A stretch of DNA of 64,000 nucleotides from Desulfomonilia bacterium (GTDB lineage Bacteria > Desulfobacterota > Desulfomonilia > UBA1062): contig JBEKDT010000017.1 in the NCBI GenBank assembly GCA_050014195.1, positions 44,561-108,560 of the forward strand, in the 5' to 3' direction. Shown here one piece after another: positions 1-64,000 of the stretch; position 1 is the first letter of the stretch; every line of letters begins with the position of its first letter. The translations under genes and the position numbers were made by a program. The notes under the pieces were generated by a model. The model ran no database searches. It saw nothing but the letters and a program-made list of their open reading frames with translations, and was not told where the DNA came from.

Positions 1-256
1 CAGCGATTACTCCCTGGCCAGCCAAAAGGGAAGATTAATCGCATTATTGGTATTAATCCCAGGAAAGTTATTACAATATCTTGAAATGTATTCGAGGTAA
101 TATTTGAAAAGCCTCCTGAGAAGTCCTAGAAACAATTGGTATATACATGCATCGCTAATTGCTCGACAAGGTATTCAGAGAATTCTCCCATGGTCGGGTA
201 TTTCTTGATCTCGTTGAGAAAATCTAAAATTATCTAATGAAAGGGATCATTGTGTA

Positions 257-1396
257 ATGAAGAAAGTCATGATTGTTTTTGGCACAAGACCGGAAGCAAT
301 AAAACTTTGCCCCTTGGTGATAGCTCTGAAAAGAATTAATGAGAATTTCAAAGTGATAACGTGTGTAACGGCCCAGCATAGAGAGATGCTTGACCAAGTC
401 CTTGGTCTCTTTCATATAAGCCCCGAGTTTGACCTCAACCTCATGAAGAGCAATCAGACTCTGTTCCAGATCACAGTGAGCGTTCTCACCCAACTCCATG
501 AGATTCTTAGCAGGGAGCCTATAGACATGATGATTGTGCAGGGCGACACTACGACCACGTTTGCCGCAGCGCTCTGTGCATACTACCACAAGATATCCAT
601 CGGCCATGTAGAAGCTGGCCTCCGTACATGGAATAAGTATTCCCCATACCCAGAAGAGATGAACAGAAAACTCACGACCGGGCTTGCAGATCTTCACTTT
701 GCACCAACGAAAAATAATAGTGAGAATCTTCTTGCCGAAGGGGTCCCGGAGGAAAGGATTATTGTCACCGGCAATACGGTCATTGACGCGCTTCTCTGGG
801 TTAGGGAGAAGATACGCAACGAAAGGAAGGAATTCCAGGAACTGAATGGAATTGACTTCACGAAGCGAATTGTACTTGTGACAGGCCACAGGAGAGAGAG
901 CTTCGGACAGGGTATTGTTAATATCTGCAATGCCCTTAAGGACATTGCTTTTAGAAACCAAGATATCGAAATAGTATACCCGGTTCACCTAAATCCAAAT
1001 GTATGGGAGCCAGTGAATTCCATTCTATCCGGTATTGGTAATATAAAGCTGATTGAGCCGTTGGACTATGAGCCTTTTGTTCTTCTCATGGATAAGTCAT
1101 ATCTAATCATTTCGGATTCCGGTGGCATACAGGAGGAGGCACCATCACTAGGAAAGCCAGTGTTGGTGACACGCGACAAGACTGAACGTCCAGAGGCTCT
1201 AGCTACAGGGGCTGTCAAACTTATAGGCACGTCCAGGGAAAGGATCGTTACACAGGCACAGCAGCTCCTCGACGATCCTGAGACATATAAGCGTATGTCT
1301 ATTATTCAAAATCCATATGGTGATGGCTATGCATGTGAGAGGATCATTGGAGCTATAAGCAACTATTTCTCGTTGCATAACGAATCATTATTATAG
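257..1396 (+). CDS. wecB: UDP-N-acetylglucosamine 2-epimerase (non-hydrolysing)
   Basis: N-terminal VFGTRPEAIK, QGDTTT, HVEAGLRT, TGHRRES, SDSGGIQEEAPSLGKP and NPYGDG motifs. Confidence 0.96.
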   Translation: MKKVMIVFGTRPEAIKLCPLVIALKRINENFKVITCVTAQHREMLDQVLGLFHISPEFDLNLMKSNQTLFQITVSVLTQLHEILSREPIDMMIVQGDTTTTFAAALCAYYHKISIGHVEAGLRTWNKYSPYPEEMNRKLTTGLADLHFAPTKNNSENLLAEGVPEERIIVTGNTVIDALLWVREKIRNERKEFQELNGIDFTKRIVLVTGHRRESFGQGIVNICNALKDIAFRNQDIEIVYPVHLNPNVWEPVNSILSGIGNIKLIEPLDYEPFVLLMDKSYLIISDSGGIQEEAPSLGKPVLVTRDKTERPEALATGAVKLIGTSRERIVTQAQQLLDDPETYKRMSIIQNPYGDGYACERIIGAISNYFSLHNESLL

Positions 1397-1399
1397 CAA

Positions 1400-2506
1400 A
1401 TGAATGTACTCCATATAATATCGGGAGACCTATGGGCAGGGGCTGAGGTTCAAGCAAATTCACTTGTTCTTTCATTAGCAAAGATTGAGAATTTTAACTT
1501 GCATGTTATTACCTTTAATAAGGGTATACTTGCTTTAAAACTGCATAGAGAAGGCATACCAGTTACCATTTTTGATGAGAATAAGCATTCAATGATCGCC
1601 TTGATTTTAGGATGTTTACAGGTAATGAAGACCTTTCAACCTGATATTGTACATGTTCATGGATTCAAGGAGAATCTCTTGGGAGGAATTGCTGCTAGGC
1701 TTGTTCAAGACAGGGTTATGATACGAACCCATCATGGTAAGGGTATGATCGGTTCCACGCAAAAATATAACATGATTGAGCGCTTCAATGCTAACTTTCT
1801 AACAAATAAAATTATTGCAGTTTCTCATGATCTCAAGAGGTTCCTGCAGGAGCACGGGCTTCCTGCTCCAAAGATCACGGTTATACATAATGGTATAGAA
1901 GTGCATACCTCTGTCAATGATAAGATAATTAAGAAACTATGTGTGGAGTTGGGAATACCTGATGATATGAAGATTATAGGCACTGTGGGGAGACTTGTCC
2001 CCATAAAAGATCATAAGACTTTTCTGTTTGGCGCAAAATTGATTTTGGAGAGCGAACCCAATGTAAGATTTGTGATTGTTGGTGATGGACCTCTGATGGC
2101 TGAGCTTAAAAAACAGTCCTATGAACTCGATATAGCGACACATGTATGTTTCACAGGATTCAGGGAAGATACGGATATCCTACTAAACATGTTTGATGTG
2201 TTCTGCCTTACATCAATTCATGAAGGAATTCCCATGGCTCTACTCGAGGCCATGAGCCTTGGAAAACCCATTGTGGCCACACGTGTCGGTGGAATAAGTG
2301 AAGTGATTGATGATAATGGCAGTGGATTGCTGATTGACTCTGAAAATCCCCAATCTTTCGCTGATGCATGCATCAAAGTCCTGCGAGATAAAAACCTTAG
2401 GGCATCCCTTTCCGAACGAGCCGTTTCAGTGGTGAAGGAAAAATTTACCTTGGATGTTACTGTAAGGTTAACTCAAGATCTATACCGGAGGGTTGTACAA
2501 TCATGA
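1400..2506 (+). CDS. Glycosyltransferase family 4 (GT-B)
   Basis: GRLVPIKD, VGDGP, FTGFR and EGIPMALLEAMSLGKPIVATRVGG (E-x7-E) motifs; starts 3 nt after wecB. Confidence 0.93.
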   Translation: MNVLHIISGDLWAGAEVQANSLVLSLAKIENFNLHVITFNKGILALKLHREGIPVTIFDENKHSMIALILGCLQVMKTFQPDIVHVHGFKENLLGGIAARLVQDRVMIRTHHGKGMIGSTQKYNMIERFNANFLTNKIIAVSHDLKRFLQEHGLPAPKITVIHNGIEVHTSVNDKIIKKLCVELGIPDDMKIIGTVGRLVPIKDHKTFLFGAKLILESEPNVRFVIVGDGPLMAELKKQSYELDIATHVCFTGFREDTDILLNMFDVFCLTSIHEGIPMALLEAMSLGKPIVATRVGGISEVIDDNGSGLLIDSENPQSFADACIKVLRDKNLRASLSERAVSVVKEKFTLDVTVRLTQDLYRRVVQS

Positions 2507-3699
2507 ACATCCTCTATATCTGGGATGCAGATTACCCTTGGGATGTCCGGGTGGAGAAGATCTGTTCAACCTTGGCTAGTCATGGTCATAAAGTTCATAT
2601 TGCTGCAAGGAACCTTAAAAGACTCCCGGAATATGAGATCAGTTCTGATCTGATGATCCATCGACTCAAAGCATGGCAAAATGCGAGAATGAATTATTTA
2701 CTCTCGTTCCCTGCTTTTTTTAACCCAGTCTGGAGCCATTTCCTTGACAGGATCATCGGAGACAATGGTATTGATATTATCATCGTCCGCGACCTCCCCA
2801 TGGCCATCGCAGGAATTTGGGCAGGAAAGCGCCACAACATTCCTGTTATCTTTGATATGGCAGAAGATTATGTTGCCATGGTATGGGATATCTGGAGAGC
2901 AAGGAAGTTTCAAGCGCTGAACTTTCTGGTAAGGAACCCCTATCTTGCAAAGCTCGTTGAAAATTACGTCTTCAAGAAGTCTGATCAAATTCTTGTTGTT
3001 GTAGAGGAGGCAAGAGACCTTGTCATTGCAAGAGGCGTGATGCCTGAAAAGGTGACAATAGTTGGCAACACTCCTGTCTTGGATGATTTCATTCAGGCCG
3101 ATGTTGTTTCAAATGAAATTATTGATCAGATACGAAGCAGGCACTCTGTCATTTATACCGGAGGCATCCAAATGGGCAGGGGAATACAGGTGGTCTTCGA
3201 TGCCATACCCGAGATTGTAAAGGAGATAGCCGATTTCCTTTTTGTGATTGTGGGAGATGGATATGCAACACCAATACTTAAAGAGATGATGAGGGAAAAA
3301 AAAGTTCAGGACCATGTACTTTGGGTTGGCTGGGTTGACCATAAGTTTATTTTTGATTACATCAGAGCCTGCAAGGCAGGTATAATTCCTCATTTTACAT
3401 CTGATCATGTGCACACAACAATCCCGAACAAAATATTTGACTACATGGGATTAGGTTTACCGGTGGTTTCCTCTGATGCTGTACCTATGAAGAGGATTCT
3501 GGAACAGGAGATATGCGGTGTTACTTTTAAGAGTGGTGACCCAATAGAATTAGGAAGAGCTATCGTAAGTACATATATGTCTGATGTTAACTATGGGATG
3601 AATGGAATCAGTGCAGTAAAAGAAAAATATAATTGGGCGGAAGATAAAGATAGATTACTTAAGGTTATATCAAGCATAAAAAAGAAGAAGTTCAATTGA
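2503..3699 (+). CDS. Glycosyltransferase family 4 (GT-B)
   Basis: DVRVEK N-terminus, YTGGI, VGDG, PNKIFDYMGLGLPVVSSD; ATGA overlap with the upstream GT. Confidence 0.9.
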   Translation: MNILYIWDADYPWDVRVEKICSTLASHGHKVHIAARNLKRLPEYEISSDLMIHRLKAWQNARMNYLLSFPAFFNPVWSHFLDRIIGDNGIDIIIVRDLPMAIAGIWAGKRHNIPVIFDMAEDYVAMVWDIWRARKFQALNFLVRNPYLAKLVENYVFKKSDQILVVVEEARDLVIARGVMPEKVTIVGNTPVLDDFIQADVVSNEIIDQIRSRHSVIYTGGIQMGRGIQVVFDAIPEIVKEIADFLFVIVGDGYATPILKEMMREKKVQDHVLWVGWVDHKFIFDYIRACKAGIIPHFTSDHVHTTIPNKIFDYMGLGLPVVSSDAVPMKRILEQEICGVTFKSGDPIELGRAIVSTYMSDVNYGMNGISAVKEKYNWAEDKDRLLKVISSIKKKKFN

Positions 3700-3779
3700 T
3701 AAAATCATGACATCAATAAGACGAGGTTTCTATTGTTGATATTCAAGTTACTTTATTATCATGAAACAAATGAGGATTT

Positions 3780-3796
3780 GAAACCTTTGCACAACC
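3780..3796 (+). repeat. Solo IS-type terminal inverted repeat motif (GAAACCTTTGCACAACC)
   Basis: Matches the ends of the 142-bp element at 16487-16628 and copies at 5888, 10954 and 11097. Confidence 0.5.
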
Positions 3797-3900
3797 CGGA
3801 TAATTTGAGGTTTTTAAAAAATAATGCCATAAAGACTGTCAGAGAACAGTATTCAATTGATACAACCATTAGTAAACTCATCTCACTGTATGGTGACTGA
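3787..3900 (+). pseudogene. Probable remnant of a GT4 glycosyltransferase C-terminus
   Basis: Frame reads LHNPDNLRFLKNNAIKTVREQYSIDTTISKLISLYGD*, resembling the terminal helices of GT4 enzymes; no ATG start in this frame. Confidence 0.45.
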
Positions 3901-4070
3901 ATATTGGCTTATCCAGATATACAGTATGACTATGTTGATACCATTCCGATATTATTACGCAAAGGCCTTATGTGACATTAAGCCGAATGATGGACTGGAA
4001 AGGGTCGTTAAGCGAATGAAATGATCAAGATTCAGAAATGGGAATTCGAAGTACAAAAGATTCTCGCTAA

Positions 4071-5615
4071 TTGACCGGGAAAGTCGAAGAACCAATGCGT
4101 GTTAAGAATTGGGAAATGAAAGAGCAATCAGATACCGTGGAGGTATCCGCAGATGTAGACGGCTTTCGCCTGTGGTTCCGATCACCAAAGTCCTATCCAG
4201 TTTCAAGAACAGGCGATCCCTTCCTGGCATCCGCGCTTCTTCCGGCGATGCGCCAAGGAGAGAAGCTTGAGTTTGACCCACGCCTGCCCGTTTCCCCGAA
4301 GTTACTGAGAAATGCTTTTGTGCTCCAGGAAATTTTCCATTCCTGGAATCCTGAAGAATTGAGAATGATCCCCGTCAGCGCTAAGACATCACCTGCCGAG
4401 CCGCTTAATACTGGCGCCATGTCCTTCTTCTCGGGAGGCGTGGACAGCATGTACACTTTTCTGAAGCGTAAGAATGAGCTCAGCCATGTGGTTAATATAT
4501 ATGGATTCGATTTCTTCTTCAACAGCGGGGATGCCTCGACATTCTCGGTTGCTGACCTCAAAGACTTGGCGCATTTCGCATGGAAGCTGATGTTACCGGT
4601 TGGCCCGGTGTCTGCCTACTTAAAGGGCATGCTCTCGAAAACAACGCTGCAAACTCTATCAAATTACGTAGATTCGGGCTCAGATCCAGGAGCAGTGGAA
4701 ACAAGTCTGGTAGAGGATCTTAACAAGATCATCTCCGGGCAGTTGATCTACGACAGAAAGCGCTTTGCGGGTGTCAACTTGCGGCCGCAAACAAGACATT
4801 TTATGTCGCGGGACCTGAAGGGAGAGGACCTGAGCGGCCTGAACCGGCTTCTTCTGGAGGACGCTTATCCACGTGAAATATCGGGAAAGTATAATGGAGC
4901 CTACCAGACGGCCATCGAGCGCAACACCTGCTTCGTTCAAAGCTTTGGGAAGACCCTCGTCCCTGTCGAGAATAATCATTATGCTTTTGGATATCGCTAC
5001 AATCTGAGTAGAAATTTAACACAGGGAAGTGCCTTGGCCAGTGTCGCGCTTCTCCTTGGGTTTCCTCAAGTCTATGTGCCATCTGCTTATACTTACAGGC
5101 AGCTATGTCCTTTGGGTTCGCACCCGCTGACGGATGGGCTATGGTCGAATGAATGTGTAGAAATCATACACGATGGCTGCGAGGCGGGACGGACAGATAA
5201 GCTCAAGATGATATGCGAATGCGAATCAGCTCTTACGAATTTAAGGGTCTGCTTCGATAATGTGAATATCAATTGTGGAAAGTGTGCAAAGTGTTTGCGC
5301 ACAATGATGCCCCTAAAATTGCTTCGTGCCTCTGCCGCCCCTTTCCCAACTCTTCCTTCCCTCAAAGTAATTCGGAAAAGCCGTATCTCTGATGATATCG
5401 AAACGAGCTTCTTCAAGGAGACGGTCGACCTTGCTTTGCAGACAGGAGACCAAGAAATGCGGTATGCTTTATGCGCATGTATGAAAAGGAATGAACTATT
5501 AAAGCTCCTAATAGATCTCGATAAGGTGCTCCTGGGGGGATTCATCAAGCGTGCATATCGAAGAATAGTGCCTGGTATAGGGATCCGTCGAATTGATACT
5601 ACCCCGAGAGATTGA
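4071..5615 (+). CDS. QueC-like PP-loop ATP-pyrophosphatase family protein with C-terminal Cys cluster and an approx. 120-aa inserted domain (likely start ATG 4095)
   Basis: SFFSGGVDS PP-loop; GSHP...WS...HDG; C-x7-C-x2-C-x2-C (RVCFDNVNINCGKCAKC). Confidence 0.7.
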   Translation: MTGKVEEPMRVKNWEMKEQSDTVEVSADVDGFRLWFRSPKSYPVSRTGDPFLASALLPAMRQGEKLEFDPRLPVSPKLLRNAFVLQEIFHSWNPEELRMIPVSAKTSPAEPLNTGAMSFFSGGVDSMYTFLKRKNELSHVVNIYGFDFFFNSGDASTFSVADLKDLAHFAWKLMLPVGPVSAYLKGMLSKTTLQTLSNYVDSGSDPGAVETSLVEDLNKIISGQLIYDRKRFAGVNLRPQTRHFMSRDLKGEDLSGLNRLLLEDAYPREISGKYNGAYQTAIERNTCFVQSFGKTLVPVENNHYAFGYRYNLSRNLTQGSALASVALLLGFPQVYVPSAYTYRQLCPLGSHPLTDGLWSNECVEIIHDGCEAGRTDKLKMICECESALTNLRVCFDNVNINCGKCAKCLRTMMPLKLLRASAAPFPTLPSLKVIRKSRISDDIETSFFKETVDLALQTGDQEMRYALCACMKRNELLKLLIDLDKVLLGGFIKRAYRRIVPGIGIRRIDTTPRD

Positions 5616-5648
5616 GCAGGATTTTCAGCTGGTATGTTGTTGGCTGCA

Positions 5649-5663
5649 TGGCCTCTGCTTTGC
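5649..5663 (+). promoter_or_regulatory. Possible sigma54 -24/-12 promoter
   Basis: TGGCCTCTGCTTTGC has the exact GG-N10-GC spacing; followed by a purine-rich RBS and a 29-aa GTG ORF (5696-5785). Confidence 0.3.
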
Positions 5664-5887
5664 AAAATTGCATGAATGAAGGGGGAGTCCTTCCTGTGAT
5701 CAATTTGGACTTGATCGCTATGAGCCTACCACCACTTGAGGCCCTTGAACAATTCCCATTGTGGCAAAACTTGGTTAGGAGCTGATATTCGACAATAATG
5801 GCATTTAATCCAATGATATCATTGCATTAAAATTGATATATTTTCTCTATCTTGAAATTCATGGGGAGTGCTGGAATGGGATATAAG

Positions 5888-5903
5888 GAAACTTTTGCAC
5901 AGC
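5888..5903 (+). repeat. Degenerate solo IS-type terminal inverted repeat (GAAACTTTTGCACAGC)
   Basis: Similar to the GAGACCTTTGCA motif repeated elsewhere in the island. Confidence 0.4.
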
Positions 5904-6002
5904 TCACCGGTGATTAGACGCAGATTTGGAGCTGATAATCTGTGATAACAGCAATTATCCAATTGATATTATTAATGATAACTGGTAGTCTTACTTATCA
6001 TT

Positions 6003-6098
6003 TAATCTCGTTTAGGGTTAATTCCCACGCTGCTTGCTGCGAAGGCATATTCTTTATAAAAAAATTTGAACCCTATAGCTTGCTGCAGGGTAGTTCAA
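6003..6098 (+). mobile_element. IS200/IS605-type end relic or non-autonomous palindromic element
   Basis: Two GCTTGCTGC-containing motifs; the second, GAACCCTATAGCTTGCTGCAGGGTAGTTCA, is a hairpin followed by the GTAGTTCA tail typical of IS200/IS605 right ends; no tnpA/tnpB. Confidence 0.5.
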
Positions 6099-6118
6099 AA
6101 TGAAACAATTGAGGACTT

Positions 6119-7873
6119 ATGAAAAAATTTACATTTAATCTGTTTCACGGGCAGAAGCCCTCCAATAATCAGGAATTTATAAAATGTTTCCCTACCTGGT
6201 GGTACTATACTGAAGGAATACCTGTAAAAGCAGGTGACTTAAATGGAAATGCTAAGTGGCTTCTGGCGGGTCGGCTCTTAAATGATCAGGATCCGAGTAA
6301 AATTATAGATTATTTTTATAGGCGACGTGATTACGAGTATCTATATCAAATTGATGGCCAGTTCATTTTTATTCTGTATTTTGAGAATGATGGAAGCGTT
6401 GAGATATATCGCGACCGTATTGGTACATTCCCAATTGCATATGCACAAGGTCGAAATGGTATTGCCATATCTGTAGATATTAATGACGTAAAGGATATGA
6501 CCGGTATAGTTCCTTCACCATCAACCGGTATCTTTGAACAATGGCCATTATATCGCAAAACATTTGCACCGGTTTCACCATTTTATGAAATTCATACCCT
6601 TGCCCCGGAGCATTCTTTACGTATCACAGGCTCTTCTTTTAATGAGATCAGTCACCCCATGTGTTTCCCTACTGAAGAAGAATATCCTGATATGAATATA
6701 TCGAGCCAGGTCTTAGGTGACGTACTTTCACGATCGATCCAGAAGAGAATTGAGATTTCAAAGAGAATGGGGGTCTTTCTCAGCGGGGGGAATGATTCCA
6801 GTTTGATTGTGGCAATTGTTAGAAAGTTCTATTTAAAAAAACTGAGAACACTCTTTGTCACATTTGAAGATAACCCTAGGGATTATGGTCATCATGCCCA
6901 GGAGGTAGCCGACAGGTTCGGCACCGATCATTCTTCTGTCACATTGAGCCCGAGAGACTATGTTGGAGTCTGGGCAGACACGATTAAAGTGCTGCAAACG
7001 CCTGTTCCTATGCCGTGTCATATAGGGATTCATCATGCCTTAAAAATGCTTTCAGGTGATGTTGATTTGATGATTGATGGCGATGGTGCTGATACGGTTT
7101 TTGGAAGCTCAATATGGCCAGAGATGATATTTTTATCACGTATTAATAGATTTATCCCAACATACCTGAAAGATGGTATCGGAAGATTGGCACATTCAAT
7201 GTCTTGTAATACGACCATAGTGCGAATAGCGGAGATGATTAAGACGGCCCTTAATTCTTCTCTCTATGAATACCCCCATGTAAATGCAGCAATGATTTCT
7301 GAAAGTGAATTCAATCAGATCTTTCTAAGAGGTGACTGGCAACAGGCAGTTCATTTCAGACAAGGCTTCGCAAGGGGTGATTTCTATAAAGGATTGTTTT
7401 CTTATCTTATGTTGCATGGTATACCGGAAGATCTCGCCACCACTGTCCGCTTGGGTTTGTCGCAGGGCATTTTCTTTGCGTATCCTTTCTTGGATTATGG
7501 TTTATTGCAGGCATCAATGCGATTGCCCAATAAACATCGGTATCATTACCGCATCCGTAAGGCGCCTTTGAAAAAATATTCTTTGAATTATTTCGACAAG
7601 GATTTCGTATATAAACCAAAGGAAGGTTTCGGTGTTCCTCTTGCTTCATGGTTCACGAAGAAAGAATTTGAGCCTTTCCTGATGCTGCCTCTCGAAGAGC
7701 GCAGCTTAAAACGTGGGTGGTGGAAGGAACTCGAGTTAAAGAGGATAATAGATTTGCACCGGAGGGGAGAGGGCAATGACAGTTCAGCAGAGGCTATACC
7801 ATGGATTGTAATCAATTTGGAATTATGGGCTCGTATATGTATCGATGGGGATTCTCCGAGTCAGTATAAATAA
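6119..7873 (+). CDS. Asparagine synthetase-like (AsnB) amide ligase with degenerate glutaminase domain
   Basis: DGQF..RDRIG, LSGGNDSS PP-loop, DGDGAD, YPFLD, KPKEGFGVP, NLELW; no N-terminal MCG. Confidence 0.85.
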   Translation: MKKFTFNLFHGQKPSNNQEFIKCFPTWWYYTEGIPVKAGDLNGNAKWLLAGRLLNDQDPSKIIDYFYRRRDYEYLYQIDGQFIFILYFENDGSVEIYRDRIGTFPIAYAQGRNGIAISVDINDVKDMTGIVPSPSTGIFEQWPLYRKTFAPVSPFYEIHTLAPEHSLRITGSSFNEISHPMCFPTEEEYPDMNISSQVLGDVLSRSIQKRIEISKRMGVFLSGGNDSSLIVAIVRKFYLKKLRTLFVTFEDNPRDYGHHAQEVADRFGTDHSSVTLSPRDYVGVWADTIKVLQTPVPMPCHIGIHHALKMLSGDVDLMIDGDGADTVFGSSIWPEMIFLSRINRFIPTYLKDGIGRLAHSMSCNTTIVRIAEMIKTALNSSLYEYPHVNAAMISESEFNQIFLRGDWQQAVHFRQGFARGDFYKGLFSYLMLHGIPEDLATTVRLGLSQGIFFAYPFLDYGLLQASMRLPNKHRYHYRIRKAPLKKYSLNYFDKDFVYKPKEGFGVPLASWFTKKEFEPFLMLPLEERSLKRGWWKELELKRIIDLHRRGEGNDSSAEAIPWIVINLELWARICIDGDSPSQYK

Positions 7874-7940
7874 AATATGGAAGATAATTATAAAAAATCT
7901 TAAGTAGATACAAGGACTGCTTCTAGAAAAGGTAGATAAA

Positions 7941-9077
7941 ATGAAGATTGGTATTATACGAACTTCGCATAAGGAAAATGAACGTCGTGTCCCGATATAT
8001 CCGGAACACTTACCATGGATTGACCTTGAGTTGAGGAAACATCTTGTTTTCGAGAGTAATTATGGGCAGGATTATGGCTTTTCAGATGAATATTTTATTC
8101 GACATCAATCAAGTTTGTCTGACCGCCAGGGACTATTTAAGACATGTGATATGTTAATTCTACCGAAACCTATTCTTCAAGATTATGAACAGATGAAGGA
8201 ATTTCAGACAATATGGGGATGGCATCATTGTGTCCAGGGTAGGAAAATTTCCCAGGCAGCAATTGATCGAAAATTGACTTTGATTGCCTGGGAGGCCATG
8301 CACCAATGGAGTAAAGGCGGAGAACGCCTTATGCACTCTTTTTATAAAAACAATGAAATAGCTGGTTACTCTGCTGTTCTACACGTCTTGGAGTTGCTGG
8401 GTGTTGATGGGCACTATGGACCGAGGAAAAATGTTATTATTATTGGATACGGTTCAGTCAGTCGCGGAGCAATCTATGCTCTTCAGGGAAGAGGATACAA
8501 TAATATTCATGTCTATACCCGACGCCCAGTACATTTAGTAGCAGATCAGAATCCCGATGTGTATTATCATCATCTAGAAGTTGCACCAAATGGTCAGATG
8601 TTTGGGGTCCATAATGATAGATCAAGACGTCCTTTCGTTGAAGAACTTGCTGAAGCAGATATTATCTGCAATGGTATTCTTCAGGATACAGATAATCCTC
8701 TGATATTTGTAGATGAAAAAAATATTGATCTTCTAAAACCTCGGTCTGTAATTATTGATATCAGTTGCGATGAGGGTATGGGCTTTTCTTTTGCACGTCC
8801 AACGACATTTAAAGACCCCATTTTTTCAGTAGGACAAAATATCACTTACTATTCCGTTGACCATATTCCATCTTATCTTTGGAATGCGGCCTCAAGGGAA
8901 ATTTCAAGAGTTGTGCTATCTTTTCTGCCGATTTTAGCCGGGGGAATTCAATCCTGGTGTGAATGTGAGACTGTTAAAAAAGCCATTGAGATACGTAATG
9001 GCGTTATACAAAACCCCAAAATACTGTCATTTCAGAATCGACAAGAGGAATATCCACACCTAGAAGTAATTACATAA
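7941..9077 (+). CDS. ceo: N5-(carboxyethyl)ornithine synthase family (AlaDh/PNT fold) NAD(P)H-dependent reductive condensation enzyme
   Basis: SHKENERRVPIYP, GWHHCVQ, AWEAM, FYKNNEIAGY, IIGYGSVSRGA Rossmann motif, NGILQDTDNP, IDISCDEGMGF, VDHIPS. Confidence 0.85.
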   Translation: MKIGIIRTSHKENERRVPIYPEHLPWIDLELRKHLVFESNYGQDYGFSDEYFIRHQSSLSDRQGLFKTCDMLILPKPILQDYEQMKEFQTIWGWHHCVQGRKISQAAIDRKLTLIAWEAMHQWSKGGERLMHSFYKNNEIAGYSAVLHVLELLGVDGHYGPRKNVIIIGYGSVSRGAIYALQGRGYNNIHVYTRRPVHLVADQNPDVYYHHLEVAPNGQMFGVHNDRSRRPFVEELAEADIICNGILQDTDNPLIFVDEKNIDLLKPRSVIIDISCDEGMGFSFARPTTFKDPIFSVGQNITYYSVDHIPSYLWNAASREISRVVLSFLPILAGGIQSWCECETVKKAIEIRNGVIQNPKILSFQNRQEEYPHLEVIT

Positions 9078-9188
9078 TAATGTGTTAACATCCCCAATAA
9101 TAACCATATTTGATGCTATTGGGTGTCTCGCTGAAGACCATTCTTTTGCATCATACAAAATAGGGAATTAAGCAGTAGCCAAAGATAT

Positions 9189-10526
9189 ATGCATCCATTC
9201 ATAGCCAAACATCTCATTTATTATCCAATCCAGCTCCTTAGGGGCCAGATAGTCAGAAGATATAAACACCGGGTTATCTCCTGCCAAATTGCACCTACCA
9301 AAGTGATTTATGAAATCCGTGATAAGAAGATATGTGACCTGATCAAGTATGCCTATAACTATATTCCCTACTATCGTGAAAAATTTGATGAGCGAGATAT
9401 TAATCCAGACCGGATCAAAGGATTTAATGATCTGTCATGTCTTCCAATACTGTCTAAGCTTGATATTTTGACTAATGAACATAATCTCATTTCACACAAT
9501 TGTAGCCAAAAACTGTATACCAGAAAAACCAGCGGATCGACCGGAATGACCCTCCACTTTCAGAAAGAGGCCAGGGCACTGGCGCTCAATGATGCCGTCA
9601 TGTACCGCTGCTATGCATGGTATGGTATCGATATCGGGGATAAACAAGTTAGGTTCTGGGGGGTGCCGGTAGACCCCGCTCTGAGACGAAGGGAAAAGGT
9701 CAAAGACTTCATCCTAAACAGGATCAGGATCTCGGCTTTCGATATCTCCGAGCAATCCTGTCTGGCGCAGTACCAGAGAATAAAGCGGTTTAGGCCGGCA
9801 TATTTTTACGGTTATACTACCGCCATCTACGGTTTCTGCTCCTTTGCACAGAAGCTCGGCCTTGACCTTAATACACTTGGTCTGAGGGCCGTCATCTGCA
9901 CTGCTGAGAAGATGTACCCGCATCATCAGGATCTTTTCGATAAGGTGTTCAAATGCCCTGTGGTTGATGAATACGGTTCCAGCGAGAACGGCATCATCGC
10001 CTTCCAGTGTAAAGAGGGGAGCATGCATGTGATGGCGGATCATCTGGCCGTTGAATTTGTAGATGAAGCCGGGCAGAGGGTTAAACCCGGCGAGCTTGGA
10101 AGGATTGTTATAACGGATCTCAATGGATACGCCATGCCCCTTATACGGTATGAGATAGGCGATATGGGAAGGTATACGGAACAAGCATGTTCATGTGGAG
10201 TAACTTTGCCGGTGATGGACATCATTGAAGGGCGCAAAGAGGATTTCATCCGGACCCGGGAAGGAAAGCTCATCCATGCGGCCTACCTCTGTTATACCCT
10301 GAAGGATGACGCCGTCCATGAATTCAAAATGTATCAGAAGGATCTCAACAGGTTTCTTGTCCAGATAGTCAAATCGAATAAGTTTAATGCAGACTCCCAG
10401 AAGAAGCTCGAACATAAACTCAGGACAGCCCTGGGGGATAGCGTAGTTTTTGAGTTCCAGTTTCTGGAAAGGATTCCGAGAGAGGCATCAGGCAAGCTCA
10501 GATATTTCATCTCTGAAATCCGGTAA
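9189..10526 (+). CDS. Phenylacetate-CoA ligase family / CapK-like adenylate-forming enzyme
   Basis: IPYYR, LPILSK, KTSGSTG P-loop, DEYGSSE, ITDL, MPLIRYEIGD, IEGR, SGKLR. Confidence 0.88.
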   Translation: MHPFIAKHLIYYPIQLLRGQIVRRYKHRVISCQIAPTKVIYEIRDKKICDLIKYAYNYIPYYREKFDERDINPDRIKGFNDLSCLPILSKLDILTNEHNLISHNCSQKLYTRKTSGSTGMTLHFQKEARALALNDAVMYRCYAWYGIDIGDKQVRFWGVPVDPALRRREKVKDFILNRIRISAFDISEQSCLAQYQRIKRFRPAYFYGYTTAIYGFCSFAQKLGLDLNTLGLRAVICTAEKMYPHHQDLFDKVFKCPVVDEYGSSENGIIAFQCKEGSMHVMADHLAVEFVDEAGQRVKPGELGRIVITDLNGYAMPLIRYEIGDMGRYTEQACSCGVTLPVMDIIEGRKEDFIRTREGKLIHAAYLCYTLKDDAVHEFKMYQKDLNRFLVQIVKSNKFNADSQKKLEHKLRTALGDSVVFEFQFLERIPREASGKLRYFISEIR

Positions 10527-10642
10527 CGATTACAGAGAATAATCCAGCAGGCAAAAGGCATAACCTGATAATCATATAAAAAGCTCAACAAGGCCATTGC
10601 GGATGACGTTCAAGAAGGAAAAAAGAGGAGCAGGGAACCGCG

Positions 10643-10912
10643 ATGGAATTGTATGCCGGATTGGATCTGCATTCACAGTACACCTACATTGGAGTGCTTG
10701 AGAAAGGGAGTATGAGGAAGGTGTTTCAGATGAGGGTATCGAATGAACTGCAGAGGATTATCTCTGCACTGGAGCCATTCAGAAATGAGCTCCAAGGTAT
10801 TGCGATAGAGAGTACTTTCAATTGTTACTGGCTTGTGGATGGGCTTATGGGTAGAGGGCAAAAGGGGAAAATCGGGCAGCAGATACAGCTCGAATTCATG
10901 GTGTTTGAATGA
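10643..10912 (+). pseudogene. Truncated IS110-family transposase (N-terminal RuvC-like DEDD domain only)
   Basis: YAGLDLHS and IAIESTFNCYWLVDGLM motifs; similarity ends near aa 68 and runs into unrelated sequence. Confidence 0.8.
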
Positions 10913-10953
10913 AGAATGAACCTAAATCACCAGATCCGATCCTGACCTGGAAA

Positions 10954-11109
10954 TATGCAAAGGTCTCGTATGGAGTGTGGGAATACCACCGGAAAGAGCA
11001 GATAATGGAGGAAATAGGCAGTAAACTAAGCTTTATTTCTTGAGATTTTCATGAAAAAAGCACCAATCAGTTTCCTCCGATTCCTTTCTTGTCCTTGTGC
11101 AAAGGTCTC
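10954..11109 (-). repeat. Two tandem IS-type right-end motifs (TGCAAAGGTCTC), each followed by GTATGGAG
   Basis: tatgcaaaggtctcgtatggag at 10954 and gtgcaaaggtctctgtatggag at 11097. Confidence 0.6.
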
Positions 11110-11128
11110 TGTATGGAGAACATCTCAA

Positions 11129-12223
11129 ATGGACAGTGAAATTTATGATAGATATTCAATCGAAGTGGATAGCATAGGAGCAGAAGAATGGAACACTGTG
11201 CTCAGAGTATTCTCTGATGCGTCTATATTTCAAACATATGAGTATGGGGTCGAAAATTGGGGAAAGAACCATCTTAGTCATATAGTATTAAGAAAGGATA
11301 ATGATATAGTGGCTGCTTCCCAAGTCTGGGTGGTAGAACTCCCGATTTTAAAATGTGGTTTTGCCCATATTCCGTGGGGCCCCATGTGGAAATGCAAAAA
11401 TCGAGAAAGAGATGTACAGACTGTTAGAATGATGCTTAGAGCGCTAAGAGATGAGTATGTGGAAAAGAGAGGACTTCTGCTGAGGTTAAGGGGTTACTCG
11501 GTATCGGGTACGGATGAAGGCAATGAAGTTATTCAACAGTTGAGCGAAGAAGGATTTACGTTCCAAAAGAGGGAAGCCGCATATCGTACGTATCGAATTA
11601 ATCTGACCAAGAGTTTGGAAGAACTGCGTACTAAGTTTAAAGGAAACTGGCGGAGAGATTTAATCAAGGCAGAGAGACAAGATCTAGAGATAGAAATAGG
11701 GAATAGTGTTTCCATGTTAGTGGTATTTTCAGAGATATATAAAGATATGGTTAGGAGAAAAGGCTTTAAAGAGTATGTTGCAGACATGAACAAATACATC
11801 GAAATGCAGAGAAGGTATCGGGATGATTTGAAGATGAATATCTTTTTATGTAAGCATGAGGGAACTTATGTAGCTGGCGCTGTTGTTCCGGCAATAGGTG
11901 ATACGGGGATGTATTTATTAGGGGCAACGAGTACTATATGTTTTGAAAAGAAATTACTTGCTTCTCACCTGATCCAGTGGCGAGTTCTCAGTTGCTTGAA
12001 ATCAAATGGATTCCGATACTATGACTTACGTGGAGGGATCGATGGTGACATGGAGGGAGTTAGGCATTTCAAAAGCGGTCTTTCTGGGGAGGAGATTCAC
12101 TACATAGGTTCGTATGAGTGTTCTCATAGAGTGTTAAGTGAGGTTGCCGTACGTACTGGTGAACATATTCAAAGAATGAAAGCCGGTCTACAAAATTTTG
12201 TGTGGAAGTTAGCAAGTAAATAA
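11129..12223 (+). CDS. FemAB/FemX-like GNAT-fold aminoacyl transferase (ORF open from 11051; likely start 11129 after GGAG)
   Basis: SIFQTYEY, IPWGP, YRTYRINLTKSLEELR..F..NWRR, YLLGAT, LIQW, YYDL, FKSG. Confidence 0.82.
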   Translation: MDSEIYDRYSIEVDSIGAEEWNTVLRVFSDASIFQTYEYGVENWGKNHLSHIVLRKDNDIVAASQVWVVELPILKCGFAHIPWGPMWKCKNRERDVQTVRMMLRALRDEYVEKRGLLLRLRGYSVSGTDEGNEVIQQLSEEGFTFQKREAAYRTYRINLTKSLEELRTKFKGNWRRDLIKAERQDLEIEIGNSVSMLVVFSEIYKDMVRRKGFKEYVADMNKYIEMQRRYRDDLKMNIFLCKHEGTYVAGAVVPAIGDTGMYLLGATSTICFEKKLLASHLIQWRVLSCLKSNGFRYYDLRGGIDGDMEGVRHFKSGLSGEEIHYIGSYECSHRVLSEVAVRTGEHIQRMKAGLQNFVWKLASK

Positions 12224-12314
12224 GCAGATCTTTGAAGTCAATAGCTCTGATAGTGGCCTGGCAATGTCGCTTTCCTGGAAATAATCGTACTATTCGAGAG
12301 GATAAGTTAAACCT

Positions 12315-14018
12315 ATGAAAGGGCGTATTACATTCGGTTACCCCGATGATACGAAAGATGTTATTGTTCGCCTTCAGGGAGAGATATGGTCGATCCAAGG
12401 ACAGTCAACTCAGGGCATGGATATTCTTGAGCGGATTAAAATTGAATACTTGAATAAAGGAGTTGCTCTATTTGAAAAATTAGATGGATCATTTTCTCTT
12501 GTCATCGAAGATCATCAAAAAATGAAACTCTTTCTTGTACGAGACAAGCTCGGCACTATTCCTCTGTATCACGCAAAAAAAAGATGTACATTTACCTGGG
12601 GCAATCTCATAAGTGATATCCTTTCTGACCTGGAAATTGAAACGTCAGCCAATCATGATGTAATTCATGAATACTTAGTGTTTCGTTATGTTAGCGGGAG
12701 GAATACTCTTTTTCAAGGAATTCATGAGCTTTTACCGGCACATTATCTAGAGGTTGACCTTAGAAAAGGAGAAGTAGAGGAAAAGCAGTATTGGGATATT
12801 CCTTATCCCTGTAAATCTGAAATGATTAAAGATAATGATGAAACCTGTGTCGATAAAATAGAAGAGATTCTAATACGTATTCTCAAAAGAACTTTAAGTA
12901 AGAATTGTCGCTATGGAATCATGTTGAGCGGTGGGCTTGATTCAAGCCTGATAGCAGCTCTTGCGTCAAAACATGTTAATCATGGTTTCCCAACATTCTT
13001 TATAGGATTTACAGATTATGAGAGTGATCGCTCTCATGATGCCCAAATGGTAGCAGAAACATATCATATGATCCATTCAAATTTCTATGTTAACTCAAAA
13101 CAGTATGCTGAAGGTCTTATAGAAGCAATCAGAACCAACGAGGAACCACTTAACCATCCCGGTCATGTAGGAAGGGTTCTTTTCGATTCTCATACAAAAG
13201 ATAAAGTTGATGCTCTCCTTATGGGAGAAGGAGTCGATACAATGTTTTGTGGGGCAAAGGCTTACCCACTTCTTAAATATGGTTATATGTTCAATCCATT
13301 CAGGAAATTAACTAGGAGAATATTTTCATTGATAGACCCAGAAATAATTCCCGACTCACATAAGCGGTACTACACAAAGATAAGAGATGCATTTGTCATG
13401 AATGCTGATGAGTATATGATCCGAACTTTTGCAGCGGCAGAATTTCAAGAGGCAAGTGATCTATTGGAGCTTGAGGCTGATATGAGCTATCTTAACTATT
13501 ATAAAAGCTTTATATCTGAATGTACGAGAGAAAATGTTCTTGAGAAATACCTTATGCTCAATCAGCACACATTTATAGTTGAAGTACTGAATTCTGATGC
13601 AAAGTATAGAGAATTAAACCAAATAATTAATTATTATCCATTCCTGGATGTCGAATTACTATCGTTTTCAAATCACATTCCATTTAAAATACGGACCAAG
13701 GGGTTCACGGGAAAATATCTCATCAAGAAACTCGCTGAGAGATATTTTTCCAAGCATTTCATATATCAGCAAAAAGAGGGCTTTGGTGTGCCTTTGAAGA
13801 CCTACTTCCAGGATCCAGAGAGTATGGGGAGATATTTTGACCTCCTTTTGGAGAAGAGGACAATGGAAAGAGGAATTTTTAAAAGGAGAGAACTCTCTAA
13901 TTTTGTTGAAGGATTTCGGAAAGGCGAAATGCCTTCTGAGAGTTATGAGTCTTTGCTCTGGACTGCAATTAACCTTGAGTTATGGTACAGGATTTTTATC
14001 GATAGGAATGGTGTATGA
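12315..14018 (+). CDS. Second asparagine synthetase-like amide ligase lacking the N-terminal catalytic Cys
   Basis: LDGSF, RDKLGTIPLY, LSGGLDSS, GEGVD, YPFLD, KEGFGVP, NLELWYR. Confidence 0.87.
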   Translation: MKGRITFGYPDDTKDVIVRLQGEIWSIQGQSTQGMDILERIKIEYLNKGVALFEKLDGSFSLVIEDHQKMKLFLVRDKLGTIPLYHAKKRCTFTWGNLISDILSDLEIETSANHDVIHEYLVFRYVSGRNTLFQGIHELLPAHYLEVDLRKGEVEEKQYWDIPYPCKSEMIKDNDETCVDKIEEILIRILKRTLSKNCRYGIMLSGGLDSSLIAALASKHVNHGFPTFFIGFTDYESDRSHDAQMVAETYHMIHSNFYVNSKQYAEGLIEAIRTNEEPLNHPGHVGRVLFDSHTKDKVDALLMGEGVDTMFCGAKAYPLLKYGYMFNPFRKLTRRIFSLIDPEIIPDSHKRYYTKIRDAFVMNADEYMIRTFAAAEFQEASDLLELEADMSYLNYYKSFISECTRENVLEKYLMLNQHTFIVEVLNSDAKYRELNQIINYYPFLDVELLSFSNHIPFKIRTKGFTGKYLIKKLAERYFSKHFIYQQKEGFGVPLKTYFQDPESMGRYFDLLLEKRTMERGIFKRRELSNFVEGFRKGEMPSESYESLLWTAINLELWYRIFIDRNGV

Positions 14019-14038
14019 CCAAGGTTAATGGAGGTTGA

Positions 14039-15190
14039 ATGTACACGAATCCTCAGAAATTGGGAATTATTAAACCACTCAGTCACATGAATGAACTTTT
14101 CAAAATCGAGGATATGTGGAGAAATATATATGAAACGGTATCTCCTAATTCAATTTTTATTTCTTTTGACTATATTATGCTGTGGTATAATTGCTTTGCT
14201 AGGCCCGAGCAGGTGAGGGTCTATCCAGCATATGAAGGTGATAAAATTATAGGTTATCTTCCATTAATATTAAATAAAAAAGGGCCATTTCGGTTTCTGT
14301 CAAGCCTTACCAATCTACATTGCTTTCACCCTGCTGCACTAATTGCTGAAGGTTATGAAGAGACATTTTCTAACAGTTGCTTGCACGCAATATTTTCAGA
14401 TAAATGCGGCTGGGATGTTTTTCAATACCGTAGCGGCTACTCCTTCCAATATGGTCTAAGTTTGAGCATACTAAGTCCATTAGCCTATCACTTCAAAGAA
14501 ATCAAACTACCAACATATTCTATGCTTATACCAGGTTCTTTTGAAGAATATTTCAATAAGCATCTATCCCCTCAAATGCGTAAAAATGCAAAAAGCTCAA
14601 AAAAAAGGCTACAAACAGTTCCCTCATATAGATTTTGCCACTATACAGGAGATGATGCTGTTGCATCATGGCCTACGTTTCTATCGATTGAAGATTCTGG
14701 GTGGAAGGGAGTAAAAGGTTCATCATTAAAGAAGCTTCCTCAGAACTATCATTCATATTATGTAGGCCTCATCGATATGTTATCTAAAAATAACCAGTTA
14801 CACATGTATTTTCTCGAAATCAATGGCCACCCTGTTGCGGGTACATTCTGTTATGTGGATCAAGATGTGTTTCACGCTTGGAAGGCCGGATACGTAGAAG
14901 AATTTTCCTCGCTCTCTCCCTCAACCCTGCTCTTACTTTATATCATAGAAGATCTCAATACTAATTTTCCAATGGTGAAACGTCTGCACATGTTTCCTGG
15001 TGATTTTGGCTATAAACACCGTTATGTTAACGAAGAATCTTTTTATTCTGAAGTCGTCTTGTACGATAGAACAATTCTCGGAAGTTCCGCACATATTCTT
15101 TCCCCGATAAAACAAAGAGTTGAGCTACTTCCAGGTATGTCTGCTGCCATTGGGTTTATTAGAAAGCATTTTTTTAGAGATGATGATTAA
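14039..15190 (+). CDS. GNAT-family acyltransferase (CelD/BcsL-like, Acetyltransf_6 type)
   Basis: SFEEY, IEDSGWKG, FLEING.PVA, KAGY...F...SP..LL, YK motifs. Confidence 0.8.
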   Translation: MYTNPQKLGIIKPLSHMNELFKIEDMWRNIYETVSPNSIFISFDYIMLWYNCFARPEQVRVYPAYEGDKIIGYLPLILNKKGPFRFLSSLTNLHCFHPAALIAEGYEETFSNSCLHAIFSDKCGWDVFQYRSGYSFQYGLSLSILSPLAYHFKEIKLPTYSMLIPGSFEEYFNKHLSPQMRKNAKSSKKRLQTVPSYRFCHYTGDDAVASWPTFLSIEDSGWKGVKGSSLKKLPQNYHSYYVGLIDMLSKNNQLHMYFLEINGHPVAGTFCYVDQDVFHAWKAGYVEEFSSLSPSTLLLLYIIEDLNTNFPMVKRLHMFPGDFGYKHRYVNEESFYSEVVLYDRTILGSSAHILSPIKQRVELLPGMSAAIGFIRKHFFRDDD

Positions 15191-15410
15191 CCATACAACG
15201 CAATGTGTGATTTGAGAAGTGTACCGCTCCTTATCTATTCCCTGAACTGAGCCCAGGAAAATAGAGACAGACAGAGATCAATCATCGTAATATCCAGTGT
15301 GTAAACATTCTGATCCAATTACCCCGAAGGATTTTCCGGTATAAAGCGATGCCTGCCTGCCAAGGCTTCGCTTAGGTTATTTCGATTAATGAGAACATCT
15401 TGATTTAGGC

Positions 15411-15427
15411 TGTCGGGAATCTTTACA
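15411..15427. promoter_or_regulatory. Putative enhancer-binding site for a sigma54 activator (PrsR-type), copy 1: TGTCGGGAATCTTTACA
   Basis: 17-bp TGTCG-N6-TTTACA box repeated at 15514 and 16379, upstream of a PEP-CTERM gene. Confidence 0.7.
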
Positions 15428-15513
15428 ATTCTAAATTTATCATCTTTATTTATGAATATCAAACACATATAAGCTATTATACCAACGAATTAATTAAAAT
15501 TAATTCATAAAAT

Positions 15514-15530
15514 TGTCGAAATACTTTACA
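15514..15530. promoter_or_regulatory. Putative enhancer-binding site, copy 2: TGTCGAAATACTTTACA
   Basis: Same box about 65 bp upstream of the -24 element. Confidence 0.7.
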
Positions 15531-15595
15531 CAAATACTCCGATATTTATCTTGTCTGGAGTAATTAAAGCTTGTAAATCAAAGAGATACGTTAAT

Positions 15596-15611
15596 TGGCA
15601 TTAATATTGTA
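15596..15611 (+). promoter_or_regulatory. Sigma54 promoter of the PEP-CTERM gene (TGGCATTAATATTGTA; GT variant at -12)
   Basis: Correct -24/-12 spacing, AT-rich IHF-like stretch upstream, AGGAGG RBS downstream. Confidence 0.65.
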
Positions 15612-15645
15612 TAACTATCATTAATAAAAATATACAGGAGGTCAT

Positions 15646-16278
15646 ATGAAAAAAACTTTCATGACAATCGCAGCACTTTTTATTGTGCTCGGATTCACAG
15701 CATCAGTAGGAGCAACTACAATTCAAATTGTCGGCAGCTATTCGACTCTGGATTCGCTGACCTTCACTCTTCTTGGCCACACCTACCACGACCAGTTGGT
15801 GGGTGAGTTTAATCTCCTTATCGATAGCAAGCCGGAAACAGGATATTGTGTTGACTTGGGTCATCTTTTATATGTTCCCAGCGGACCCTTTAATGTAAAC
15901 CTTACTAGCGATCTGACCGATGAGGGCGATGTCCCCAACGGGTATGAAGCAGCATGGTTGTGGAACTATGTGGGTGATGCTCTAGATAAGGACCATAGAG
16001 CAGCGTTGCAGTTGGCAATATGGGATGTTGTGTTTGGGCCGGTTACCGGTATCTCCGAGCCGGCAGTCGCCGCAGAATACAATGCTTACTTAGCAGATCT
16101 TGCATTATATAGCTCATTTAATGGTGCAGGGTATGCTATTGCTGAACTAGGTGACCTACGCACACCATACCAGGATCTGCTGGTAAAAACCCCCGCCCCC
16201 GTTCCTGAGCCCATGACACTGTTGCTTCTCGGGTCAGGTCTTCTCGGACTGGCAGGATTCAGAAGGAAGATGAAATAG
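15646..16278 (+). CDS. PEP-CTERM sorting-domain surface protein with thioester-domain-like motifs
   Basis: Signal peptide; YCVDL and ALQLAIW motifs; C-terminal VPEP + TM helix + RRKMK. Confidence 0.93.
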   Translation: MKKTFMTIAALFIVLGFTASVGATTIQIVGSYSTLDSLTFTLLGHTYHDQLVGEFNLLIDSKPETGYCVDLGHLLYVPSGPFNVNLTSDLTDEGDVPNGYEAAWLWNYVGDALDKDHRAALQLAIWDVVFGPVTGISEPAVAAEYNAYLADLALYSSFNGAGYAIAELGDLRTPYQDLLVKTPAPVPEPMTLLLLGSGLLGLAGFRRKMK

Positions 16279-16305
16279 TAATACAACATATTGACTGGGT
16301 TTCAG

Positions 16306-16340
16306 AGGCAGGGCCATTGAAAGGCCCTGCCTTTTTATTT
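16306..16340 (+). terminator. Rho-independent terminator
   Basis: AGGCAGGGCC-loop-GGCCCTGCCT followed by a T-rich tract. Confidence 0.85.
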
Positions 16341-16378
16341 ATTAGGATATCTTGTTCAAATATTTAAATTTTGATAAC

Positions 16379-16395
16379 TGTCGATATTCTTTACA
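16379..16395. promoter_or_regulatory. Orphan third enhancer box TGTCGATATTCTTTACA
   Basis: Same motif and orientation as 15411/15514 but downstream of the terminator. Confidence 0.55.
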
Positions 16396-16486
16396 GTCAG
16401 ATATATGAGAATCAATCCCATTCATGCTTTTATATGAACTGTAGATAACTGCGGTGCGCGATATAAATCTCAGATGACACTTTTAG

Positions 16487-16628
16487 GAGACCTTTGTATA
16501 ACCCTATGTCAGTCATTGCGAGCGTAGCGAAGCAATCCCTGCATCTTGGCACATTCTAGGTTTGTCGAGATTGCCATGTCGCCTTTGGTTCCTCGCAATG
16601 ACCGATTAGTAGGCTTTGCAAAGGTTTC
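16487..16628. mobile_element. 142-bp MITE-like element with IS-type terminal IRs and an internal nested palindrome
   Basis: GAGACCTTTGTATAACC...GGCTTTGCAAAGGTTTC ends; internal GTCATTGCGAG (16512)...CTCGCAATGAC (16602) and GCAATC...GATTGC pairs. Confidence 0.75.
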
Positions 16629-16636
16629 AATAGGGA

Positions 16637-16673
16637 GATGACCAACCTGATGTTTTCATCGGGATTGGTCATC
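16637..16673. repeat. Stem-loop GATGACCAACCTGATG-TTTT-CATCGGGATTGGTCATC
   Basis: Near-perfect inverted repeat. Confidence 0.65.
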
Positions 16674-16680
16674 ATTCTTT

Positions 16681-16777
16681 ATAGGAGCTATTTTAGACGC
16701 GATGTGGTGGTGGGGAAGGCCTTGTGCCCGCCCTTTCTTTATTGTCACGCCATGATCGCGAATAAATTCGCTCCTAC
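16681..16777. repeat. REP/BIME-like pair (GTAG-type REP)
   Basis: Minus strand GTAGGAGCGAATTTATTCGCGAT (16755-16777) faces a degenerate ATAGGAGCTATTTTAGACGCGAT (16681-16703); a second REP-like GTGGGGAAGGCCTTGTGCCCGCCCT lies between them. Confidence 0.65.
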
Positions 16778-16836
16778 GGGGTGGTAGGGAATGCCGGGTG
16801 TAGATCATAGAATGAAGTCAGTCCCTTGCAGCACGA

Positions 16837-17466
16837 TTACTTTTTATATCGCTTCAACAATATGTTTACACTATATTTATTCAAGAAATATACCTTTACT
16901 AAAAGTAAGATAGGTTTAGCTCCAAGTTTTTGCTTGAACCTCATTGCGGATATATTGAAGTATTCGGTTATACTATAGATCTTATAACAACCCATTCCAT
17001 GGAGATGTTTATAAAACTGAAGTCTAAGATATGGTGCTATGCCCCTACCTCGGTACTCCTCTACTGTAAGAGCATTGGACAGATATGCTTCATCATGGTC
17101 CAACAGAAAAGGATAAAGGTTTGAATCACACTCCCGTGTATTACACCACATATGTGCGATAATACGAGTCCCGCACATAAGGCCAAGGCATAACCACCCT
17201 CTTTCCAACCTCTCCAGCAGTATCTCCTCTGTCTCCTTTACACCGGGTGTCTCTGATACCTGTTTCATATCTAAAGATCCCAGTAAGAGCAGATTAAATT
17301 CATCTGCATTCATCTTAATGCTGATGGCAGAGTGTGTAAGTGATCCGAGTCCTTCCTCCATCACATAAAAAGGCACTATACGGACCAATGACTTGGATAT
17401 GTCATAGAGAGATTGTAGTAAAGAATGCTTATTAATAAATTCTTTTGTTCTGAATAAAGGGTTCAT
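16837..17466 (-). CDS. GNAT family N-acetyltransferase
   Basis: AYLSNALTVEEYRGRGIA acetyl-CoA loop, N..A.RF..KLG; start chosen 4 nt after the BKACE stop. Confidence 0.8.
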   Translation of the reverse strand: MNPLFRTKEFINKHSLLQSLYDISKSLVRIVPFYVMEEGLGSLTHSAISIKMNADEFNLLLLGSLDMKQVSETPGVKETEEILLERLERGWLCLGLMCGTRIIAHMWCNTRECDSNLYPFLLDHDEAYLSNALTVEEYRGRGIAPYLRLQFYKHLHGMGCYKIYSITEYFNISAMRFKQKLGAKPILLLVKVYFLNKYSVNILLKRYKK

Positions 17467-17470
17467 AATT

Positions 17471-18304
17471 CTATATCTGAAGGATCTCCCTTGCCTCATG
17501 CGGTGAATAAGGGCTGAAGCCCATTGCCTTTGCAATGGTCACCACTCGTTTTACCAACGAATAATTCGTAGCAAGCTTACTCCTATCGCTATCGAACCAT
17601 ATATTATCTTCCAACCCCACTCTCACACCACCTCCTGATATGATGGAGATTACATTCATCTTGAGCTGGGAATTTCCTATCCCACCTACAGACCAGACAG
17701 AATGTTCAGGTAATTCCCTTACCATAAGGCCGAGATGAAGTATATCTGCTTGAGCACAGGCAATGTTTCCCAGGATCAGGTTAAAATAATATGGAGGTTC
17801 AATAAGGTCTTTATTTATTAGGTACTTTGCATAATTAATCATGCCAAGGTCAAAGGCTTCAAGTTCTGGCTTAATCCTCTCTTTCATCATCTTCGCCGCA
17901 AGGGCTTGAATCATGTCCGGAGTGCTGATGCTTGCCTGCTTATTAAAATTTAGTGAGCTTAAGGTGAGGCTGGCAAAATCCGGCTTTAGCTCACCTTTAA
18001 GATCGAGGCAGTCTGATCTTTGTTCAAATGCATTAAAATCTCTTCCGCTTGTTGAAACCCCTAAAATCAGATCCTTATTTCTCTGCCGTATCCCATGGAT
18101 AATTTCTCCATAAATCTCTTTTTTATAAGTTACTCTGCCTGTTTCGGGGTCCCTTGCATGAAGATGCACCATGCTTGCACCGAGAGTAGCAATATCAAGT
18201 ACCTCTTGGACGATATCACCTGGGGTTAAAGCAATATGTGGTGTCATTTCTTTGGTAGGGATCATGCCTGTTGGGGTGAAATTTAATATAAACTTATTTG
18301 ACAT
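17471..18304 (-). CDS. Beta-keto acid cleavage enzyme (3-keto-5-aminohexanoate cleavage / DUF849 family)
   Basis: PTG..PTK..TPH, HLHARD metal motif, STSGR, SLNF, PELEAFD, RVGLEDN. Confidence 0.92.
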   Translation of the reverse strand: MSNKFILNFTPTGMIPTKEMTPHIALTPGDIVQEVLDIATLGASMVHLHARDPETGRVTYKKEIYGEIIHGIRQRNKDLILGVSTSGRDFNAFEQRSDCLDLKGELKPDFASLTLSSLNFNKQASISTPDMIQALAAKMMKERIKPELEAFDLGMINYAKYLINKDLIEPPYYFNLILGNIACAQADILHLGLMVRELPEHSVWSVGGIGNSQLKMNVISIISGGGVRVGLEDNIWFDSDRSKLATNYSLVKRVVTIAKAMGFSPYSPHEAREILQI

Positions 18305-18555
18305 ATGCCACCGCCATCGCAGACAATTCTTTTATTACTATCAAGCCAATTGCAAAACTCGCAGTTTGCGATAATATTGCAATAAGCCTGATAACTAATT
18401 GAAGATATGAAGACAAAACTCTATTCTTTTTGTGTAGAGCAAAAAGAAAGGAGTAAAGATGAGCAATCTCTTCGACATCTAGCATACCACATAGGCGATA
18501 CTTTTTCCATTTTAACAGTAACGGCACACGATATGCTGATTGCAATGAAGCATGC

Positions 18556-19881
18556 TTATCCCCTTCCGATGCCGAAATAGGTAAACCCGTGTGAATGCAT
18601 CTCAGGTGGATTGAGTATGTTTCTCCCGTCAAAGATTACAGGGCGCTTCAAGAGATCTTTCATGCGCTTGATGTCCGGGCTCTTGAACATGTTCCATTCG
18701 GTGATAATGGCCAGGGCATCGGACCCTTCAATGGCTGCGTAATGGTCATGCGCATATGTGATCCTCTCACCGAGAATCCGTCGTGCATTCTCTTTTCCCT
18801 CGGGATCGAAGGCCTTTACTGTTATGCCCTGAGACAAGAGCGCTTCGATAATATCAAGAGCAGGTGATTCACGCACATCATCGGTCTTGGGCTTGAAGGT
18901 GAGGCCCCAGATTGCGATTGTGATCTTGTTGAGATCCTCACCATGGAAGAAGTTGATTATCTTCTGGGCAAAGTAGCGCTTCTGCCGCTGGTTTGCACGC
19001 CAAGTCGCCTCACAGATCTCTAGGGTATGATCATTGCTCTTTGCAGTTGCAATAAGGGCCTGAACATCTTTAGGGAAACATGAACCTCCAAACCCAGGCC
19101 CGGCAAGGAGGAAACGTGGGCCAATACGATCATCCGTGCCCATACCCTCCCTTACGAGGTCGATATTCGCACCGAGCTTATCACAGAGGATGGCAAGCTC
19201 GTTGATAAAGGATACCTTGGTAGCCAGGAAGCAGTTGGATGCGTACTTGGTGAGTTCCGCGCTTCTGATGTCCATTACGATAATGGGATTGTTCGTCGTC
19301 TTGATGAAAGGGCTATAGAGCTCCTTGAGGATCTCGGCAGTGCGGACGTTGTCTGTGCCGATGATCACCCGGTCAGGCCGCATGAAGTCCTGGATGGCAT
19401 TGCCTTCCTTGAGAAATTCCGGGTTGGACACCATGTCGAACTCCAAGTGTTTAAGCAGCCTGGCATCTAGTTTTCTCCTGATCGTATCGTGCACCTTCTC
19501 CGCGGTCCCTACCGGGACCGTGGATTTGTCGACAATGATCTTGTAGTCGTCTATGATGTCGCCAAGCTGGGAGGCGACGGTGAGCACGTAGGAGAGGTCT
19601 GCCGAACCGTCTTTATCCTGCGGTGTGCCGACACAGATGAAACAAAGCAGGCTCTTCTTTACACCCTCCTGCAAGTCGGTGGTGAAGATGATCCTTCCTT
19701 CTTCCTTGTTTCGGGCAATGATGTCCTTGAGCCCGGGCTCATAGATAGGTACTTCTCCCCTCTGAAGCATAGAGATCTTTTCTGAGTTCTCATCAACACA
19801 AATAACATCATTGCCCATTTCAGCAAGACATGCCCCGGTAACAAGCCCAACGTATCCACTGCCGATCATACAGATTTTCAT
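18556..19881 (-). CDS. ugd: UDP-glucose 6-dehydrogenase
   Basis: IGSGYVGL, VGTP, KSTVPVGT, SNPEFLKEG, GFGGSCFPKD, FKPKTDDVRESP, DGRN. Confidence 0.95.
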   Translation of the reverse strand: MKICMIGSGYVGLVTGACLAEMGNDVICVDENSEKISMLQRGEVPIYEPGLKDIIARNKEEGRIIFTTDLQEGVKKSLLCFICVGTPQDKDGSADLSYVLTVASQLGDIIDDYKIIVDKSTVPVGTAEKVHDTIRRKLDARLLKHLEFDMVSNPEFLKEGNAIQDFMRPDRVIIGTDNVRTAEILKELYSPFIKTTNNPIIVMDIRSAELTKYASNCFLATKVSFINELAILCDKLGANIDLVREGMGTDDRIGPRFLLAGPGFGGSCFPKDVQALIATAKSNDHTLEICEATWRANQRQKRYFAQKIINFFHGEDLNKITIAIWGLTFKPKTDDVRESPALDIIEALLSQGITVKAFDPEGKENARRILGERITYAHDHYAAIEGSDALAIITEWNMFKSPDIKRMKDLLKRPVIFDGRNILNPPEMHSHGFTYFGIGRG

Positions 19882-20029
19882 CTATGCCCCCAAGTCACTA
19901 TGTCTAATCCAAGTAGTCCTATATCTCTTTGTTATCTAAATCAACTTAGTTATTATACAGGTATTAAGGAACTCAATGCGTTATTATGAGTTGATTCGTA
20001 TTACATTGCTTAAATTCAGTTTTACTTGT

Positions 20030-20105
<76 letters not shown>

Positions 20106-20142
20106 AACCGCTTGGATGTGTATTGGAATTTGGGGGGGCTTG

Positions 20143-20430
20143 TCAAGACTTTTCGTCTTCGCTGAAATCAAAGCTTTCAAGGGTTTCACCCTCTTCTTTG
20201 AGAACATCATCCATTGAAACTTCCTTGCTTTTTCGGGGTGTTTCCTGGCCAAGGAGGTCCTTGCGCTCTTCATCTAGTTTTTCGACGGCGAAGCCTTCAT
20301 CGCTGATCTCGATTTCCGGTTGTTTTGTATAGATGTTGAGTTTTATCTTACTGGGGACAAGGTCTTCCCCGCAGCTCTTGCATCGGTCTAAGTAATCATA
20401 ACTGATATAACCACATTTTGGGCACCTCAT
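20143..20430 (-). CDS. Small zinc-ribbon protein with acidic tail
   Basis: MRCPKCG...CKSCG; GGAGG RBS upstream. Confidence 0.75.
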   Translation of the reverse strand: MRCPKCGYISYDYLDRCKSCGEDLVPSKIKLNIYTKQPEIEISDEGFAVEKLDEERKDLLGQETPRKSKEVSMDDVLKEEGETLESFDFSEDEKS

Positions 20431-20615
20431 GTACGGTAACCTCCTAAGTGATATCTTAAGTTTATCGGTATAACGAAATAATTACATTAGTAAAGCCATT
20501 TTCGTTTTCTGTATGATTCCAATGATGAATTCTTAAAGATAAAGATGGGATGTACCAGATATGTCCCCTCGTGTTATCATATGAGCGAATCATACAAGGC
20601 CATCAAGGAGAGGTT

Positions 20616-21008
20616 ATGGACACAAGCCCAAAAATTCTATTCTGGGGTTTCAACAGCGATGAAAAGGACAGGTTCAACAAGTTTCTCCAGGGGCTCGCCG
20701 CTCCGCAAACAGTCGTAATTGATCCTGATCAGGGCCATCTCCTGGTCCACGAGATCCTCTTTTCAGACAAGAGGGAAGAGGAGCCCCTTGACTCAGACGA
20801 GAAGATAATGTTTTTCTTCAATGTTCCTGCGGAGGTCATCCACAAGATTATGAACGAGGCAAAGAAGAAAGAACTTCCGCTACCCATTTTTGCCATGGTC
20901 ACCAGGGAGAACATTTCCTGGAAGTTCAGCGACCTGGTCGATCATCTAAAAAAAGAGCATGAATTTGTCCAGAAGAAACTGAAGGAGAAAAAAAGGAGGA
21001 AGAACTGA
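20616..21008 (+). CDS. DUF3783-like conserved protein
   Basis: PIFAMVTRENISWKFSDLVDHLKKEHE C-terminal motif; AAGGAGAGG RBS before ATG 20616. Confidence 0.7.
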   Translation: MDTSPKILFWGFNSDEKDRFNKFLQGLAAPQTVVIDPDQGHLLVHEILFSDKREEEPLDSDEKIMFFFNVPAEVIHKIMNEAKKKELPLPIFAMVTRENISWKFSDLVDHLKKEHEFVQKKLKEKKRRKN

Positions 21009-21110
21009 TTGGACAACCAACCTACATCCTCACAACATCAAGAAGACCGCCTCCATGAAGCCGGTCTTATTATGAGTCATCCATATACTGATCGGAAGAG
21101 AGGTCCCGCG

Positions 21111-21839
21111 ATGAAGGCATCATTTCTAAAGAAGATCTCCATCATGGCAACCACAATCGCCCCAACTTTAGCAATCTCAATATATGTGCTCTACATGAGG
21201 TTAACCAATACTTATGACAGGGAACGCGCAAGCAATATACTCAGGTGGTGGTCTGCCCTCCTTCTCCGGTCTGTAGAAGCATCATGGGATGTAAAAAAAA
21301 TCTATGATGTCAGCATAACACCGGGACGGCCATACATCATCATGTCAAACCACCGGAGCCATTATGATATCCCTCTCATCTATGTCTCTCTACCCGGCAG
21401 CATACGTATGCTGACCAAGAAAGAACTCTTTAAGATCCCCCTATGGGGCAGGGGTATGAAGGCGGCTGAATTTATTTCTATCGATCGGAAAGATCATGAG
21501 CAGGCCCTCAAAGACCTTGATGAAGCACGCAGAATGATGCAGGGCGGCATAGTGCTCTGGGTAGCACCTGAGGGTACAAGATCGCGTACCGGTAAACTCG
21601 GTGAATTCAAAAAAGGGGGTTTCATGCTCGCCCTTCAGACAGGTGCCATCATCATCCCAGTCGGCATCAAAGGCTCGGAGAATATACTCAAGCCTGATAA
21701 ATTTGAATTCTATCTTGGGCAACAGGTCCAGGTGAATATCGGTGAGCCCATAGATGCCTCGCATTATAGTCTGGATGAGCGGGATCGCCTGATGGATGAT
21801 GTCCGAAAGGCGATCCTGGCATTGGCGGAGGAAAACTAA
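21111..21839 (+). CDS. plsC: 1-acyl-sn-glycerol-3-phosphate acyltransferase
   Basis: NHRSHYD (HX4D), KKEL, IDR, PEGTRS, FKKGGF. Confidence 0.88.
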   Translation: MKASFLKKISIMATTIAPTLAISIYVLYMRLTNTYDRERASNILRWWSALLLRSVEASWDVKKIYDVSITPGRPYIIMSNHRSHYDIPLIYVSLPGSIRMLTKKELFKIPLWGRGMKAAEFISIDRKDHEQALKDLDEARRMMQGGIVLWVAPEGTRSRTGKLGEFKKGGFMLALQTGAIIIPVGIKGSENILKPDKFEFYLGQQVQVNIGEPIDASHYSLDERDRLMDDVRKAILALAEEN

Positions 21840-21913
21840 ATATATCTGATGAAGGCTCCTGCAGAAAATAAAAACCTGGTTCTCTGAAACCGGCCGGCCT
21901 CAGATGCTTATCA

Positions 21914-22627
21914 TTATGATGGGCGATAATACCCGTTCAAAAATATCGAAGTCCATTCATGAGGCAGATGGATCCGGCCTTTTGCCTGCCATTTTTTTAC
22001 GGACCTCATAAAACGTTTCAGGTTCAGCTGTTTCATGATTCCAGGCAGCCTATCGAACTGATGCGCCTTATCAAGATCGAGCACCCACAGGTTCTTGGTG
22101 TCATCTAAGAGTATATTTTTAATGTGGAGGTCCGCGTGATATACTCCTGAATCGTGAATTTTTCTGATGAGCATACCGGATTTTTTTAACAGCTCTGCGC
22201 TGTCTTCATGTACAGTTTCAAGATACATGAGGAGATCAACGGCGCCCGGTATGAGCCTCGAAATCACATCGATGGCGTAAAAAGGCCCTTCTTTAATCAG
22301 CCTCACAGCGATGATTTCCGGTGTGAGTATGCCACGAGAAATAAGATGGGCACTCGCCTTGAGTTCCCTCATGGTCCGATTCGGAGTTAAAAATCTCTTT
22401 CCTGTGATATGCCTGAAGAGACCGCCATGCATAAGGGTCCGAACTACCATATCGGGTTCTATGAATCTCAACGGGGATCTCCCATTTAGCAAGGAGATTT
22501 TCCCGAGAGGTTCCTTTTTACAAGCCATACCCCACAAATGAGCCATGTCAGGTTTATAGATGAAGGTAAGACGGCCCTCCCTGCGGATACGGTAATCCAG
22601 CACTTCCAAGTCTAGTTTCATGTTCAT
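21914..22627 (-). CDS. Kdo kinase / lipopolysaccharide kinase (KdkA/InaA family)
   Basis: GR..., [29 protein letters not shown] motifs; overlaps the uvrB stop. Confidence 0.78.
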
Positions 22628-24618
22628 CCCTCCACCGCCAGGTGGATACGTTTCAGCCGCTTGATCTCATCCCTGATCTCGGCTGCCTCCTCAAACCGAA
22701 GGTCCTTGGCGGCCTTCATCATCTTCTTTTCCAGCTCCTTTATCGTCTCCTTTACCCTCCTGATCTCGATCGTACCCATTGATGTCTTGATCTGTGCTGA
22801 GATGTCAGGATAGTCGCGCTCATATATGGATGCAAGGATATCCCGTATGTTCTTCTGGATGCTCCTGGGTGTGATATTGTTGGCCTTATTATACTGCTCT
22901 TGCTTGATTCTTCTCCTGATGGTCTCGGAGTATGCCTTCTCAATGGACGCAGTCTTCATGTCGGCATACATAATGACCTTGCCGTTGATATTCCTGGCCG
23001 CCCTGCCTGAAGTCTGAATGAGTGAGCGCGTGGATCGCAAGAAGCCTTCCTTGTCGGCATCCAATATGGCGACGAGCGTCACCTCAGGGATGTCAAGCCC
23101 TTCCCGCAAGAGGTTAATGCCGACCAGCACGTCAAAGACGCCCTCCCTCAGGCCCTTGACAAGCTCGATCCTCTCCAGTGTGTCGATATCCGAGTGCATG
23201 TATTTTATTTTGATATCAAGACCCTGAAAATAATCGGTGAGTTCCTCTGACATCCTTTTGGTAAGTGTGGTGACAAGCACTCGCCCCCCGTTATCCACGG
23301 TCTTCCTGATCTCGCGGTAGAGATCATCCACCTGGCCCGTTGCGGGTCTGATCTCGACGACCGGGTCCAGCAGGCCCGTAGGCCTCACGACCTGCTCCAC
23401 AACGTTCCCCTTGGTCTGCTTCAGCTCATAGTCACCCGGGGTGGCTGAGACATAAACGATTGAGTTGACGATCCGGTTGAACTCATCAAACCGCAGTGGC
23501 CGGTTGTCCAGGGCTGACGGCAGCCTGAACCCGTATTCCACGAGGGTGGATTTTCTTGAGTGGTCGCCACGGTACATGCCGATGAGCTGGGGTACACCCA
23601 CGTGTGACTCATCCAGGAACACGAGGGTATTTTGGGGAAGGTAATCCATGAGGGTAGGGGGGGGCTCGCCCGGTCTGCGTCCGGTGAGGTGCCTGGAATA
23701 GTTCTCGATCCCCTTGCAGCTCCCGGTTTCCATGAGCATCTCAAGGTCGTACCGTGTCCTTTCCTCGATACGCTGTGCCTCGATGAGCCGGTTGTGCGCC
23801 TGGTAGAATGCAATCCGTTCTTTCAGCTCTTCTTTAATGGCATCGATGGCATTCAGCAGGATAGATCTCGGGGTCACGTAGTGAGAGGCCGGGTAGATGG
23901 GGAAATGGCCTATCCGCTTGATCTTCTTGTTGCGGATCGTGTCGATTTGCCAGAGCATCTCAATATCGTCTCCAAAGAGCTCGATACGGATGGCGGTCTC
24001 ATCTTCGTGAACCGGAAAGACCTCGATGACATCACCCCTGACCCGGAAGGTGCCTCGGTGGAAATCAAGGTCATTGCGCTCGTACTGGATCTCTACGAGC
24101 TTTTTCAGGATCTCGTCCCGCGTAAAGGCACGTCCTTCTTCCAGGTAGAGGAGCATACCCTGGTAGGCCTCGGGTGACCCGAGGCCGTAGATGCAGGAAA
24201 CAGAGGCCACGATGATGCACTCCTGCTGTTCGAATAGAGCGCGTGTAGCCCTGTGTCTGAGCTTGTCGATATCTTCGTTGATGGAGGAGTCCTTTTCGAT
24301 GTACAGGTCCCGTGATGGCACGTATGCCTCGGGCTGGTAGTAATCGTAGTAACTGATAAAATATTCTACCGCATTGTCCGGGAAGAGCTCCCGGAACTCC
24401 CCGTAAAGCTGGGCTGCCAGGATCTTGTTAGGTGCGATTACGAGGGCGGGCCTGCCGGTGCGCTCGATCACACAGGCCATGGTAAAGGTTTTGCCCGAAC
24501 CGGTCACCCCGAGGAGGACCTGGTCCCGCGTACCGCGTTCAATACCCTTACATAGCGCATCTATCGCCTGAGGTTGGTCACCCTGCGGGCTGAAGGGCGA
24601 GACGAGGTTATATGCCAT
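22624..24618 (-). CDS. uvrB: Excinuclease ABC subunit B
   Basis: [40 protein letters not shown]-terminal UVR domain. Confidence 0.99.
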
Positions 24619-24712
24619 AATTTTTATGGTTTCCTCTGAGAACTGATTATCTCAAAACATTTAGAATTAATACGTGCCGGCAACATGACTTATTGAGATA
24701 CCCATACAATAT

Positions 24713-26149
24713 TCATATCTTTTCCCAGACAGTACCTTCCGGGGAGTCTTTCAGCTGAATGCCCTTGTTCTTGAGCATATCCCTTATTTCATCTGCCTTT
24801 TTAAAGTCTCGCGTCTTCCTGGCAAGGTTTCTCTCATCGATAAGTTTGCTTATCTCCTGTTCCGTAAGGCCTGTTACCTGGACACTGCTGCCTCTTTTCA
24901 TAGATTCCAGGAATAGTGCCGGTTCTTCCGTGAGTATGCCAAAAACCTCGGTGATCTCTTTAATCGCCTTGGCAAGTGCTGCTGTGTCTTCCGTGGATAC
25001 CTTGGGATACTGGTCCAGGGCCCGGTTGATCTCTGTAGTGAGATCGTGCAGGGAGGCAATGGCCTTAGCCGTATTGAAATCATCGGCCATGGCCTCATCC
25101 AACTCTGCGATGAAGGTATTGATGTGTCCTTCAATGCGGGAATCCTGGCTGTCTGAAGCACTATGGGCAACCCTATCCAGCATCTCATAGAAACGTATAA
25201 GGGAATGTCTTACCGTACTCAGGGCATCGTGTGAGAAATCAATAGGGCTCCGATAATGGTGAGACAACATAAGCAGCCTCAATATCTCAGGGTGTACATC
25301 TTTGGTGAGCTCGCGGATGGTCATGAAGTTGCCAAGCGACTTGCTCATCTTCTCCCCATCCACGGTAACGAATCCATTGTGTATCCAGTGCCTGACAAAG
25401 GGGACCCCATAGGCACATTCGGATTGGGCGGTCTCATTCTCGTGATGGGGAAAGATAAGGTCTCTGCCGCCTCCGTGGATATCAAGGGTGGGGCCTAAAA
25501 AATGCGTGCTCATAGCCGAGCACTCGATATGCCACCCCGGCCTGCCCTTTGACCAGGGGCTCTCCCACCAGGGCTCACCTTCCTTGCTTCGTTTCCATAA
25601 TGCAAAATCAAGCGGGTCCTTTTTCAGTTCCTCGATGTCGACCCTGGCACCGGCGATCATTTCTTCTGTCTTTCTCCCGCTGAGGCTCCCGTAACTCTTA
25701 AACTTCGAAACACTGAAATACACGCTGCCGTCACCTGCCTTATAGGCAAAGCCTTTATCCTCGAGGCGGCGAACCATCTCAATAATGTCCTTAATGTGGT
25801 CCGTAGCCTTGGGTTCTCTATCGGCAGGCAGTACTTTTAAAATCTCCATGTCGGTCTTAAATTCATCGATGTAGCGGTCCGCCACCTCTCGATAGGATGT
25901 ACCGAGTGCATTGGCCCTGGAAATAATTTTGTCATCGATATCCGTAAAGTTTCTTACATAGGTAAGCTTATAACCCTTTCTCCTTAAGAACCGTGATATG
26001 ACATCAAAGACGATTAAAGAGCGTGCATGACCGATGTGACACATGTCGTAGACCGTTACCCCGCATACGTACATGCCCACGTTATTGCCGTTCAGAGGCT
26101 CAAAGATTTTCTTTTTTTTGAAGGGGGTGTTGAACACGTTCAGTTCCAT
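24713..26149 (-). CDS. cysS: Cysteine--tRNA ligase
   Basis: YVCGVTVYD, HIGH, GRPGWHIECSAM, KMSKS. Confidence 0.99.
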   Translation of the reverse strand: MELNVFNTPFKKKKIFEPLNGNNVGMYVCGVTVYDMCHIGHARSLIVFDVISRFLRRKGYKLTYVRNFTDIDDKIISRANALGTSYREVADRYIDEFKTDMEILKVLPADREPKATDHIKDIIEMVRRLEDKGFAYKAGDGSVYFSVSKFKSYGSLSGRKTEEMIAGARVDIEELKKDPLDFALWKRSKEGEPWWESPWSKGRPGWHIECSAMSTHFLGPTLDIHGGGRDLIFPHHENETAQSECAYGVPFVRHWIHNGFVTVDGEKMSKSLGNFMTIRELTKDVHPEILRLLMLSHHYRSPIDFSHDALSTVRHSLIRFYEMLDRVAHSASDSQDSRIEGHINTFIAELDEAMADDFNTAKAIASLHDLTTEINRALDQYPKVSTEDTAALAKAIKEITEVFGILTEEPALFLESMKRGSSVQVTGLTEQEISKLIDERNLARKTRDFKKADEIRDMLKNKGIQLKDSPEGTVWEKI

Positions 26150-26239
26150 GGTTTCTCCTTGGGTACATCCTAAAGTAACGTTCGTTTCAGGGAATAACAG
26201 GTTAACACATGAGAGATTCAGGATAAAGGGTTTTGGAGG

Positions 26240-26716
26240 TTACTTCTTTTCCAGGAGCACCACGGCCTGAGCAGCGATGGCCCGGCCTTCGCCGATATCC
26301 CCGAGGCCCTCGTGGGTGCGGAATTTTACTGAAACAGCTGATGGATCAATACCTGCCGCCATCGCAATAGTGTTGATCATTTCAGACCGATAGCCGGCCA
26401 GTCTCGGTCTTTCGCAGATGCAGTTGATGTCGATGTTGACAAGCACATAATTGCTTGCCGCTGTTTTGATGATGGCTTGCAGCATGTTCAGAGAGTTCAT
26501 GCCCTCGGTTTCTTTTGCGCTGTCGGGATACAGCTCGCCGATGTCGGTATGCGCTAACGCGCCCAGGATTGCATCACACACCGAGTGGATGATTACGTCA
26601 CCATCGGAATGGCCGAGCAGCCCTTTATCATGTCGGATGGTTACACCTCCGAGGATCAGGGACCTTCCTTCAACCAGTCTATGAATGTCAAAGCCTATTC
26701 CAACCCTGTACGGCAT
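26240..26716 (-). CDS. ispF: 2-C-methyl-D-erythritol 2,4-cyclodiphosphate synthase
   Basis: GIGFDIH, GHSDGDV, DIG. Confidence 0.97.
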   Translation of the reverse strand: MPYRVGIGFDIHRLVEGRSLILGGVTIRHDKGLLGHSDGDVIIHSVCDAILGALAHTDIGELYPDSAKETEGMNSLNMLQAIIKTAASNYVLVNIDINCICERPRLAGYRSEMINTIAMAAGIDPSAVSVKFRTHEGLGDIGEGRAIAAQAVVLLEKK

Positions 26717-27375
26717 CTCAGGATTGCCTCCGCCATAATGATATCGTCCTTGAAGGTTATCTTTACATTGAGCGGATCACCCTCAACGATTCTTACCGTT
26801 TTTCCTGCTGCCTCCAAGAGGGCGCTGTCGTCGGTGAACAGGAGCGGGCCATTTTGAAGGGCCTTTTCATGTGCCTCCAGAAGTGTTTTTGTGACAAAGG
26901 CCTGGGGGGTCTGGACCTGATAGAGGCTTCCCCGGGGTATGGTTTCCACTACCATACCATTATGTGCCTTTTTCAAGGTATCGGTCATCTTAAGGGCGGG
27001 GATGCACCCGTCAACACCTTCTAGGCCCTTGATCACTCGGTCGATGAGGCTTGAGGAGACAAGCGGTCTTACCCCGTCATGGATAAGCACTGCATGGCTT
27101 TCATGGGCGCACTGTAATCCATTCATGACCGATTCCTGCCTGGTTCTGCCGCCCTTGGTTATGACAAGCTCTTTCCCCATATCTGTGAGCATCCGCCGGG
27201 TCTGCGATATATCTTCTTCGGGTACGACAACGACAAGCCTGTCGATTGCCGTGGTTGCATCGAAGCAGGAAACCGACCTCTTCAGGACAGGAACGCCGAG
27301 GAGATCGAGGAACTGCTTTTTCAGGCCGAACCGGGCTCCGCTGCCTCCGGCAACGATGAGAGCGCTAAAAGACAT
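26695..27375 (-). CDS. ispD: 2-C-methyl-D-erythritol 4-phosphate cytidylyltransferase
   Basis: AGGSGARFG..KQF, RQESV, IHDGVRP, QTPQ, TDD, KIT. Confidence 0.97.
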   Translation of the reverse strand: MSFSALIVAGGSGARFGLKKQFLDLLGVPVLKRSVSCFDATTAIDRLVVVVPEEDISQTRRMLTDMGKELVITKGGRTRQESVMNGLQCAHESHAVLIHDGVRPLVSSSLIDRVIKGLEGVDGCIPALKMTDTLKKAHNGMVVETIPRGSLYQVQTPQAFVTKTLLEAHEKALQNGPLLFTDDSALLEAAGKTVRIVEGDPLNVKITFKDDIIMAEAILRCRTGLE

Positions 27376-28351
27376 TGTTTTTAGGCGCTGCGAAAATCAT
27401 CCTGCCGGCGGGGGTCTGGAGAATAGATGTTACAACAACTTCGATACTCTGATTAAGAAGGCTCTCCCCTTGCTCTACCACGACCATGGTCCCGTCATCC
27501 AGGTACGCCACACCCTGACCGCGCTCCTTACCCGCTCTGGTGACATTTACCGACAGGCTCTCCCCAGGCAGTACAATGGGTTTGACTGCATTGGCGAGCT
27601 GATTGATGTTCAAAACATCCACACCCTGGATCTGAGCGATCTTGTTCAGGTTGAAGTCGTTTGTAAGGATATCTGCGCCGAGGTCTTTGGCTAAAGCAAT
27701 GAGCTTGGAGTCGACCTCTTTGATCTTGGGGAAATCTATCTCTATAACCTCTATCTTGGCATTCGGGCTCTTCTGGAGTTTGTTGAGGATATCGAGACCA
27801 CGCCTTCCACGTGCTCGCTTGAGAGGATCGGAGGAATCGGCAATATGCTGCAGCTCGTTCAGGATGAACTGGGGTGCGATCAATGTCCCCTCGATGAACC
27901 CGGCATCGGAGATGTCCGAAATCCTGCCGTCAATGATGACACTCGTATCGAGGATCTTCAGCTTGGTGTTTTCGCCTTTGGATTTCTTTTGGAATATGGG
28001 GAGAGAGGAAATTTCTCTGCCCCAGGCGAGACCGACACTGTAGCCCAGATAGGCGAACATGGTATTGATGAGGATGAAGAGATAGATTCCACTCGCATTG
28101 ATCCCGATGAGTACATATCCTAAAAGGCTGCCGATGATAAGGCCAAGGATCGTCCCGACGAGGCCGCCTGCATAAGCCATGGGATGAAGCTTGAAGCCCT
28201 TTGTTTCGCTGAAAAAAATGGCAAAGAGACAAATTTCGGAAATGAGCGGCAGGACTATGATCCAGATCCCACTTCCCATTTGTTCAGATGCATACTGAAA
28301 GGACCCATAGAATACAACCAGGGCAATGAGAATGCGTAACATCCATTTCAT
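27365..28351 (-). CDS. PIN/TRAM-domain membrane protein (YacL family)
   Basis: N-terminal TM helices; LDTSVIIDGRI, RGRRGLD, TNDFNLNK, GVAYLDDGTMVVVE. Confidence 0.93.
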   Translation of the reverse strand: MKWMLRILIALVVFYGSFQYASEQMGSGIWIIVLPLISEICLFAIFFSETKGFKLHPMAYAGGLVGTILGLIIGSLLGYVLIGINASGIYLFILINTMFAYLGYSVGLAWGREISSLPIFQKKSKGENTKLKILDTSVIIDGRISDISDAGFIEGTLIAPQFILNELQHIADSSDPLKRARGRRGLDILNKLQKSPNAKIEVIEIDFPKIKEVDSKLIALAKDLGADILTNDFNLNKIAQIQGVDVLNINQLANAVKPIVLPGESLSVNVTRAGKERGQGVAYLDDGTMVVVEQGESLLNQSIEVVVTSILQTPAGRMIFAAPKNNVF

Positions 28352-28370
28352 ATCAATATCCCATCCTATT

Positions 28371-28880
28371 TTAGGAAGATGATGCCGTGTCGATTTTCCC
28401 CATTGCGGAAAGAATCATCTTTTCAGCATCTTTTTTTTCAATTTTTTTTGATATCGAGATCTCGTTAACCAGGAGGTTCTTGGCAGTGTCATACATCTTC
28501 CTCTCACCGAAAGAGAGTTCCTTACCTCGCTTGAGGATATTAAGGTCTCTCAATACCTCTGCGATCTCATAGGCCGAACCGCTTTTGATCTTTTCCATGT
28601 ATTCGCGATACCGGCGGTTCCATGTCTGGTTATCGACATGAACGGATCGCTGTTTAAGGATATCAATGACCTGATCGATCCCTTTATTTTTAATGAGTTC
28701 TCGGATGCCGACATTCTTTACATTTGACACAGGGACCATGACTGTCATCTGAGTATCGATGATCTTCAGTATGATGAAAGACATTTTACTGCCCGAGATC
28801 TCTCTATCCTCCACCAATTCCACTTCAGCAACCCCATGTGCTGGGTATACAACTATATCTCCGACCTTGAACATGAGCAA
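28371..28880 (-). CDS. carD: CarD family RNA polymerase-binding regulator
   Basis: FKVGD.VVYPAHGV, WNRRYREYMEKIKSG, LSFGERKM. Confidence 0.95.
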   Translation of the reverse strand: MLMFKVGDIVVYPAHGVAEVELVEDREISGSKMSFIILKIIDTQMTVMVPVSNVKNVGIRELIKNKGIDQVIDILKQRSVHVDNQTWNRRYREYMEKIKSGSAYEIAEVLRDLNILKRGKELSFGERKMYDTAKNLLVNEISISKKIEKKDAEKMILSAMGKIDTASSS

Positions 28881-28901
28881 TATCCCTTTCCTGTATAGGG
28901 A

Positions 28902-28930
28902 ACAATAGCAATTCAGCGCAATTTAGTCAA
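28902..28930 (-). promoter_or_regulatory. Sigma70 promoter of the carD-ispDF operon
   Basis: Minus strand TTGACT-17 nt-TATTGT with an extended -10 TG. Confidence 0.65.
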
Positions 28931-29086
28931 GGCTACCTGAGGAATTATCCATAAAAGATAAATAATTATAGAATATAAAGCGTAAATAGACACATCATCA
29001 AGCATCTACCTTCAAGAGATCCCCTTTAGCCCCAAAGGACCGAGATCCTTGACTTACAGGTATGAGATATGAGAACACCTTAGTCC

Positions 29087-29866
29087 ATGAGATACCCCCA
29101 GATTGATCCTGTGCTTATCCATATGGGCCCTTTGCAGCTGAGATGGTATGGTCTTATGTATATTATCGGCTTCATAGTAGCGTACTTTGTCATAATGGAT
29201 CTCTGCCGCCGCAGAAAGCTCCCCATGACAAAGACCGAGGTGGAAGATCTCATCACCTATTGCATACTTGGACTCGTTATAGGGGCCCGTGTGGGTTACT
29301 GCCTTATCTACAATCCAGGATATTATCTTTCCCACCCTTTAAAGTTTCTTGCCGTATGGGAAGGTGGGATGTCGTTTCATGGAGGCCTGGCAGGTCTGGT
29401 CCTCACCGGATGGATCTTCTCGATATCACGCAAGAAGCCCTTCCTTATGCTGGCCGATATCGGTGCAATAGGCGCAACTCCCGGCCTCTTTTTCGGCCGC
29501 ATCGGCAACTTCATCAATGCCGAGCTCTATGGAAGGGTGACAAACGCCCCCTGGGGTATGATATTTCCTAATGGAGGGCCTTTCCCGAGGCATCCTTCCC
29601 AGATCTATGAGGCCCTTTCTGAAGGTCTTCTCCTTTTCATCATCCTCTATCTCGTCAGCAGGAAGGTAAGTATTCATGGCATATTATTCGGCGTTTTTCT
29701 TACCTGCTACGGAACCATTCGATTTTCCTTGGAGTTCTTCAGGGAGCCTGACCCACAGCTCGGTTTTGTCATCGGGCCTTTTACCATGGGACAGCTTCTT
29801 TGCATGATCATGGTAGTCATTGGGTTAATCCTCATAACCTGGCGCCTAAAGTCGCGGGAAGTATAG
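29087..29866 (+). CDS. lgt: Prolipoprotein diacylglyceryl transferase
   Basis: RWYGLMY, GGMSFHGG, GRIGNFINAELYGR, RHPSQIYE, EFFREPD. Confidence 0.97.
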   Translation: MRYPQIDPVLIHMGPLQLRWYGLMYIIGFIVAYFVIMDLCRRRKLPMTKTEVEDLITYCILGLVIGARVGYCLIYNPGYYLSHPLKFLAVWEGGMSFHGGLAGLVLTGWIFSISRKKPFLMLADIGAIGATPGLFFGRIGNFINAELYGRVTNAPWGMIFPNGGPFPRHPSQIYEALSEGLLLFIILYLVSRKVSIHGILFGVFLTCYGTIRFSLEFFREPDPQLGFVIGPFTMGQLLCMIMVVIGLILITWRLKSREV

Positions 29867-29882
29867 TGCGATAAGCACATTA

Positions 29883-31781
29883 ATGAGGCATCCGGATACA
29901 AGTGTTTCAAGCGGTCTGAGGGCCTTTACAAGCTACAACCGCTACAAGAAGGACATTATGTACAAGTGTGACCCTGCGGGTGCGCGGGTCATCCTTGAAC
30001 TTTTACCCTTGCTGATACATATCAATCACCCCAATCTGCCCGGTTATGTGGAGCATGGGGACTGCCCATGCGGCATCAAATACATGGAGTGGCCTTCACA
30101 GACATTCAGAGACATCGGGTCGCTTCTCACCTCCAGGGTCAATCTAGGGAGAATACAGGATTATATCCCCCGGCAGCACGAGATCGAAGGGCTGTTCACC
30201 ATTGGATCTGTGGGCAGCCTTGCCCAGACGAGAGAATCGGACTATGACATCTGGGTGGTGGTGGATGCCCAGCGCATCGAGCCTGATAGGATCAGGTCCC
30301 TCGAAAAGAAGCTGAAGATTCTCCAGCGGTGGATTACCGGTAAATACCTTCTTGATATTCACTTTTTCCTCATGGACCTTAAGGATATCAAAGCCAACAA
30401 ATTCGGCTCTGTATCCCAGGAGGGTTCCGGCTCGGCCCTGAAGAGCATCCTTAAGGAAGAGTTCTACCGCACCTTGACCCTCATCGAAGGGAGGGTGCCG
30501 CTTTGGTGGGTCGTATCTCCTGAGACGGAGAAAGATACCTATGAAAAGATGCGAACAATAGTGCATTCGCAATCCAGCTCAAATGATGAAGATATCATCG
30601 ATCTCGGCAATCTTGAATCCATACCTGAACAAGAGCTCCTGGGTGCAGCATTGTGGCAGATGCACAAGGCACTCGACGATCCTCTGAAATCGGTCCTCAA
30701 GATGGCCCTTGTCGCCAGTTATCTGGACACCTCGTCAAAGGACATGCTCTTATGCAATGTCCTTAAGAAAAAGGTTTTCCATGCCGTAGGGCAAGACATC
30801 GTTGATCCCTATTACCAAATCCTTCGCCGCGTGGAGGATTATTACCGTTTACGGGGTGATGACCGTACGGTTGATCTGCTCAGGAAGTGTTTTTACCTGA
30901 AGGTGAACCCCAATATTCGCAGCACCGATCTTATCAAGCTGGAGCGTGATGGTAAATCGTCGATGATGGTGGACATTGTTAAGTCATGGGGGTGGTCTTA
31001 CCACGCCATCAAGGAACTGAATGAATTCTCTGAATGGGGAGTGGAAAAGTATCGGGAGTTCGGAGATGATATCCATGCATACCTCAAACTGGCCACCGTA
31101 CAACTCATACGCAGGGCCAAGTCATACATGGTTCATTCAGCCCTTGACGAGGATGTTGAAGTAGAGGTCCTCAGGCGGAGAGTTGAGGCCTTTTATGTAT
31201 CAAAAGACGGGAAGATCGAGTCTGAAAAGCGGGTGAAGAAAAAGGAGCCCGCATATCGAGATCTTTTCTTTGTTTATAAAAAGGGTATCTGGAGCATTTT
31301 CGAGTGGTCTCCGGAAATGAGCGATGTTGCCCCCATCATGGAATCCGACAGGGTGACCAAAATCCTTGCATGGCTTGTCTACAACAAACGCTTCGATGCA
31401 TCCACCGCCTTCCACATGATCCCCAATGCATCCAAGGTGGTGCTGTTCGACATTCAATCTCTGTTATGGAGGCTCAACGCGCTGATCCCGGATGCCGGCT
31501 CCATCGGCCTTGACCGTTCATCTCTTATGGAAGACAAATACGCCAGGCACGTGGTTATTGTTGCAAACATTGAATGCCCTGACAGTCTGCATTCTATACG
31601 TGAGCTGGATGTGCTCTTTATGAATACATGGAACGAGCTCTTCTGCCTTTCCATTAAGCCCGAGCAAATAGGGGCATGGATGGCCAAGATGAAGAGGCCT
31701 TCTACCCAGGTTAATATCTGGCTGCCCAAGGAGGGTAATCCCAAGTATCTCACCCAAACAGTCGTATCCCTCATCAGCTAA
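29883..31781 (+). CDS. Class I adenylate cyclase-like protein
   Basis: LLPLLIHINHP, GSVGSLAQ..SDYDIW nucleotidyltransferase motif, EEFYRT, PLWW, WQMHKALDDPLKSVLKM, DPY, RKCFYLK. Confidence 0.85.
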   Translation: MRHPDTSVSSGLRAFTSYNRYKKDIMYKCDPAGARVILELLPLLIHINHPNLPGYVEHGDCPCGIKYMEWPSQTFRDIGSLLTSRVNLGRIQDYIPRQHEIEGLFTIGSVGSLAQTRESDYDIWVVVDAQRIEPDRIRSLEKKLKILQRWITGKYLLDIHFFLMDLKDIKANKFGSVSQEGSGSALKSILKEEFYRTLTLIEGRVPLWWVVSPETEKDTYEKMRTIVHSQSSSNDEDIIDLGNLESIPEQELLGAALWQMHKALDDPLKSVLKMALVASYLDTSSKDMLLCNVLKKKVFHAVGQDIVDPYYQILRRVEDYYRLRGDDRTVDLLRKCFYLKVNPNIRSTDLIKLERDGKSSMMVDIVKSWGWSYHAIKELNEFSEWGVEKYREFGDDIHAYLKLATVQLIRRAKSYMVHSALDEDVEVEVLRRRVEAFYVSKDGKIESEKRVKKKEPAYRDLFFVYKKGIWSIFEWSPEMSDVAPIMESDRVTKILAWLVYNKRFDASTAFHMIPNASKVVLFDIQSLLWRLNALIPDAGSIGLDRSSLMEDKYARHVVIVANIECPDSLHSIRELDVLFMNTWNELFCLSIKPEQIGAWMAKMKRPSTQVNIWLPKEGNPKYLTQTVVSLIS

Positions 31782-31882
31782 CTCTTTGCACGTCTTGTCT
31801 GTTGTTTAAAGTGCTCAACAAGAATCCGTCCCAGGCATATGAAGGATATCCCTTGCCCCTGGCAAGTCCCGGTATAACACCC

Positions 31883-33187
31883 TTAATGATCTGCTGGTTT
31901 ACTATCTTGATGTTTAAGGTGCTTTACTGAATCATAGTCTAAAGTTGCTTCAGGTTTCTTCACGGTATCCTGAATGTTTTTCAGGCTGAAGCAGAACATT
32001 GAGCCGGTACCCGTTTCACTCTCTACCCATATCCGGCCCCCGTGCTCCTCGACGATCCTTCGTGCGATATACAGCCCGAGACCCGTGCTTGTCTCTCCCG
32101 AAGATGGCTGAATGCTGGTGGTCTGGAAGGGCCTGAAAAGGTTATACTGCTCATCAATGGGAATCCCCGGCCCCTGGTCTTGAACGGCAACCACGATCTC
32201 ATCGGCTCTGTTATCAACCGAAACGGTTATTGTCGAGAATCTCGGAGAGAACTTGATTGCATTCGAGATGAGGTTGTTGAGCACCTGATCGATCTTTGCA
32301 GGGTCGATCCTTGCCATAAGCGGTCCTGCAGGGGCAATAAGGTTGACCTGGATACCTTTGGCCTCTGCCAGGTGCTGATTAAATTGCACATCGTCGTTTA
32401 CAACCTCCAATAGGTCGATTTCCTGGATACTTAAGGGAAAACGCGTAGTCTCAATCCGTGAAATATCCAGAAGCTCATCCAGCAGGTTCTGCATGGTAAT
32501 ACCCGATCTGTGTATGAGTTCAAGGTATGTGCGCTCTTTTTTTGTCTGAGCCGTTACCTTTTCCAGGAGCATGTTGCTGCACCCAAGCAGAACGTTCAGG
32601 GAATTTTTCAGGTCATGGGCTGCGATGCCCAGGAACAGGTGCATCTGCTTATTGAGCCTTTGGGTCTGTTCGTTTGCCTTTTCGAGTTCAAGGGTTGCCC
32701 AGATCTCGTGGAGGTCTGAAATGACAAGGCGCGAGAACTTCTGGAGCAGGTTAATGAGCTGTTCGGAGTAATGGTTCTCTTCTGTGTCCATTACGCAGAT
32801 AGTGCCGAAGATCTCACCCCCAGGCCAAGTAAGCGGCATACCCAGGTATGAGATCATACCCTGTTTGATCCAAGGATTTTGGCACCACCTCGGATCATTG
32901 AGGGCATCAGCGATGAGCAGTGGATTTATGTTGCTCATGACATGTTCACAATACAGGCCCGTTTCATAGGACTCTTGATTGCCGGGTTCATAAGGGTGCG
33001 CGGCATTCCGGTTCCGAACGAATACCTCGATATGGCGTTCATGTGCCCTCATGATAAGTGCTGTCGGGACATGGAAGATATCGGATATCAGGTCAACGAT
33101 CTCCTGCCATGCCCCGAGGACGGCCTTGGGCACCTCAATATAATCAAGAACAGGATATTTTGATTTCTCGCTGTTTTTGGAATCCAT
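31883..33187 (-). CDS. GAF-domain sensor histidine kinase (orphan)
   Basis: GLYCE..YLGMPL..FGTICVMD GAF; AAHDLKN H-box; NLISNAIKF, DQGPGI, GLGL boxes. Confidence 0.9.
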   Translation of the reverse strand: MDSKNSEKSKYPVLDYIEVPKAVLGAWQEIVDLISDIFHVPTALIMRAHERHIEVFVRNRNAAHPYEPGNQESYETGLYCEHVMSNINPLLIADALNDPRWCQNPWIKQGMISYLGMPLTWPGGEIFGTICVMDTEENHYSEQLINLLQKFSRLVISDLHEIWATLELEKANEQTQRLNKQMHLFLGIAAHDLKNSLNVLLGCSNMLLEKVTAQTKKERTYLELIHRSGITMQNLLDELLDISRIETTRFPLSIQEIDLLEVVNDDVQFNQHLAEAKGIQVNLIAPAGPLMARIDPAKIDQVLNNLISNAIKFSPRFSTITVSVDNRADEIVVAVQDQGPGIPIDEQYNLFRPFQTTSIQPSSGETSTGLGLYIARRIVEEHGGRIWVESETGTGSMFCFSLKNIQDTVKKPEATLDYDSVKHLKHQDSKPADH

Positions 33188-33478
33188 ATGATTCCCAATG
33201 CAGATCGGATACATGCACTTCATTACATTCCACTCATATATTATAAGGGGAATATCGTTTTTGGGAACAGGGTAATTGATTATGTCATATAAAAAAATCG
33301 TATCGTGCATATGAGGCTTTCTTCCAGGGCGCGAGGGTGTCCTGAAGCCTCAAGCCTCATTAAGAAGCTTATGATCATCAGACAACATTATCACTTGACA
33401 CCCGCTGTGCAACCTATTAACCCCTTGATTCATCCATTTAGAGATCCATACTGCATATGAACAAATGGGGAGGGGTGC

Positions 33479-34576
33479 ATGGCACAGGAGGAAAACAGCA
33501 GCGGAAATAATTCCAACAGATCGATGATCTTCGTTGTATTTGCACTCATTGCTGTTATGATCGCCACCGGTGTCTATTTCTATATCAGACATACCAAATA
33601 CTATATTTCAACGGATGATGCCTATGTGACCGGCAGGATCCATTCAATAGCCCCGAAGATTGCTGGAACGGTAAAGGCGGTCTATGCGGAAGACAACCAG
33701 TTGGTGAAGAATGGAGCCCTCCTTCTGGAGATTGACAGTAAGGATTACGATGTCAGGGTAAGCGATGCCAAGGCTGCCATGGAGTCCGAGCAATCGAAGC
33801 TCCTTGAGCTCTCTGTTCGGGTGGATGTTGCCGAAAAGCAGCTCACGGAGATCCAATCGAGGATCGATGCAGCCCGGGCAACGTATGCCTTACAAGAGGC
33901 AAACCTAAAGCAGGCAAGGCAGGATCTTAACCGTGCTCAGAAGCTCTATAACAAAGGGGTCTTGGCCGAGGCAACACTCGAGAAGGCAACAACCGCTTAT
34001 GATATAGCGAAGGCCCAGGTGGATGCGGCCGGCGAGCAGATCAAGCAGGCTTTAGCCTCACTGGAAACGCAGAAGCTTGTAGTCTTACAGTCTAATACGG
34101 CCCTCAAATCCCAGGGATATGTCGTAGAACAGAAAAAACAGCTACTCGCAACCGAGAGCTTGCGGCAGAGCTATACAAAGATATATGCCCCTTCAGACGG
34201 GTACATCACCAAGAAGAACATAGAGGTCGGCAACCAGATACAGGTGGGCCAGCCTGTCATGGCGGTTGTTCCGTTGACTGATGTATGGGTTGTGGCCAAT
34301 TATAAGGAGACACAGCTTACAAACGTGAAGCCCGGCCAGAAGGTAGATATTAAGGTAGACACCTATCCCGGCAAGACCTTCTCAGGGACCGTGGACAGCA
34401 TCATGGCTGGCACGGGCTCGGTCTTCTCGCTTTTCCCTCCGGAAAACGCCACAGGAAACTATGTGAAGGTGGTGCAGCGTGTCCCGGTGAAGATCATCCT
34501 GGAAAAAGGGACGGATCCTGATCATCTCCTGCGTGTGGGCATGTCGGTGGAGCCCACGATCAAAGTAAGAAAGTAG
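33479..34576 (+). CDS. HlyD/EmrA-family efflux membrane fusion protein
   Basis: STDDAYV, ANYKETQL, FSLFPPENATGNYVKVVQRVPVKI. Confidence 0.93.
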   Translation: MAQEENSSGNNSNRSMIFVVFALIAVMIATGVYFYIRHTKYYISTDDAYVTGRIHSIAPKIAGTVKAVYAEDNQLVKNGALLLEIDSKDYDVRVSDAKAAMESEQSKLLELSVRVDVAEKQLTEIQSRIDAARATYALQEANLKQARQDLNRAQKLYNKGVLAEATLEKATTAYDIAKAQVDAAGEQIKQALASLETQKLVVLQSNTALKSQGYVVEQKKQLLATESLRQSYTKIYAPSDGYITKKNIEVGNQIQVGQPVMAVVPLTDVWVVANYKETQLTNVKPGQKVDIKVDTYPGKTFSGTVDSIMAGTGSVFSLFPPENATGNYVKVVQRVPVKIILEKGTDPDHLLRVGMSVEPTIKVRK

Positions 34577-34593
34577 CAGCAGGAGCTTAACGC

Positions 34594-36156
34594 ATGATAA
34601 CCGCGCCATCGCCGCCCCAGGCGAATAAATGGCTCGTTGCCCCGACCGTGATGCTTCCCATGCTCATGGTCGTCCTCGACACCTCGGTGGTGAATGTATC
34701 GCTGGATCATATCCGGGGAAGTCTCTCTGCAGGCATCGATGAGGCGACCTGGTCCATCACCGCGTATCTTGCAGCCAATGCGGTTATAATCCCCATGTCA
34801 GGGTGGATAAGCAGGCTCATCGGGCGGAAACGGTACCTCCTTTTATCGATTGTGCTGTTTACGCTGAGCTCTTTTCTCTGCGGGATCTCATGGAACATTC
34901 AGAGCCTCATTATCTTCAGGGTCATACAGGGCCTTACCGGCGGGGCAATGCCGCCGCTGTCCCAGGCTATTTTGTTGGAGTCATTCCCCCCTCAGCAATA
35001 CGGCATGGCCATGGCCATCTTCGGGATCGGCGTCACGTTCGGGCCCATCATCGGTCCGGTTCTCGGAGGATGGATCACCGACAACCTCACCTGGCACTGG
35101 GTATTCTTCATCAATATCCCCATCGGTATTGTCTCCGTTATCATGGCGATCTTGTTCATTGTAGACCCTCCCTACATGAAGGGCATACGCATGAAGATCG
35201 ACTATATCGGTCTCATCCTGCTTGCCCTCGGCGTGGGGTGCCTCCAACTCCTCCTCGACAGGGGCGAGAGGAACGACTGGTTTAATTCCAACCTCATGCT
35301 TGCCCTTGCAATCATCTCGGTGTTCTCCATTGCCTTGTTCATCATTGTGGAGCGCCGCACCGAAAGGCCCATTGTTGATCTGAAGGTATTTAGGAACTAT
35401 TCCTTCTGCCTCGGGAATCTGGCCATATTCTTCTTTATGGTGAACCTCTTTGGAACGCTTGTCCTACTGCCTATCTACCTACAAACCCTCATGGGTTATA
35501 CATCGAGTCTGTCCGGCATCGTGCTTGCACCCGGGGGCGTTGCAAACCTGGTGGCCATGCCCCTCGTGGGGAGGTTTCTGCATCGATTCAACCCGAAGAT
35601 TTTTGTCATACCCGGAGTTCTCCTCACAGCATATTCCACGCTCCTCATGGCCAGCTTTACCCTGGGTGTAGACTTTATGACGGTTCTGTGGCCCAGGGTT
35701 GTCATGGGCCTGGGCATGGGTATGCTCTTCATCCCGCTCACCACCCTGACGGTCTCCGGCATCAGCAAGGAAAACATGGGCAATGCCACTGCCATCTATA
35801 ATCTCATCAGGAATATCGGGGGCAGCATAGGCATCGCCATCGTCACCACCATGGTAAACCGCAGGGCCCAGTTCCACCAGATGCGACTGGTGGAGCATAT
35901 GACCCCGTATGATTCGATGTACTACCAACGTGCCCAGCAGGGGGCCAATCTTCTGCAACAAAGCGGTTTGGACCCGTCTACGGCAAGGCAGGGCGGGCTC
36001 GGCATCATATATGAGAATATGATCAGACAGGCATCAATGCTCTCATTTGATGATGTCTTTTATGCCCTCGCGGTGATGACCCTTATCCTTATCCCCCTGG
36101 TGCTCTTCATGAAACAGAGCAAAGAAGGGCAGGGACCGGCCGCACTCGGCGAGTGA
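34594..36156 (+). CDS. DHA2-family MFS efflux permease (EmrB/QacA)
   Basis: LDTSVVNVSL, GPIIGPVLGGWITDN, FFINIPIG; multiple TM helices. Confidence 0.93.
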   Translation: MITAPSPPQANKWLVAPTVMLPMLMVVLDTSVVNVSLDHIRGSLSAGIDEATWSITAYLAANAVIIPMSGWISRLIGRKRYLLLSIVLFTLSSFLCGISWNIQSLIIFRVIQGLTGGAMPPLSQAILLESFPPQQYGMAMAIFGIGVTFGPIIGPVLGGWITDNLTWHWVFFINIPIGIVSVIMAILFIVDPPYMKGIRMKIDYIGLILLALGVGCLQLLLDRGERNDWFNSNLMLALAIISVFSIALFIIVERRTERPIVDLKVFRNYSFCLGNLAIFFFMVNLFGTLVLLPIYLQTLMGYTSSLSGIVLAPGGVANLVAMPLVGRFLHRFNPKIFVIPGVLLTAYSTLLMASFTLGVDFMTVLWPRVVMGLGMGMLFIPLTTLTVSGISKENMGNATAIYNLIRNIGGSIGIAIVTTMVNRRAQFHQMRLVEHMTPYDSMYYQRAQQGANLLQQSGLDPSTARQGGLGIIYENMIRQASMLSFDDVFYALAVMTLILIPLVLFMKQSKEGQGPAALGE

Positions 36157-36180
36157 TTAAGAGTCGTTGCAAGTCACCGC

Positions 36181-36227
36181 AGGGGTCTTACGAGTTTCAA
36201 GATTTATTGAAAAGACCCCCTTTTTTT
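36181..36227 (+). terminator. Probable terminator after the EmrB-like gene
   Basis: GGGGTCTT...AAGACCCC stem with inner TTCAA/TTGAA pair, followed by T7. Confidence 0.65.
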
Positions 36228-36300
36228 CTCGAAGCAGGGCATTACTAAATGATTATTCGCACGAATAAACAAAGCGGTTTATAGCTTTATCGAGGATTGA

Positions 36301-37578
36301 ATGATGAGACCAATAAAACACAAGAAGGCTGAAATCAAGAAAAGACGGCTTCACAATGCACTTTGGGCCATGTTCATCGGAGACGCTTTGGCCATGCCGG
36401 CTCATTGGTACTACAGCCTTGAGAACATTCAAAAAGTCTTTGACAATGGTGTACAGGGATACAGAGACCCCCCGAATCCTCACCTTGAAAGCTTTATGGT
36501 GGGCATGGACTATACCCCTGATATTGAAACAGCCAAACGCCTTGGGCGTGCGTACGATATCCTCCACGAACATGCCCGATTTTATAAGACCAACTACAGC
36601 TCGCTTCAAATCCGGCTTTCTGATCAGGCAAAGGTAACCGGGAATACCGTTCCAGAGCTGGATGACCGCTATCATTACCACTACGGCCTGAAGGCCGGAG
36701 AGAACACCCTCGGTGCACAACTCGTGCGTGTGCTCATGCGTTCGGTGATCAGGAGAGGCCGCTACGACCATAATGCGTTCTTAGACGACTTCATCACGCA
36801 CCTCACCACACCCGGCAGGAACCGTGACCCGTATACCGAGATCTATATCCGCCGGTGGTTCGAAAATTATTCACGCGGCGTGCCGCCCCATGCCTGCGCC
36901 GAGCTGCAGCGCAATGTGTGGTCCATAAGTGCCCATGGCGGCATCATCAGGCCCCTGGTGCTCTCCACGCTCGTTGACAGCCCCTACCAGGGCCTTGGCC
37001 TTGCCGTCGAGCATCAGAACATGACGCATCGCGCAGAAAATTCGATCAGTGCGCTGGGCGTCCTGGTCCCGCTCTTCAACGCATTATTATCAGGGGCCGA
37101 GCCGCGCAAAACAATATCCACATATGCCCGGACAATACGCATACCGCGTATAACAGGCAAGGAACTGTTTGGAGTTTACCGTGACCATAATGGCCCGGGT
37201 AACATTCCAAAGGACGAGATGTGGAGACTCCATACGGAACTCATCGATAAACCGTTTGCGATTGATCGTTTTGTCAGGAAGTATACCGACAAGGATGTTA
37301 TTGCTCATCTGCTTGCCACCGCATGTTATCCTGAGCACGGCCTGCCGTTGCTCCTTTACCTCGCCTGGAGCCGTAACCTTGAAGTGGAACCCTCGCTGCT
37401 GGCCAATGTAAATGCCGGCGGTGACAATGTGCATCGCGGCATGCTCCTGGGCCTCATGCTCGGGGCTGCCAACGACAAGATACCGGGGCATCTTATCGAG
37501 GGCTTAATTGCACACGAGGACATTAAACACGAGATCGATGCCTTCATCGACATAGCCTTGAGCGGGAAGGGGATCTGA
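36301..37578 (+). CDS. ADP-ribosylglycohydrolase family protein (atypical subgroup)
   Basis: GDALAMPAHWYY, MTH, ANVNAGGDNVHRG..LG..LGA. Confidence 0.82.
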   Translation: MMRPIKHKKAEIKKRRLHNALWAMFIGDALAMPAHWYYSLENIQKVFDNGVQGYRDPPNPHLESFMVGMDYTPDIETAKRLGRAYDILHEHARFYKTNYSSLQIRLSDQAKVTGNTVPELDDRYHYHYGLKAGENTLGAQLVRVLMRSVIRRGRYDHNAFLDDFITHLTTPGRNRDPYTEIYIRRWFENYSRGVPPHACAELQRNVWSISAHGGIIRPLVLSTLVDSPYQGLGLAVEHQNMTHRAENSISALGVLVPLFNALLSGAEPRKTISTYARTIRIPRITGKELFGVYRDHNGPGNIPKDEMWRLHTELIDKPFAIDRFVRKYTDKDVIAHLLATACYPEHGLPLLLYLAWSRNLEVEPSLLANVNAGGDNVHRGMLLGLMLGAANDKIPGHLIEGLIAHEDIKHEIDAFIDIALSGKGI

Positions 37579-37718
37579 TACCGAATCGCAAAGAGCTGAG
37601 TATCTTCTTTGTGAGTGCCACGGCCTAAAGATACACCTCGCGATTAAAAACTCTAAAGGATTTTTATATATGTCATGCAAATCCGCGACAGAGCTGATAT
37701 TATAAAAACACAGCGCGT

Positions 37719-38738
37719 ATGAGAAGAACAATTCCTTCTTTCATCTATGTCTTTCTCCTTATCACCGGGCTCACACTCCCTTGCCTCGCCCAGGAGAAGA
37801 CCTATAAGGTGGAAGTCCTCCAGATCACTGCAATAGAAGAGCTCCAGCAGGTATATGACGGTTTTCTCAAGGAGTTGGAGAAGAGCGGCCTCATCCAGGG
37901 GAAGAACCTTGAGGTCAGGCGGACTATCATCGACTTCGACCTGGAGAACCCAACACTTACGAAAAGGATCAATGTCTATTTCAGGATTAAGAGTGAGGCC
38001 TCGCGAATCATAAAGGAGAAGCCTGACCTGGTCCTCACCATGGGGACCCCTGCCACAAGGTATTCCAAGGATAAGATCATTGCAGCGGGTATACCGCTGG
38101 AGTTCACGGCGCTTGCCTTTCCCACTGCTGTAGGCTGCAAGTCTTTGACAGAGGCCGGCCCGGGTTTTACCGGTGCAACCACGCACATGGACATGAAAGA
38201 CGCGCTCAAGGTTGTGAGGCTGGCATTCCCCGCTATCAAGACATTGGGCATCGTGAACAGCGACGATTTGAACAGCATCTCCCATGCGGAGGAGGCGAAA
38301 AAGGAAGGGCCCCCACAGGGCTTCACCGTAATATCGAAAAAGGTTGGTATGAAAGATAACATAGTACCCGCACTTATTGAGCTTCAGAAACAGGGTGCGC
38401 AGGCCTTTGTAGTACCTCCCGACCCCTACTACGAGATACGTAACCATGAGAAGGCCGGTGAGCTCATCGAGTTCTCAAAGACCAATAAGATCCCGGCCTT
38501 CAGCTTTGTCATTGACAGGGTCCCCGGCGCAATCCTGTATGTAGGGGTGGACTTCGGGGTCATCGGCGCTCTCTCCGGCCAACAGGCGGTCAAGATCCTT
38601 AAGGATGGCGTGAAACCGGGCAGTCTACCCATTGTAAGGCAGCAAAACCTCACGGTCTTGGTGGACATGAATCTCGTGCAGGCCATGGGCATTCAGCTGC
38701 CACCGGAAGTCCTTCACATTGCCAAGCCTCTCGATTAA
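37719..38738 (+). CDS. ABC transporter substrate-binding protein (ABC_sub_bind type), orphan
   Basis: Signal peptide; KPDLVLTMGTPAT, G.LSGQQAVKIL.G.KPGSLP, GIQLPPE. Confidence 0.82.
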   Translation: MRRTIPSFIYVFLLITGLTLPCLAQEKTYKVEVLQITAIEELQQVYDGFLKELEKSGLIQGKNLEVRRTIIDFDLENPTLTKRINVYFRIKSEASRIIKEKPDLVLTMGTPATRYSKDKIIAAGIPLEFTALAFPTAVGCKSLTEAGPGFTGATTHMDMKDALKVVRLAFPAIKTLGIVNSDDLNSISHAEEAKKEGPPQGFTVISKKVGMKDNIVPALIELQKQGAQAFVVPPDPYYEIRNHEKAGELIEFSKTNKIPAFSFVIDRVPGAILYVGVDFGVIGALSGQQAVKILKDGVKPGSLPIVRQQNLTVLVDMNLVQAMGIQLPPEVLHIAKPLD

Positions 38739-38749
38739 CATGCCATCCA

Positions 38750-39132
38750 TTGCGGGCTTTCTGTTATGCGCCGATCATCCTGGGAGGTTCGGCATTCTCT
38801 TTATTCCCTGGAGAGATCACTGCATACCTGGGAGCGGATGGAGGGGTGAGGGGTGATGGAGAAGGGGCCCTTGATGTATTCCGTAATCCTGATCATGGAA
38901 AGATGCCCTCATCACATTGCTCTGTACTCGAAGAAGTCGCATTTCCCAAAAACATCAGTGAACTGTTCCCATGTTTTCGCAGATATCGGGCCGTAGGAAT
39001 CCAGGCTACACGCTGAGTCCCAATCATTGCATCTACTGCACGTATCCATGTCTTGAGGGAGGGACGGTAAGGACACGATGCCCGGAGGTCGTTGCCGGAG
39101 AGATCGCCATGCTGCACAAGGATTTCAAATGA
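38750..39132 (+). pseudogene. Frameshifted fragment of a B12-binding radical SAM protein
   Basis: PIILGGSAFSLFP...GDGE, then IQATR* at 39014; a shifted frame continues PNHCIYCTYPCLEG...R.PEVVAGEI (remains of CxxxCxxC). Confidence 0.8.
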
Positions 39133-39134
39133 TA

Positions 39135-40277
39135 TCAGAAATGTCTTTTCCCGGGTTTGTCCGACCTGTCGGATTTATGAGAATCGGGAATCAGTCTCCA
39201 TTCGCTCGTCTGCCAATTGTCCATATGTTTAACATCAAAGACCCAGGGGGGAATAGTTATGCACAGATATTTGGCCAGAGAATAGGCATAAGGCTCATAC
39301 ATGCGGCGCAGATCTCTCAGTTTCTGGTCAGTATCCTTTCCCTCACGCAGTTGCAATCCCGCTGCTGCAAGGGTGGAGCGCAGATGTGCAAGAACATGCT
39401 CGGGAAGGCGGTCATACTCCGGCTCTTGCGGGGGGGTGCTTAAGACTATTGAGAGATCGACAACGGCATGCCGGGCCATGGCAAACGTTAATTCAGCTTG
39501 CCTGGCGCAGGCATCTTCTACACCAACGATGGTAAGCGCACAGGTATCCAGAATCGCCGTAAGGGCGCCCAGCCAGGATTGGTTATCATGTTGTGAACGG
39601 AAAAAAGCAAGGGTCGGATATGACAAATGGATCTCAAGCAGCTCCGCAGACCATCGTTCCCAATCGTGGAGAAGCTGAAACAGCGTATCCAGGCCTTTGT
39701 CATGGCTGTGTCGAAGGAATATCTCGGCAGCTGTAGGTGGGGAGCCTGCCCGTGCATCCAAGAGGGAAATGGTTATCTCCCTTTGGGTAAATGACTGATT
39801 AAGTGCCGGGAGGTATCCGATGATGAGCGCGAGAAAGGCAAAGCCCATTCCTGCTTCCATCACGGTGAGGAACCTGGCAAACGCTGTGTGCGGGATAACA
39901 TCACCCAACCCGAGTGTGAAGAATGTGGTACCGCTCAGATACAGGGCCATACCGAACCCGGGATATCCTTCTGCAGCATGAAATGCCGATATTTGTGCGG
40001 AGTACATGAGGGCAAAGCCAAAGATCAGGCCTCCGGCCCAGATGATCAGTAAAAGCAGGAGAGAAAGCGGGCCATAATAGCTCAGGTAGGTTTCACGGTA
40101 TCTGTCTGAAACTATAGAGCGGGACAATCTTGACCACGGCAGCCATGTGAAGCGAAAGAAAAGACGGGCAAGTCGAATGCGGCGGATCACCCGACGCGGA
40201 AGAAGGATCGTCTCGAAGGCATCACCGAGGATGATGGCGATGAGCCCGGCACCCAGAACTGCCGACAAAATCATCAT
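39135..40277 (-). CDS. Potassium channel family protein (Ion_trans_2) with C-terminal cytoplasmic domain
   Basis: ALYLSGTTFFTLGLGD pore, LDARAGSPP, YP.LAFFRSQH..QSW. Confidence 0.85.
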   Translation of the reverse strand: MMILSAVLGAGLIAIILGDAFETILLPRRVIRRIRLARLFFRFTWLPWSRLSRSIVSDRYRETYLSYYGPLSLLLLLIIWAGGLIFGFALMYSAQISAFHAAEGYPGFGMALYLSGTTFFTLGLGDVIPHTAFARFLTVMEAGMGFAFLALIIGYLPALNQSFTQREITISLLDARAGSPPTAAEIFLRHSHDKGLDTLFQLLHDWERWSAELLEIHLSYPTLAFFRSQHDNQSWLGALTAILDTCALTIVGVEDACARQAELTFAMARHAVVDLSIVLSTPPQEPEYDRLPEHVLAHLRSTLAAAGLQLREGKDTDQKLRDLRRMYEPYAYSLAKYLCITIPPWVFDVKHMDNWQTSEWRLIPDSHKSDRSDKPGKRHF

Positions 40278-40556
40278 CTATACTCCGGGCGGTATTCATT
40301 TTGCCTGATGTGACAGCTGTCATGAACCCTGAGATCGCACATGAATTTCATATCTTTGTCTGTCCTTACGTCTTTGATGTTCAGGTATAGAATAAAGTCA
40401 CAGAGAGCATTTTCAAGCTCTTCTTCCTGAACCCGGCTGTGAATGGACAATTAACCCTGCTTCATCCGATTCACAAATTTTACGGATACCACCCATTGCC
40501 TCCGGCCCTGCTGCCTATTATTTGTTTGTAAAGCGCCTGGTAATTCAGGAGGTCTT

Positions 40557-40775
40557 ATGGACGCTCATAAGATGTACAGATACCGGTACAAGGTCAAGAT
40601 ATTGAATGCATCCGGCTGCGGTCCGGTGCACAGGGACCGGGTCGTATCCAGGCATATCTCCTTGGAAAATGCAAGGAAGGCCAAGGGCAAAATTTTGAGT
40701 GCCGAGCAAGGCGGAGGGATCACATCACCATACTACATATGGGACGAGCTCGAGCAGAGGATAATAGAATTCTAA
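40557..40775 (+). CDS. Small hypothetical protein
   Basis: AGGAGG RBS, 72 aa, co-oriented with downstream genes. Confidence 0.55.
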   Translation: MDAHKMYRYRYKVKILNASGCGPVHRDRVVSRHISLENARKAKGKILSAEQGGGITSPYYIWDELEQRIIEF

Positions 40776-40823
40776 TTACACTTGAATAAATAGTCTTAAA
40801 AACAAGGATACGAAAGATCCGTC

Positions 40824-41246
40824 ATGATGCTGAGGAAAAGAGATTGGGGGGTAATTGCAGGTGAAGCAGGTCTGTTCTTCATCATACTCATAGTTTTATA
40901 TCTTGATGAGTATGTCGATCTGCCTTACCATATGCTTGGGGCACCGCATACACCGTACAGGCCTCAGGAATACATCCTTGAGTCACTTTCTGTCCTTGTT
41001 GTCGCCATAATCATCATCATGGTAACCTATATCATACTCCGGAGAACCGCCCGGCTTGAGCGATTCTTAAGGGTCTGCGCCTGGTGCAGAAAGGTATGGG
41101 TGAATGACAAATGGGTGAGCTTTGAAGAATACGCACTGAAACGGCACTCACTGAAATCCAGCCACGGCATCTGTGAAGAGTGTGTGGCCAGACTCGAGAA
41201 AAAGGCCGAACAAAAGAAGGCTGACAAGCAAGAAGACTCACAGTGA
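40824..41246 (+). CDS. Two-TM membrane protein with C-terminal CxxC...SHGICxxC tail
   Basis: VCAWCRKV...W..FEEY...SHGICEEC. Confidence 0.75.
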   Translation: MMLRKRDWGVIAGEAGLFFIILIVLYLDEYVDLPYHMLGAPHTPYRPQEYILESLSVLVVAIIIIMVTYIILRRTARLERFLRVCAWCRKVWVNDKWVSFEEYALKRHSLKSSHGICEECVARLEKKAEQKKADKQEDSQ

Positions 41247-41340
41247 TTCCATAAGTGGTTCATTGCTTAATGTTGACATCATCTTTGTTCTCACTCATTC
41301 TATGACGTATGTGTGAACCCGTCAAAGGAGGATCGTAACA

Positions 41341-42009
41341 ATGAAGATCATGGCCATAAACGGAAGTCCCCGGAAAAGCCAGAGCCGTACCGGCCAGATT
41401 CTCAGAGAGGTCCTCTCCGGGGCGAAAGGTGCCGGTTCCGATATTGAATACATAGATATAACCACCCTGAATGTAGACTGCTGCATCGGGTGCGACAAAT
41501 GCCATCATCTGGGCCGGTGTGCCCGGAACGACGACTTCAATGACCTGTTTGAAAAGATGCTCGCCAGAGACGGCCTTATTCTCGGCAGTCCCGTATATAT
41601 CTTCCAGGTCACGGCACAGCTCAAGGCCTTCATAGACCGCCTCGGTCACGCCATCCACTGCCAGCGCCTGCTGGGCAAGTACGGTGCAGTGGTAGCCACC
41701 GCCGGCGGCTCCGGGCAGGTTGAGACCGCAGATTATATGGAGACCCTCCTGAACCGTATGGGCGTTCAGTGTACGGGCCGGGTGGCCTGCACCCTGGATG
41801 ACGGCCTTGTCCCGGCCGGGTCTGATGTCATGAGGCGCTCAAGAGAGCTTGGCCAAACCCTTGTATCGGCAATCAGTGAGAAGAAGGATTTCCCCGAACA
41901 GCTCCACACACTATCCCAGATGCGCCAATATTTCTGTAATATCATGATAAAGCGGAAAGAACGGTGGGACTGGGAATATAAATATTGGCAGGAAAAGCGC
42001 TGGCTGTAG
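41341..42009 (+). CDS. Iron-sulfur flavoprotein / flavodoxin-fold NADPH-dependent FMN reductase
   Basis: INGSPRK, CIGCDKC-x5-C, GSPVY, KAFIDR. Confidence 0.88.
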   Translation: MKIMAINGSPRKSQSRTGQILREVLSGAKGAGSDIEYIDITTLNVDCCIGCDKCHHLGRCARNDDFNDLFEKMLARDGLILGSPVYIFQVTAQLKAFIDRLGHAIHCQRLLGKYGAVVATAGGSGQVETADYMETLLNRMGVQCTGRVACTLDDGLVPAGSDVMRRSRELGQTLVSAISEKKDFPEQLHTLSQMRQYFCNIMIKRKERWDWEYKYWQEKRWL

Positions 42010-42033
42010 CAGGGGAGAAAAGGGAGGTTTGAT

Positions 42034-42172
42034 ATGCACTTTGAATTGACTGCAGGGCAGCAAATCTTCAGCCATGGGATACAGGAGGCAGAGGTACCTG
42101 CGTGAAAGCTACTTGTCCCTCTATGCCTGCGGGACTTCGGAAATACATAAAAAACGTGATATCGAGATTTCC
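42034..42172 (+). pseudogene. Internally deleted acyl-CoA dehydrogenase relic
   Basis: GGGAGG RBS + MHFELTAGQQ (ACAD N-terminus) fused to QIF..MGY..QRYLRES....GTSEIHK (ACAD C-terminus) with frameshifts. Confidence 0.65.
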
Positions 42173-42236
42173 ATAATCCATAGCCCACTCACTATGACCT
42201 TGATCCCGGTAGACCCGGATACAACTGCTTTACTAA

Positions 42237-42265
42237 TTGACTATTTGAATCAAATATTCTAATAT
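42237..42265 (+). promoter_or_regulatory. Sigma70 promoter with embedded palindromic operator; leaderless tetR transcript
   Basis: TTGACT-17-TAATAT; TATTTGA-A-TCAAATA (42242-42256); only 6 nt between the -10 and the ATG; no SD. Confidence 0.75.
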
Positions 42266-42271
42266 TCATTA

Positions 42272-42859
42272 ATGGCAATGGACAAAGACCGGAAGCTCAA
42301 TGACATCCTCAAGGCTGCCTTAAGGCTGTTTGCCCATTACGGGTTCAAGAAGACCACGCTGGATGATGTGGCAAACGAGCTGGGAATGACCAAGAGCAAC
42401 CTCTATTTCTACGTGACCAACAAGCGGGATCTCTACGAAAAGACCGTAAGCATGGCCTTCCAGGAGTGGCAGACCGCGGTGGTCGAGGCAGTAGGCGAGG
42501 TGGACGATGTGGCAGAGAAATTCTCAGTCATGGCCATGAGGTCCATTGAATACCTTGTAGACCATGAGGAGCTCCGTTCCGTATTCATGAAAGACCCCGG
42601 CATCTTTACCCTCTACCCGGCCGAAGACCGCTTCTATGAAATCAACAAGGGCGCCATGCTGCTCATAGAGGATATCCTGTCCCAGGGCATCAAGCAAGGC
42701 CGGTTTTACGACATGGATGTGCAACACATTGCCGAACTCTTCTTCTCCATCTACATCATGTTCCTGATCAAGACGTACGTGAAATCCGAAGGGGTCTCCG
42801 CGATGCGCATGTATGAGGAAGGCCTCAAGATCATCCTGCGAGGATTGTGCAGGAACTGA
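42272..42859 (+). CDS. TetR/AcrR family transcriptional regulator
   Basis: AALRLFAHYGFKKTTLDDVANELGMTKSNLYFYVTNKRDL HTH. Confidence 0.95.
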   Translation: MAMDKDRKLNDILKAALRLFAHYGFKKTTLDDVANELGMTKSNLYFYVTNKRDLYEKTVSMAFQEWQTAVVEAVGEVDDVAEKFSVMAMRSIEYLVDHEELRSVFMKDPGIFTLYPAEDRFYEINKGAMLLIEDILSQGIKQGRFYDMDVQHIAELFFSIYIMFLIKTYVKSEGVSAMRMYEEGLKIILRGLCRN

Positions 42860-42964
42860 CCGGGAAACCGGCAGGATAAGAGGAACGGACTTAATAATCT
42901 CCCGCAACACGGGAATGCCCGGCGATTATTCGCGCACATAGGTGAAAAACATGAGGAGGGAACC

Positions 42965-44356
42965 ATGCCGAAAGAAAAAGAAATGTATGATCTTATTATC
43001 GTGGGCGCCGGCAGCGGCGGGTGCGCCACCGCCAAGGTAGCTGCGGAACAGGGTCTCAAGGTACTGCTGATCGACAGGCGGAAAAAAGCGGATATAGGGG
43101 ACAAGCTCACCTTCGATACAATCCCCGTATACGCGTTTGAAGCGCTCGATATCCCTGTACCGGAAGGAGACGAGCTGGATATGAGGATGCTGAAGCTGAA
43201 GGTGTTCTCGCCGAACAGGAAACATTCCTTCGAAGCCGATCTCGATGGATACCTGGCACACAGGCACTTGCTGGGACAGCGACTCCTGAAATATGCCCTG
43301 GATGCCGGTTGCACACTCCTTGCCGAGACGGAAGTGATTGACCCCCTGATAGATAAGGACTTTATCGTGGGCGTGAGATGCCGGACTCCCAAGGATTCGA
43401 TGCAAGAGTACCGTTCCAGGGTCGTTGTCGATGCAAGCGGATTCTTCGCGGTCGTACGGGACAAGCTTCCCCACACCGTCTACCACAAGGAAGGGATGAT
43501 ACCCGAAGATACCGTACTCTGTTATCGGGAGGTGCGGGACCTCACGGGCAGTTCCGATTACATCCCCCCGAACGACTACCCCGGCTGGTATTGTACCCTT
43601 GAGAACCGCGGCTATTTCTGGATAGTGCCCGAAGATAAGGACAAGACCAATATCGGCTGCGGCATACCGAAGTATCCTGGCTATCCGAACCCCGAAAAGG
43701 TGACGCTGGATTTCTGTAAGGCGCATCCGGACAAGATCGGTGATAAGGTGTATGCAAAGGGTACAGGCCCTACGCCCAACCTGCCCATGAGGCCTTGCCA
43801 GCCCGAGCTTGTCGGGAACGGATTCATGCTGGTCGGTGATGCAGGTTATCAGGTATCGACGAATTCCGGATTCGGGGTTCCGGGGTCGGTGATTGCCGGC
43901 AAGATCGCTGCAAATGTGGCCGCCGCAGCCATCAAAAGGGGCGATGTCGACAGAAAAGGCCTGTGGGAGTATAACGTACAATACAAGAGGGGGTTCGGAT
44001 CTGTCCGTCCCTTTGCGGATGCCATCCGGATCTTTGTCCAGAACCTGTCCCACGAAGAAATCGACGCGCTGATTCAGACCGGACTTATGGGCTCCAAGGA
44101 GTTCAGCGCGCTGTGGAGCGACCGCACCTTCGACTATACGGTTCAGGAACGCATCGCCAAATTCATGAGCAGCAAAAGACATTTGGGGCTGTTCATCAAG
44201 GTCTCCGTCGTATTCCTGATTGCGAAGCGTCTGGAGAAACTCTACAAGAATTTCCCCTTCGCGATCGATGATTTTAATGCATGGATGCTCAAGCGGACTT
44301 TCCTGTATGCACTCCTATTCAAGTCCCTCGGCCTGAAAAGGGGGATTGCAGCTTAA
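42965..44356 (+). CDS. Geranylgeranyl reductase-family FAD oxidoreductase (archaeal DGGR-like)
   Basis: GAGSGG, IGDK, DASG, YREV, GYFWIVP, VGDAG, GLWEYN. Confidence 0.8.
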   Translation: MPKEKEMYDLIIVGAGSGGCATAKVAAEQGLKVLLIDRRKKADIGDKLTFDTIPVYAFEALDIPVPEGDELDMRMLKLKVFSPNRKHSFEADLDGYLAHRHLLGQRLLKYALDAGCTLLAETEVIDPLIDKDFIVGVRCRTPKDSMQEYRSRVVVDASGFFAVVRDKLPHTVYHKEGMIPEDTVLCYREVRDLTGSSDYIPPNDYPGWYCTLENRGYFWIVPEDKDKTNIGCGIPKYPGYPNPEKVTLDFCKAHPDKIGDKVYAKGTGPTPNLPMRPCQPELVGNGFMLVGDAGYQVSTNSGFGVPGSVIAGKIAANVAAAAIKRGDVDRKGLWEYNVQYKRGFGSVRPFADAIRIFVQNLSHEEIDALIQTGLMGSKEFSALWSDRTFDYTVQERIAKFMSSKRHLGLFIKVSVVFLIAKRLEKLYKNFPFAIDDFNAWMLKRTFLYALLFKSLGLKRGIAA

Positions 44357-44415
44357 GCGCCTTTGGTAAAGGTGGGGTATGCCGGGAAGAGTATACCCTT
44401 GAATGCAAACCGGTA

Positions 44416-46071
44416 TCAGGCCACATCGTTGGCCGCAGCCCGGCCTGCGGCCCGGCCTGAGAACATACATCCGCCGAGGAACGTCCCCTCCAGCGCACGG
44501 TAGCCGTGCATGCCCCCGCCGCCGAATCCGGACACCTCTCCTGCTGCATATACCCCGGGCAGAGGCTGGCCGTCGGCTTTCAAAACTCGGCCGGAGAGGT
44601 CGGTCTCCAGCCCGCCTAAGGTCTTGCGCGTGAGTATCCACAGCCTCACCGCAATCAGAGGGCCTGCAGCCGGATCGAGAATCCGGTGCGGCCTTGCCAC
44701 CCGGACCAGCTTGTCGCCGAGATAGGCGCGCGCCGCCCTGATCGAGGTGACCTGTGCATCTTTGCCGAAGGGGTTGATGATCTGCCGGTCGCGCCCCACT
44801 ATCTCCCGTTCGAGCTCGACCGGATCGATAAGGGACTCGCCGGTCAGGGCGTTCATCCCTTGCACGAGTTCTCTCAGCGTGCGCCTAACCACAAAATCCG
44901 CACCGCGCTTTTTGAATGCCTCCACGGGTCCCGGCGCGCCGGGCAGGGCACGGCCTAGAGTTTTGAGGATGCTGCGGCCCGTGAGGTCGGGGTTCTGCTC
45001 GGAGCCGGACAGGGCGAACTCGCGGGCAATGATGCGCTGGTTGAGCAGGAACCACGAATAATCGTAACCTGTAGTGGCGATATGCTGGAGCGCCCCCAGG
45101 GTGTCGAACACGGGGAACAGGGGGATCGGCAGGCGATATCCTCTCGCGTCCAGCCACAGCGGCGACGGGCCGCTCAGGATGCGGATGCCGTGGCTGCTCC
45201 AGATCGGGGCGTAGTTTTGTATGCCCTCAGGGTAGTGCCACATCCGGTCGGGATTGATGATACGCCCACCGCTCAAGCCGACGATCTCGAGCATACGCCC
45301 GTCCACGTAGTCAGGCACGCCCGATATCATGCGCTGCGGCGGATCACCCATGCGCTTCGGCCAATTGCGGCGCACCAGGTCGTGGTTGGCGCCTATCCCG
45401 CCGGAGGTGACGATCACGGCCTGGGCCTTCAGCGCAAACTCGCCCGTTACCACACGGGAGCTGGGTGCGCCGCGAACGGCATCGCTCGGTTCCAGCACAT
45501 CACCGTGGACGCCCTCGACCGCACCTCCGCTCATGCTTAGCCCGGTGACCCGGTGCCGGAATCTAAACGTCACCAGGCCCTGTTTCTCGCCCTCGCGCAC
45601 ACGCCGGATGAACGGCTCAAGCACAGCCGGGCCCGTACCCCATGTCACATGAAAGCGGGGGACCGAGTTGCCATGCCCGGTCGCCAGATAGCCACCGCGC
45701 TCCGCCCACTGCACGATAGGAAATATCCGCACACCCAGGGCCTGCATCCAGGCGCGCTTCTCTCCGGAGGCGAAGCCGACATAGGCCTCTGCCCATCGGC
45801 GCGGCCAGTAGTCTTCATCCCGGTCAAATCCTGCGGTGCCGAGCCAGTCCTGCAGGGCCAGCTCGTAGGAATCCTTTATGCCCAGCCGGCGCTGCTCCGG
45901 CGAGTTGACGAAGAACAGGCCGCCGAAGGACCAGAATGCCTGCCCGCCAAGCGACGCCTCCGGCTCCTGGTCCAGTACGATCACCCGCCTGCCCGCATCC
46001 GTGAGCTCAGAGGCGGCAACGAGGCCGGCAAGACCTGCACCGATTATAATCACATCCGCATCATTACTCAT
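44416..46071 (-). CDS. FAD-binding dehydrogenase (fumarate reductase/KstD superfamily)
   Basis: IIGAGLAGLVAA, GGQAFWSFGGLF, HGNSVPRFHVTWGTGP, TRKTLGG, YAAGE, LEGTFLGGC. Confidence 0.88.
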   Translation of the reverse strand: MSNDADVIIIGAGLAGLVAASELTDAGRRVIVLDQEPEASLGGQAFWSFGGLFFVNSPEQRRLGIKDSYELALQDWLGTAGFDRDEDYWPRRWAEAYVGFASGEKRAWMQALGVRIFPIVQWAERGGYLATGHGNSVPRFHVTWGTGPAVLEPFIRRVREGEKQGLVTFRFRHRVTGLSMSGGAVEGVHGDVLEPSDAVRGAPSSRVVTGEFALKAQAVIVTSGGIGANHDLVRRNWPKRMGDPPQRMISGVPDYVDGRMLEIVGLSGGRIINPDRMWHYPEGIQNYAPIWSSHGIRILSGPSPLWLDARGYRLPIPLFPVFDTLGALQHIATTGYDYSWFLLNQRIIAREFALSGSEQNPDLTGRSILKTLGRALPGAPGPVEAFKKRGADFVVRRTLRELVQGMNALTGESLIDPVELEREIVGRDRQIINPFGKDAQVTSIRAARAYLGDKLVRVARPHRILDPAAGPLIAVRLWILTRKTLGGLETDLSGRVLKADGQPLPGVYAAGEVSGFGGGGMHGYRALEGTFLGGCMFSGRAAGRAAANDVA

Positions 46072-46288
46072 CAATCTTCCTCCTGCAGCCATGTCACAAG
46101 GCAGCTTATATGTGCCATCTGTTATGCCGTATGACTATTGCTTATATAAGTATTTGGAGGGCTGAAAGGGAGAGGGGCCGGGTTTTTTAGATTTATAATT
46201 CCGAACGGCCTTAGGCCTTCTCGGCAGGAACTACTGACTGAGGTACTTTCCTCCGACGACTCGTGCCGGCTAGCATCATCAACCATGA

Positions 46289-47614
46289 TCATCCATAATG
46301 CGCTCTAGCCGCCTCCAACAGGATATCGATCATGTGCCGTAGATCCGACTCGTCAATGTTGAGCGGCGGCCACAGGTAAATCGTGGGCCCCAGGGGGCGG
46401 ATGAAGAGGCCGAGTTCGTAAGCCCGGCGCACTATTTCACGGACGCGGGCGGCCCCACCGGCCGAATCCTTGATCTCGACGGCCGCAATCATCCCGAGCG
46501 CTTGCATGGGAGAATCTTCAAGCAGGACTGCGAGACGGCCCATGCCGTTCTCAAGGATACTCGCAGGGCCGGCCAGACGCTCAATGACCTGTTCCTCTTC
46601 ATAGACCTTAAGCGCAGCCAGGGCAACGGCACTGGTGATCGGGTTACCGCAGAACGTAGTGCCGTGATGAAAGGTTCGCGTCAGCTCACCGTCGGCGCGG
46701 AAGGTGTCATATATCTCATCGGTGACCATCGTGGCGCTCATGGGCAGCATACCCCCGGTCAGCCCCTTGCCCAGGGTTATTATATCGGGCTTGATGCCTG
46801 CCTTCTCGCAGGCGAACATGGCGCCGGTGCGGCCGAACCCTACCGCTACCTCGTCGGCGATGAGGAGGAGGCCGTGCTTGTCGCAAAGCTCGCGCAGGCG
46901 GCGCAGGTATCCTGAAGGGTAGATGCGCATCCCTGCGGCAGCCTGGCAGAGCGGCTCGACGATCACGGCGGCGCACCCGGAGTGATGTTCATGAACCAGC
47001 TCGGCCATCGAGTCAAAGCACTCGATGCCGCATCGTCCGGGCCGAAGGCCTAGGGGGCAACGGGCGCAGTGAGGCGAGGTCGCCCGCCACGACGGCGTGG
47101 CGGCAGGGCCGAACGGTTTATGGAAGGTATCGATGTAGCCCACGCCGATGCCGCCCAGGCTGTCGCCATGGTAGCCATCCTTAAGGGCGATGAAGCGGGT
47201 ACGGCCTGTCTTCCCAAGGTTGGTCCAGTACTGCAGCGCGATCTTGAGCGCCGCCTCTACGGCCATGGAACCGTCGGCTGCGAACATGGCATGGCCCAGG
47301 CCAAAAGGGACTACAAGGGAGAGGCGCTCAGCCAGCTCGATGGCCAGGGGATGCGACATGCCGCCCAGAAGCGTGTGCTGCAGGCGCGCGGCCTGTTCCT
47401 GAATGGCCCGTACCAACCTCGGGTGGCTGTGCCCCAGGTTCACGCACCACCATGAGGATATGCCGTCGAGTAATGCGCGGCCGTTCATTTCATAAAGTGT
47501 GCAGCCTTCGGCCCTGTCGATGATGGGAAACTCGGTCCGCTCGAAGGAAGTGATCTCGGTATAGGGATGCCATACGGCTTGGACGGACCGGCGGCGCATA
47601 TCATGGTAACGCAT
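46289..47614 (-). CDS. bioA: Adenosylmethionine-8-amino-7-oxononanoate aminotransferase
   Basis: VWHPYT, DGISSWW, GYHGD, IADEVAVGFGRTG, GKGLTGG, RPLG. Confidence 0.96.
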   Translation of the reverse strand: MRYHDMRRRSVQAVWHPYTEITSFERTEFPIIDRAEGCTLYEMNGRALLDGISSWWCVNLGHSHPRLVRAIQEQAARLQHTLLGGMSHPLAIELAERLSLVVPFGLGHAMFAADGSMAVEAALKIALQYWTNLGKTGRTRFIALKDGYHGDSLGGIGVGYIDTFHKPFGPAATPSWRATSPHCARCPLGLRPGRCGIECFDSMAELVHEHHSGCAAVIVEPLCQAAAGMRIYPSGYLRRLRELCDKHGLLLIADEVAVGFGRTGAMFACEKAGIKPDIITLGKGLTGGMLPMSATMVTDEIYDTFRADGELTRTFHHGTTFCGNPITSAVALAALKVYEEEQVIERLAGPASILENGMGRLAVLLEDSPMQALGMIAAVEIKDSAGGAARVREIVRRAYELGLFIRPLGPTIYLWPPLNIDESDLRHMIDILLEAARAHYG

Positions 47615-47617
47615 GAT

Positions 47618-48346
47618 TCAGAGCTCCTTATGAAGATCCCACGCACCCAGGGCCCGGTCCAACAGGTCCGTGTCGGGCGGGGCGCCCAGCCAGGGGATAC
47701 GGGCCAGGACCCGGATGTTCCCGAACGATTGGATGGCGTGCAGGTTGTCGTCGTAAATAAACCGGTCATGCTCCGCAACGGAGCGGGTATCATTGAGAAT
47801 GACCCCGAGAATCTTGAGATTGCGGCTGCGCAGGGCTTCGAGTGAAAGCAGTACGTGATTGATCGTGCCCAGACCCGAGTGGCCCACCAGCAGCACCGGC
47901 ATCGACATCACAGCGGCAAGATCCAGCATGGTTTCGGATTCGTTCAGCGGAACCATAAGGCCCCCTGCACCCTCGACCACCAGCAACCGGTGACGCTCTG
48001 CCAACACCCGGGCGCTCTCCAGGATGACCTCCAGGCGGATCGGCCTACCGGCCAGGCGGGCAGCCAGATGAGGCGAACAGGCAGGTTCATAGAGGTAGGG
48101 TGCAAGGTGGTGCATGGTCTTATCATCCACGGTCAATCCGGTTGCCTGAAGTACGAAGTCGATATCCGGGGCTGTTGCATGCCCTGTTGCATCGAGGTAA
48201 GCACCGGTCTGCACGGGCTTCATCATCATGGCGTCCACACCGTGCCGTAGAAGGCGGCGCATGAGACCGGCAACGGTTATGGTTTTGCCTACATCAGTGC
48301 CCGTGCCGGTGACGAAGATCCCGGGGATCATGCGGTTTTCTTCCAT
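47618..48346 (-). CDS. bioD: Dethiobiotin synthase
   Basis: FVTGTGTDVGKT, KPVQTG, SPHLAA, VEGAGG, LGTINH. Confidence 0.96.
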   Translation of the reverse strand: MEENRMIPGIFVTGTGTDVGKTITVAGLMRRLLRHGVDAMMMKPVQTGAYLDATGHATAPDIDFVLQATGLTVDDKTMHHLAPYLYEPACSPHLAARLAGRPIRLEVILESARVLAERHRLLVVEGAGGLMVPLNESETMLDLAAVMSMPVLLVGHSGLGTINHVLLSLEALRSRNLKILGVILNDTRSVAEHDRFIYDDNLHAIQSFGNIRVLARIPWLGAPPDTDLLDRALGAWDLHKEL

Positions 48347-48351
48347 CCCTT

Positions 48352-49515
48352 TCAAACCAGGCCCATATCCCGGAACACCCGGCCGATCTGTGCTGCTGCC
48401 CACTGGAGATCATGCATCTCATGAGAGAGTGTGACTGAAAGGCGCAGGCGCGCTGTGCCGCGCGGTACGGTCGGGGGGCGTATGGCGGTCACCAGCAGAC
48501 CTTGCCCGCGCAGGCGCTGCGCCAGCTCCAGCGCCGCTTCATTCTCGCCGACGGGCACGGGGAGAATCTGGGAAAAAAAATCCGGGAGTCTCAGCCCCTC
48601 GGCCTTCAACAGGCCATGGAAGGTCTTTGCACGATCCAGCAGCCGCTCGCCCATATCAGGATCTTGACTGATCCGCTCTATCGCCCCTAGTGCGGCCCCC
48701 AGGCAGGCAGGTGACAGGGCCGTTGCAAAAATGAAGCTGCGGGCGCGATTGATCAGGAACTCGCGGCTTATCTCCGAGCAGACGACAAAGCCGCCCATAC
48801 TGCCCAGCGCCTTGCCGAGCGTACCGGCTGTGAAGTCCGGCAGGATACCCTTGCCCACTTGGCGGCAAACGCCCCCGCCTTTTCCCCAGATCCCTACGGC
48901 ATGCGCCTCATCCACCAGCATGACGGCCCGGTGTTTAGCCGCCAGGGTTCGTATTTTTTCAAAAGGTGCCAGGTCGCCGTCCATGCTGAATACCGATTCT
49001 GTCACGATGAGCCGGCGTCCCCGGCAGGGTGTGGTCTCCATCAGGTGAGCTAAGCCGGCAACGTCGTTGTGGGGAAAGGGTTTGATGGTGGCTCGGCTCA
49101 GGCGGGCGCCATCGATCAGGCTGGCATGCACCAGCCGGTCTGAGAAAATGATGTCGTCGCGGCCTGCCAGCGCCGCCACCACACCGACATTCATGCCGAA
49201 ACCGCTGCTGAAAACCAGCGCTTTTTCCCCGCCGACAAGGCGGGCCAAGGCGGCTTCCAGTTCCTCGTGTAACTCAAGTGTGCCGCACATCAGGCGCGAG
49301 GCTGTGGCCCCGCAACCCCAACGCTCGATCACCTCTATGGCCCGGCGCTTGACATGCGGGTCTCGGGCGAGTCCAAGGTAATCGTTGGAGGAAAAGTTGA
49401 GCAGTGTCCTGCCGTCTGCGAGCTCGATTCTCCCTCCGGACTGTGGCCAAACCTCAGTGCGGCGGCGCAGTGCCGCGCGTTCAAGTTGTTCGAGTTCGCG
49501 TTGCAGAAAATCCAT
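48352..49515 (-). CDS. bioF: 8-amino-7-oxononanoate synthase
   Basis: FSSNDYLGL, HASLIDG, ESVFSMDGD, DEAH, TLGKALG, IRPPTVP. Confidence 0.96.
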   Translation of the reverse strand: MDFLQRELEQLERAALRRRTEVWPQSGGRIELADGRTLLNFSSNDYLGLARDPHVKRRAIEVIERWGCGATASRLMCGTLELHEELEAALARLVGGEKALVFSSGFGMNVGVVAALAGRDDIIFSDRLVHASLIDGARLSRATIKPFPHNDVAGLAHLMETTPCRGRRLIVTESVFSMDGDLAPFEKIRTLAAKHRAVMLVDEAHAVGIWGKGGGVCRQVGKGILPDFTAGTLGKALGSMGGFVVCSEISREFLINRARSFIFATALSPACLGAALGAIERISQDPDMGERLLDRAKTFHGLLKAEGLRLPDFFSQILPVPVGENEAALELAQRLRGQGLLVTAIRPPTVPRGTARLRLSVTLSHEMHDLQWAAAQIGRVFRDMGLV

Positions 49516-49520
49516 AATGA

Positions 49521-50519
49521 TTACTCCTTGAAGCTTGCAGCGCCTTCCACTTCAAGCTCGAAACCCAGATCCTCTATCATTCTCAAGGCCTCGTCCCGGG
49601 GCTGTCCCCCTTCGGTCAGATAACCGTTGACGAAGATTGAATTGACCAAGAACAGCGCCATTGGTTGGAGGCTGCGGAGATGTACCTCTCGGCCGCCGGC
49701 CATCCTGATATCGGCTGCAGGATGAAGGAGGCGCGCCAAGGCCAGAACCCGCAGGCAGCGTAGCGGCGTCAGGCATGGGTCCAACATCTGGAAAGGTGTG
49801 CCGGGAACAGGGATGAGAAAATTGATGGGGATCGACTCGGGGCTTATCTGCCGCAACGCCAGCAACATGTCGACGATGTCTTCGTCGGTTTCGCCCTGGC
49901 CGATGATGCCGCCCGAGCATATCTCGAGCCCCGCTGCCCGGCAGACCTTCAGGTTATGTATGCGGTCGGACCAGGTATGGGTCGTGCAGATCGAGGGATA
50001 GTGGCGTTCGCTGGTGTTGATATTGTGGTTGACACGGTCCAGTCCGGCCTCTTGCAGTCGTCGTGCCTGCTCCGGCGACAGGAACCCCAGTGAGCAGCAG
50101 ACGGAGATACCCGTACCGGCCTTAATTTCCCGGATTACCCCACACAGGGCATCCACCTCGGTATCATTGAGCGTGCGGCCGCTCAAGCCCATGCAGAAAC
50201 GGTAGGCCTTGAGACGCCGGGCTTCCCTGGCCTCGGCGAGCAGTACATCACGGGTCTTGAGCGGATAGCGGGCGATCTCGGCCTTGGAGATTAAGGACTG
50301 TGAGCAGTAGTGGCAGTCTTCCGTGCAGATTCCGCTTTTGGCATTGCTCAGCACCTGAACCTGCACGCGATTGCCGTGGAAATGGTGGCGTACCCTCCAG
50401 GCCGCATCGAACAGGTCAAGAGAATCCCCATCGGAAGCGGCCAGGACAGCCAGGGCTTGTTTGCGGGATAGTATTTCGCCGGAAATGACGGATTGGGCTA
50501 AGAGAGCATATTCCATCAA
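49521..50519 (-). CDS. bioB: Biotin synthase
   Basis: NAKSGICTEDCHYCSQS radical SAM motif, NHN, CSGGIIG, PINF, AGGRE. Confidence 0.97.
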   Translation of the reverse strand: MMEYALLAQSVISGEILSRKQALAVLAASDGDSLDLFDAAWRVRHHFHGNRVQVQVLSNAKSGICTEDCHYCSQSLISKAEIARYPLKTRDVLLAEAREARRLKAYRFCMGLSGRTLNDTEVDALCGVIREIKAGTGISVCCSLGFLSPEQARRLQEAGLDRVNHNINTSERHYPSICTTHTWSDRIHNLKVCRAAGLEICSGGIIGQGETDEDIVDMLLALRQISPESIPINFLIPVPGTPFQMLDPCLTPLRCLRVLALARLLHPAADIRMAGGREVHLRSLQPMALFLVNSIFVNGYLTEGGQPRDEALRMIEDLGFELEVEGAASFKE

Positions 50520-50549
50520 ATGACATCCCTCATGGGAGAAACCTGCACA

Positions 50550-51473
50550 TCACGGCGGGCACTGGGCGCAGAAGGAACGGAAGACCTCGGTTGAAAGGTA
50601 GCGGTCGCCCCGGTCCGGGAAGATGACCACAACGGTGGATCCGCGTTTAAGGTCGCGTGCGACCTGAAGCGCACCCCACATGGCCGCACCCGAGCTGACC
50701 CCGCAGAACAGGCCTTCGTGGATGGAAAGGTCGCGGGTAGTCTCGAAGGCATCCTCGTCCGAGCAGATTATTTTGCTGTCCAACCGCGATGGATCGTAGA
50801 TCTTGGGGACAATGGCCTCATTCATGTTCTTCAATCCCTGGATGCGATGGTCCAGCGTCGGTTCGACGCCGATGATCTTTATGGAAGGCCTCTTTTCCTT
50901 GAGGAACATGGAGCACCCCATGAGGGTGCCGGTTGTGCCCATGCCTGCCACAAAGGCATCGACCTCGCCCTTTGTCTGCTCAAAGATCTCGGGGCCCGTG
51001 GTCTTGTAGTGGGCCAGATAGTTGTGGGGGTTGTCGAACTGGTTTGGCATGAAGAAATGGCTGCCGTCGCATTCCATGATATGGTGCGCCCGGTTGATGG
51101 CGCCGTCCGTTTTGTCGCAGCCGGGCGTCAACTCGAGGTCCGCTCCGAGGGCCTGGAGGACGGCCCTGCGCTCGGTGCTCACGCAGGTGGGCATGGTCAG
51201 CTTGATCTTGAATCCCATGGCCGCCGCCACCATGGCCATGCCGATGCCGGTATTGCCTGATGTGGGCTCCAGGATCACCTTGCCCGGGGTCAGCTTTCCC
51301 GACTCCACGGCCTCCCTCAGCATGAAGAGCGCGGGCCGGTCTTTGACCGAGCCGCCCGGATTGGAGCCCTCCAGCTTGGCCATGATCCGCACGCCCGTCT
51401 TGGCGGAGTCCCAGATATTTTTTATCTCCACAAGAGGCGTATTCCCTATGGCATCCAGTACACTCATGAGCAT
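50550..51473 (-). CDS. Cysteine synthase family PLP enzyme (CysM-like) with C-terminal CxxCPP
   Basis: IGNTPLV, KLEGSNPGGSVKDR, TSGNTG, GMGTTGT, IQGL, PDRGDRYLST. Confidence 0.9.
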   Translation of the reverse strand: MLMSVLDAIGNTPLVEIKNIWDSAKTGVRIMAKLEGSNPGGSVKDRPALFMLREAVESGKLTPGKVILEPTSGNTGIGMAMVAAAMGFKIKLTMPTCVSTERRAVLQALGADLELTPGCDKTDGAINRAHHIMECDGSHFFMPNQFDNPHNYLAHYKTTGPEIFEQTKGEVDAFVAGMGTTGTLMGCSMFLKEKRPSIKIIGVEPTLDHRIQGLKNMNEAIVPKIYDPSRLDSKIICSDEDAFETTRDLSIHEGLFCGVSSGAAMWGALQVARDLKRGSTVVVIFPDRGDRYLSTEVFRSFCAQCPP

Positions 51474-51594
51474 CTCTCCCTTTGAACCGTTTACTAATAT
51501 CGAAGCACTCTGCCTTCACGTATGACTTTTTCCCATCACTTGCAAGTTTTTCCCTATCCTTAAATTTTTAGGAGGGCTGTCAGGGGCCCTTTCA

Positions 51595-52380
51595 TTACGC
51601 CGAAGTCCCGGTATAATGCCGCAATCCCAGGCGCCAGAAAACCCGTGAGATCACTGACAGGACCAAAGCCATGACGATCGCGCCTGCCAGGGTGACCTCA
51701 TTCATGCGGCCGGTCAGGGCCTCGGCGGGTACTGTCGTGACAAAGGCGACCGGCACGATGAAGGTAAGCGCGAAGCGCAGCCACCCCGGATACAGGCTCA
51801 CCGGCCAGCGTCCTGCCTCGTACATGCTCTGGAAGATCATCAGGATATTTTCCACGCGCACAAACCAGAATGAGAGCGTGGCCAGGATCAGCCAGAAGCT
51901 ATAGATGATGACCGTGCCTGCGAGCAGCATCACGGTGAATTCGCCAACCTGCTGCATCCCCACCTTCTCCCCCAACCGCAGAAGCGCCGTTACCAGAACA
52001 GCGAATCCCAGCATGATATCTATAAGCTTCCAGATTTCCACCTGCTGGATGCTGACGAGGAGTTGGGCGTCTTCCGGTTTGGTGAGTGTGAAATCGAGCG
52101 TCCCGGTTCTTACGGATGCAATGAGCTGCTCCATTCCCGGCTGTATCACAAAACCGATTATACCTCCGACAAGAATGTAAATCCCCACCAGTGCCAGCAC
52201 CTCGTCGGGCCGCCAACCACCCAGCGTGCTGGTATGTGAGAAGATCACCGCCAGGCCGGCCACTGCCGTGGCCAATTCCAGGACGGACTGGAACAGTTGC
52301 ACGAAAAAGTTGATTCGGTAGGCCAGTTCGCCCATGACGCTGACCCTGAAAAAAACAGCTAGGAGGCGGGGGTAGCTCAT
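51595..52380 (-). CDS. ABC-2 type exporter permease
   Basis: AYRINF, GTLDFTLTKP, RWP...YPGW, C-terminal Y...SA; ATGA overlap. Confidence 0.87.
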   Translation of the reverse strand: MSYPRLLAVFFRVSVMGELAYRINFFVQLFQSVLELATAVAGLAVIFSHTSTLGGWRPDEVLALVGIYILVGGIIGFVIQPGMEQLIASVRTGTLDFTLTKPEDAQLLVSIQQVEIWKLIDIMLGFAVLVTALLRLGEKVGMQQVGEFTVMLLAGTVIIYSFWLILATLSFWFVRVENILMIFQSMYEAGRWPVSLYPGWLRFALTFIVPVAFVTTVPAEALTGRMNEVTLAGAIVMALVLSVISRVFWRLGLRHYTGTSA

Positions 52381-53180
52381 GCGCCCACCGCCGAATAGAC
52401 ATGCGTGCCCGCACGCCACACGATCCGGATCAATACCAGGCTTACACCCAGCCATACAGCCTGGGCCATAAGGCCTGTCAGTGCATCGCCTAACGTAAGA
52501 CGGCCGAGAAGGAGCTCAACCGGAAAGCCGATCATCCAGCGAAACGGCAGGACTGCGGCCGCCACCCGGATCGGATAGGGAAAAAGCGCAATCGGGGCGA
52601 TCTGCCCGGAAAGGAACAGCACCAGGACAAAATAGATCTGGTTGATGGCGCTGGTGCGCGTGGTCCAGAAGGCGGAGAGCGCCAGCGTCCACTCCAGGAG
52701 GAACCGCAGTATGAAGGCAAGCAGCAACGCAGGGACAAATGCTGCGACAGCCCATAAAGCGGGTGTGGCGGCTGGTTTGAAGATTGCTGCCAGCCCGGCC
52801 GCAATGAGCAGCATGAAGGGAAGGGTGACCAGCTTTGCCGAGACATTGTCGGCAATGTCGGAGTGGATCGGATGCACGGGCTTAAGCAGGGCGAACGACA
52901 GCCCCCCTTCCCGGATGCGGTATTCGTATTCATACATGATCCAGGTGTAGGTGAGGTGATTGACCAGCATAAGCACGATGAAATAGGCTGCGAACCCCTG
53001 TGCGGTATAATCGCCGACACTGCCGCCCGCCCCATTCGAGACGACCGACCAGACAATGAGATAGACGAGTGGCTCCAGCACGTGCCCCATCATCCAGATG
53101 ACGAGCGAGGCGCGGTACTGGAGCATCATGATGAAGGTGGTCTTAAACTGTTGGACATAGAGCTCCTTGAGCGCATTCAT
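52377..53180 (-). CDS. ABC-2 type exporter permease
   Basis: QYRA, IREG.LS..LLKP, LSGQIAP...FP, LPF, YSAVG. Confidence 0.87.
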   Translation of the reverse strand: MNALKELYVQQFKTTFIMMLQYRASLVIWMMGHVLEPLVYLIVWSVVSNGAGGSVGDYTAQGFAAYFIVLMLVNHLTYTWIMYEYEYRIREGGLSFALLKPVHPIHSDIADNVSAKLVTLPFMLLIAAGLAAIFKPAATPALWAVAAFVPALLLAFILRFLLEWTLALSAFWTTRTSAINQIYFVLVLFLSGQIAPIALFPYPIRVAAAVLPFRWMIGFPVELLLGRLTLGDALTGLMAQAVWLGVSLVLIRIVWRAGTHVYSAVGA

Positions 53181-54163
53181 AGGGGCTCCTGTGCAAAGAC
53201 CCGCTCGATTACTTCCTCGATGGGCGGGTCCTCGACCAGCAGGTCGATCACGGGCAGATCGGCCAGCAGGCGCTCCGTGACATGGGCGGTCTCGGCCTTC
53301 GGGACGCGCAGCGTAACAAGGCCGTCGGAACAGGAGACCACCTCGCCGTAGACATTCAAGTCGTTATGGCAATTTCCCAATTGCACCACAATGGTTTTAT
53401 GTGCGGTGAATTGCTGCACCAGATTCGAAAGGTCGCCGTCAAAGAGGAGCCTGCCGTGATGGATGACGACGACGCGGCGGCACAGCGCCTCGACGTCGGC
53501 CATGTAGTGGCTGGTCAGTAGAACGGTCGCATCAAAGCGGCGGTTGTACTCTGCAATAAAGGTGCGGATGCGCCGTTGCATGGTCACATCGAGGCCTATG
53601 GTGGGCTCGTCGAGAAAGACCACCTGGGGCCGGTGCAGGAGGGCTGATGCAATCTCGCACTTCATCCGTTCACCTAAAGAGAGGTTGCGCACAGGCTTCT
53701 GGAGAAGCGGCCCCAGATCCAGGAGCTCGGTCAGCTCGCCGAGCATGAGGCGATAGTCCTCAAGCGGGATGCGGTAGACGGCCCGGTTCAATTCGAACGA
53801 ATCCAGGGCCGGGATATCCCAGATCAACTGGTTGCGCTGACCCATAACGAGTGTAATTTGGCGGAGATATTCTTTGTCGCGCTTCCACGGCACATGGCCG
53901 AGCACCCTCACCTCGCCCGTAGTGGGGTGGAGCAGGCCCGAGAGCATCTTGAGCGTGGTCGTCTTGCCTGCGCCGTTGGGGCCTAAGAACCCCACGATCT
54001 CGCCAGGGGCGAGGTCAAATGTGATGCCGTCCACGGCGTGTATATCCCTGGTGCGCCGGTGCACGAGGCTTTTGAGCGCGGCCTTCACCCCGACTTCACG
54101 CTCGTTCACGACATAGATTTTGGACAGATCACGGATGTGGATCGCAGGCGCTGTCATGTTCAT
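53177..54163 (-). CDS. ABC exporter ATP-binding protein
   Basis: GPNGAGKTT, LSLGERM, FLDEPTIGLD, TSH. Confidence 0.95.
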   Translation of the reverse strand: MNMTAPAIHIRDLSKIYVVNEREVGVKAALKSLVHRRTRDIHAVDGITFDLAPGEIVGFLGPNGAGKTTTLKMLSGLLHPTTGEVRVLGHVPWKRDKEYLRQITLVMGQRNQLIWDIPALDSFELNRAVYRIPLEDYRLMLGELTELLDLGPLLQKPVRNLSLGERMKCEIASALLHRPQVVFLDEPTIGLDVTMQRRIRTFIAEYNRRFDATVLLTSHYMADVEALCRRVVVIHHGRLLFDGDLSNLVQQFTAHKTIVVQLGNCHNDLNVYGEVVSCSDGLVTLRVPKAETAHVTERLLADLPVIDLLVEDPPIEEVIERVFAQEPL

Positions 54164-54279
54164 GTCTCTTTTTCAACTCCGATTATACGGCTTCTATAAT
54201 AATGTCGGATATGTCTTGGGCAATGAGTCACAGCATGATGATGCCCATCCCCAAGGATATGGCAATAACGGCACGGACA

Positions 54280-54717
54280 CTATATGAGGTCGTCTTTTTT
54301 GCAATGCTCCGGGCGGATACTCATGAATGCACGAATATCATCATAGTGATAAGCCCCAGCGAAGAGGCAGAGCAGTGCTATCTGAAGACACCACGTTGGA
54401 ACCATGCGCCATACCGCGAGGCGGCCCGAAAGGACGGCAACGGCCTCGGTCAGCGCAAGGCCGTAAATGACAAAGACCGTTAGAGCCGCGACAAAGCGCC
54501 TTTCGATCGGACGCCGGTATGCCCACAGAAGAAGTCCTGTCCAGCCCAGCATGAGAGAAGCGGCATAACCCATGGCGAACCGGTAGGCATGAGACTGATC
54601 GTCGAATCCCCAGAGGAGACGGGCAAGTTCGGGAACCAACATCGGCAACACCGCCATCGCATCGGTTATCGCACCCACCAAAAACGCCGTCTTAAGCAGT
54701 CGTTCCTGTTCCATCAT
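54280..54717 (-). CDS. Hypothetical four-TM membrane protein
   Basis: GAITDA...YAASLMLGWT.LLLWA..PIERR hydrophobic pattern; RBS upstream. Confidence 0.7.
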   Translation of the reverse strand: MMEQERLLKTAFLVGAITDAMAVLPMLVPELARLLWGFDDQSHAYRFAMGYAASLMLGWTGLLLWAYRRPIERRFVAALTVFVIYGLALTEAVAVLSGRLAVWRMVPTWCLQIALLCLFAGAYHYDDIRAFMSIRPEHCKKDDLI

Positions 54718-54822
54718 TAAAATAGCATACCTCTTCCATATAAATGGAATCATATTTCCCATAAATCTCATTTTTTAATTAATATCAACTGCAAACCAAT
54801 TGAAATTACATTATATTACGTT

Positions 54823-54837
54823 TGGCATTTTCTTTGC
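54823..54837 (+). promoter_or_regulatory. Sigma54 promoter (TGGCATTTTCTTTGC)
   Basis: TGGCA-N6-TTGC consensus with an AT-rich upstream region. Confidence 0.75.
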
Positions 54838-54900
54838 TTTAAAATTAATGGATTATTCTATCATGAAATGCTCCCTCTAGGATTAAATGGGAGAAGGGAT

Positions 54901-55488
54901 ATGAGGAGATTTTTAACGTTTTTGGCAGTACTCATATTGCCCCTCTTTCTATGTGCAATGACCCCACTCACAGAATCTGATATGTCCAATGTCAGCAATC
55001 CTCTGAGCTTAATGATCAATCCTGATAACATTATGGATATCAACAATGGCGCCAAAGCATGGGATGATTCTGGCGTTATTAGCAAATTCTTACTAAACTC
55101 CATCAATCTAACGTGGAATGTTGACCTCTATCTAGATAAAAGCAATGGTGAGACCATAGAAACTCAAGAAACTAGTAAACACTTCTCCTCTTTATCATTG
55201 CTATGGGGTAATGGTATGTTTGACAATCTTCAGTTCTTTCTGATTGATCCAATTACTGGGAAAAGTTACACTACAATAGTCTCTGGTGAAGACACTCAGA
55301 CAACCTATAGTAATCCTCAGGCTGAAATTACACACACCATGGCATATCCAATTGATTACACAACGAGTTTAAATAATCCTTATAGATATATGATAATGGA
55401 TGGTAATATTGAAATGCGTGACACCTATAGAAGTCCAACTACAACCATCATCAACGCTGGGAGCTGGGTAGACATCAGGACTCATTAA
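54901..55488 (+). CDS. Secreted DUF6160/FilA-like protein (putative filament subunit)
   Basis: Signal peptide followed by AMTPLTESDMSNV, ...AWDDSG, and C-terminal GSWVDIRTH beta-strand. Confidence 0.55.
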   Translation: MRRFLTFLAVLILPLFLCAMTPLTESDMSNVSNPLSLMINPDNIMDINNGAKAWDDSGVISKFLLNSINLTWNVDLYLDKSNGETIETQETSKHFSSLSLLWGNGMFDNLQFFLIDPITGKSYTTIVSGEDTQTTYSNPQAEITHTMAYPIDYTTSLNNPYRYMIMDGNIEMRDTYRSPTTTIINAGSWVDIRTH

Positions 55489-55674
55489 TTCATAGCCCTC
55501 AATGTATCTAAGGGGGAACTTTAGGACAAGTTCACTTTTCCTGCTTGTACAGATAGCTGCGATAAATCTCAGCAAGCTCCATTTTGATCGTGACTATACA
55601 TTCTGATATGAAATCTATGAATGCTTCGTTCAAAGATCATTTGGGAATCGGCCTTTTTGCATTCTTTGCAAAAC

Positions 55675-55740
55675 TGGGGTCAGAGACGATTTTCTAAGAT
55701 TATCTATTCTGACTGATAACGAGAAATCGACTCTGGCCTA
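55675..55740. repeat. REP-like inverted repeat pair
   Basis: TGGGGTCAGAGACGATTT...AAATCGACTCTGGCCTA. Confidence 0.6.
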
Positions 55741-55904
55741 GATTTTCAGGCTTTTGAGCGCGTCGGGTTTCTATTTGCAAGATCAAGTTGTAGCTATTGT
55801 ATCTGATGTCGGGTCTGAAAGTGCCGGTAGTTCCAGTAACGGCACGTACTTTCCAGGCCAAGTTCTTCGGCCAAAATCTCGGCTTAATTTCTCAATTGAT
55901 ACTT

Positions 55905-56885
55905 TCAATTACCGCTGCAAATGGCACGCAGCGCATCGATATCATCCTGTGAGGGTTCCAGACTGTTTGAATGGTTGATGGGGTACATAATGGATTCAGG
56001 GTTATTATTGTGTTTCAGACCAAGGGAATGGCCAAGCTCATGCGCCAGAACCCTTACCAGCATGGTATGGTTGGTGAATTGGAAAACGGTTATTGAACGG
56101 GCATATTTCATCCTCTGATATTGCCCTTCTTTGAACTCACTACCCATTTCTCTCCGTGTATTGCGAAATTGCACCACTTCAAGGTTGAGATTGTCGGCGA
56201 TCTGATTAATCACAACAGCCATGCTGCTTAAAGTATCAGATGTGTTTTTCAGCTCTTCTTGATGACTTTTTATCTCATTAAGTTTAGACTCCAGTACATT
56301 TTTTTCCGTTATGAGTTGTTCGTATACTTGTTGAGAGACATTACCTTTCTTATAAATCGCATCATTTTTCGCATTAAAAGCCTTCATGCTTGCATTGTAG
56401 GAATTAACCTCAGCACTATAGGCTGAGATTTTTTGAGTATATTCAGATTTTAAACTCTCAAACTGGGACTTGACGGAATAATACGAGCTTTTTGTATTAC
56501 TTATGTTACCGATGATTTTTTTTATCTTGTCTGTTGCTTCCTGCCTGTAGTCATAAACAAAATTAATAGCAAATCCGCTGGAAGAATCTTCCTGGAAAAG
56601 CTTGCGTCCCAAGGCATTTTCCCATATGGATGCAGCTTCGTTTATGGCATCCAACACATCCTGGTTGCTCATACCGAAGCGTTCGTCGAGAGAACCTATA
56701 CGGTACAAGAGTGGTTTGTCACACTCATAAGCGTGACAGGCAGTACTTGCAATTATAGTGCAGCAAAAAAGCATTGCTGTTGCAAGGAGTATAAACCGAA
56801 GCTGCCCTGATTTGTCGTTGTTTATAATTATATTTTTCATTCTGTAATTTTCGGCAATTTTATTTATTTCATTGAATATTATCAT
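55905..56885 (-). CDS. Matrixin (M10A) metalloprotease with a long coiled-coil insert
   Basis: HELGHSLGLKH zinc motif, SIMYP Met-turn, hydrophobic N-terminal segment, heptad-rich middle. Confidence 0.88.
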   Translation of the reverse strand: MIIFNEINKIAENYRMKNIIINNDKSGQLRFILLATAMLFCCTIIASTACHAYECDKPLLYRIGSLDERFGMSNQDVLDAINEAASIWENALGRKLFQEDSSSGFAINFVYDYRQEATDKIKKIIGNISNTKSSYYSVKSQFESLKSEYTQKISAYSAEVNSYNASMKAFNAKNDAIYKKGNVSQQVYEQLITEKNVLESKLNEIKSHQEELKNTSDTLSSMAVVINQIADNLNLEVVQFRNTRREMGSEFKEGQYQRMKYARSITVFQFTNHTMLVRVLAHELGHSLGLKHNNNPESIMYPINHSNSLEPSQDDIDALRAICSGN

Positions 56886-57283
56886 ACAAATATTTTTTAA
56901 GAGATGAGATCTGACAATTAAAGGCAGACTCCCTCAACAGCGAATAGAGCTTTTTAAGATGTTAATAATCCCTTGCCGCTTGAAAAGTCCACATGACTAT
57001 AAGGACACATTGCTTTGTTAAAAGCAGAGGTACTTCGATAAATCTCAACAAGCCCCATTTTGAACCCACTTATGACACCCCCGTTCACATTTTTCCATTA
57101 CGAAAAAATAATCACAGGCAATTTAAACGTGTGCTTTAAGAGGGATAAACTAATTATCAACCTAATTTCTATCCCGTTTTTGTATGTTGTAGGACGAGAT
57201 CATGTATTGTATTGTTCAACCATTAGAAATTACAACTTAAGATCGGCTCCTGAGATGAAATGACTTTTGGCTAAGGAGTTCTC

Positions 57284-58399
57284 TTGCCTGATATCGTCTT
57301 GAGAATCATGTTGGAGATAATCACCTTCGGCGTCGGGTTTTCCCTTGTTTTTGCAATTGCCCAAATCTGCAGAAAAGACTTAGACCAGTCGAACTATCTC
57401 AACTTCCTGGTTTTTCTGGGGAACAGCATTATTCAGCTGTTTGTAGTGCTGAAGGTGAAGAATGTCATCCAGGAATACCCCCTTGCTACCTTTCTTTCCC
57501 TGTCTGCGATTTTCTTTATCGGCCCTGCAAATTATCTGTATCACCATATCCTGCTGAATCCGGCAAAGTCGGTGTCGGTGAAGCTGAAGATTCAATTCGT
57601 CCCTGCAGCAGCAGCCCTCGTCTGCGAGATTATCTTCCAGCTCCTGCCCCTCGATCTGAAAAGACAATTTCTGACCGGGCTGATCAACTCACCGCTACAC
57701 CATTGGTTCACGCTCGTACTGGCATCCGGTGCGGTCTTCAACTTCGTCTATTTCCTTATCATGTTCAGGTTGGGGCTCAGTGTCCTGAAGAGTGAGAACA
57801 TACGGACGCAGGTCCTTATGATACTGGCCGCCTTTTTCTCCACGCTGGTATCCATTGTCCTTCTCTCCCTTGGTTTTCTGTTCGGTTCGGACCCAGCGCT
57901 GCTCATGGGCGGGACGATTATAACACTCATAAATATCTCCATGTTCCTGTCCAATATGAGGTACCCCAACTTCTACCGGCTCATCGAGAACGAGATCAAG
58001 AAAAACAGGTACGAAAGGTCTCTTCTCAAGGGGCTGGACACCGAGGTCGTCTTTGAGCGCCTGACCTATCTGATGGGTGTCGAAAGTATCTATAAGGATT
58101 TTGACTTAAGCCTTGAAGGCCTTGCGCAGATGATGTCCATCACCCCTCACCAGCTTTCCCAGTTCATGAACGAGAGGCTCAATACCAATTTTCGCAATTA
58201 CATAAATTCGTACCGGATCGAGGAGGCGAAGAAGATACTCATCAGTGAGTCGGACAAGAATATTCTCACGATCTGCTATGATGTCGGGTTCAACTCGAAA
58301 TCCACCTTCAACCATTGCTTCAAAAAATATACGGACAAAACACCCTCCGAGTTCCGCCAGGAGTATCAGTCAAAGGATGAGGACCGTCCAGATCTATAA
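57284..58399 (+). CDS. Membrane-anchored AraC family transcriptional regulator
   Basis: About 7 hydrophobic segments, then HQLSQ..N...NF..YIN.YRIEEAK and VGFNSKSTFN..FKK.T..TPSEFR; TTG start with AAGGAG RBS. Confidence 0.92.
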   Translation: MPDIVLRIMLEIITFGVGFSLVFAIAQICRKDLDQSNYLNFLVFLGNSIIQLFVVLKVKNVIQEYPLATFLSLSAIFFIGPANYLYHHILLNPAKSVSVKLKIQFVPAAAALVCEIIFQLLPLDLKRQFLTGLINSPLHHWFTLVLASGAVFNFVYFLIMFRLGLSVLKSENIRTQVLMILAAFFSTLVSIVLLSLGFLFGSDPALLMGGTIITLINISMFLSNMRYPNFYRLIENEIKKNRYERSLLKGLDTEVVFERLTYLMGVESIYKDFDLSLEGLAQMMSITPHQLSQFMNERLNTNFRNYINSYRIEEAKKILISESDKNILTICYDVGFNSKSTFNHCFKKYTDKTPSEFRQEYQSKDEDRPDL

Positions 58400-58662
58400 A
58401 TCCGGCTGCCCGCACCGCCGTTGTCGACGGGTCTGAAACAAGGCTTGGAGCCGGTAAACAGCAAAACATTCAAAATCATGGTTTTTCTCATTGGAGCATA
58501 CTTTTGCAGATCTTCTCTATTGTTGTTGAACATGAAGAAGGGAGAATAATTCCCTCTTCGAAGGGGGATGCTTTCTTGAATATCTACCGTGAGGGGGATG
58601 TTGGTATGAATGATTGTATGGTGTATGGCATGGCCCTCATCTTTTTCCAGAGATTTTTTTCC

Positions 58663-58756
58663 ACCACGAAGAGCACGAAGGACACGAAGATAATAAGGGC
58701 AAAAAACTATTAATGTATGTCCGAAGTCCCTTCGTGCTCTTCGTGTCCTTCGTGGT
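58663..58756. repeat. Inverted pair of triple 9-mer tandem repeats (CACGAAG core)
   Basis: ACCACGAAGAGCACGAAGGACACGAAG...CTTCGTGCTCTTCGTGTCCTTCGTGGT. Confidence 0.8.
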
Positions 58757-58828
58757 AAGGGCTTCTTTTTGTGCACCCCCTCAATGATCAAAGTATACTT
58801 CAATGTAACCAAAATTATTTTCCCCGAA

Positions 58829-58853
58829 GTGCGAATCTATAAATCAGGGCGAC
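58829..58853 (+). promoter_or_regulatory. Candidate AraC binding site upstream of the ACAD operon
   Basis: GTGCGAATCTATAAATCAGGGCGAC shares ATCTATAAATC with the sequence across the araC stop (58392-58402). Confidence 0.45.
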
Positions 58854-58923
58854 AAGCGCCTTCCCAACGCCTATCTTTGGAACAAAATCTACAACTGAAA
58901 TAATTTGAAAGGAGGTATGTATC

Positions 58924-60426
58924 ATGGGTCAGATCAAACCGGAGGCATCCGGATATCCTTCAGCAGGCCTTGGCTTTACAGATACCCTGAACAGTCTTGA
59001 GGCCCAGTATCGTCTTCCTGCACGGATCAAGGCGGATTTTCATGAGGCAATACAGCTGGCTAGGGAGTTCAATGACGAGGTCCTCCGCCCGGTCTACCTG
59101 GGAATAGACAGAAAAGTCATGGAGGACAACGAATACCTGCCCCTGGATTTCATCAGAAAGGCCAACGTTTGGGGCCTGTACACCCTCTGGATTCCCAAGA
59201 TGTATGGCGGTCAGGGTATGAACATGCTGTCCCTGTATACCTTCATGGAAGAGCTTTCATCGGTCTGTGCAGGGCTGGCAAACCTCATCGGCGCCCATTA
59301 TCTCGGGGTCTCTGTCCTGTGCTCGTCGTGCAACATGAAGATCACCAACAGGATACTCCGTGATGTCGTCAGCGAGGCGAAAAAGGGCAACCCCTGTCTC
59401 ATCTCGCTGGCATGGACAGAGCCCGGCGCAGGGACCGACCAGGTGGAGGGCCCGCTCCTTGACAGGGCAAAGGTCAGGACGCAAGCCACACGGGTTGAAG
59501 GCGGCTATGTGGTCAACGGAAGCAAGGTGTTCATCTCTGCCGGCCATGTGAGCACCTGGCACATGCTCATCTGCTATGAGGATATAAGGAAGCCCGCAGA
59601 TACCCTGATCATGCTTGCCGTGAAGACCGGGATGAAGGGCTTCAGCTTCGGCCACAAAGAACAGAAGATGGGGCAGAAGGCATGCGTGGCCAGCGAGCTG
59701 ATCTTTGAAGACTGCTTTGTGCCGGATGAATATGTCTGCTTTTCAAAGGATCAGGTCAGACGTCTCGGCATCACGGCGAAAGAGGCCGGCCTGAAATTGA
59801 TCGGCATGTTCCCTAGCGTGACCCAGCCCGGGGTCGCTGCCATTTCTACCGGCATTGCCCGCGCTGCCTGCGAGGCGGCCAGAGAGTATGTCGCAAAAAA
59901 GAAGGTTGCGGGCGAATTCCTGATCAACCAGGAATGGGTGCAGATGGTCATTGCGGACATGTATACGAATGTAGTGGCGGCACGGGCCATATACATGGAG
60001 GCTGCCTATGCAGCCGGGCTTATGAGCATGATCCGGCTGCTCTTTAACAAGGCTTTGTTTTACCTCACGATCTACACACCTGCATGGATGTTCACCCTGT
60101 TGGTCGCACCCTTGTTCAACCTGGAGATCGTCAATCATATCTACCGGAAGCTGAACTTCGAAATGACAAAAGCCGAGGATGAAAGGCATATGTCAGGGCT
60201 CGGCTCCCTGACGAAATTCTCGTGCAGCGACATGGCTGTGGCCAATTGCGCAAAAGCCCTGGATCTCATGGGTGTGGACGGAACACGGCACGATGCCGGG
60301 GCAGAGAAATTGCTGAGGGATGCAAAGCTGCTCCAGATCTATGAGGGGACGAACGAGGCCAACAGGATCAATCTCTTTTCCATGCACATCGCACCGGGCA
60401 TACCCGGTGTCCGGGTATTCGAATAA
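58924..60426 (+). CDS. Acyl-CoA dehydrogenase (catalytic-type subunit) with hydrophobic insert
   Basis: WTEPGAGTD, NGSKVFIS, KMGQKA, FEDCFVP, RDAKLLQIYEGTNE. Confidence 0.92.
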   Translation: MGQIKPEASGYPSAGLGFTDTLNSLEAQYRLPARIKADFHEAIQLAREFNDEVLRPVYLGIDRKVMEDNEYLPLDFIRKANVWGLYTLWIPKMYGGQGMNMLSLYTFMEELSSVCAGLANLIGAHYLGVSVLCSSCNMKITNRILRDVVSEAKKGNPCLISLAWTEPGAGTDQVEGPLLDRAKVRTQATRVEGGYVVNGSKVFISAGHVSTWHMLICYEDIRKPADTLIMLAVKTGMKGFSFGHKEQKMGQKACVASELIFEDCFVPDEYVCFSKDQVRRLGITAKEAGLKLIGMFPSVTQPGVAAISTGIARAACEAAREYVAKKKVAGEFLINQEWVQMVIADMYTNVVAARAIYMEAAYAAGLMSMIRLLFNKALFYLTIYTPAWMFTLLVAPLFNLEIVNHIYRKLNFEMTKAEDERHMSGLGSLTKFSCSDMAVANCAKALDLMGVDGTRHDAGAEKLLRDAKLLQIYEGTNEANRINLFSMHIAPGIPGVRVFE

Positions 60427-60444
60427 GGATTAAGGAGGTGGACC

Positions 60445-61587
60445 ATGAACCGGGAAGCACGTGCAGCACACAATGAAGATATCAAGGCGATAAATGACCT
60501 TGCATACAGTTTTGCAAAAAAAGAGCTCTTGGAGCATGTACACGAACATGAATATCCCTATGCCCGTGAGGTAAAAGGCGTGATAGAGAAGGCCAGGGAA
60601 ACCGGGCTGTTCGGCATCAACCTCCCCATGGACTGGGGCGGGACCGGGCTGAATGCACCTGCCCTTGCCGGCATGCTGGAAAGGATCAGCGTGGTCGATG
60701 CAGGTATGGCAGGGGTGCTCTTTACCCATGCCGCAGCCCTTGAGATCATATCCGTGGCCGCCCAGGCCGATGGAGAGAAATGCCGGTCCATTTACCAGCC
60801 GGCTTCCTTGCCGGATAGCACCCCACTGGCATTTCAGTCATATGCCTCGCCTGATGAAATTGATTTCCCCGAGGTTATGGGGGAGGGCAGGCATCTGCTG
60901 AGCGGACACCTGCCATTCCTCGTGCTCGGAGGCATGGCCAGGTATGCGGTCGTACCCGGCGCCCGGCAGAATGGCAGGGGCTTTTCATACTATCTCATGG
61001 ATCTGACCGGAGACGGTGTGACGAGGTCAGGCCCCATACTTACCCTGGGCTTTCAGGCCTGCCAGGCCGTCGACACCACCCTGAAGGATGTGCCGGCTCT
61101 GCTGATAGGTGCTGAGGGCAAAGGTGAGATCTATTTCCATACAATGCTCTCGCGTATGTCCATTCCGGCTGCAGCAATATCGCTCGGCATCATGGAGGGT
61201 TCATTCAAAGAGGCCCTTGCATATGCCGGAGAGCGCTATCAGGGGGGGCGCAACATCGTGGACTGGTCCGGTGTCCGCATGAAGCTCGCCGAGATGGCCA
61301 TCCAGATCGATGTGGCCAGGAGCTGCCTGTCCGGAATCTGCTCCGCATGCGATGCGGCCTCGCCGGATGGAAACGGGGCTGCTGTTGCTGCGGCAATCCA
61401 TATAAGCGACATGGCCTGCAGTGCAACTTCCGAAGGCGTCCAGCTGCTGGGAGGCAACGGATACATGAAAGACTACGGCCAGGAAAAGAGGATGAGGGAC
61501 GCGCGGCAGGCCCGGTCCCTGCTGGGAATGAGCGGCCTGAAAAAGATGAAATATATCGAGAGAATCATCGAGGAGGCTTTAGTATGA
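60445..61587 (+). CDS. Acyl-CoA dehydrogenase-like protein (probable non-catalytic partner subunit)
   Basis: ERYQGG, VQLLGGNGYMKDYGQEKRMRDA retained; TEP/GSD and YEGT motifs absent. Confidence 0.85.
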   Translation: MNREARAAHNEDIKAINDLAYSFAKKELLEHVHEHEYPYAREVKGVIEKARETGLFGINLPMDWGGTGLNAPALAGMLERISVVDAGMAGVLFTHAAALEIISVAAQADGEKCRSIYQPASLPDSTPLAFQSYASPDEIDFPEVMGEGRHLLSGHLPFLVLGGMARYAVVPGARQNGRGFSYYLMDLTGDGVTRSGPILTLGFQACQAVDTTLKDVPALLIGAEGKGEIYFHTMLSRMSIPAAAISLGIMEGSFKEALAYAGERYQGGRNIVDWSGVRMKLAEMAIQIDVARSCLSGICSACDAASPDGNGAAVAAAIHISDMACSATSEGVQLLGGNGYMKDYGQEKRMRDARQARSLLGMSGLKKMKYIERIIEEALV

Positions 61588-62360
61588 AAAGCACACTGGA
61601 TAGAAACAATTTTTTTAAAGGCCTGGATCAGATCGAGCACAAGGACTACGATGTAAAGCTGCCGATCTTCTATTATGACAACACTGCCATGAGCGCCATC
61701 TATACCGCCTCTACCAAAAAGGTGAGAAAGTACCTCCCTTCATCCGACATGCACCCTGTCGAGATGTTCCCGGCTAGGTGTCTGATGGTGTTTACCGCCT
61801 TCGAGTACCGCAAGACGGATATCGACCCGTACAATGAATTCAGCATCAGCGCAGTCATATCCTATGGCAAGAGGGCCATTCCCGGGTTGACCTCCCTTTC
61901 CTATATGCTTAAGAGTTGTTTCACTGCCTACATACTCCACCTCCCCGTAACCTCTGAGAGGGCGCGTCGTGGAGGGGTGGAGCTGGCAGGATATCCGAAA
62001 TTCATTGCCGACATCGCCTTTACCCAGGAGAAAGGATACACCACGTGCACGGTAGCGGAGAACGGCCGGAGGATCCTGTCGCTCAAGGGGAAGAACACAA
62101 AAACATCACGAGGCAGGATTACGAAGTATATCATCCACACCATGAAGAATGGTATTCCGCTGAAGGCGAATCTCTATTTAAACCCCATCCAGTTCCGCCA
62201 GACAATCGGATTTGGCGCGGCCAGGCTGGATATCGGAAGCGGCCACAGGATATGCACCGAACTGCGTGACATGGGGTTGAGCAGGCTGCCGGTCCTGTAT
62301 CAGTACATGCCGTTGTATGAGGCAATCCTTTTCAATTCAAAGAATCTCATCGACGATTAG
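61584..62360 (+). CDS. Acetoacetate decarboxylase-like family protein
   Basis: LPIFYYD, FEYR.TDI.PYNE, LPVT, GVELAGYPK; ATGA overlap and GAGGAGG RBS fix the start at 61584. Confidence 0.85.
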   Translation: MKSTLDRNNFFKGLDQIEHKDYDVKLPIFYYDNTAMSAIYTASTKKVRKYLPSSDMHPVEMFPARCLMVFTAFEYRKTDIDPYNEFSISAVISYGKRAIPGLTSLSYMLKSCFTAYILHLPVTSERARRGGVELAGYPKFIADIAFTQEKGYTTCTVAENGRRILSLKGKNTKTSRGRITKYIIHTMKNGIPLKANLYLNPIQFRQTIGFGAARLDIGSGHRICTELRDMGLSRLPVLYQYMPLYEAILFNSKNLIDD

Positions 62361-62373
62361 GAGGGCTTAAGCC

Positions 62374-63225
62374 ATGGGAAAGAGAGACCTGAACGGGAAA
62401 ACGGCGGTCATCACCGGGGCAGCGTCGGGAATAGGAAGAGGGCTGGCGCTTGCGTTGGCAAAAGAGCAATGCACCATACTCCTGGCCGATATCAATGAGG
62501 CAGGCCTCAAGCAGACATCCGAGATGGTAAGGCAGTCAGGGGGCAAGCCGGAGATATTCCTCTGCGATGTATCCAGGCTCGATGATGTAATGAGGATGGC
62601 AGACCATTGCTTCGATGCGTGGGGCAAGGTGGATCTGCTCATCAACAACGCGGGTGTTGCCTCAGTAGGATTCATGGGCGACATACCCATCAAGGATTGG
62701 GAGTGGATTGTTTCCATCAACTTCTGGGGCGTGGTGTACGGCTGCCATGCCTTTGTCCCGAGGATGAAGAAACAGGGGAGCGGCTCTATCGTGAACGTGG
62801 CGTCCGCTGCCGGCATCCTCTCATCCGCTGAAATGGCCCCGTACAATGCGACAAAGGCCGCGGTCATCTCTATATCAGAAACGCTCAAGAGCGAGCTCGC
62901 CCCGCACAACATCGGGGTGACCGTGATCTGTCCGACATTCATCAAGACAAATCTCATGGAGAAGTTGAGGTGCACAGACGAGTTCCAGAGGCAATGTTCA
63001 ACGACAGGCGTGGACAATGCGAGGTGGACACCGGAGATGATTGCCGATCTGGTGATCGATGCCGTGAAAAAGGACAAGATGTATGTGGTTCCGCAGGTCG
63101 CAGCGAAGATATTGTGGATATCTAAACGCATATCTCCTTCTGGATTTTTTGGATTCCAGGCATTTCTGATGCGTATGGGATGGGGGAGGAAACTGATGTT
63201 CCACATGGCGCGGATGGGGTTCTGA
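62374..63225 (+). CDS. Short-chain dehydrogenase/reductase
   Basis: TGAASGIG, NNAG, S...YNATK. Confidence 0.95.
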   Translation: MGKRDLNGKTAVITGAASGIGRGLALALAKEQCTILLADINEAGLKQTSEMVRQSGGKPEIFLCDVSRLDDVMRMADHCFDAWGKVDLLINNAGVASVGFMGDIPIKDWEWIVSINFWGVVYGCHAFVPRMKKQGSGSIVNVASAAGILSSAEMAPYNATKAAVISISETLKSELAPHNIGVTVICPTFIKTNLMEKLRCTDEFQRQCSTTGVDNARWTPEMIADLVIDAVKKDKMYVVPQVAAKILWISKRISPSGFFGFQAFLMRMGWGRKLMFHMARMGF

Positions 63226-63245
63226 AATTCTTGCGAAAAGGGAAG

Positions 63246-63297
63246 AATGGGGACGGGTTCAGATTAATGGTTGAGAAATGTGAACCCGTTCTCGATT
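63246..63297. repeat. REP-like inverted repeat pair
   Basis: AATGGGGACGGGTTCA...TGAACCCGTTCTCGATT. Confidence 0.6.
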
Positions 63298-63326
63298 TCA
63301 ACCCATCAGGGACATCTATCCTGGAG

Positions 63327-63364
63327 TCCCCTCTCCCCTTGCGGGAGAGGGTCAGGGTGAGGGG
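63327..63364. repeat. BoxC-like palindromic element
   Basis: TCCCCTCTCCCCTTGCGGGAGAGGGTCAGGGTGAGGGG. Confidence 0.7.
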
Positions 63365-63712
63365 TAAATTACCTTATTCACCGAAGACTCTGAAGATATG
63401 GAATAATCTGCCCTTGTAAAAATCAAATAGTTATCACAGAAATCTTAAATCTGATATGGAACTGATATAAAGCTTATGATATAGCATTGAAATTAAGTAA
63501 TTACACATCTTTGATTCCACTGTGAAGACTGCAATTGGCCATGAACAATCATTTGAATCTGTCTCAAAGGCTGGGGTGGGACTACCAATCATGATCAAAA
63601 GTAGACATTCTTTAGGCCAGCTTGGGGGTTGGGAATGGCTGAGAATTTTCGCTGCTCATTTTCACAGCCTAAGCTTCAGAGCGTCGAATCTCAATAAGGA
63701 GCCACAAGTAAG

Positions 63713-63883
63713 TTGATCGGAACATTGTCACGCAGGTTGCTTGTCAGAGACGACGGTACAGGCAAGGTAAGGGAAACAGTCGGTACCTTCTCTGAGTTCG
63801 AGATTGAGGACGCGATCATCCTCCTTGGCGATCCGGGAATGGGAAAGACAACCCTCTTTAAGGAAGCTGCCAAAGCTAACTAG
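63713..63883 (+). pseudogene. Truncated P-loop NTPase (NACHT/STAND-like N-terminus)
   Basis: AAGGAG RBS, TTG start, ...FSEFEIEDAIILLGDPGMGKTTLFKEAAKAN*; 56 aa, below the ORF-track cutoff. Confidence 0.65.
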
Positions 63884-64000
63884 TGCCCATCCGGAAAGTA
63901 TAGTTAGTTGAAATAATTGAGTAAAAGAGCATTTTCTCATTGGAGATTTAGAGAATATCTGCTATGGTTATCATGCAACACACTGATATTCCAAATCAAT

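Follow-up and report, generated by a model that had tools for sequence, protein, structure and literature searches.

The window analysed is a stretch of 64,000 nucleotides from a Desulfomonilia bacterium, and the genes at issue lie near its start (Table 1). Every gene listed in the original prediction was found there as an open reading frame. The stretch is the end part of a polysaccharide locus of the exosortase/PEP-CTERM type, which continues further upstream on the same contig with prsK/prsR, a TIGR03019 FemAB, an exosortase, EpsI, GT2 and GT4 genes, a flippase and an O-antigen-ligase-like gene. TIGR02602, TIGR02914, TIGR02916, TIGR02915 and TIGR03019 scored above cut-off in this upstream part and TIGR02595 did so in the window, so that all components by which such loci are recognised were found (exosortase, EpsI, PrsK/PrsR, TIGR03019 FemAB, PEP-CTERM protein, glycosyltransferases and flippase); given prsK/prsR, the exosortase, EpsI, the glycosyltransferases and the flippase upstream, we consider the island real. 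The wecB gene and the two GT4 genes were 69%, 49% and 64% identical to genes of a syntenic Acidobacteriota locus, G401.

Table 1. Features at the island end, with positions in the window
Feature	Position	Strand	Remarks
wecB and two GT4 genes	257..3699	+	continuation of upstream polysaccharide operon; TIGR00236 above cut-off, GT4 families
QueC-fold PP-loop protein, predicted adenylating enzyme	4071/4095..5615	+	SGGVDS; C-x7-CxxCxxC; insert of ~120 residues
AsnB1, glutaminase-less AsnB-fold ligase, predicted amide ligase	6119..7873	+	PF00733, 154 bits; 67 bp upstream of Ceo-like gene
Ceo-like AlaDh/PNT-fold reductase	7941..9077	+	PF05222 and PF01262; predicted NADPH-dependent opine (N-carboxyalkyl amino acid) synthase
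CapK/PaaK-like AMP-forming ligase	9189..10526	+	PF00501; TSGSTG, YGSSE, GRKED and SGK motifs
Transposase N-terminal remnant, presumably IS110-like	10643..10860	+	between capK and fem
FemAB-like transferase, accessory	11051..12223 (likely start 11129)	+	PF02388, 54.7 bits, cut-off 24
AsnB2, second glutaminase-less AsnB-fold ligase, accessory	12315..14018	+	PF00733, 152 bits
GNAT (Acetyltransf_6), accessory	14039..15190	+	PF13480
PEP-CTERM secreted protein	15646..16278	+	PF07589, TIGR02595; between the two gene blocks
GNAT	16837..17535	-	PF00583
BKACE	17471..18304	-	PF05853, 265 bits
Ugd, UDP-glucose 6-dehydrogenase	18556..19881	-	three UDPG_MGDP_dh domains; island edge, adjoins tRNA-Phe

The original prediction had treated these genes as one polysaccharide locus. 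That holds in the physical sense, yet its make-up is mosaic. The ugd-bkace-gnat block runs towards the plus-strand genes, and between them stands the PEP-CTERM gene, for which a pattern search with standard motif definitions gave a sigma-54-like site at 15596, TGT..TTTACA boxes at 15411 and 15514, and a terminator at 16304-16334. The transposase remnant, IS110-like to judge by its motif, was 56% identical over 71 aa to an intact open reading frame on another contig (C7) and gave no match in a Pfam search at 1e-3. GC3 ranged from 0.31 (ceo) to 0.62 (ugd). The opposite strands, the terminator, the insertion sequence scar and the GC3 spread together indicate piecemeal assembly.

The Ceo-like reductase has the AlaDh_PNT N and C domains with the Arg/Lys/His catalytic set, and R16, K76, H96 and D277 were invariant. 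With the Lactococcus N5-(carboxyethyl)ornithine synthase (ceo, CEOS, EC 1.5.1.24) it shares, besides the AlaDh/PNT fold and this catalytic set, GWxH, N..AGY and a Rossmann strand end free of acidic residues (YTRR), unlike four Ald sequences; it differs from that enzyme in length (378 versus 310 aa) and in having DHxP at the place of PNxP. Its identity was 44% to a Streptomyces protein likewise named Ceo but only 25% to the Lactococcus enzyme, hardly more than the 21-25% to Ald; a tree grouped it with Lactococcus Ceo rather than Ald at a branch support of 100, a tentative placing in view of a long-branch warning and the low identity. Assignment as alanine dehydrogenase was rejected (TIGR00518, 61 bits against a cut-off of 391.85; no acidic residue in YTRR; VDHIP instead of ANMP), and the same genome encodes a separate Ald. 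The top structural match was an alanine dehydrogenase (Z 31.6), but as no CEOS structure was among the fold matches this result does not discriminate. CEOS itself acts on pyruvate and ornithine or lysine with NADPH, and the three lactococcal or vagococcal ceo genes examined had no ligase or glycan neighbours.

Both AsnB-fold proteins proved to lack a glutaminase, as had been predicted: the N-terminal Cys (Cys2) and the HRGP segment were looked for and were absent from each, while the synthetase motifs were kept (SGGNDS/GDGAD/KEGF in AsnB1, SGGLDS/GEGVD/KEGF in AsnB2) and PF00733 was above cut-off. The glutamine-hydrolysing AsnB amidotransferases (TIGR01536, TIGR03108) were rejected on these grounds and on scores below cut-offs, TIGR03108 giving 109 and 179 bits respectively against 817; this sets both proteins apart from the uronamide synthases WbpS/PGN_1234 and TIGR03108, of which an AsnB homolog producing uronamide is described in a portion of PMC7468200. 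AsnB2 was only 28% identical to AsnB1 and had no homolog at 40% identity or more in 160 Ceo loci. AsnB1 is one of a distinct family of 49 proteins (identity of at least 39%); genes of its type flank the Ceo-like gene in two other loci (L022 and L041), and beside the closest relative of the reductase (L090, 72%) a Cys-less AsnB again lies directly upstream. In the reverse direction the link was weak: 3 of 48 AsnB1 homologs lay on a contig equal in length to one with a Ceo homolog, where 0.3 were expected and shuffles gave up to 3, the Ceo list holding nearest relatives only.

Across genomes, the pairing of a Ceo-type enzyme with an amide ligase in glycan loci was borne out. With ligase profiles seeded from these same neighbours, a ligase was found within 600 bp of the reductase in 33 of 44 window-side loci (dereplicated at 95%, with 1.5 kb or more of sequence to either side of the reductase) versus none of 38 in the sister clade; a Pfam check on 91 adjacent ORFs from 35 of these 38 loci agreed. 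The types were TupA (17), RimK-like (9), AsnB (6), CapK (2) and ATPgrasp_ST (1). Counting a ligase or the PP-loop gene raised the figure to 40 of 44, and at 80% dereplication the corresponding values were 22 and 27 of 31. Among long loci, 15 of 22 had the adjacency, where random placement would give 2.2. The ligase type switched at least 10 times on a 54-row tree, the AsnB label requiring 4 changes, and the window-side set was a grade rather than a supported clade (0.85 in a separate analysis). Of the 46 window-side loci for which both flanks were available, 39 had glycan genes; of the 160 Ceo loci, no more than 5 had an NDP-sugar dehydrogenase at a distance of up to 10 kb. The sister clade adjoins a saccharopine dehydrogenase in 8 loci, indicating that the reductase family handles other substrates as well. 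The conserved core is thus a Ceo-like reductase with an adjoining amide ligase, one slot being filled by four unrelated ligase folds.

The PP-loop protein, which matched neither Pfam (at 0.01) nor NCBIfam, has a QueC fold as had been proposed. Its model (pLDDT 94) matched QueC at Z 12.7 (rmsd 3.4, 172 aligned) and Cap9 at Z 11.6, and the top Foldseek match was QatC (E 0.007). S113, G115, D117, R366, K369, C386, C397 and C400 are invariant in the family, and the zinc motif, C386-x7-C394xxC397xxC400, differs by one in spacing from the canonical C(x)8CxxCxxC. While the SGGxDS PP-loop and the four-Cys zinc motif are common to it and QueC, QatC and Cap9 (PF06508), it differs from them in its extra N-terminal domain, its insert, its glycan context and the lack of a PF06508 match; the canonical QueC motifs YxQxHxxE, VPxRN and YPDC (PMC13329287) were absent from the family consensus. 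QatC has been proposed to join a carboxylate to a glycine amine in that same paper, which mentions neither 'polysaccharide' nor 'glycosyl'. A homolog occurred in 26 of 160 Ceo loci, and 18 of 119 homologs lay on a contig equal in length to one with a Ceo homolog where 1.2 were expected, making this protein a frequent third partner of reductase and ligase. It is likely part of the same chemistry, though not as the sole ligase, because loci that have it often contain a TupA or RimK-like ligase as well. The reductase was paired with the PP-loop gene only, remote from glycan genes, in about ten Aminicenantes-type loci; some of these pairs adjoin an amino-acid permease.

Matches of CapK to PaaK-like profiles stayed below cut-offs; its copies in the Acidobacteriota loci G401 and G402 were 59-60% identical and adjoined Wzy/GT4 genes, 11.6-14.5 kb from the Ceo gene. 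CapK is probably part of the backbone in loci of this type, but its tie to the opine step is uncertain. Exosortase polysaccharide loci are described as including AsnB-like and FemAB-like genes in portions of PMC7468200 and PMC9012009. The Fem of the window, a PF02388 (FemABX) protein with putative aminoacyl-tRNA donor use, was only 21% identical to the upstream TIGR03019 FemAB and differs from the VimA/TIGR03019 type of PEP-CTERM loci in its TIGR03019 score of 15 (cut-off 260); its PDB match was weak (E 0.001), and Ceo loci gave weak matches in 2 of 160. The Acetyltransf_6 GNAT had a tblastn match in 1 of 160 Ceo loci, and the minus-strand GNAT and BKACE in none each. BKACE homologs adjoined hexapeptide acyltransferases in 8 of 13 loci, and the GNAT and BKACE pair (16837..18304) probably forms a separate acyl-supply module. 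Ugd, 72% and 70% identical to orthologs in two family relatives, is native-looking and a plausible source of uronate. The placing of BKACE and Ugd in the same pathway was not upheld.

Could all ten enzymes, the four adenylating ones with Fem, both GNATs, BKACE and Ugd, nevertheless form one pathway to a peptide-decorated or cross-linked matrix, as originally predicted? All the genes fall into 16 kb at one island end, and the search then suggested, for ceo with Cys-less asnB, capK and femAB, found Ceo, AsnB1, CapK, a PP-loop homolog and the PEP-CTERM FemAB together in G401 and G402, a success if the standard FemAB is counted; AsnB, CapK and Fem occurred together in none of the 160 Ceo loci. As close homologs of Fem, AsnB2, both GNATs and BKACE were missing from those loci and from the two syntenic 80-kb regions, and the stretch bears the marks of piecemeal assembly given above, we regard a ten-gene pathway as very unlikely; these five are likely independent tailoring genes.

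We propose, with about even confidence and by analogy, that an N-(carboxyalkyl) amino acid is made NADPH-dependently and then amide-linked to a uronate, a glutaminase-less AsnB replacing the usual ATP-grasp (a profile search found no ATP-grasp match among 14 window proteins). The reductase would likely condense a 2-oxo acid with the side-chain amine of an amino acid, a reaction suggested by the Ceo-type motifs, with NADPH as reductant because the Rossmann strand end lacks an acidic residue; the substrates may be pyruvate and lysine or ornithine, and 2-oxoglutarate is possible too. The AsnB-fold ligase would then attach the opine to the repeat unit at the carboxyl of a uronic acid, the acceptor being suggested by the action of TupA-type Cj1438 and AsnB-type WbpS on uronate C6. 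The missing Cys2 in the adjacent AsnBs fits an amine other than glutamine-derived ammonia. According to passages of PMC11800379, the TupA-like ATP-grasp domain of Cj1438 amidates GlcA C6 in the Campylobacter jejuni HS:2 capsule, where an amine-supplying step (with the phosphatase Cj1435) is likewise combined with an ATP-dependent ligase for uronate C6. Among the ligases paired with the reductase family of the window, TupA is the most frequent. The HS:2 amine is serinol or ethanolamine phosphate, and the window puts a Cys-less AsnB in the slot, which speaks against membership in this type of system but not against a like mode of action. The product that we predict exists, known from chemistry, as the carboxyethyl-lysine galacturonamide of the Providencia rustigianii O14 O-antigen, as reported in part of PMC10609480.

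The linkage might instead run in reverse: CapK, AsnB1 or the PP-loop protein would activate the carboxyl of the opine, which would then be moved to an amino sugar as an N-acyl decoration. Alanopine on Qui4N exists in Providencia alcalifaciens O35 (an excerpt of PMC10609480), the window locus, G401 and G402 all keep a DegT-like aminotransferase, CapK and GNATs, and CapK was the adjacent ligase in 4 loci. However, TupA is characterised on a uronate carboxyl (PMC11800379, in part) and CapK in G401 and G402 does not adjoin the reductase, so that we hold this to be unlikely. We also think it improbable that the reductase yields, through amination by ammonia or ethanolamine, a plain amino acid or small amine for the neighbouring ligase, with the Cys-less AsnBs and the QueC-fold protein perhaps making primary amides from free ammonia: QueC uses ammonia (PMC13329287), N-(carboxyethyl)ethanolamine phosphate is known in Proteus (PMC9630907), one locus (L153) has cytidylyltransferase and CDP-alcohol transferase genes adjoining the pair, and the best fold match is alanine dehydrogenase, but that match is the non-discriminating one, four motif regions favour Ceo over Ald and a separate Ald is encoded in the genome.

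Beta-lactam and carbapenam synthetases, which are Cys-less enzymes of the AsnB fold, form lactams from carboxyethyl-type acids, and the reductase with AsnB1 or the PP-loop protein could on that precedent make a free small molecule, such as an opine lactam, unconnected to the glycan. The AsnBs weakly match CarA and lasso/macrolactam cyclases, and the Aminicenantes-type pairs stand apart from glycan genes; set against the glycan setting of the window-side loci, and the use by most of them of ATP-grasp ligases typical of polysaccharide loci, this appears highly improbable.

Opine-amidated sugars have been known from decades of O-antigen chemistry, and a literature search found no gene assigned to them. 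It is possible, and we suggest it tentatively, that this is a widespread undescribed glycan-tailoring cassette of an opine synthase, a ligase slot of four unrelated folds (TupA ATP-grasp, RimK ATP-grasp, glutaminase-less AsnB and CapK) and a new QueC-fold family, in which AsnB1 would be the first AsnB-fold enzyme to join the amine of an amino acid to a sugar acid, and which would supply the missing genetic route to carboxyethyl-lysine glycans. The cassette offers two or three enzymes open to assay and a genomic marker for predicting the decoration; to it the window adds the glutaminase-less AsnB, a ligase fold not yet tied to the opine step, along with a QueC-fold family placed among glycan genes. 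If the proposal is true, the zwitterionic substituent would alter the charge of floc and biofilm matrices, how they bind metals and how phages recognise them.

The reductase gene of the window and the ligase gene beside it form a conserved pair found in glycan loci, with AsnB1 filling the ligase slot in the window. The reductase is a member of a large protein family, with matches at 1e-20 among 7319 of 8000 candidates, and of patchy distribution: 5 of 401 genomes of the phylum have it and none of the six genomes of the bacterial family does. It was 25% identical to Lactococcus N5-(carboxyethyl)ornithine synthase (Ceo, or CEOS) and 21-25% identical to four alanine dehydrogenase (Ald) proteins and, therefore, identity by itself cannot name it. 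The motifs lean toward Ceo: where Ald has YLH/YFH, PMSE and Asp, the reductase and Ceo both show GWxH, N..AGY and a second Rossmann strand that ends without an acidic residue. A separate Ald is encoded on another contig (C5) of the same genome. A fold search ranked AlaDH (Z 31.6) ahead of transhydrogenase, yeast saccharopine dehydrogenase (24.6) and LKR (24.2), with no CEOS structure among the matches listed. We read the protein as a predicted Ceo-type NADPH-dependent secondary-amine synthase, a reading to which the CEOS reaction is the background.

A first genome scan with the reductase as single query gave no relatives; alignment-based scans did find them, and the best 80 of 242 and best 80 of 468 matches were taken as 160 loci with flanks of up to 10 kb, distant family members being left out, and their ORFs were clustered. 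The commonest neighbours in these best-match loci were TupA-like (PF14305) and RimK-like ATP-grasp ligases, the PP-loop family of the window, CapA-like PGA_cap proteins, flippases and glycosyltransferases (GTs). The tree of the 137 distinct full-length matches had two sides, a sister clade (SH-aLRT 99 in a further tree) which contains the Streptomyces 'Ceo' and lacks glycan genes, and the window side, which is an unresolved grade. After dereplication at 95%, with at least 1.5 kb required on both flanks, an amide ligase lay within 600 bp of the reductase in 33 of 44 window-side best-match loci versus 0 of 38 in the sister clade, and a ligase or PP-loop gene was near it in 40 of the 44; the loci are related, not independent, so these counts overstate the statistical strength. 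Because the ligase profiles had been seeded from neighbours in these very loci, the sister clade was rechecked with Pfam, which assigned no such ligase among 91 adjacent ORFs from 35 of its 38 loci. In 22 long loci the two genes were adjacent 15 times, versus 2.2 under random placement. Ligase types were nearly mutually exclusive, with at least 10 type changes on a 54-row tree, and there is evidence that the slot beside the reductase is interchangeable.

Other arrangements were seen among the collected loci. On one Syntrophobacteraceae contig (L016/L017), two reductase and TupA cassettes are separated by about 16 kb. In 16 of the 160 best-match loci (L024, L037, L146 and 13 more), where the ligase is TupA or RimK-like, the pair is followed by genes for a divergent enolase-like protein (128 bits, cut-off 300) and a histidine phosphatase; a 2-oxo acid supply, or phosphate removal as by Cj1435, is a possible role for them. 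The PGA_cap metallophosphoesterase gene is near the reductase in 16 of the 160, mostly with RimK-like ligases. In the glycan locus L145 two opine-type enzymes stand side by side, an octopine/nopaline dehydrogenase-family gene following a CapK and reductase pair directly on its 3' side. In eight sister-clade loci (L036, L039, L040, L049, L050, L064, L159 and L165) a saccharopine dehydrogenase gene is directly upstream of the reductase, a pairing which suggests lysine catabolism.

Features of the window and of collected loci (L-numbers)
Feature	Coordinates	Strand	Remark
Broken frame	window 3691-3960		
PP-loop gene	window 4095-5615		start judged by homolog length
PP-loop insert	window 4500-4900		residues ~140-265
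AsnB1	window 6119-7873		
Reductase	window 7941-9077	+	
CapK	window 9189-10526		
Fem	window 11051-12223		
AsnB2	window 12315-14018		
GNAT	window 14039-15190	+	
PEP-CTERM gene	window 15646-16278 (region 15500-16340)		
GNAT	window 16837-17535	-	
BKACE	window 17471-18304	-	
Ugd	window 18556-19881	-	
tRNA-Phe	window 20030-20105		end of low-GC 20 kb
Short intergenic elements	window 5995-6100, 16487-16630, 18344-18430		
PGA_cap	L012:8770-9957		and 15 more loci
PGA_cap	L180:4210-5421		
Enolase-like/phosphatase locus	L024:12072-13877		
Octopine/nopaline dehydrogenase family	L145:11414-12382		

AsnB1 and AsnB2 both lack the N-terminal Cys and the HRGP segment and keep the synthetase motifs; four ordinary Cys-bearing AsnBs are encoded elsewhere in the genome. 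The AsnBs adjoining reductases were Cys-less, as in L090, whose reductase is the closest relative (72%), and in cultured Dechloromonas strains; Dechloromonas sp. CZR5 and ARDL1 (L030, L029) have a Cys-less AsnB-like gene immediately upstream of the reductase, adjacent to a PEP-CTERM locus. At 1e-60, AsnB1 had no counterpart among 400 other genomes of the phylum, nor at 1e-50 among 380 others of the class of G401, an Acidobacteriota genome with a syntenic locus. In reverse, just 3 of 48 AsnB1 homologs were located on a contig with a reductase, the reductase list being incomplete, and this link is the weakest step of the mechanism.

The PP-loop protein gave no family matches, only weak MnmA matches when its sequence was compared with solved structures, and no Foldseek match at E 0.001, the top one being QatC at E 0.007. 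Structural matches of its model (pLDDT 94) included QueC (Z 12.7, rmsd 3.4, 172 aligned) and Cap9 (Z 11.6). The protein retains SGGxDS and a four-Cys motif but lacks the other canonical QueC motifs given in PMC13329287. The gene occurs in 26 of the 160 best-match loci, usually directly upstream of the reductase, and identity reaches at least 40% in 24 of the 26. Among 119 homologs in a second data set, 18 were on a contig of exactly the same length as that of a reductase homolog, where chance predicts 1.2. It accompanies TupA in eight loci and RimK-like ligases in four and is, therefore, not simply one more ligase. In about 10 Aminicenantes-type loci (L018, L021, L033, L046, L105, L109, L120, L122, L128 and L138) it is the sole reductase partner, divergent and outside glycan genes, with an amino-acid permease near some. 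A tie of the broad PP-loop family to the reductase was rejected: distant members, found without a reductase, occurred in 10 of 400 genomes of the phylum and in none of the four with a reductase match. The 506-aa forms carry an insert of about 120 residues that the 385-aa forms lack; by itself this segment also gave matches to unrelated ORFs of two genomes.

The window spans positions 44561-108560 of contig C17; GC content is 0.37-0.47 over its first 20 kb and higher in the housekeeping region that follows. The 27 kb of contig upstream of the window contain prsR, prsK, a TPR gene, vanZ, a TIGR03019 FemAB, a DegT-like gene, GT2, exosortase, EpsI, acetyltransferases, three GT4s, a flippase, an O-antigen-ligase-like gene and a deacetylase, which makes the stretch the tail of an exosortase/PEP-CTERM polysaccharide locus. 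Such loci are known to include AsnB-like and FemAB-like genes (PMC7468200, PMC9012009). A strand switch, the remnant of an IS and a PEP-CTERM gene that has signals of its own divide the stretch; counts of sigma-70 promoters (52 vs 49.7) and terminators (12 vs 15.7) were at chance level. A paralog 51% identical to the PEP-CTERM gene lies on contig C12, with the same terminator and an upstream region that matches at 79% over 128 bp. Three short intergenic elements, likely miniature repeats, have 77-97% copies on several other contigs. The broken frame near the start of the window resembles a GT4 C-terminus; its candidacy as a glycosyltransferase scar was dropped, tblastn support being absent at 1e-4.

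All ORFs listed in the original prediction were present with the folds assigned to them. If the standard PEP-CTERM FemAB is counted, its expected co-occurrence of ceo, Cys-less asnB, capK and femAB held in 80 kb of G401 and of G402, a second Acidobacteriota genome, where a locus of the same type has the reductase (59-60%), AsnB1 (43-53%) and CapK (59-60%, adjoining Wzy and GT4 genes), along with other GTs, DegT, exosortase and that FemAB. It did not extend to the 160 best-match loci, none of which had AsnB, CapK and Fem together within 10 kb (62 loci reach 19 kb, 25 of these window-side). The PP-loop gene has a 58-60% copy in G402 and a distant one in G401; many G402 genes are in pieces, possibly from sequencing errors.

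That all ten enzymes serve one pathway, as originally put forward, we consider very improbable. The G401 and G402 regions have no close homologs of the window Fem, AsnB2, the two GNATs or BKACE; within 10 kb in the 160 best-match loci, BKACE and the minus-strand GNAT had no counterpart, Fem had weak matches in two and Ugd-like genes were in five. The codon usage of Ugd is native and two relatives have orthologs of 70-72% identity, but it does not co-travel with the reductase-ligase core; the G401 and G402 NDP-sugar dehydrogenases are only 26-27% like it, that of G401 scoring better as HexNAc-type. Ugd can act as a uronate source, and so could a TviB-like enzyme encoded on contig C2. BKACE homologs in the phylum adjoin hexapeptide acyltransferases in 8 of 13 loci, and BKACE is, as judged by its neighbours, a putative separate acyl module. 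With L192-L204 it forms a glycan-associated subfamily (46-69% identity) by NeuD/PglB-type acyltransferases and DegT genes; in the window, a GNAT stands where the acyltransferase sits elsewhere.

For the reductase-ligase pair itself, we propose that the reductase would form an opine, and that a uronate carboxyl would be adenylated and then attacked by the free amine of the opine, by analogy with Cj1438 and WbpS as described in PMC11800379 and PMC7468200. What would result resembles the carboxyethyl-lysine galacturonamide known from P. rustigianii O14 (PMC10609480). Opine formation followed by ligase-made amide linkage to uronate has about an even chance of being correct. The opposite linkage, with the opine on an amino sugar as in the alanopine glycan of P. 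alcalifaciens O35, seems unlikely, and use of a plain amine or ammonia instead of an opine is a little more doubtful; release of a free lactam is very improbable. The observation is real and in part as originally proposed, and is read here as a form of uronate amidation.

Our literature search, mostly outside subscription journals, found no gene assigned to this chemistry and nothing that ties polysaccharide amidation to a Ceo-like gene; the amidoligase survey of Iyer et al. 2009 may already predict part of this. The Proteus O-antigen cluster supplements (PMC5560731) may list such genes for O13. What the window adds is a glutaminase-less AsnB version, a PP-loop partner and evidence of an interchangeable ligase slot.

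Follow-up and report, generated by a model that had tools for sequence, protein, structure and literature searches.

In this study, we examined a gene for a dehydrogenase resembling N5-(carboxyethyl)ornithine synthase (Ceo), situated at positions 7941-9077 on the forward strand of a 64,000-nucleotide stretch of Desulfomonilia DNA (the window), whose product, P0001, probably takes part in decorating a surface sugar polymer with an unusual amino-acid side group. On balance, we favour the reading that P0001 is an NAD(P)H-dependent opine-forming dehydrogenase and that a ligase encoded beside it joins the resulting residue to an exopolysaccharide through an amide bond.

The open reading frame starts with ATG and runs intact through 378 codons, and an AAGG-type ribosome-binding motif, read by eye, lies about 8-10 nt 5' of the ATG. 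A homology search with the 378-residue product placed 7326 of the 8000 scored candidates at E <= 0.001. Since homologues align over residues 1-378 at no more than 89% identity, with a best E of 6.6e-239, the gene is genuine, its start is correct and the frame is not a chance one. The preliminary description of this DNA had located it between genes for an AsnB-like ligase and an adenylate-forming enzyme of the same orientation, and this arrangement is borne out. An AsnB-like PP-loop amidoligase gene (6119-7873, forward strand; Asn_synthase E 1.2e-44) ends 67 bp before the dehydrogenase start, and the gene for a PaaK/F390-synthetase-type adenylate-forming enzyme, recognized by profile searches (9189-10526, forward strand), begins 111 bp past its end.

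The genes around it form an exosortase/PEP-CTERM, Wzx/Wzy exopolysaccharide cluster. On the forward strand, profile searches identified wecB (257-1396) and two GT4 glycosyltransferase genes (1400-2506 and 2503-3699), after which comes the gene for P0122 (4071-5615), a QueC-like PP-loop protein from a family without a name, recognized by its SGGVDS motif and with homologues that start at its Met9, that is at 4095. Beyond the PaaK-like gene and on the same strand, profile searches revealed a FemAB-family aminoacyl/peptidyl-transferase-like gene (11051-12223), a second AsnB-like amidoligase gene (12315-14018), an Acetyltransf_6 (FemAB-like GNAT) gene (14039-15190) and a gene for a PEP-CTERM sorting-signal protein (15646-16278). 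A hairpin search placed the sole strong terminator-like site of the forward strand at 16304-16334, 3' of the PEP-CTERM gene. The 16 kb before the window contain genes for a GT2 enzyme, an exosortase, a DUF3485 (EpsI-like) protein, two acetyltransferases, three GT4 enzymes, a Wzx-type flippase, an Acyl_transf_3 protein, a Wzy_C protein and a polysaccharide deacetylase. A UDP-glucose 6-dehydrogenase (Ugd)-type gene, which would supply uronic acid, was detected by profile searches at 18556-19881 on the opposite strand, 2.3 kb past the locus; it scores 463 bits with the NDP-sugar dehydrogenase model (cut-off 190) and 504 bits with the TuaD model, under the 700-bit cut-off of the latter. The polysaccharide operon setting claimed in the preliminary description is thus confirmed by the wecB, GT4, GT2, exosortase, Wzx, Wzy_C and PEP-CTERM genes, with the qualification that the row is interrupted 117 bp past the PaaK-like gene by an N-terminal remnant (about 68 aa) of an IS110-family transposase at 10643-10912 on the forward strand. 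In tblastn searches this remnant matched annotated IS110 transposases (best E 2e-14), none of the matches reaching 80% coverage of the query. The reading frame orf89 was considered as a carrier protein and rejected, as it is this transposase remnant. The GC content reaches 46.7% at 4001-6000, compared with about 40-42% on both sides, and the cluster is a mosaic that carries both the IS110 remnant and this GC step at 4-6 kb. DNA of the window is also present in peat and wetland metagenomes.

Both Pfam domains of the AlaDH/PNT superfamily are found in P0001, with AlaDh_PNT_N (PF05222) at 44.9 bits against a gathering threshold of 30.4 and AlaDh_PNT_C (PF01262) at 51.6 bits against 23. The AF2 model (pLDDT 89.6) has as its top PDB matches in Foldseek the M. 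tuberculosis alanine dehydrogenase entries 2VHW, 2VHX and 2VHV (TM 0.76-0.79), and as judged from this model P0001 is a superfamily member with the two-domain AlaDH fold. R16 and H96 align with R15 and H96 of AlaDH, and K76 falls within one residue of K75 of AlaDH; in that enzyme, R15, K75 and H96 bind pyruvate and serve in catalysis. Among 150 family rows, at least 97% keep R16, K76 and H96, as well as D273 and D277, the aspartates of a DxxxD motif. Four further residues, N137, Y143, H148 and N244, are common to P0001 and a Vagococcus protein of 314 aa with the NCBI annotation N(5)-(carboxyethyl)ornithine synthase, and are absent from AlaDH. In the alignment with this Vagococcus protein, its Y-R-K stands opposite the T193-R194-R195 stretch that follows strand beta-2 of P0001, and since basic residues at this place as a rule indicate NADPH use, the motif suggests NADPH as the cofactor of P0001.

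With regard to family placement, P0001 scores 61.3 bits with the AlaDH equivalog model TIGR00518 (cut-off 391.85) and 30-39 bits with the pntA models (cut-offs 383-444). The source genome encodes a separate AlaDH-type protein, with domain scores of 281 and 160 bits, which groups with Bacillus ald in the tree. An identity as alanine dehydrogenase is therefore ruled out for P0001, which lies far under the TIGR00518 cut-off in a genome that has a true AlaDH-type gene elsewhere. Trees were inferred from 159 rows (LG+G4) and from 74 rows (LG+C20 PMSF, quick search), with four references only, namely the Vagococcus Ceo protein, which is annotated and not assayed, Bacillus Ald, the paralogue from the source genome, and PntA. 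In both trees the split of Ceo and the family from Ald, the paralogue and PntA had a support of 100, on a long Ceo branch and a small outgroup set, which suggests that the family is closer to the Ceo reference than to AlaDH or PntA. The preliminary description had named clustering with alanine dehydrogenases as evidence against its view of the protein; this did not occur, as P0001 groups with the Ceo-annotated protein in both trees. Its term Ceo homologue is justified at the level of the family and no further, because P0001 and the Vagococcus protein share 25% identity with 17% gaps (pairwise E 1e-24) and differ in length (378 versus 314 aa), so that P0001 falls short of orthologue-level similarity and of the architecture of about 313 aa. 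The additional length lies in an insertion of about 32 residues (about 199-230, predicted as beta-hairpins) and about 50 residues at the C-terminus. This distant similarity to a protein known by annotation is the one tie of the family to an established activity. In databases the family goes under the names N5-(carboxyethyl)ornithine synthase or alanine dehydrogenase, the former being used by PGAP for a 44%-identical Streptomyces plasmid protein, by JGI for several homologues, and in ESM Atlas cluster names.

To place the gene in a wider genomic context, relatives were taken from an alignment-based scan of genome contigs, a single-protein query having given none, and 80 of 582 confirmed loci from species genomes and 80 of 591 from metagenomes were analysed (loci are given L-numbers). 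Strict all-against-all clustering of neighbour proteins gave almost no common neighbours. Pfam scans of the three genes on either side were used instead for L003-L047, and all loci were then scanned with local HMMs built from the neighbours so annotated; for L003-L047 the Pfam scans match the HMM-based counts. Under two models alike, a branch with an SH-aLRT of 99 sets 133 rows apart from 22 that include P0001, and after removal of identical sequences this subgroup counted 21 rows and the others 129. An ATP-dependent ligase gene lies within 400 bp in 17 of the 21 subgroup rows against 1 of the 129 others (Fisher p 1e-17), and a GT, Wzx or Wzy gene occurs in the fetched flanks of 15/21 against 4/129 (Fisher p 1e-12), although these p-values ignore relatedness and overstate independence, because the loci are phylogenetically related and the seeds of the context HMMs were taken from subgroup loci. 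The four subgroup rows lacking a ligase are L022, L087, L092 and L093, with flanks of less than 1 kb in L087 and L093. L011, L020 and L060 stand outside the tree, their matches being cut or split; ligase neighbours are present in L011 and L020 as well.

This enrichment near ligase and polysaccharide genes supports, for the subgroup, the suggestion made earlier of a product that serves as a building block in modifying glycans, and it is to the P0001 subgroup that the genomic evidence applies. The same limit holds for the expected enrichment of homologues near glycosyltransferase genes, which is evident in the subgroup and does not extend to the family as a whole. A further question was whether homologues linked to exopolysaccharide loci form a clade; they are set off by the strongly supported branch, but the subgroup has no support as a clade of its own and may be a basal grade. 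Among the 150 rows, no fixed residue difference was observed between the subgroup and the rest except S305/A305, from which it follows that the enzyme chemistry is probably alike inside and outside polysaccharide loci. In two Aminicenantes loci, L009 and L033, the homologue is accompanied by a PP-loop gene and an amino-acid permease gene, and a search of 10 kb on either side found neither GT nor Wzx nor Wzy genes. This indicates that a glycan is not necessarily where the product ends up, and that the pair of dehydrogenase and ligase can work elsewhere.

The ligase beside the dehydrogenase belongs to different families from locus to locus. RimK/LysX-like ATP-grasp neighbours were observed in L003/L085, L004, L108 and L143, and TupA-like ATP-grasp neighbours in L007, L008, L010, L086, L088, L089 and L090. 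PP-loop neighbours of the P0122 family lie within 400 bp in L005, L006, L007, L009, L011, L033 and L086, and at 3.7 kb in L020. AsnB-like neighbours were found in the window, L020 and L113, the AsnB counterpart in L020 being 53% identical to the 6119-7873 product and adjoining the dehydrogenase homologue, and PaaK-like neighbours occur in the window and in L126, 18 bp from the homologue. Several of these ligase genes overlap the dehydrogenase gene or sit 0-19 bp from it. P0122 displays, besides its SGGVDS motif, a C-terminal cluster of cysteines, both read in the sequence; it gave no match against Pfam and PDB sequences, and its 660 homologues are nearly all labelled hypothetical. Its top fold match is the QueC-like QatC, with a probability of 0.97 but a marginal E of 4.6e-3. 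Cys2, the glutaminase nucleophile, is absent from both AsnB-like enzymes of the window, the N-terminus of the 6119-7873 product reading MKKFTF and that of the 12315-14018 product having likewise been read. For this reason glutamine-derived ammonia is improbable, and another amine is likely to be the nucleophile of these enzymes.

In the mechanism that we propose, P0001 would condense a 2-oxo acid, either pyruvate or 2-oxoglutarate, with the amine of an amino acid at the expense of NAD(P)H, and the product would be an N-(carboxyalkyl) amino acid of the opine type. The amine would most likely come from the side chain of lysine or ornithine, as suggested by the substrates of Ceo and by the Sacchrp_dh, lysyl-tRNA synthetase, amino-acid permease, arginase-family and cyanophycin-synthetase genes that neighbour members of the family. 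The dehydrogenase would be paired with an ATP-dependent carboxylate-amine ligase encoded beside it, for which the candidates in the window are the AsnB-like enzyme encoded at 6119-7873, which lacks Cys2, the QueC-like PP-loop protein and the PaaK-like adenylating enzyme. The ligase would form an amide bond to the repeat unit of the exopolysaccharide, at the carboxyl of a uronic acid or at a de-N-acetylated amino sugar. The Ugd-type gene near the locus and the polysaccharide deacetylase gene within it count in favour of such a glycan amide. We infer from fold, residues and gene neighbourhood which reaction takes place, with which substrates and cofactor, in what order the steps follow, where the residue is attached, and whether the amino acid is free or glycan-bound when it is modified.

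Other explanations deserve to be weighed against this one. P0001 might be a lysine-2-oxoglutarate reductase that forms saccharopine, or an enzyme of the reverse reaction, so that it would belong to lysine metabolism and its place in the locus would reflect the supply or removal of lysine or saccharopine; should a saccharopine-type product still be ligated to the glycan, this would be a variant of our main reading in which 2-oxoglutarate provides the oxo acid. Seven of the 129 homologues outside the subgroup have, at a distance of 8-119 bp, a gene that encodes Sacchrp_dh_NADP and Sacchrp_dh_C domains, all seven within one 14-row clade (support 96), which fits a lysine-2-oxoglutarate reductase and allows that P0001 might use 2-oxoglutarate. 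A class I lysyl-tRNA synthetase gene stands beside them in L017 and L047, the permease, arginase-family and cyanophycin-synthetase neighbours hint at basic amino acids, and the near lack of residue differences between the subgroup and the rest points the same way. Nevertheless, we regard this explanation as unlikely, for no such Sacchrp_dh-family gene lies within 400 bp in any of the 21 subgroup loci (0/21 versus 7/129, a difference that is not significant in Fisher's test), and the Sacchrp_dh-family neighbours themselves have no NCBIfam name and could be polyamine enzymes. The family profile, moreover, finds AlaDH in the PDB at E 8e-23 and yeast saccharopine dehydrogenase of the LYS1 type at E 2e-3 over residues 233-337 only, well short of full-length similarity to the solved LYS1 enzymes. 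No longer, fused LKR/SDH-type form was found among the homologues, which is weak evidence, and no second copy of P0001 was found in the source genome.

It is also conceivable that P0001 is an amino-acid dehydrogenase with AlaDH-like chemistry on another 2-oxo acid, which makes or removes a free amino acid with ammonia and so delivers an unusual amino acid for attachment by the FemAB-like transferases and the ligases. Alanine dehydrogenases are indeed the nearest solved structures, the 2-oxo-acid-binding residues are conserved and amide-forming enzymes are encoded all round, but the grouping with the Ceo-annotated protein and not with AlaDH, the possession of N137, Y143, H148 and N244 in common with the former and not the latter, and the score far under the AlaDH equivalog cut-off render this improbable. 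More improbable still is that the gene is a mere passenger, unrelated to the polymer, in a mosaic cluster scarred by insertion sequences. The IS110 remnant, the elevated GC content at 4001-6000 and the lack of nearby polysaccharide genes in 125 of the 129 rows outside the subgroup would suit a passenger. Against it, the ligase context (17/21) and the polysaccharide context (15/21) recur across several phyla, the carriers being Planctomycetota, Verrucomicrobia, Ignavibacteriota, Acidobacteriota, Syntrophobacteraceae and Aminicenantes, and the reading frames overlap in several of these loci.

An opine-forming dehydrogenase that works with a neighbouring ligase on a surface glycan, as we favour for P0001, would carry implications beyond this locus. 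In the literature searched, which was without supplements and subscription journals, we found no gene assigned to the formation of carboxyethyl-lysine or alanopine on glycans and no published link of a Ceo-like or opine dehydrogenase gene to polysaccharide loci; nor did we find an assayed member of the P0001 family in the literature searched. One comparative-genomics table puts K00298 under cell surface structure, with no evidence given there (PMC8875376). The Ceo-like family is large, as the 7326 matches of one search and the relatives in at least 582 species genomes attest, and the context result opens an uncharacterised family to direct tests and points to cultivable carriers, such as the Pseudoduganella with the subgroup copy L022. 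It also gives a first functional handle on the unnamed PP-loop family of P0122 and on the AsnB-like enzymes lacking Cys2 in exosortase loci. A wider proposal, which we hold tentatively and would lean slightly against in its full extent, is that a Ceo-like dehydrogenase and any of at least four unrelated kinds of ligase make up a portable two-gene cassette, the missing route to opine substituents on surface polysaccharides across many phyla of uncultured bacteria, with the QueC-like PP-loop family as a dedicated ligase.

Compared with known systems, Ceo stands nearest. The enzyme of the Lactococcus lactis type (EC 1.5.1.24, about 313 aa) is NADPH-dependent and condenses pyruvate with L-ornithine or L-lysine; we know of no settled physiological role for it. 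It belongs to the same AlaDH/PNT fold family as P0001 and is the closest of the four named tree references, and its Vagococcus representative has R16, K76, H96, N137, Y143, H148, N244, D273, D277 and the basic residues after beta-2 in common with P0001. The gene settings differ as well: the Vagococcus gene is a solitary one on a plasmid, surrounded by stress genes, and the P0001 gene has ligase partners within a polysaccharide locus. L-alanine dehydrogenase (M. tuberculosis Rv2780, 2VHW/2VHX) is the best structural and PDB match and its catalytic residues are kept in P0001, but the identity is about 20-24% and P0001 reaches 61 bits against the cut-off of 392. Saccharopine dehydrogenase and lysine-ketoglutarate reductase (LKR) resemble P0001 in the kind of reaction proposed, in which the side-chain amine of lysine would react with a 2-oxo acid and NAD(P)H, and one clade of the family lies beside Sacchrp_dh genes; the yeast LYS1 type is, on the other hand, marginally and partially detectable (E 2e-3). 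On the ligase side, the TupA and RimK/LysX ATP-grasp systems of acidic cell-wall polymers represent families that abut subgroup homologues, and TupA is tied to the teichuronopeptide of Bacillus halodurans, in which polyglucuronic acid is combined with poly-gamma-L-glutamate (PMC8153356). The window differs from these systems in that it has no ATP-grasp gene, its candidate ligases being of the PP-loop and ANL types. The closest counterparts of the expected end product are described in a review for Providencia, in which the O-antigen of P. rustigianii O14 has N-epsilon-(1-carboxyethyl)-L-lysine joined to GalA by an amide bond and alanopine is carried on Qui4N in P. alcalifaciens O35 (PMC10609480). 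These opine glycans are chemical structures from Enterobacterales, whereas the P0001 locus is known from its genes alone, and they are the kind of end product to be expected from a Ceo-like enzyme acting with an amide ligase.

The PP-loop gene at window 4071-5615 (+), a recurrent neighbour of one subgroup of the dehydrogenase family, encodes a QueC-like candidate amide ligase that carries an SGGVDS motif and a C-terminal Cys cluster. Pfam and PDB sequence searches with this protein returned no match, and it was found to lie in a large unnamed family of 660 matches. A shorter paralogue family, of approximately 383 aa, matches about 45% of the protein, and in some genomes the short gene adjoins the long one. 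Two AsnB-like proteins without the Cys2 nucleophile were also observed in the locus, at 6119-7873 (+; N-terminus MKKFTF...) and 12315-14018 (+; MKGRIT...), and in both of them the glutaminase domain is detectable at its end only. In two Aminicenantes MAG loci (L009 and L033), the dehydrogenase homologue has a divergent PP-loop gene on one side and an amino-acid permease gene on the other, and no glycosyltransferase, flippase or polymerase genes were found within 10 kb on each side, suggesting that a soluble compound may be another product of the dehydrogenase-ligase pair.

Between the PaaK-like (9189-10526, +) and FemAB-like (11051-12223, +) genes lies an 89-codon ORF (10643-10912, +), the first ~68 residues of which match the N-terminus of IS110-family transposases (best E 2e-14), with none of these matches reaching 80% coverage of the ORF. 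This ORF is a transposase remnant, and its position makes the gene row a mosaic. The single window is itself a strong compositional mosaic, with a G+C of 38-47% in the polysaccharide locus (1-16000) against 58-63% in the block at 44-54 kb (44000-54000).

Just beyond the locus, a BKACE-family protein (17471-18304, -) adjoins the Ugd-type gene (18556-19881, -); it scored 233 bits with the 3-keto-5-aminohexanoate cleavage enzyme model, below the 382-bit cut-off. A 602-aa ORF of the exopolysaccharide locus (L167:13798-15606, +), situated a short way upstream of the window, gave no match in Pfam and NCBIfam scans.

Seven family homologues (L012, L017, L047, L073, L077, L111 and L156), with identities of 48-51%, have a neighbouring gene 8-119 bp away whose product combines the Sacchrp_dh_NADP and Sacchrp_dh_C domains and is assigned no name by NCBIfam; two of the seven loci, L017 and L047, also have an adjoining gene for a class I lysyl-tRNA synthetase. 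The Ceo-like protein and its Sacchrp_dh partner may represent a split bacterial lysine-ketoglutarate reductase/saccharopine dehydrogenase pair.
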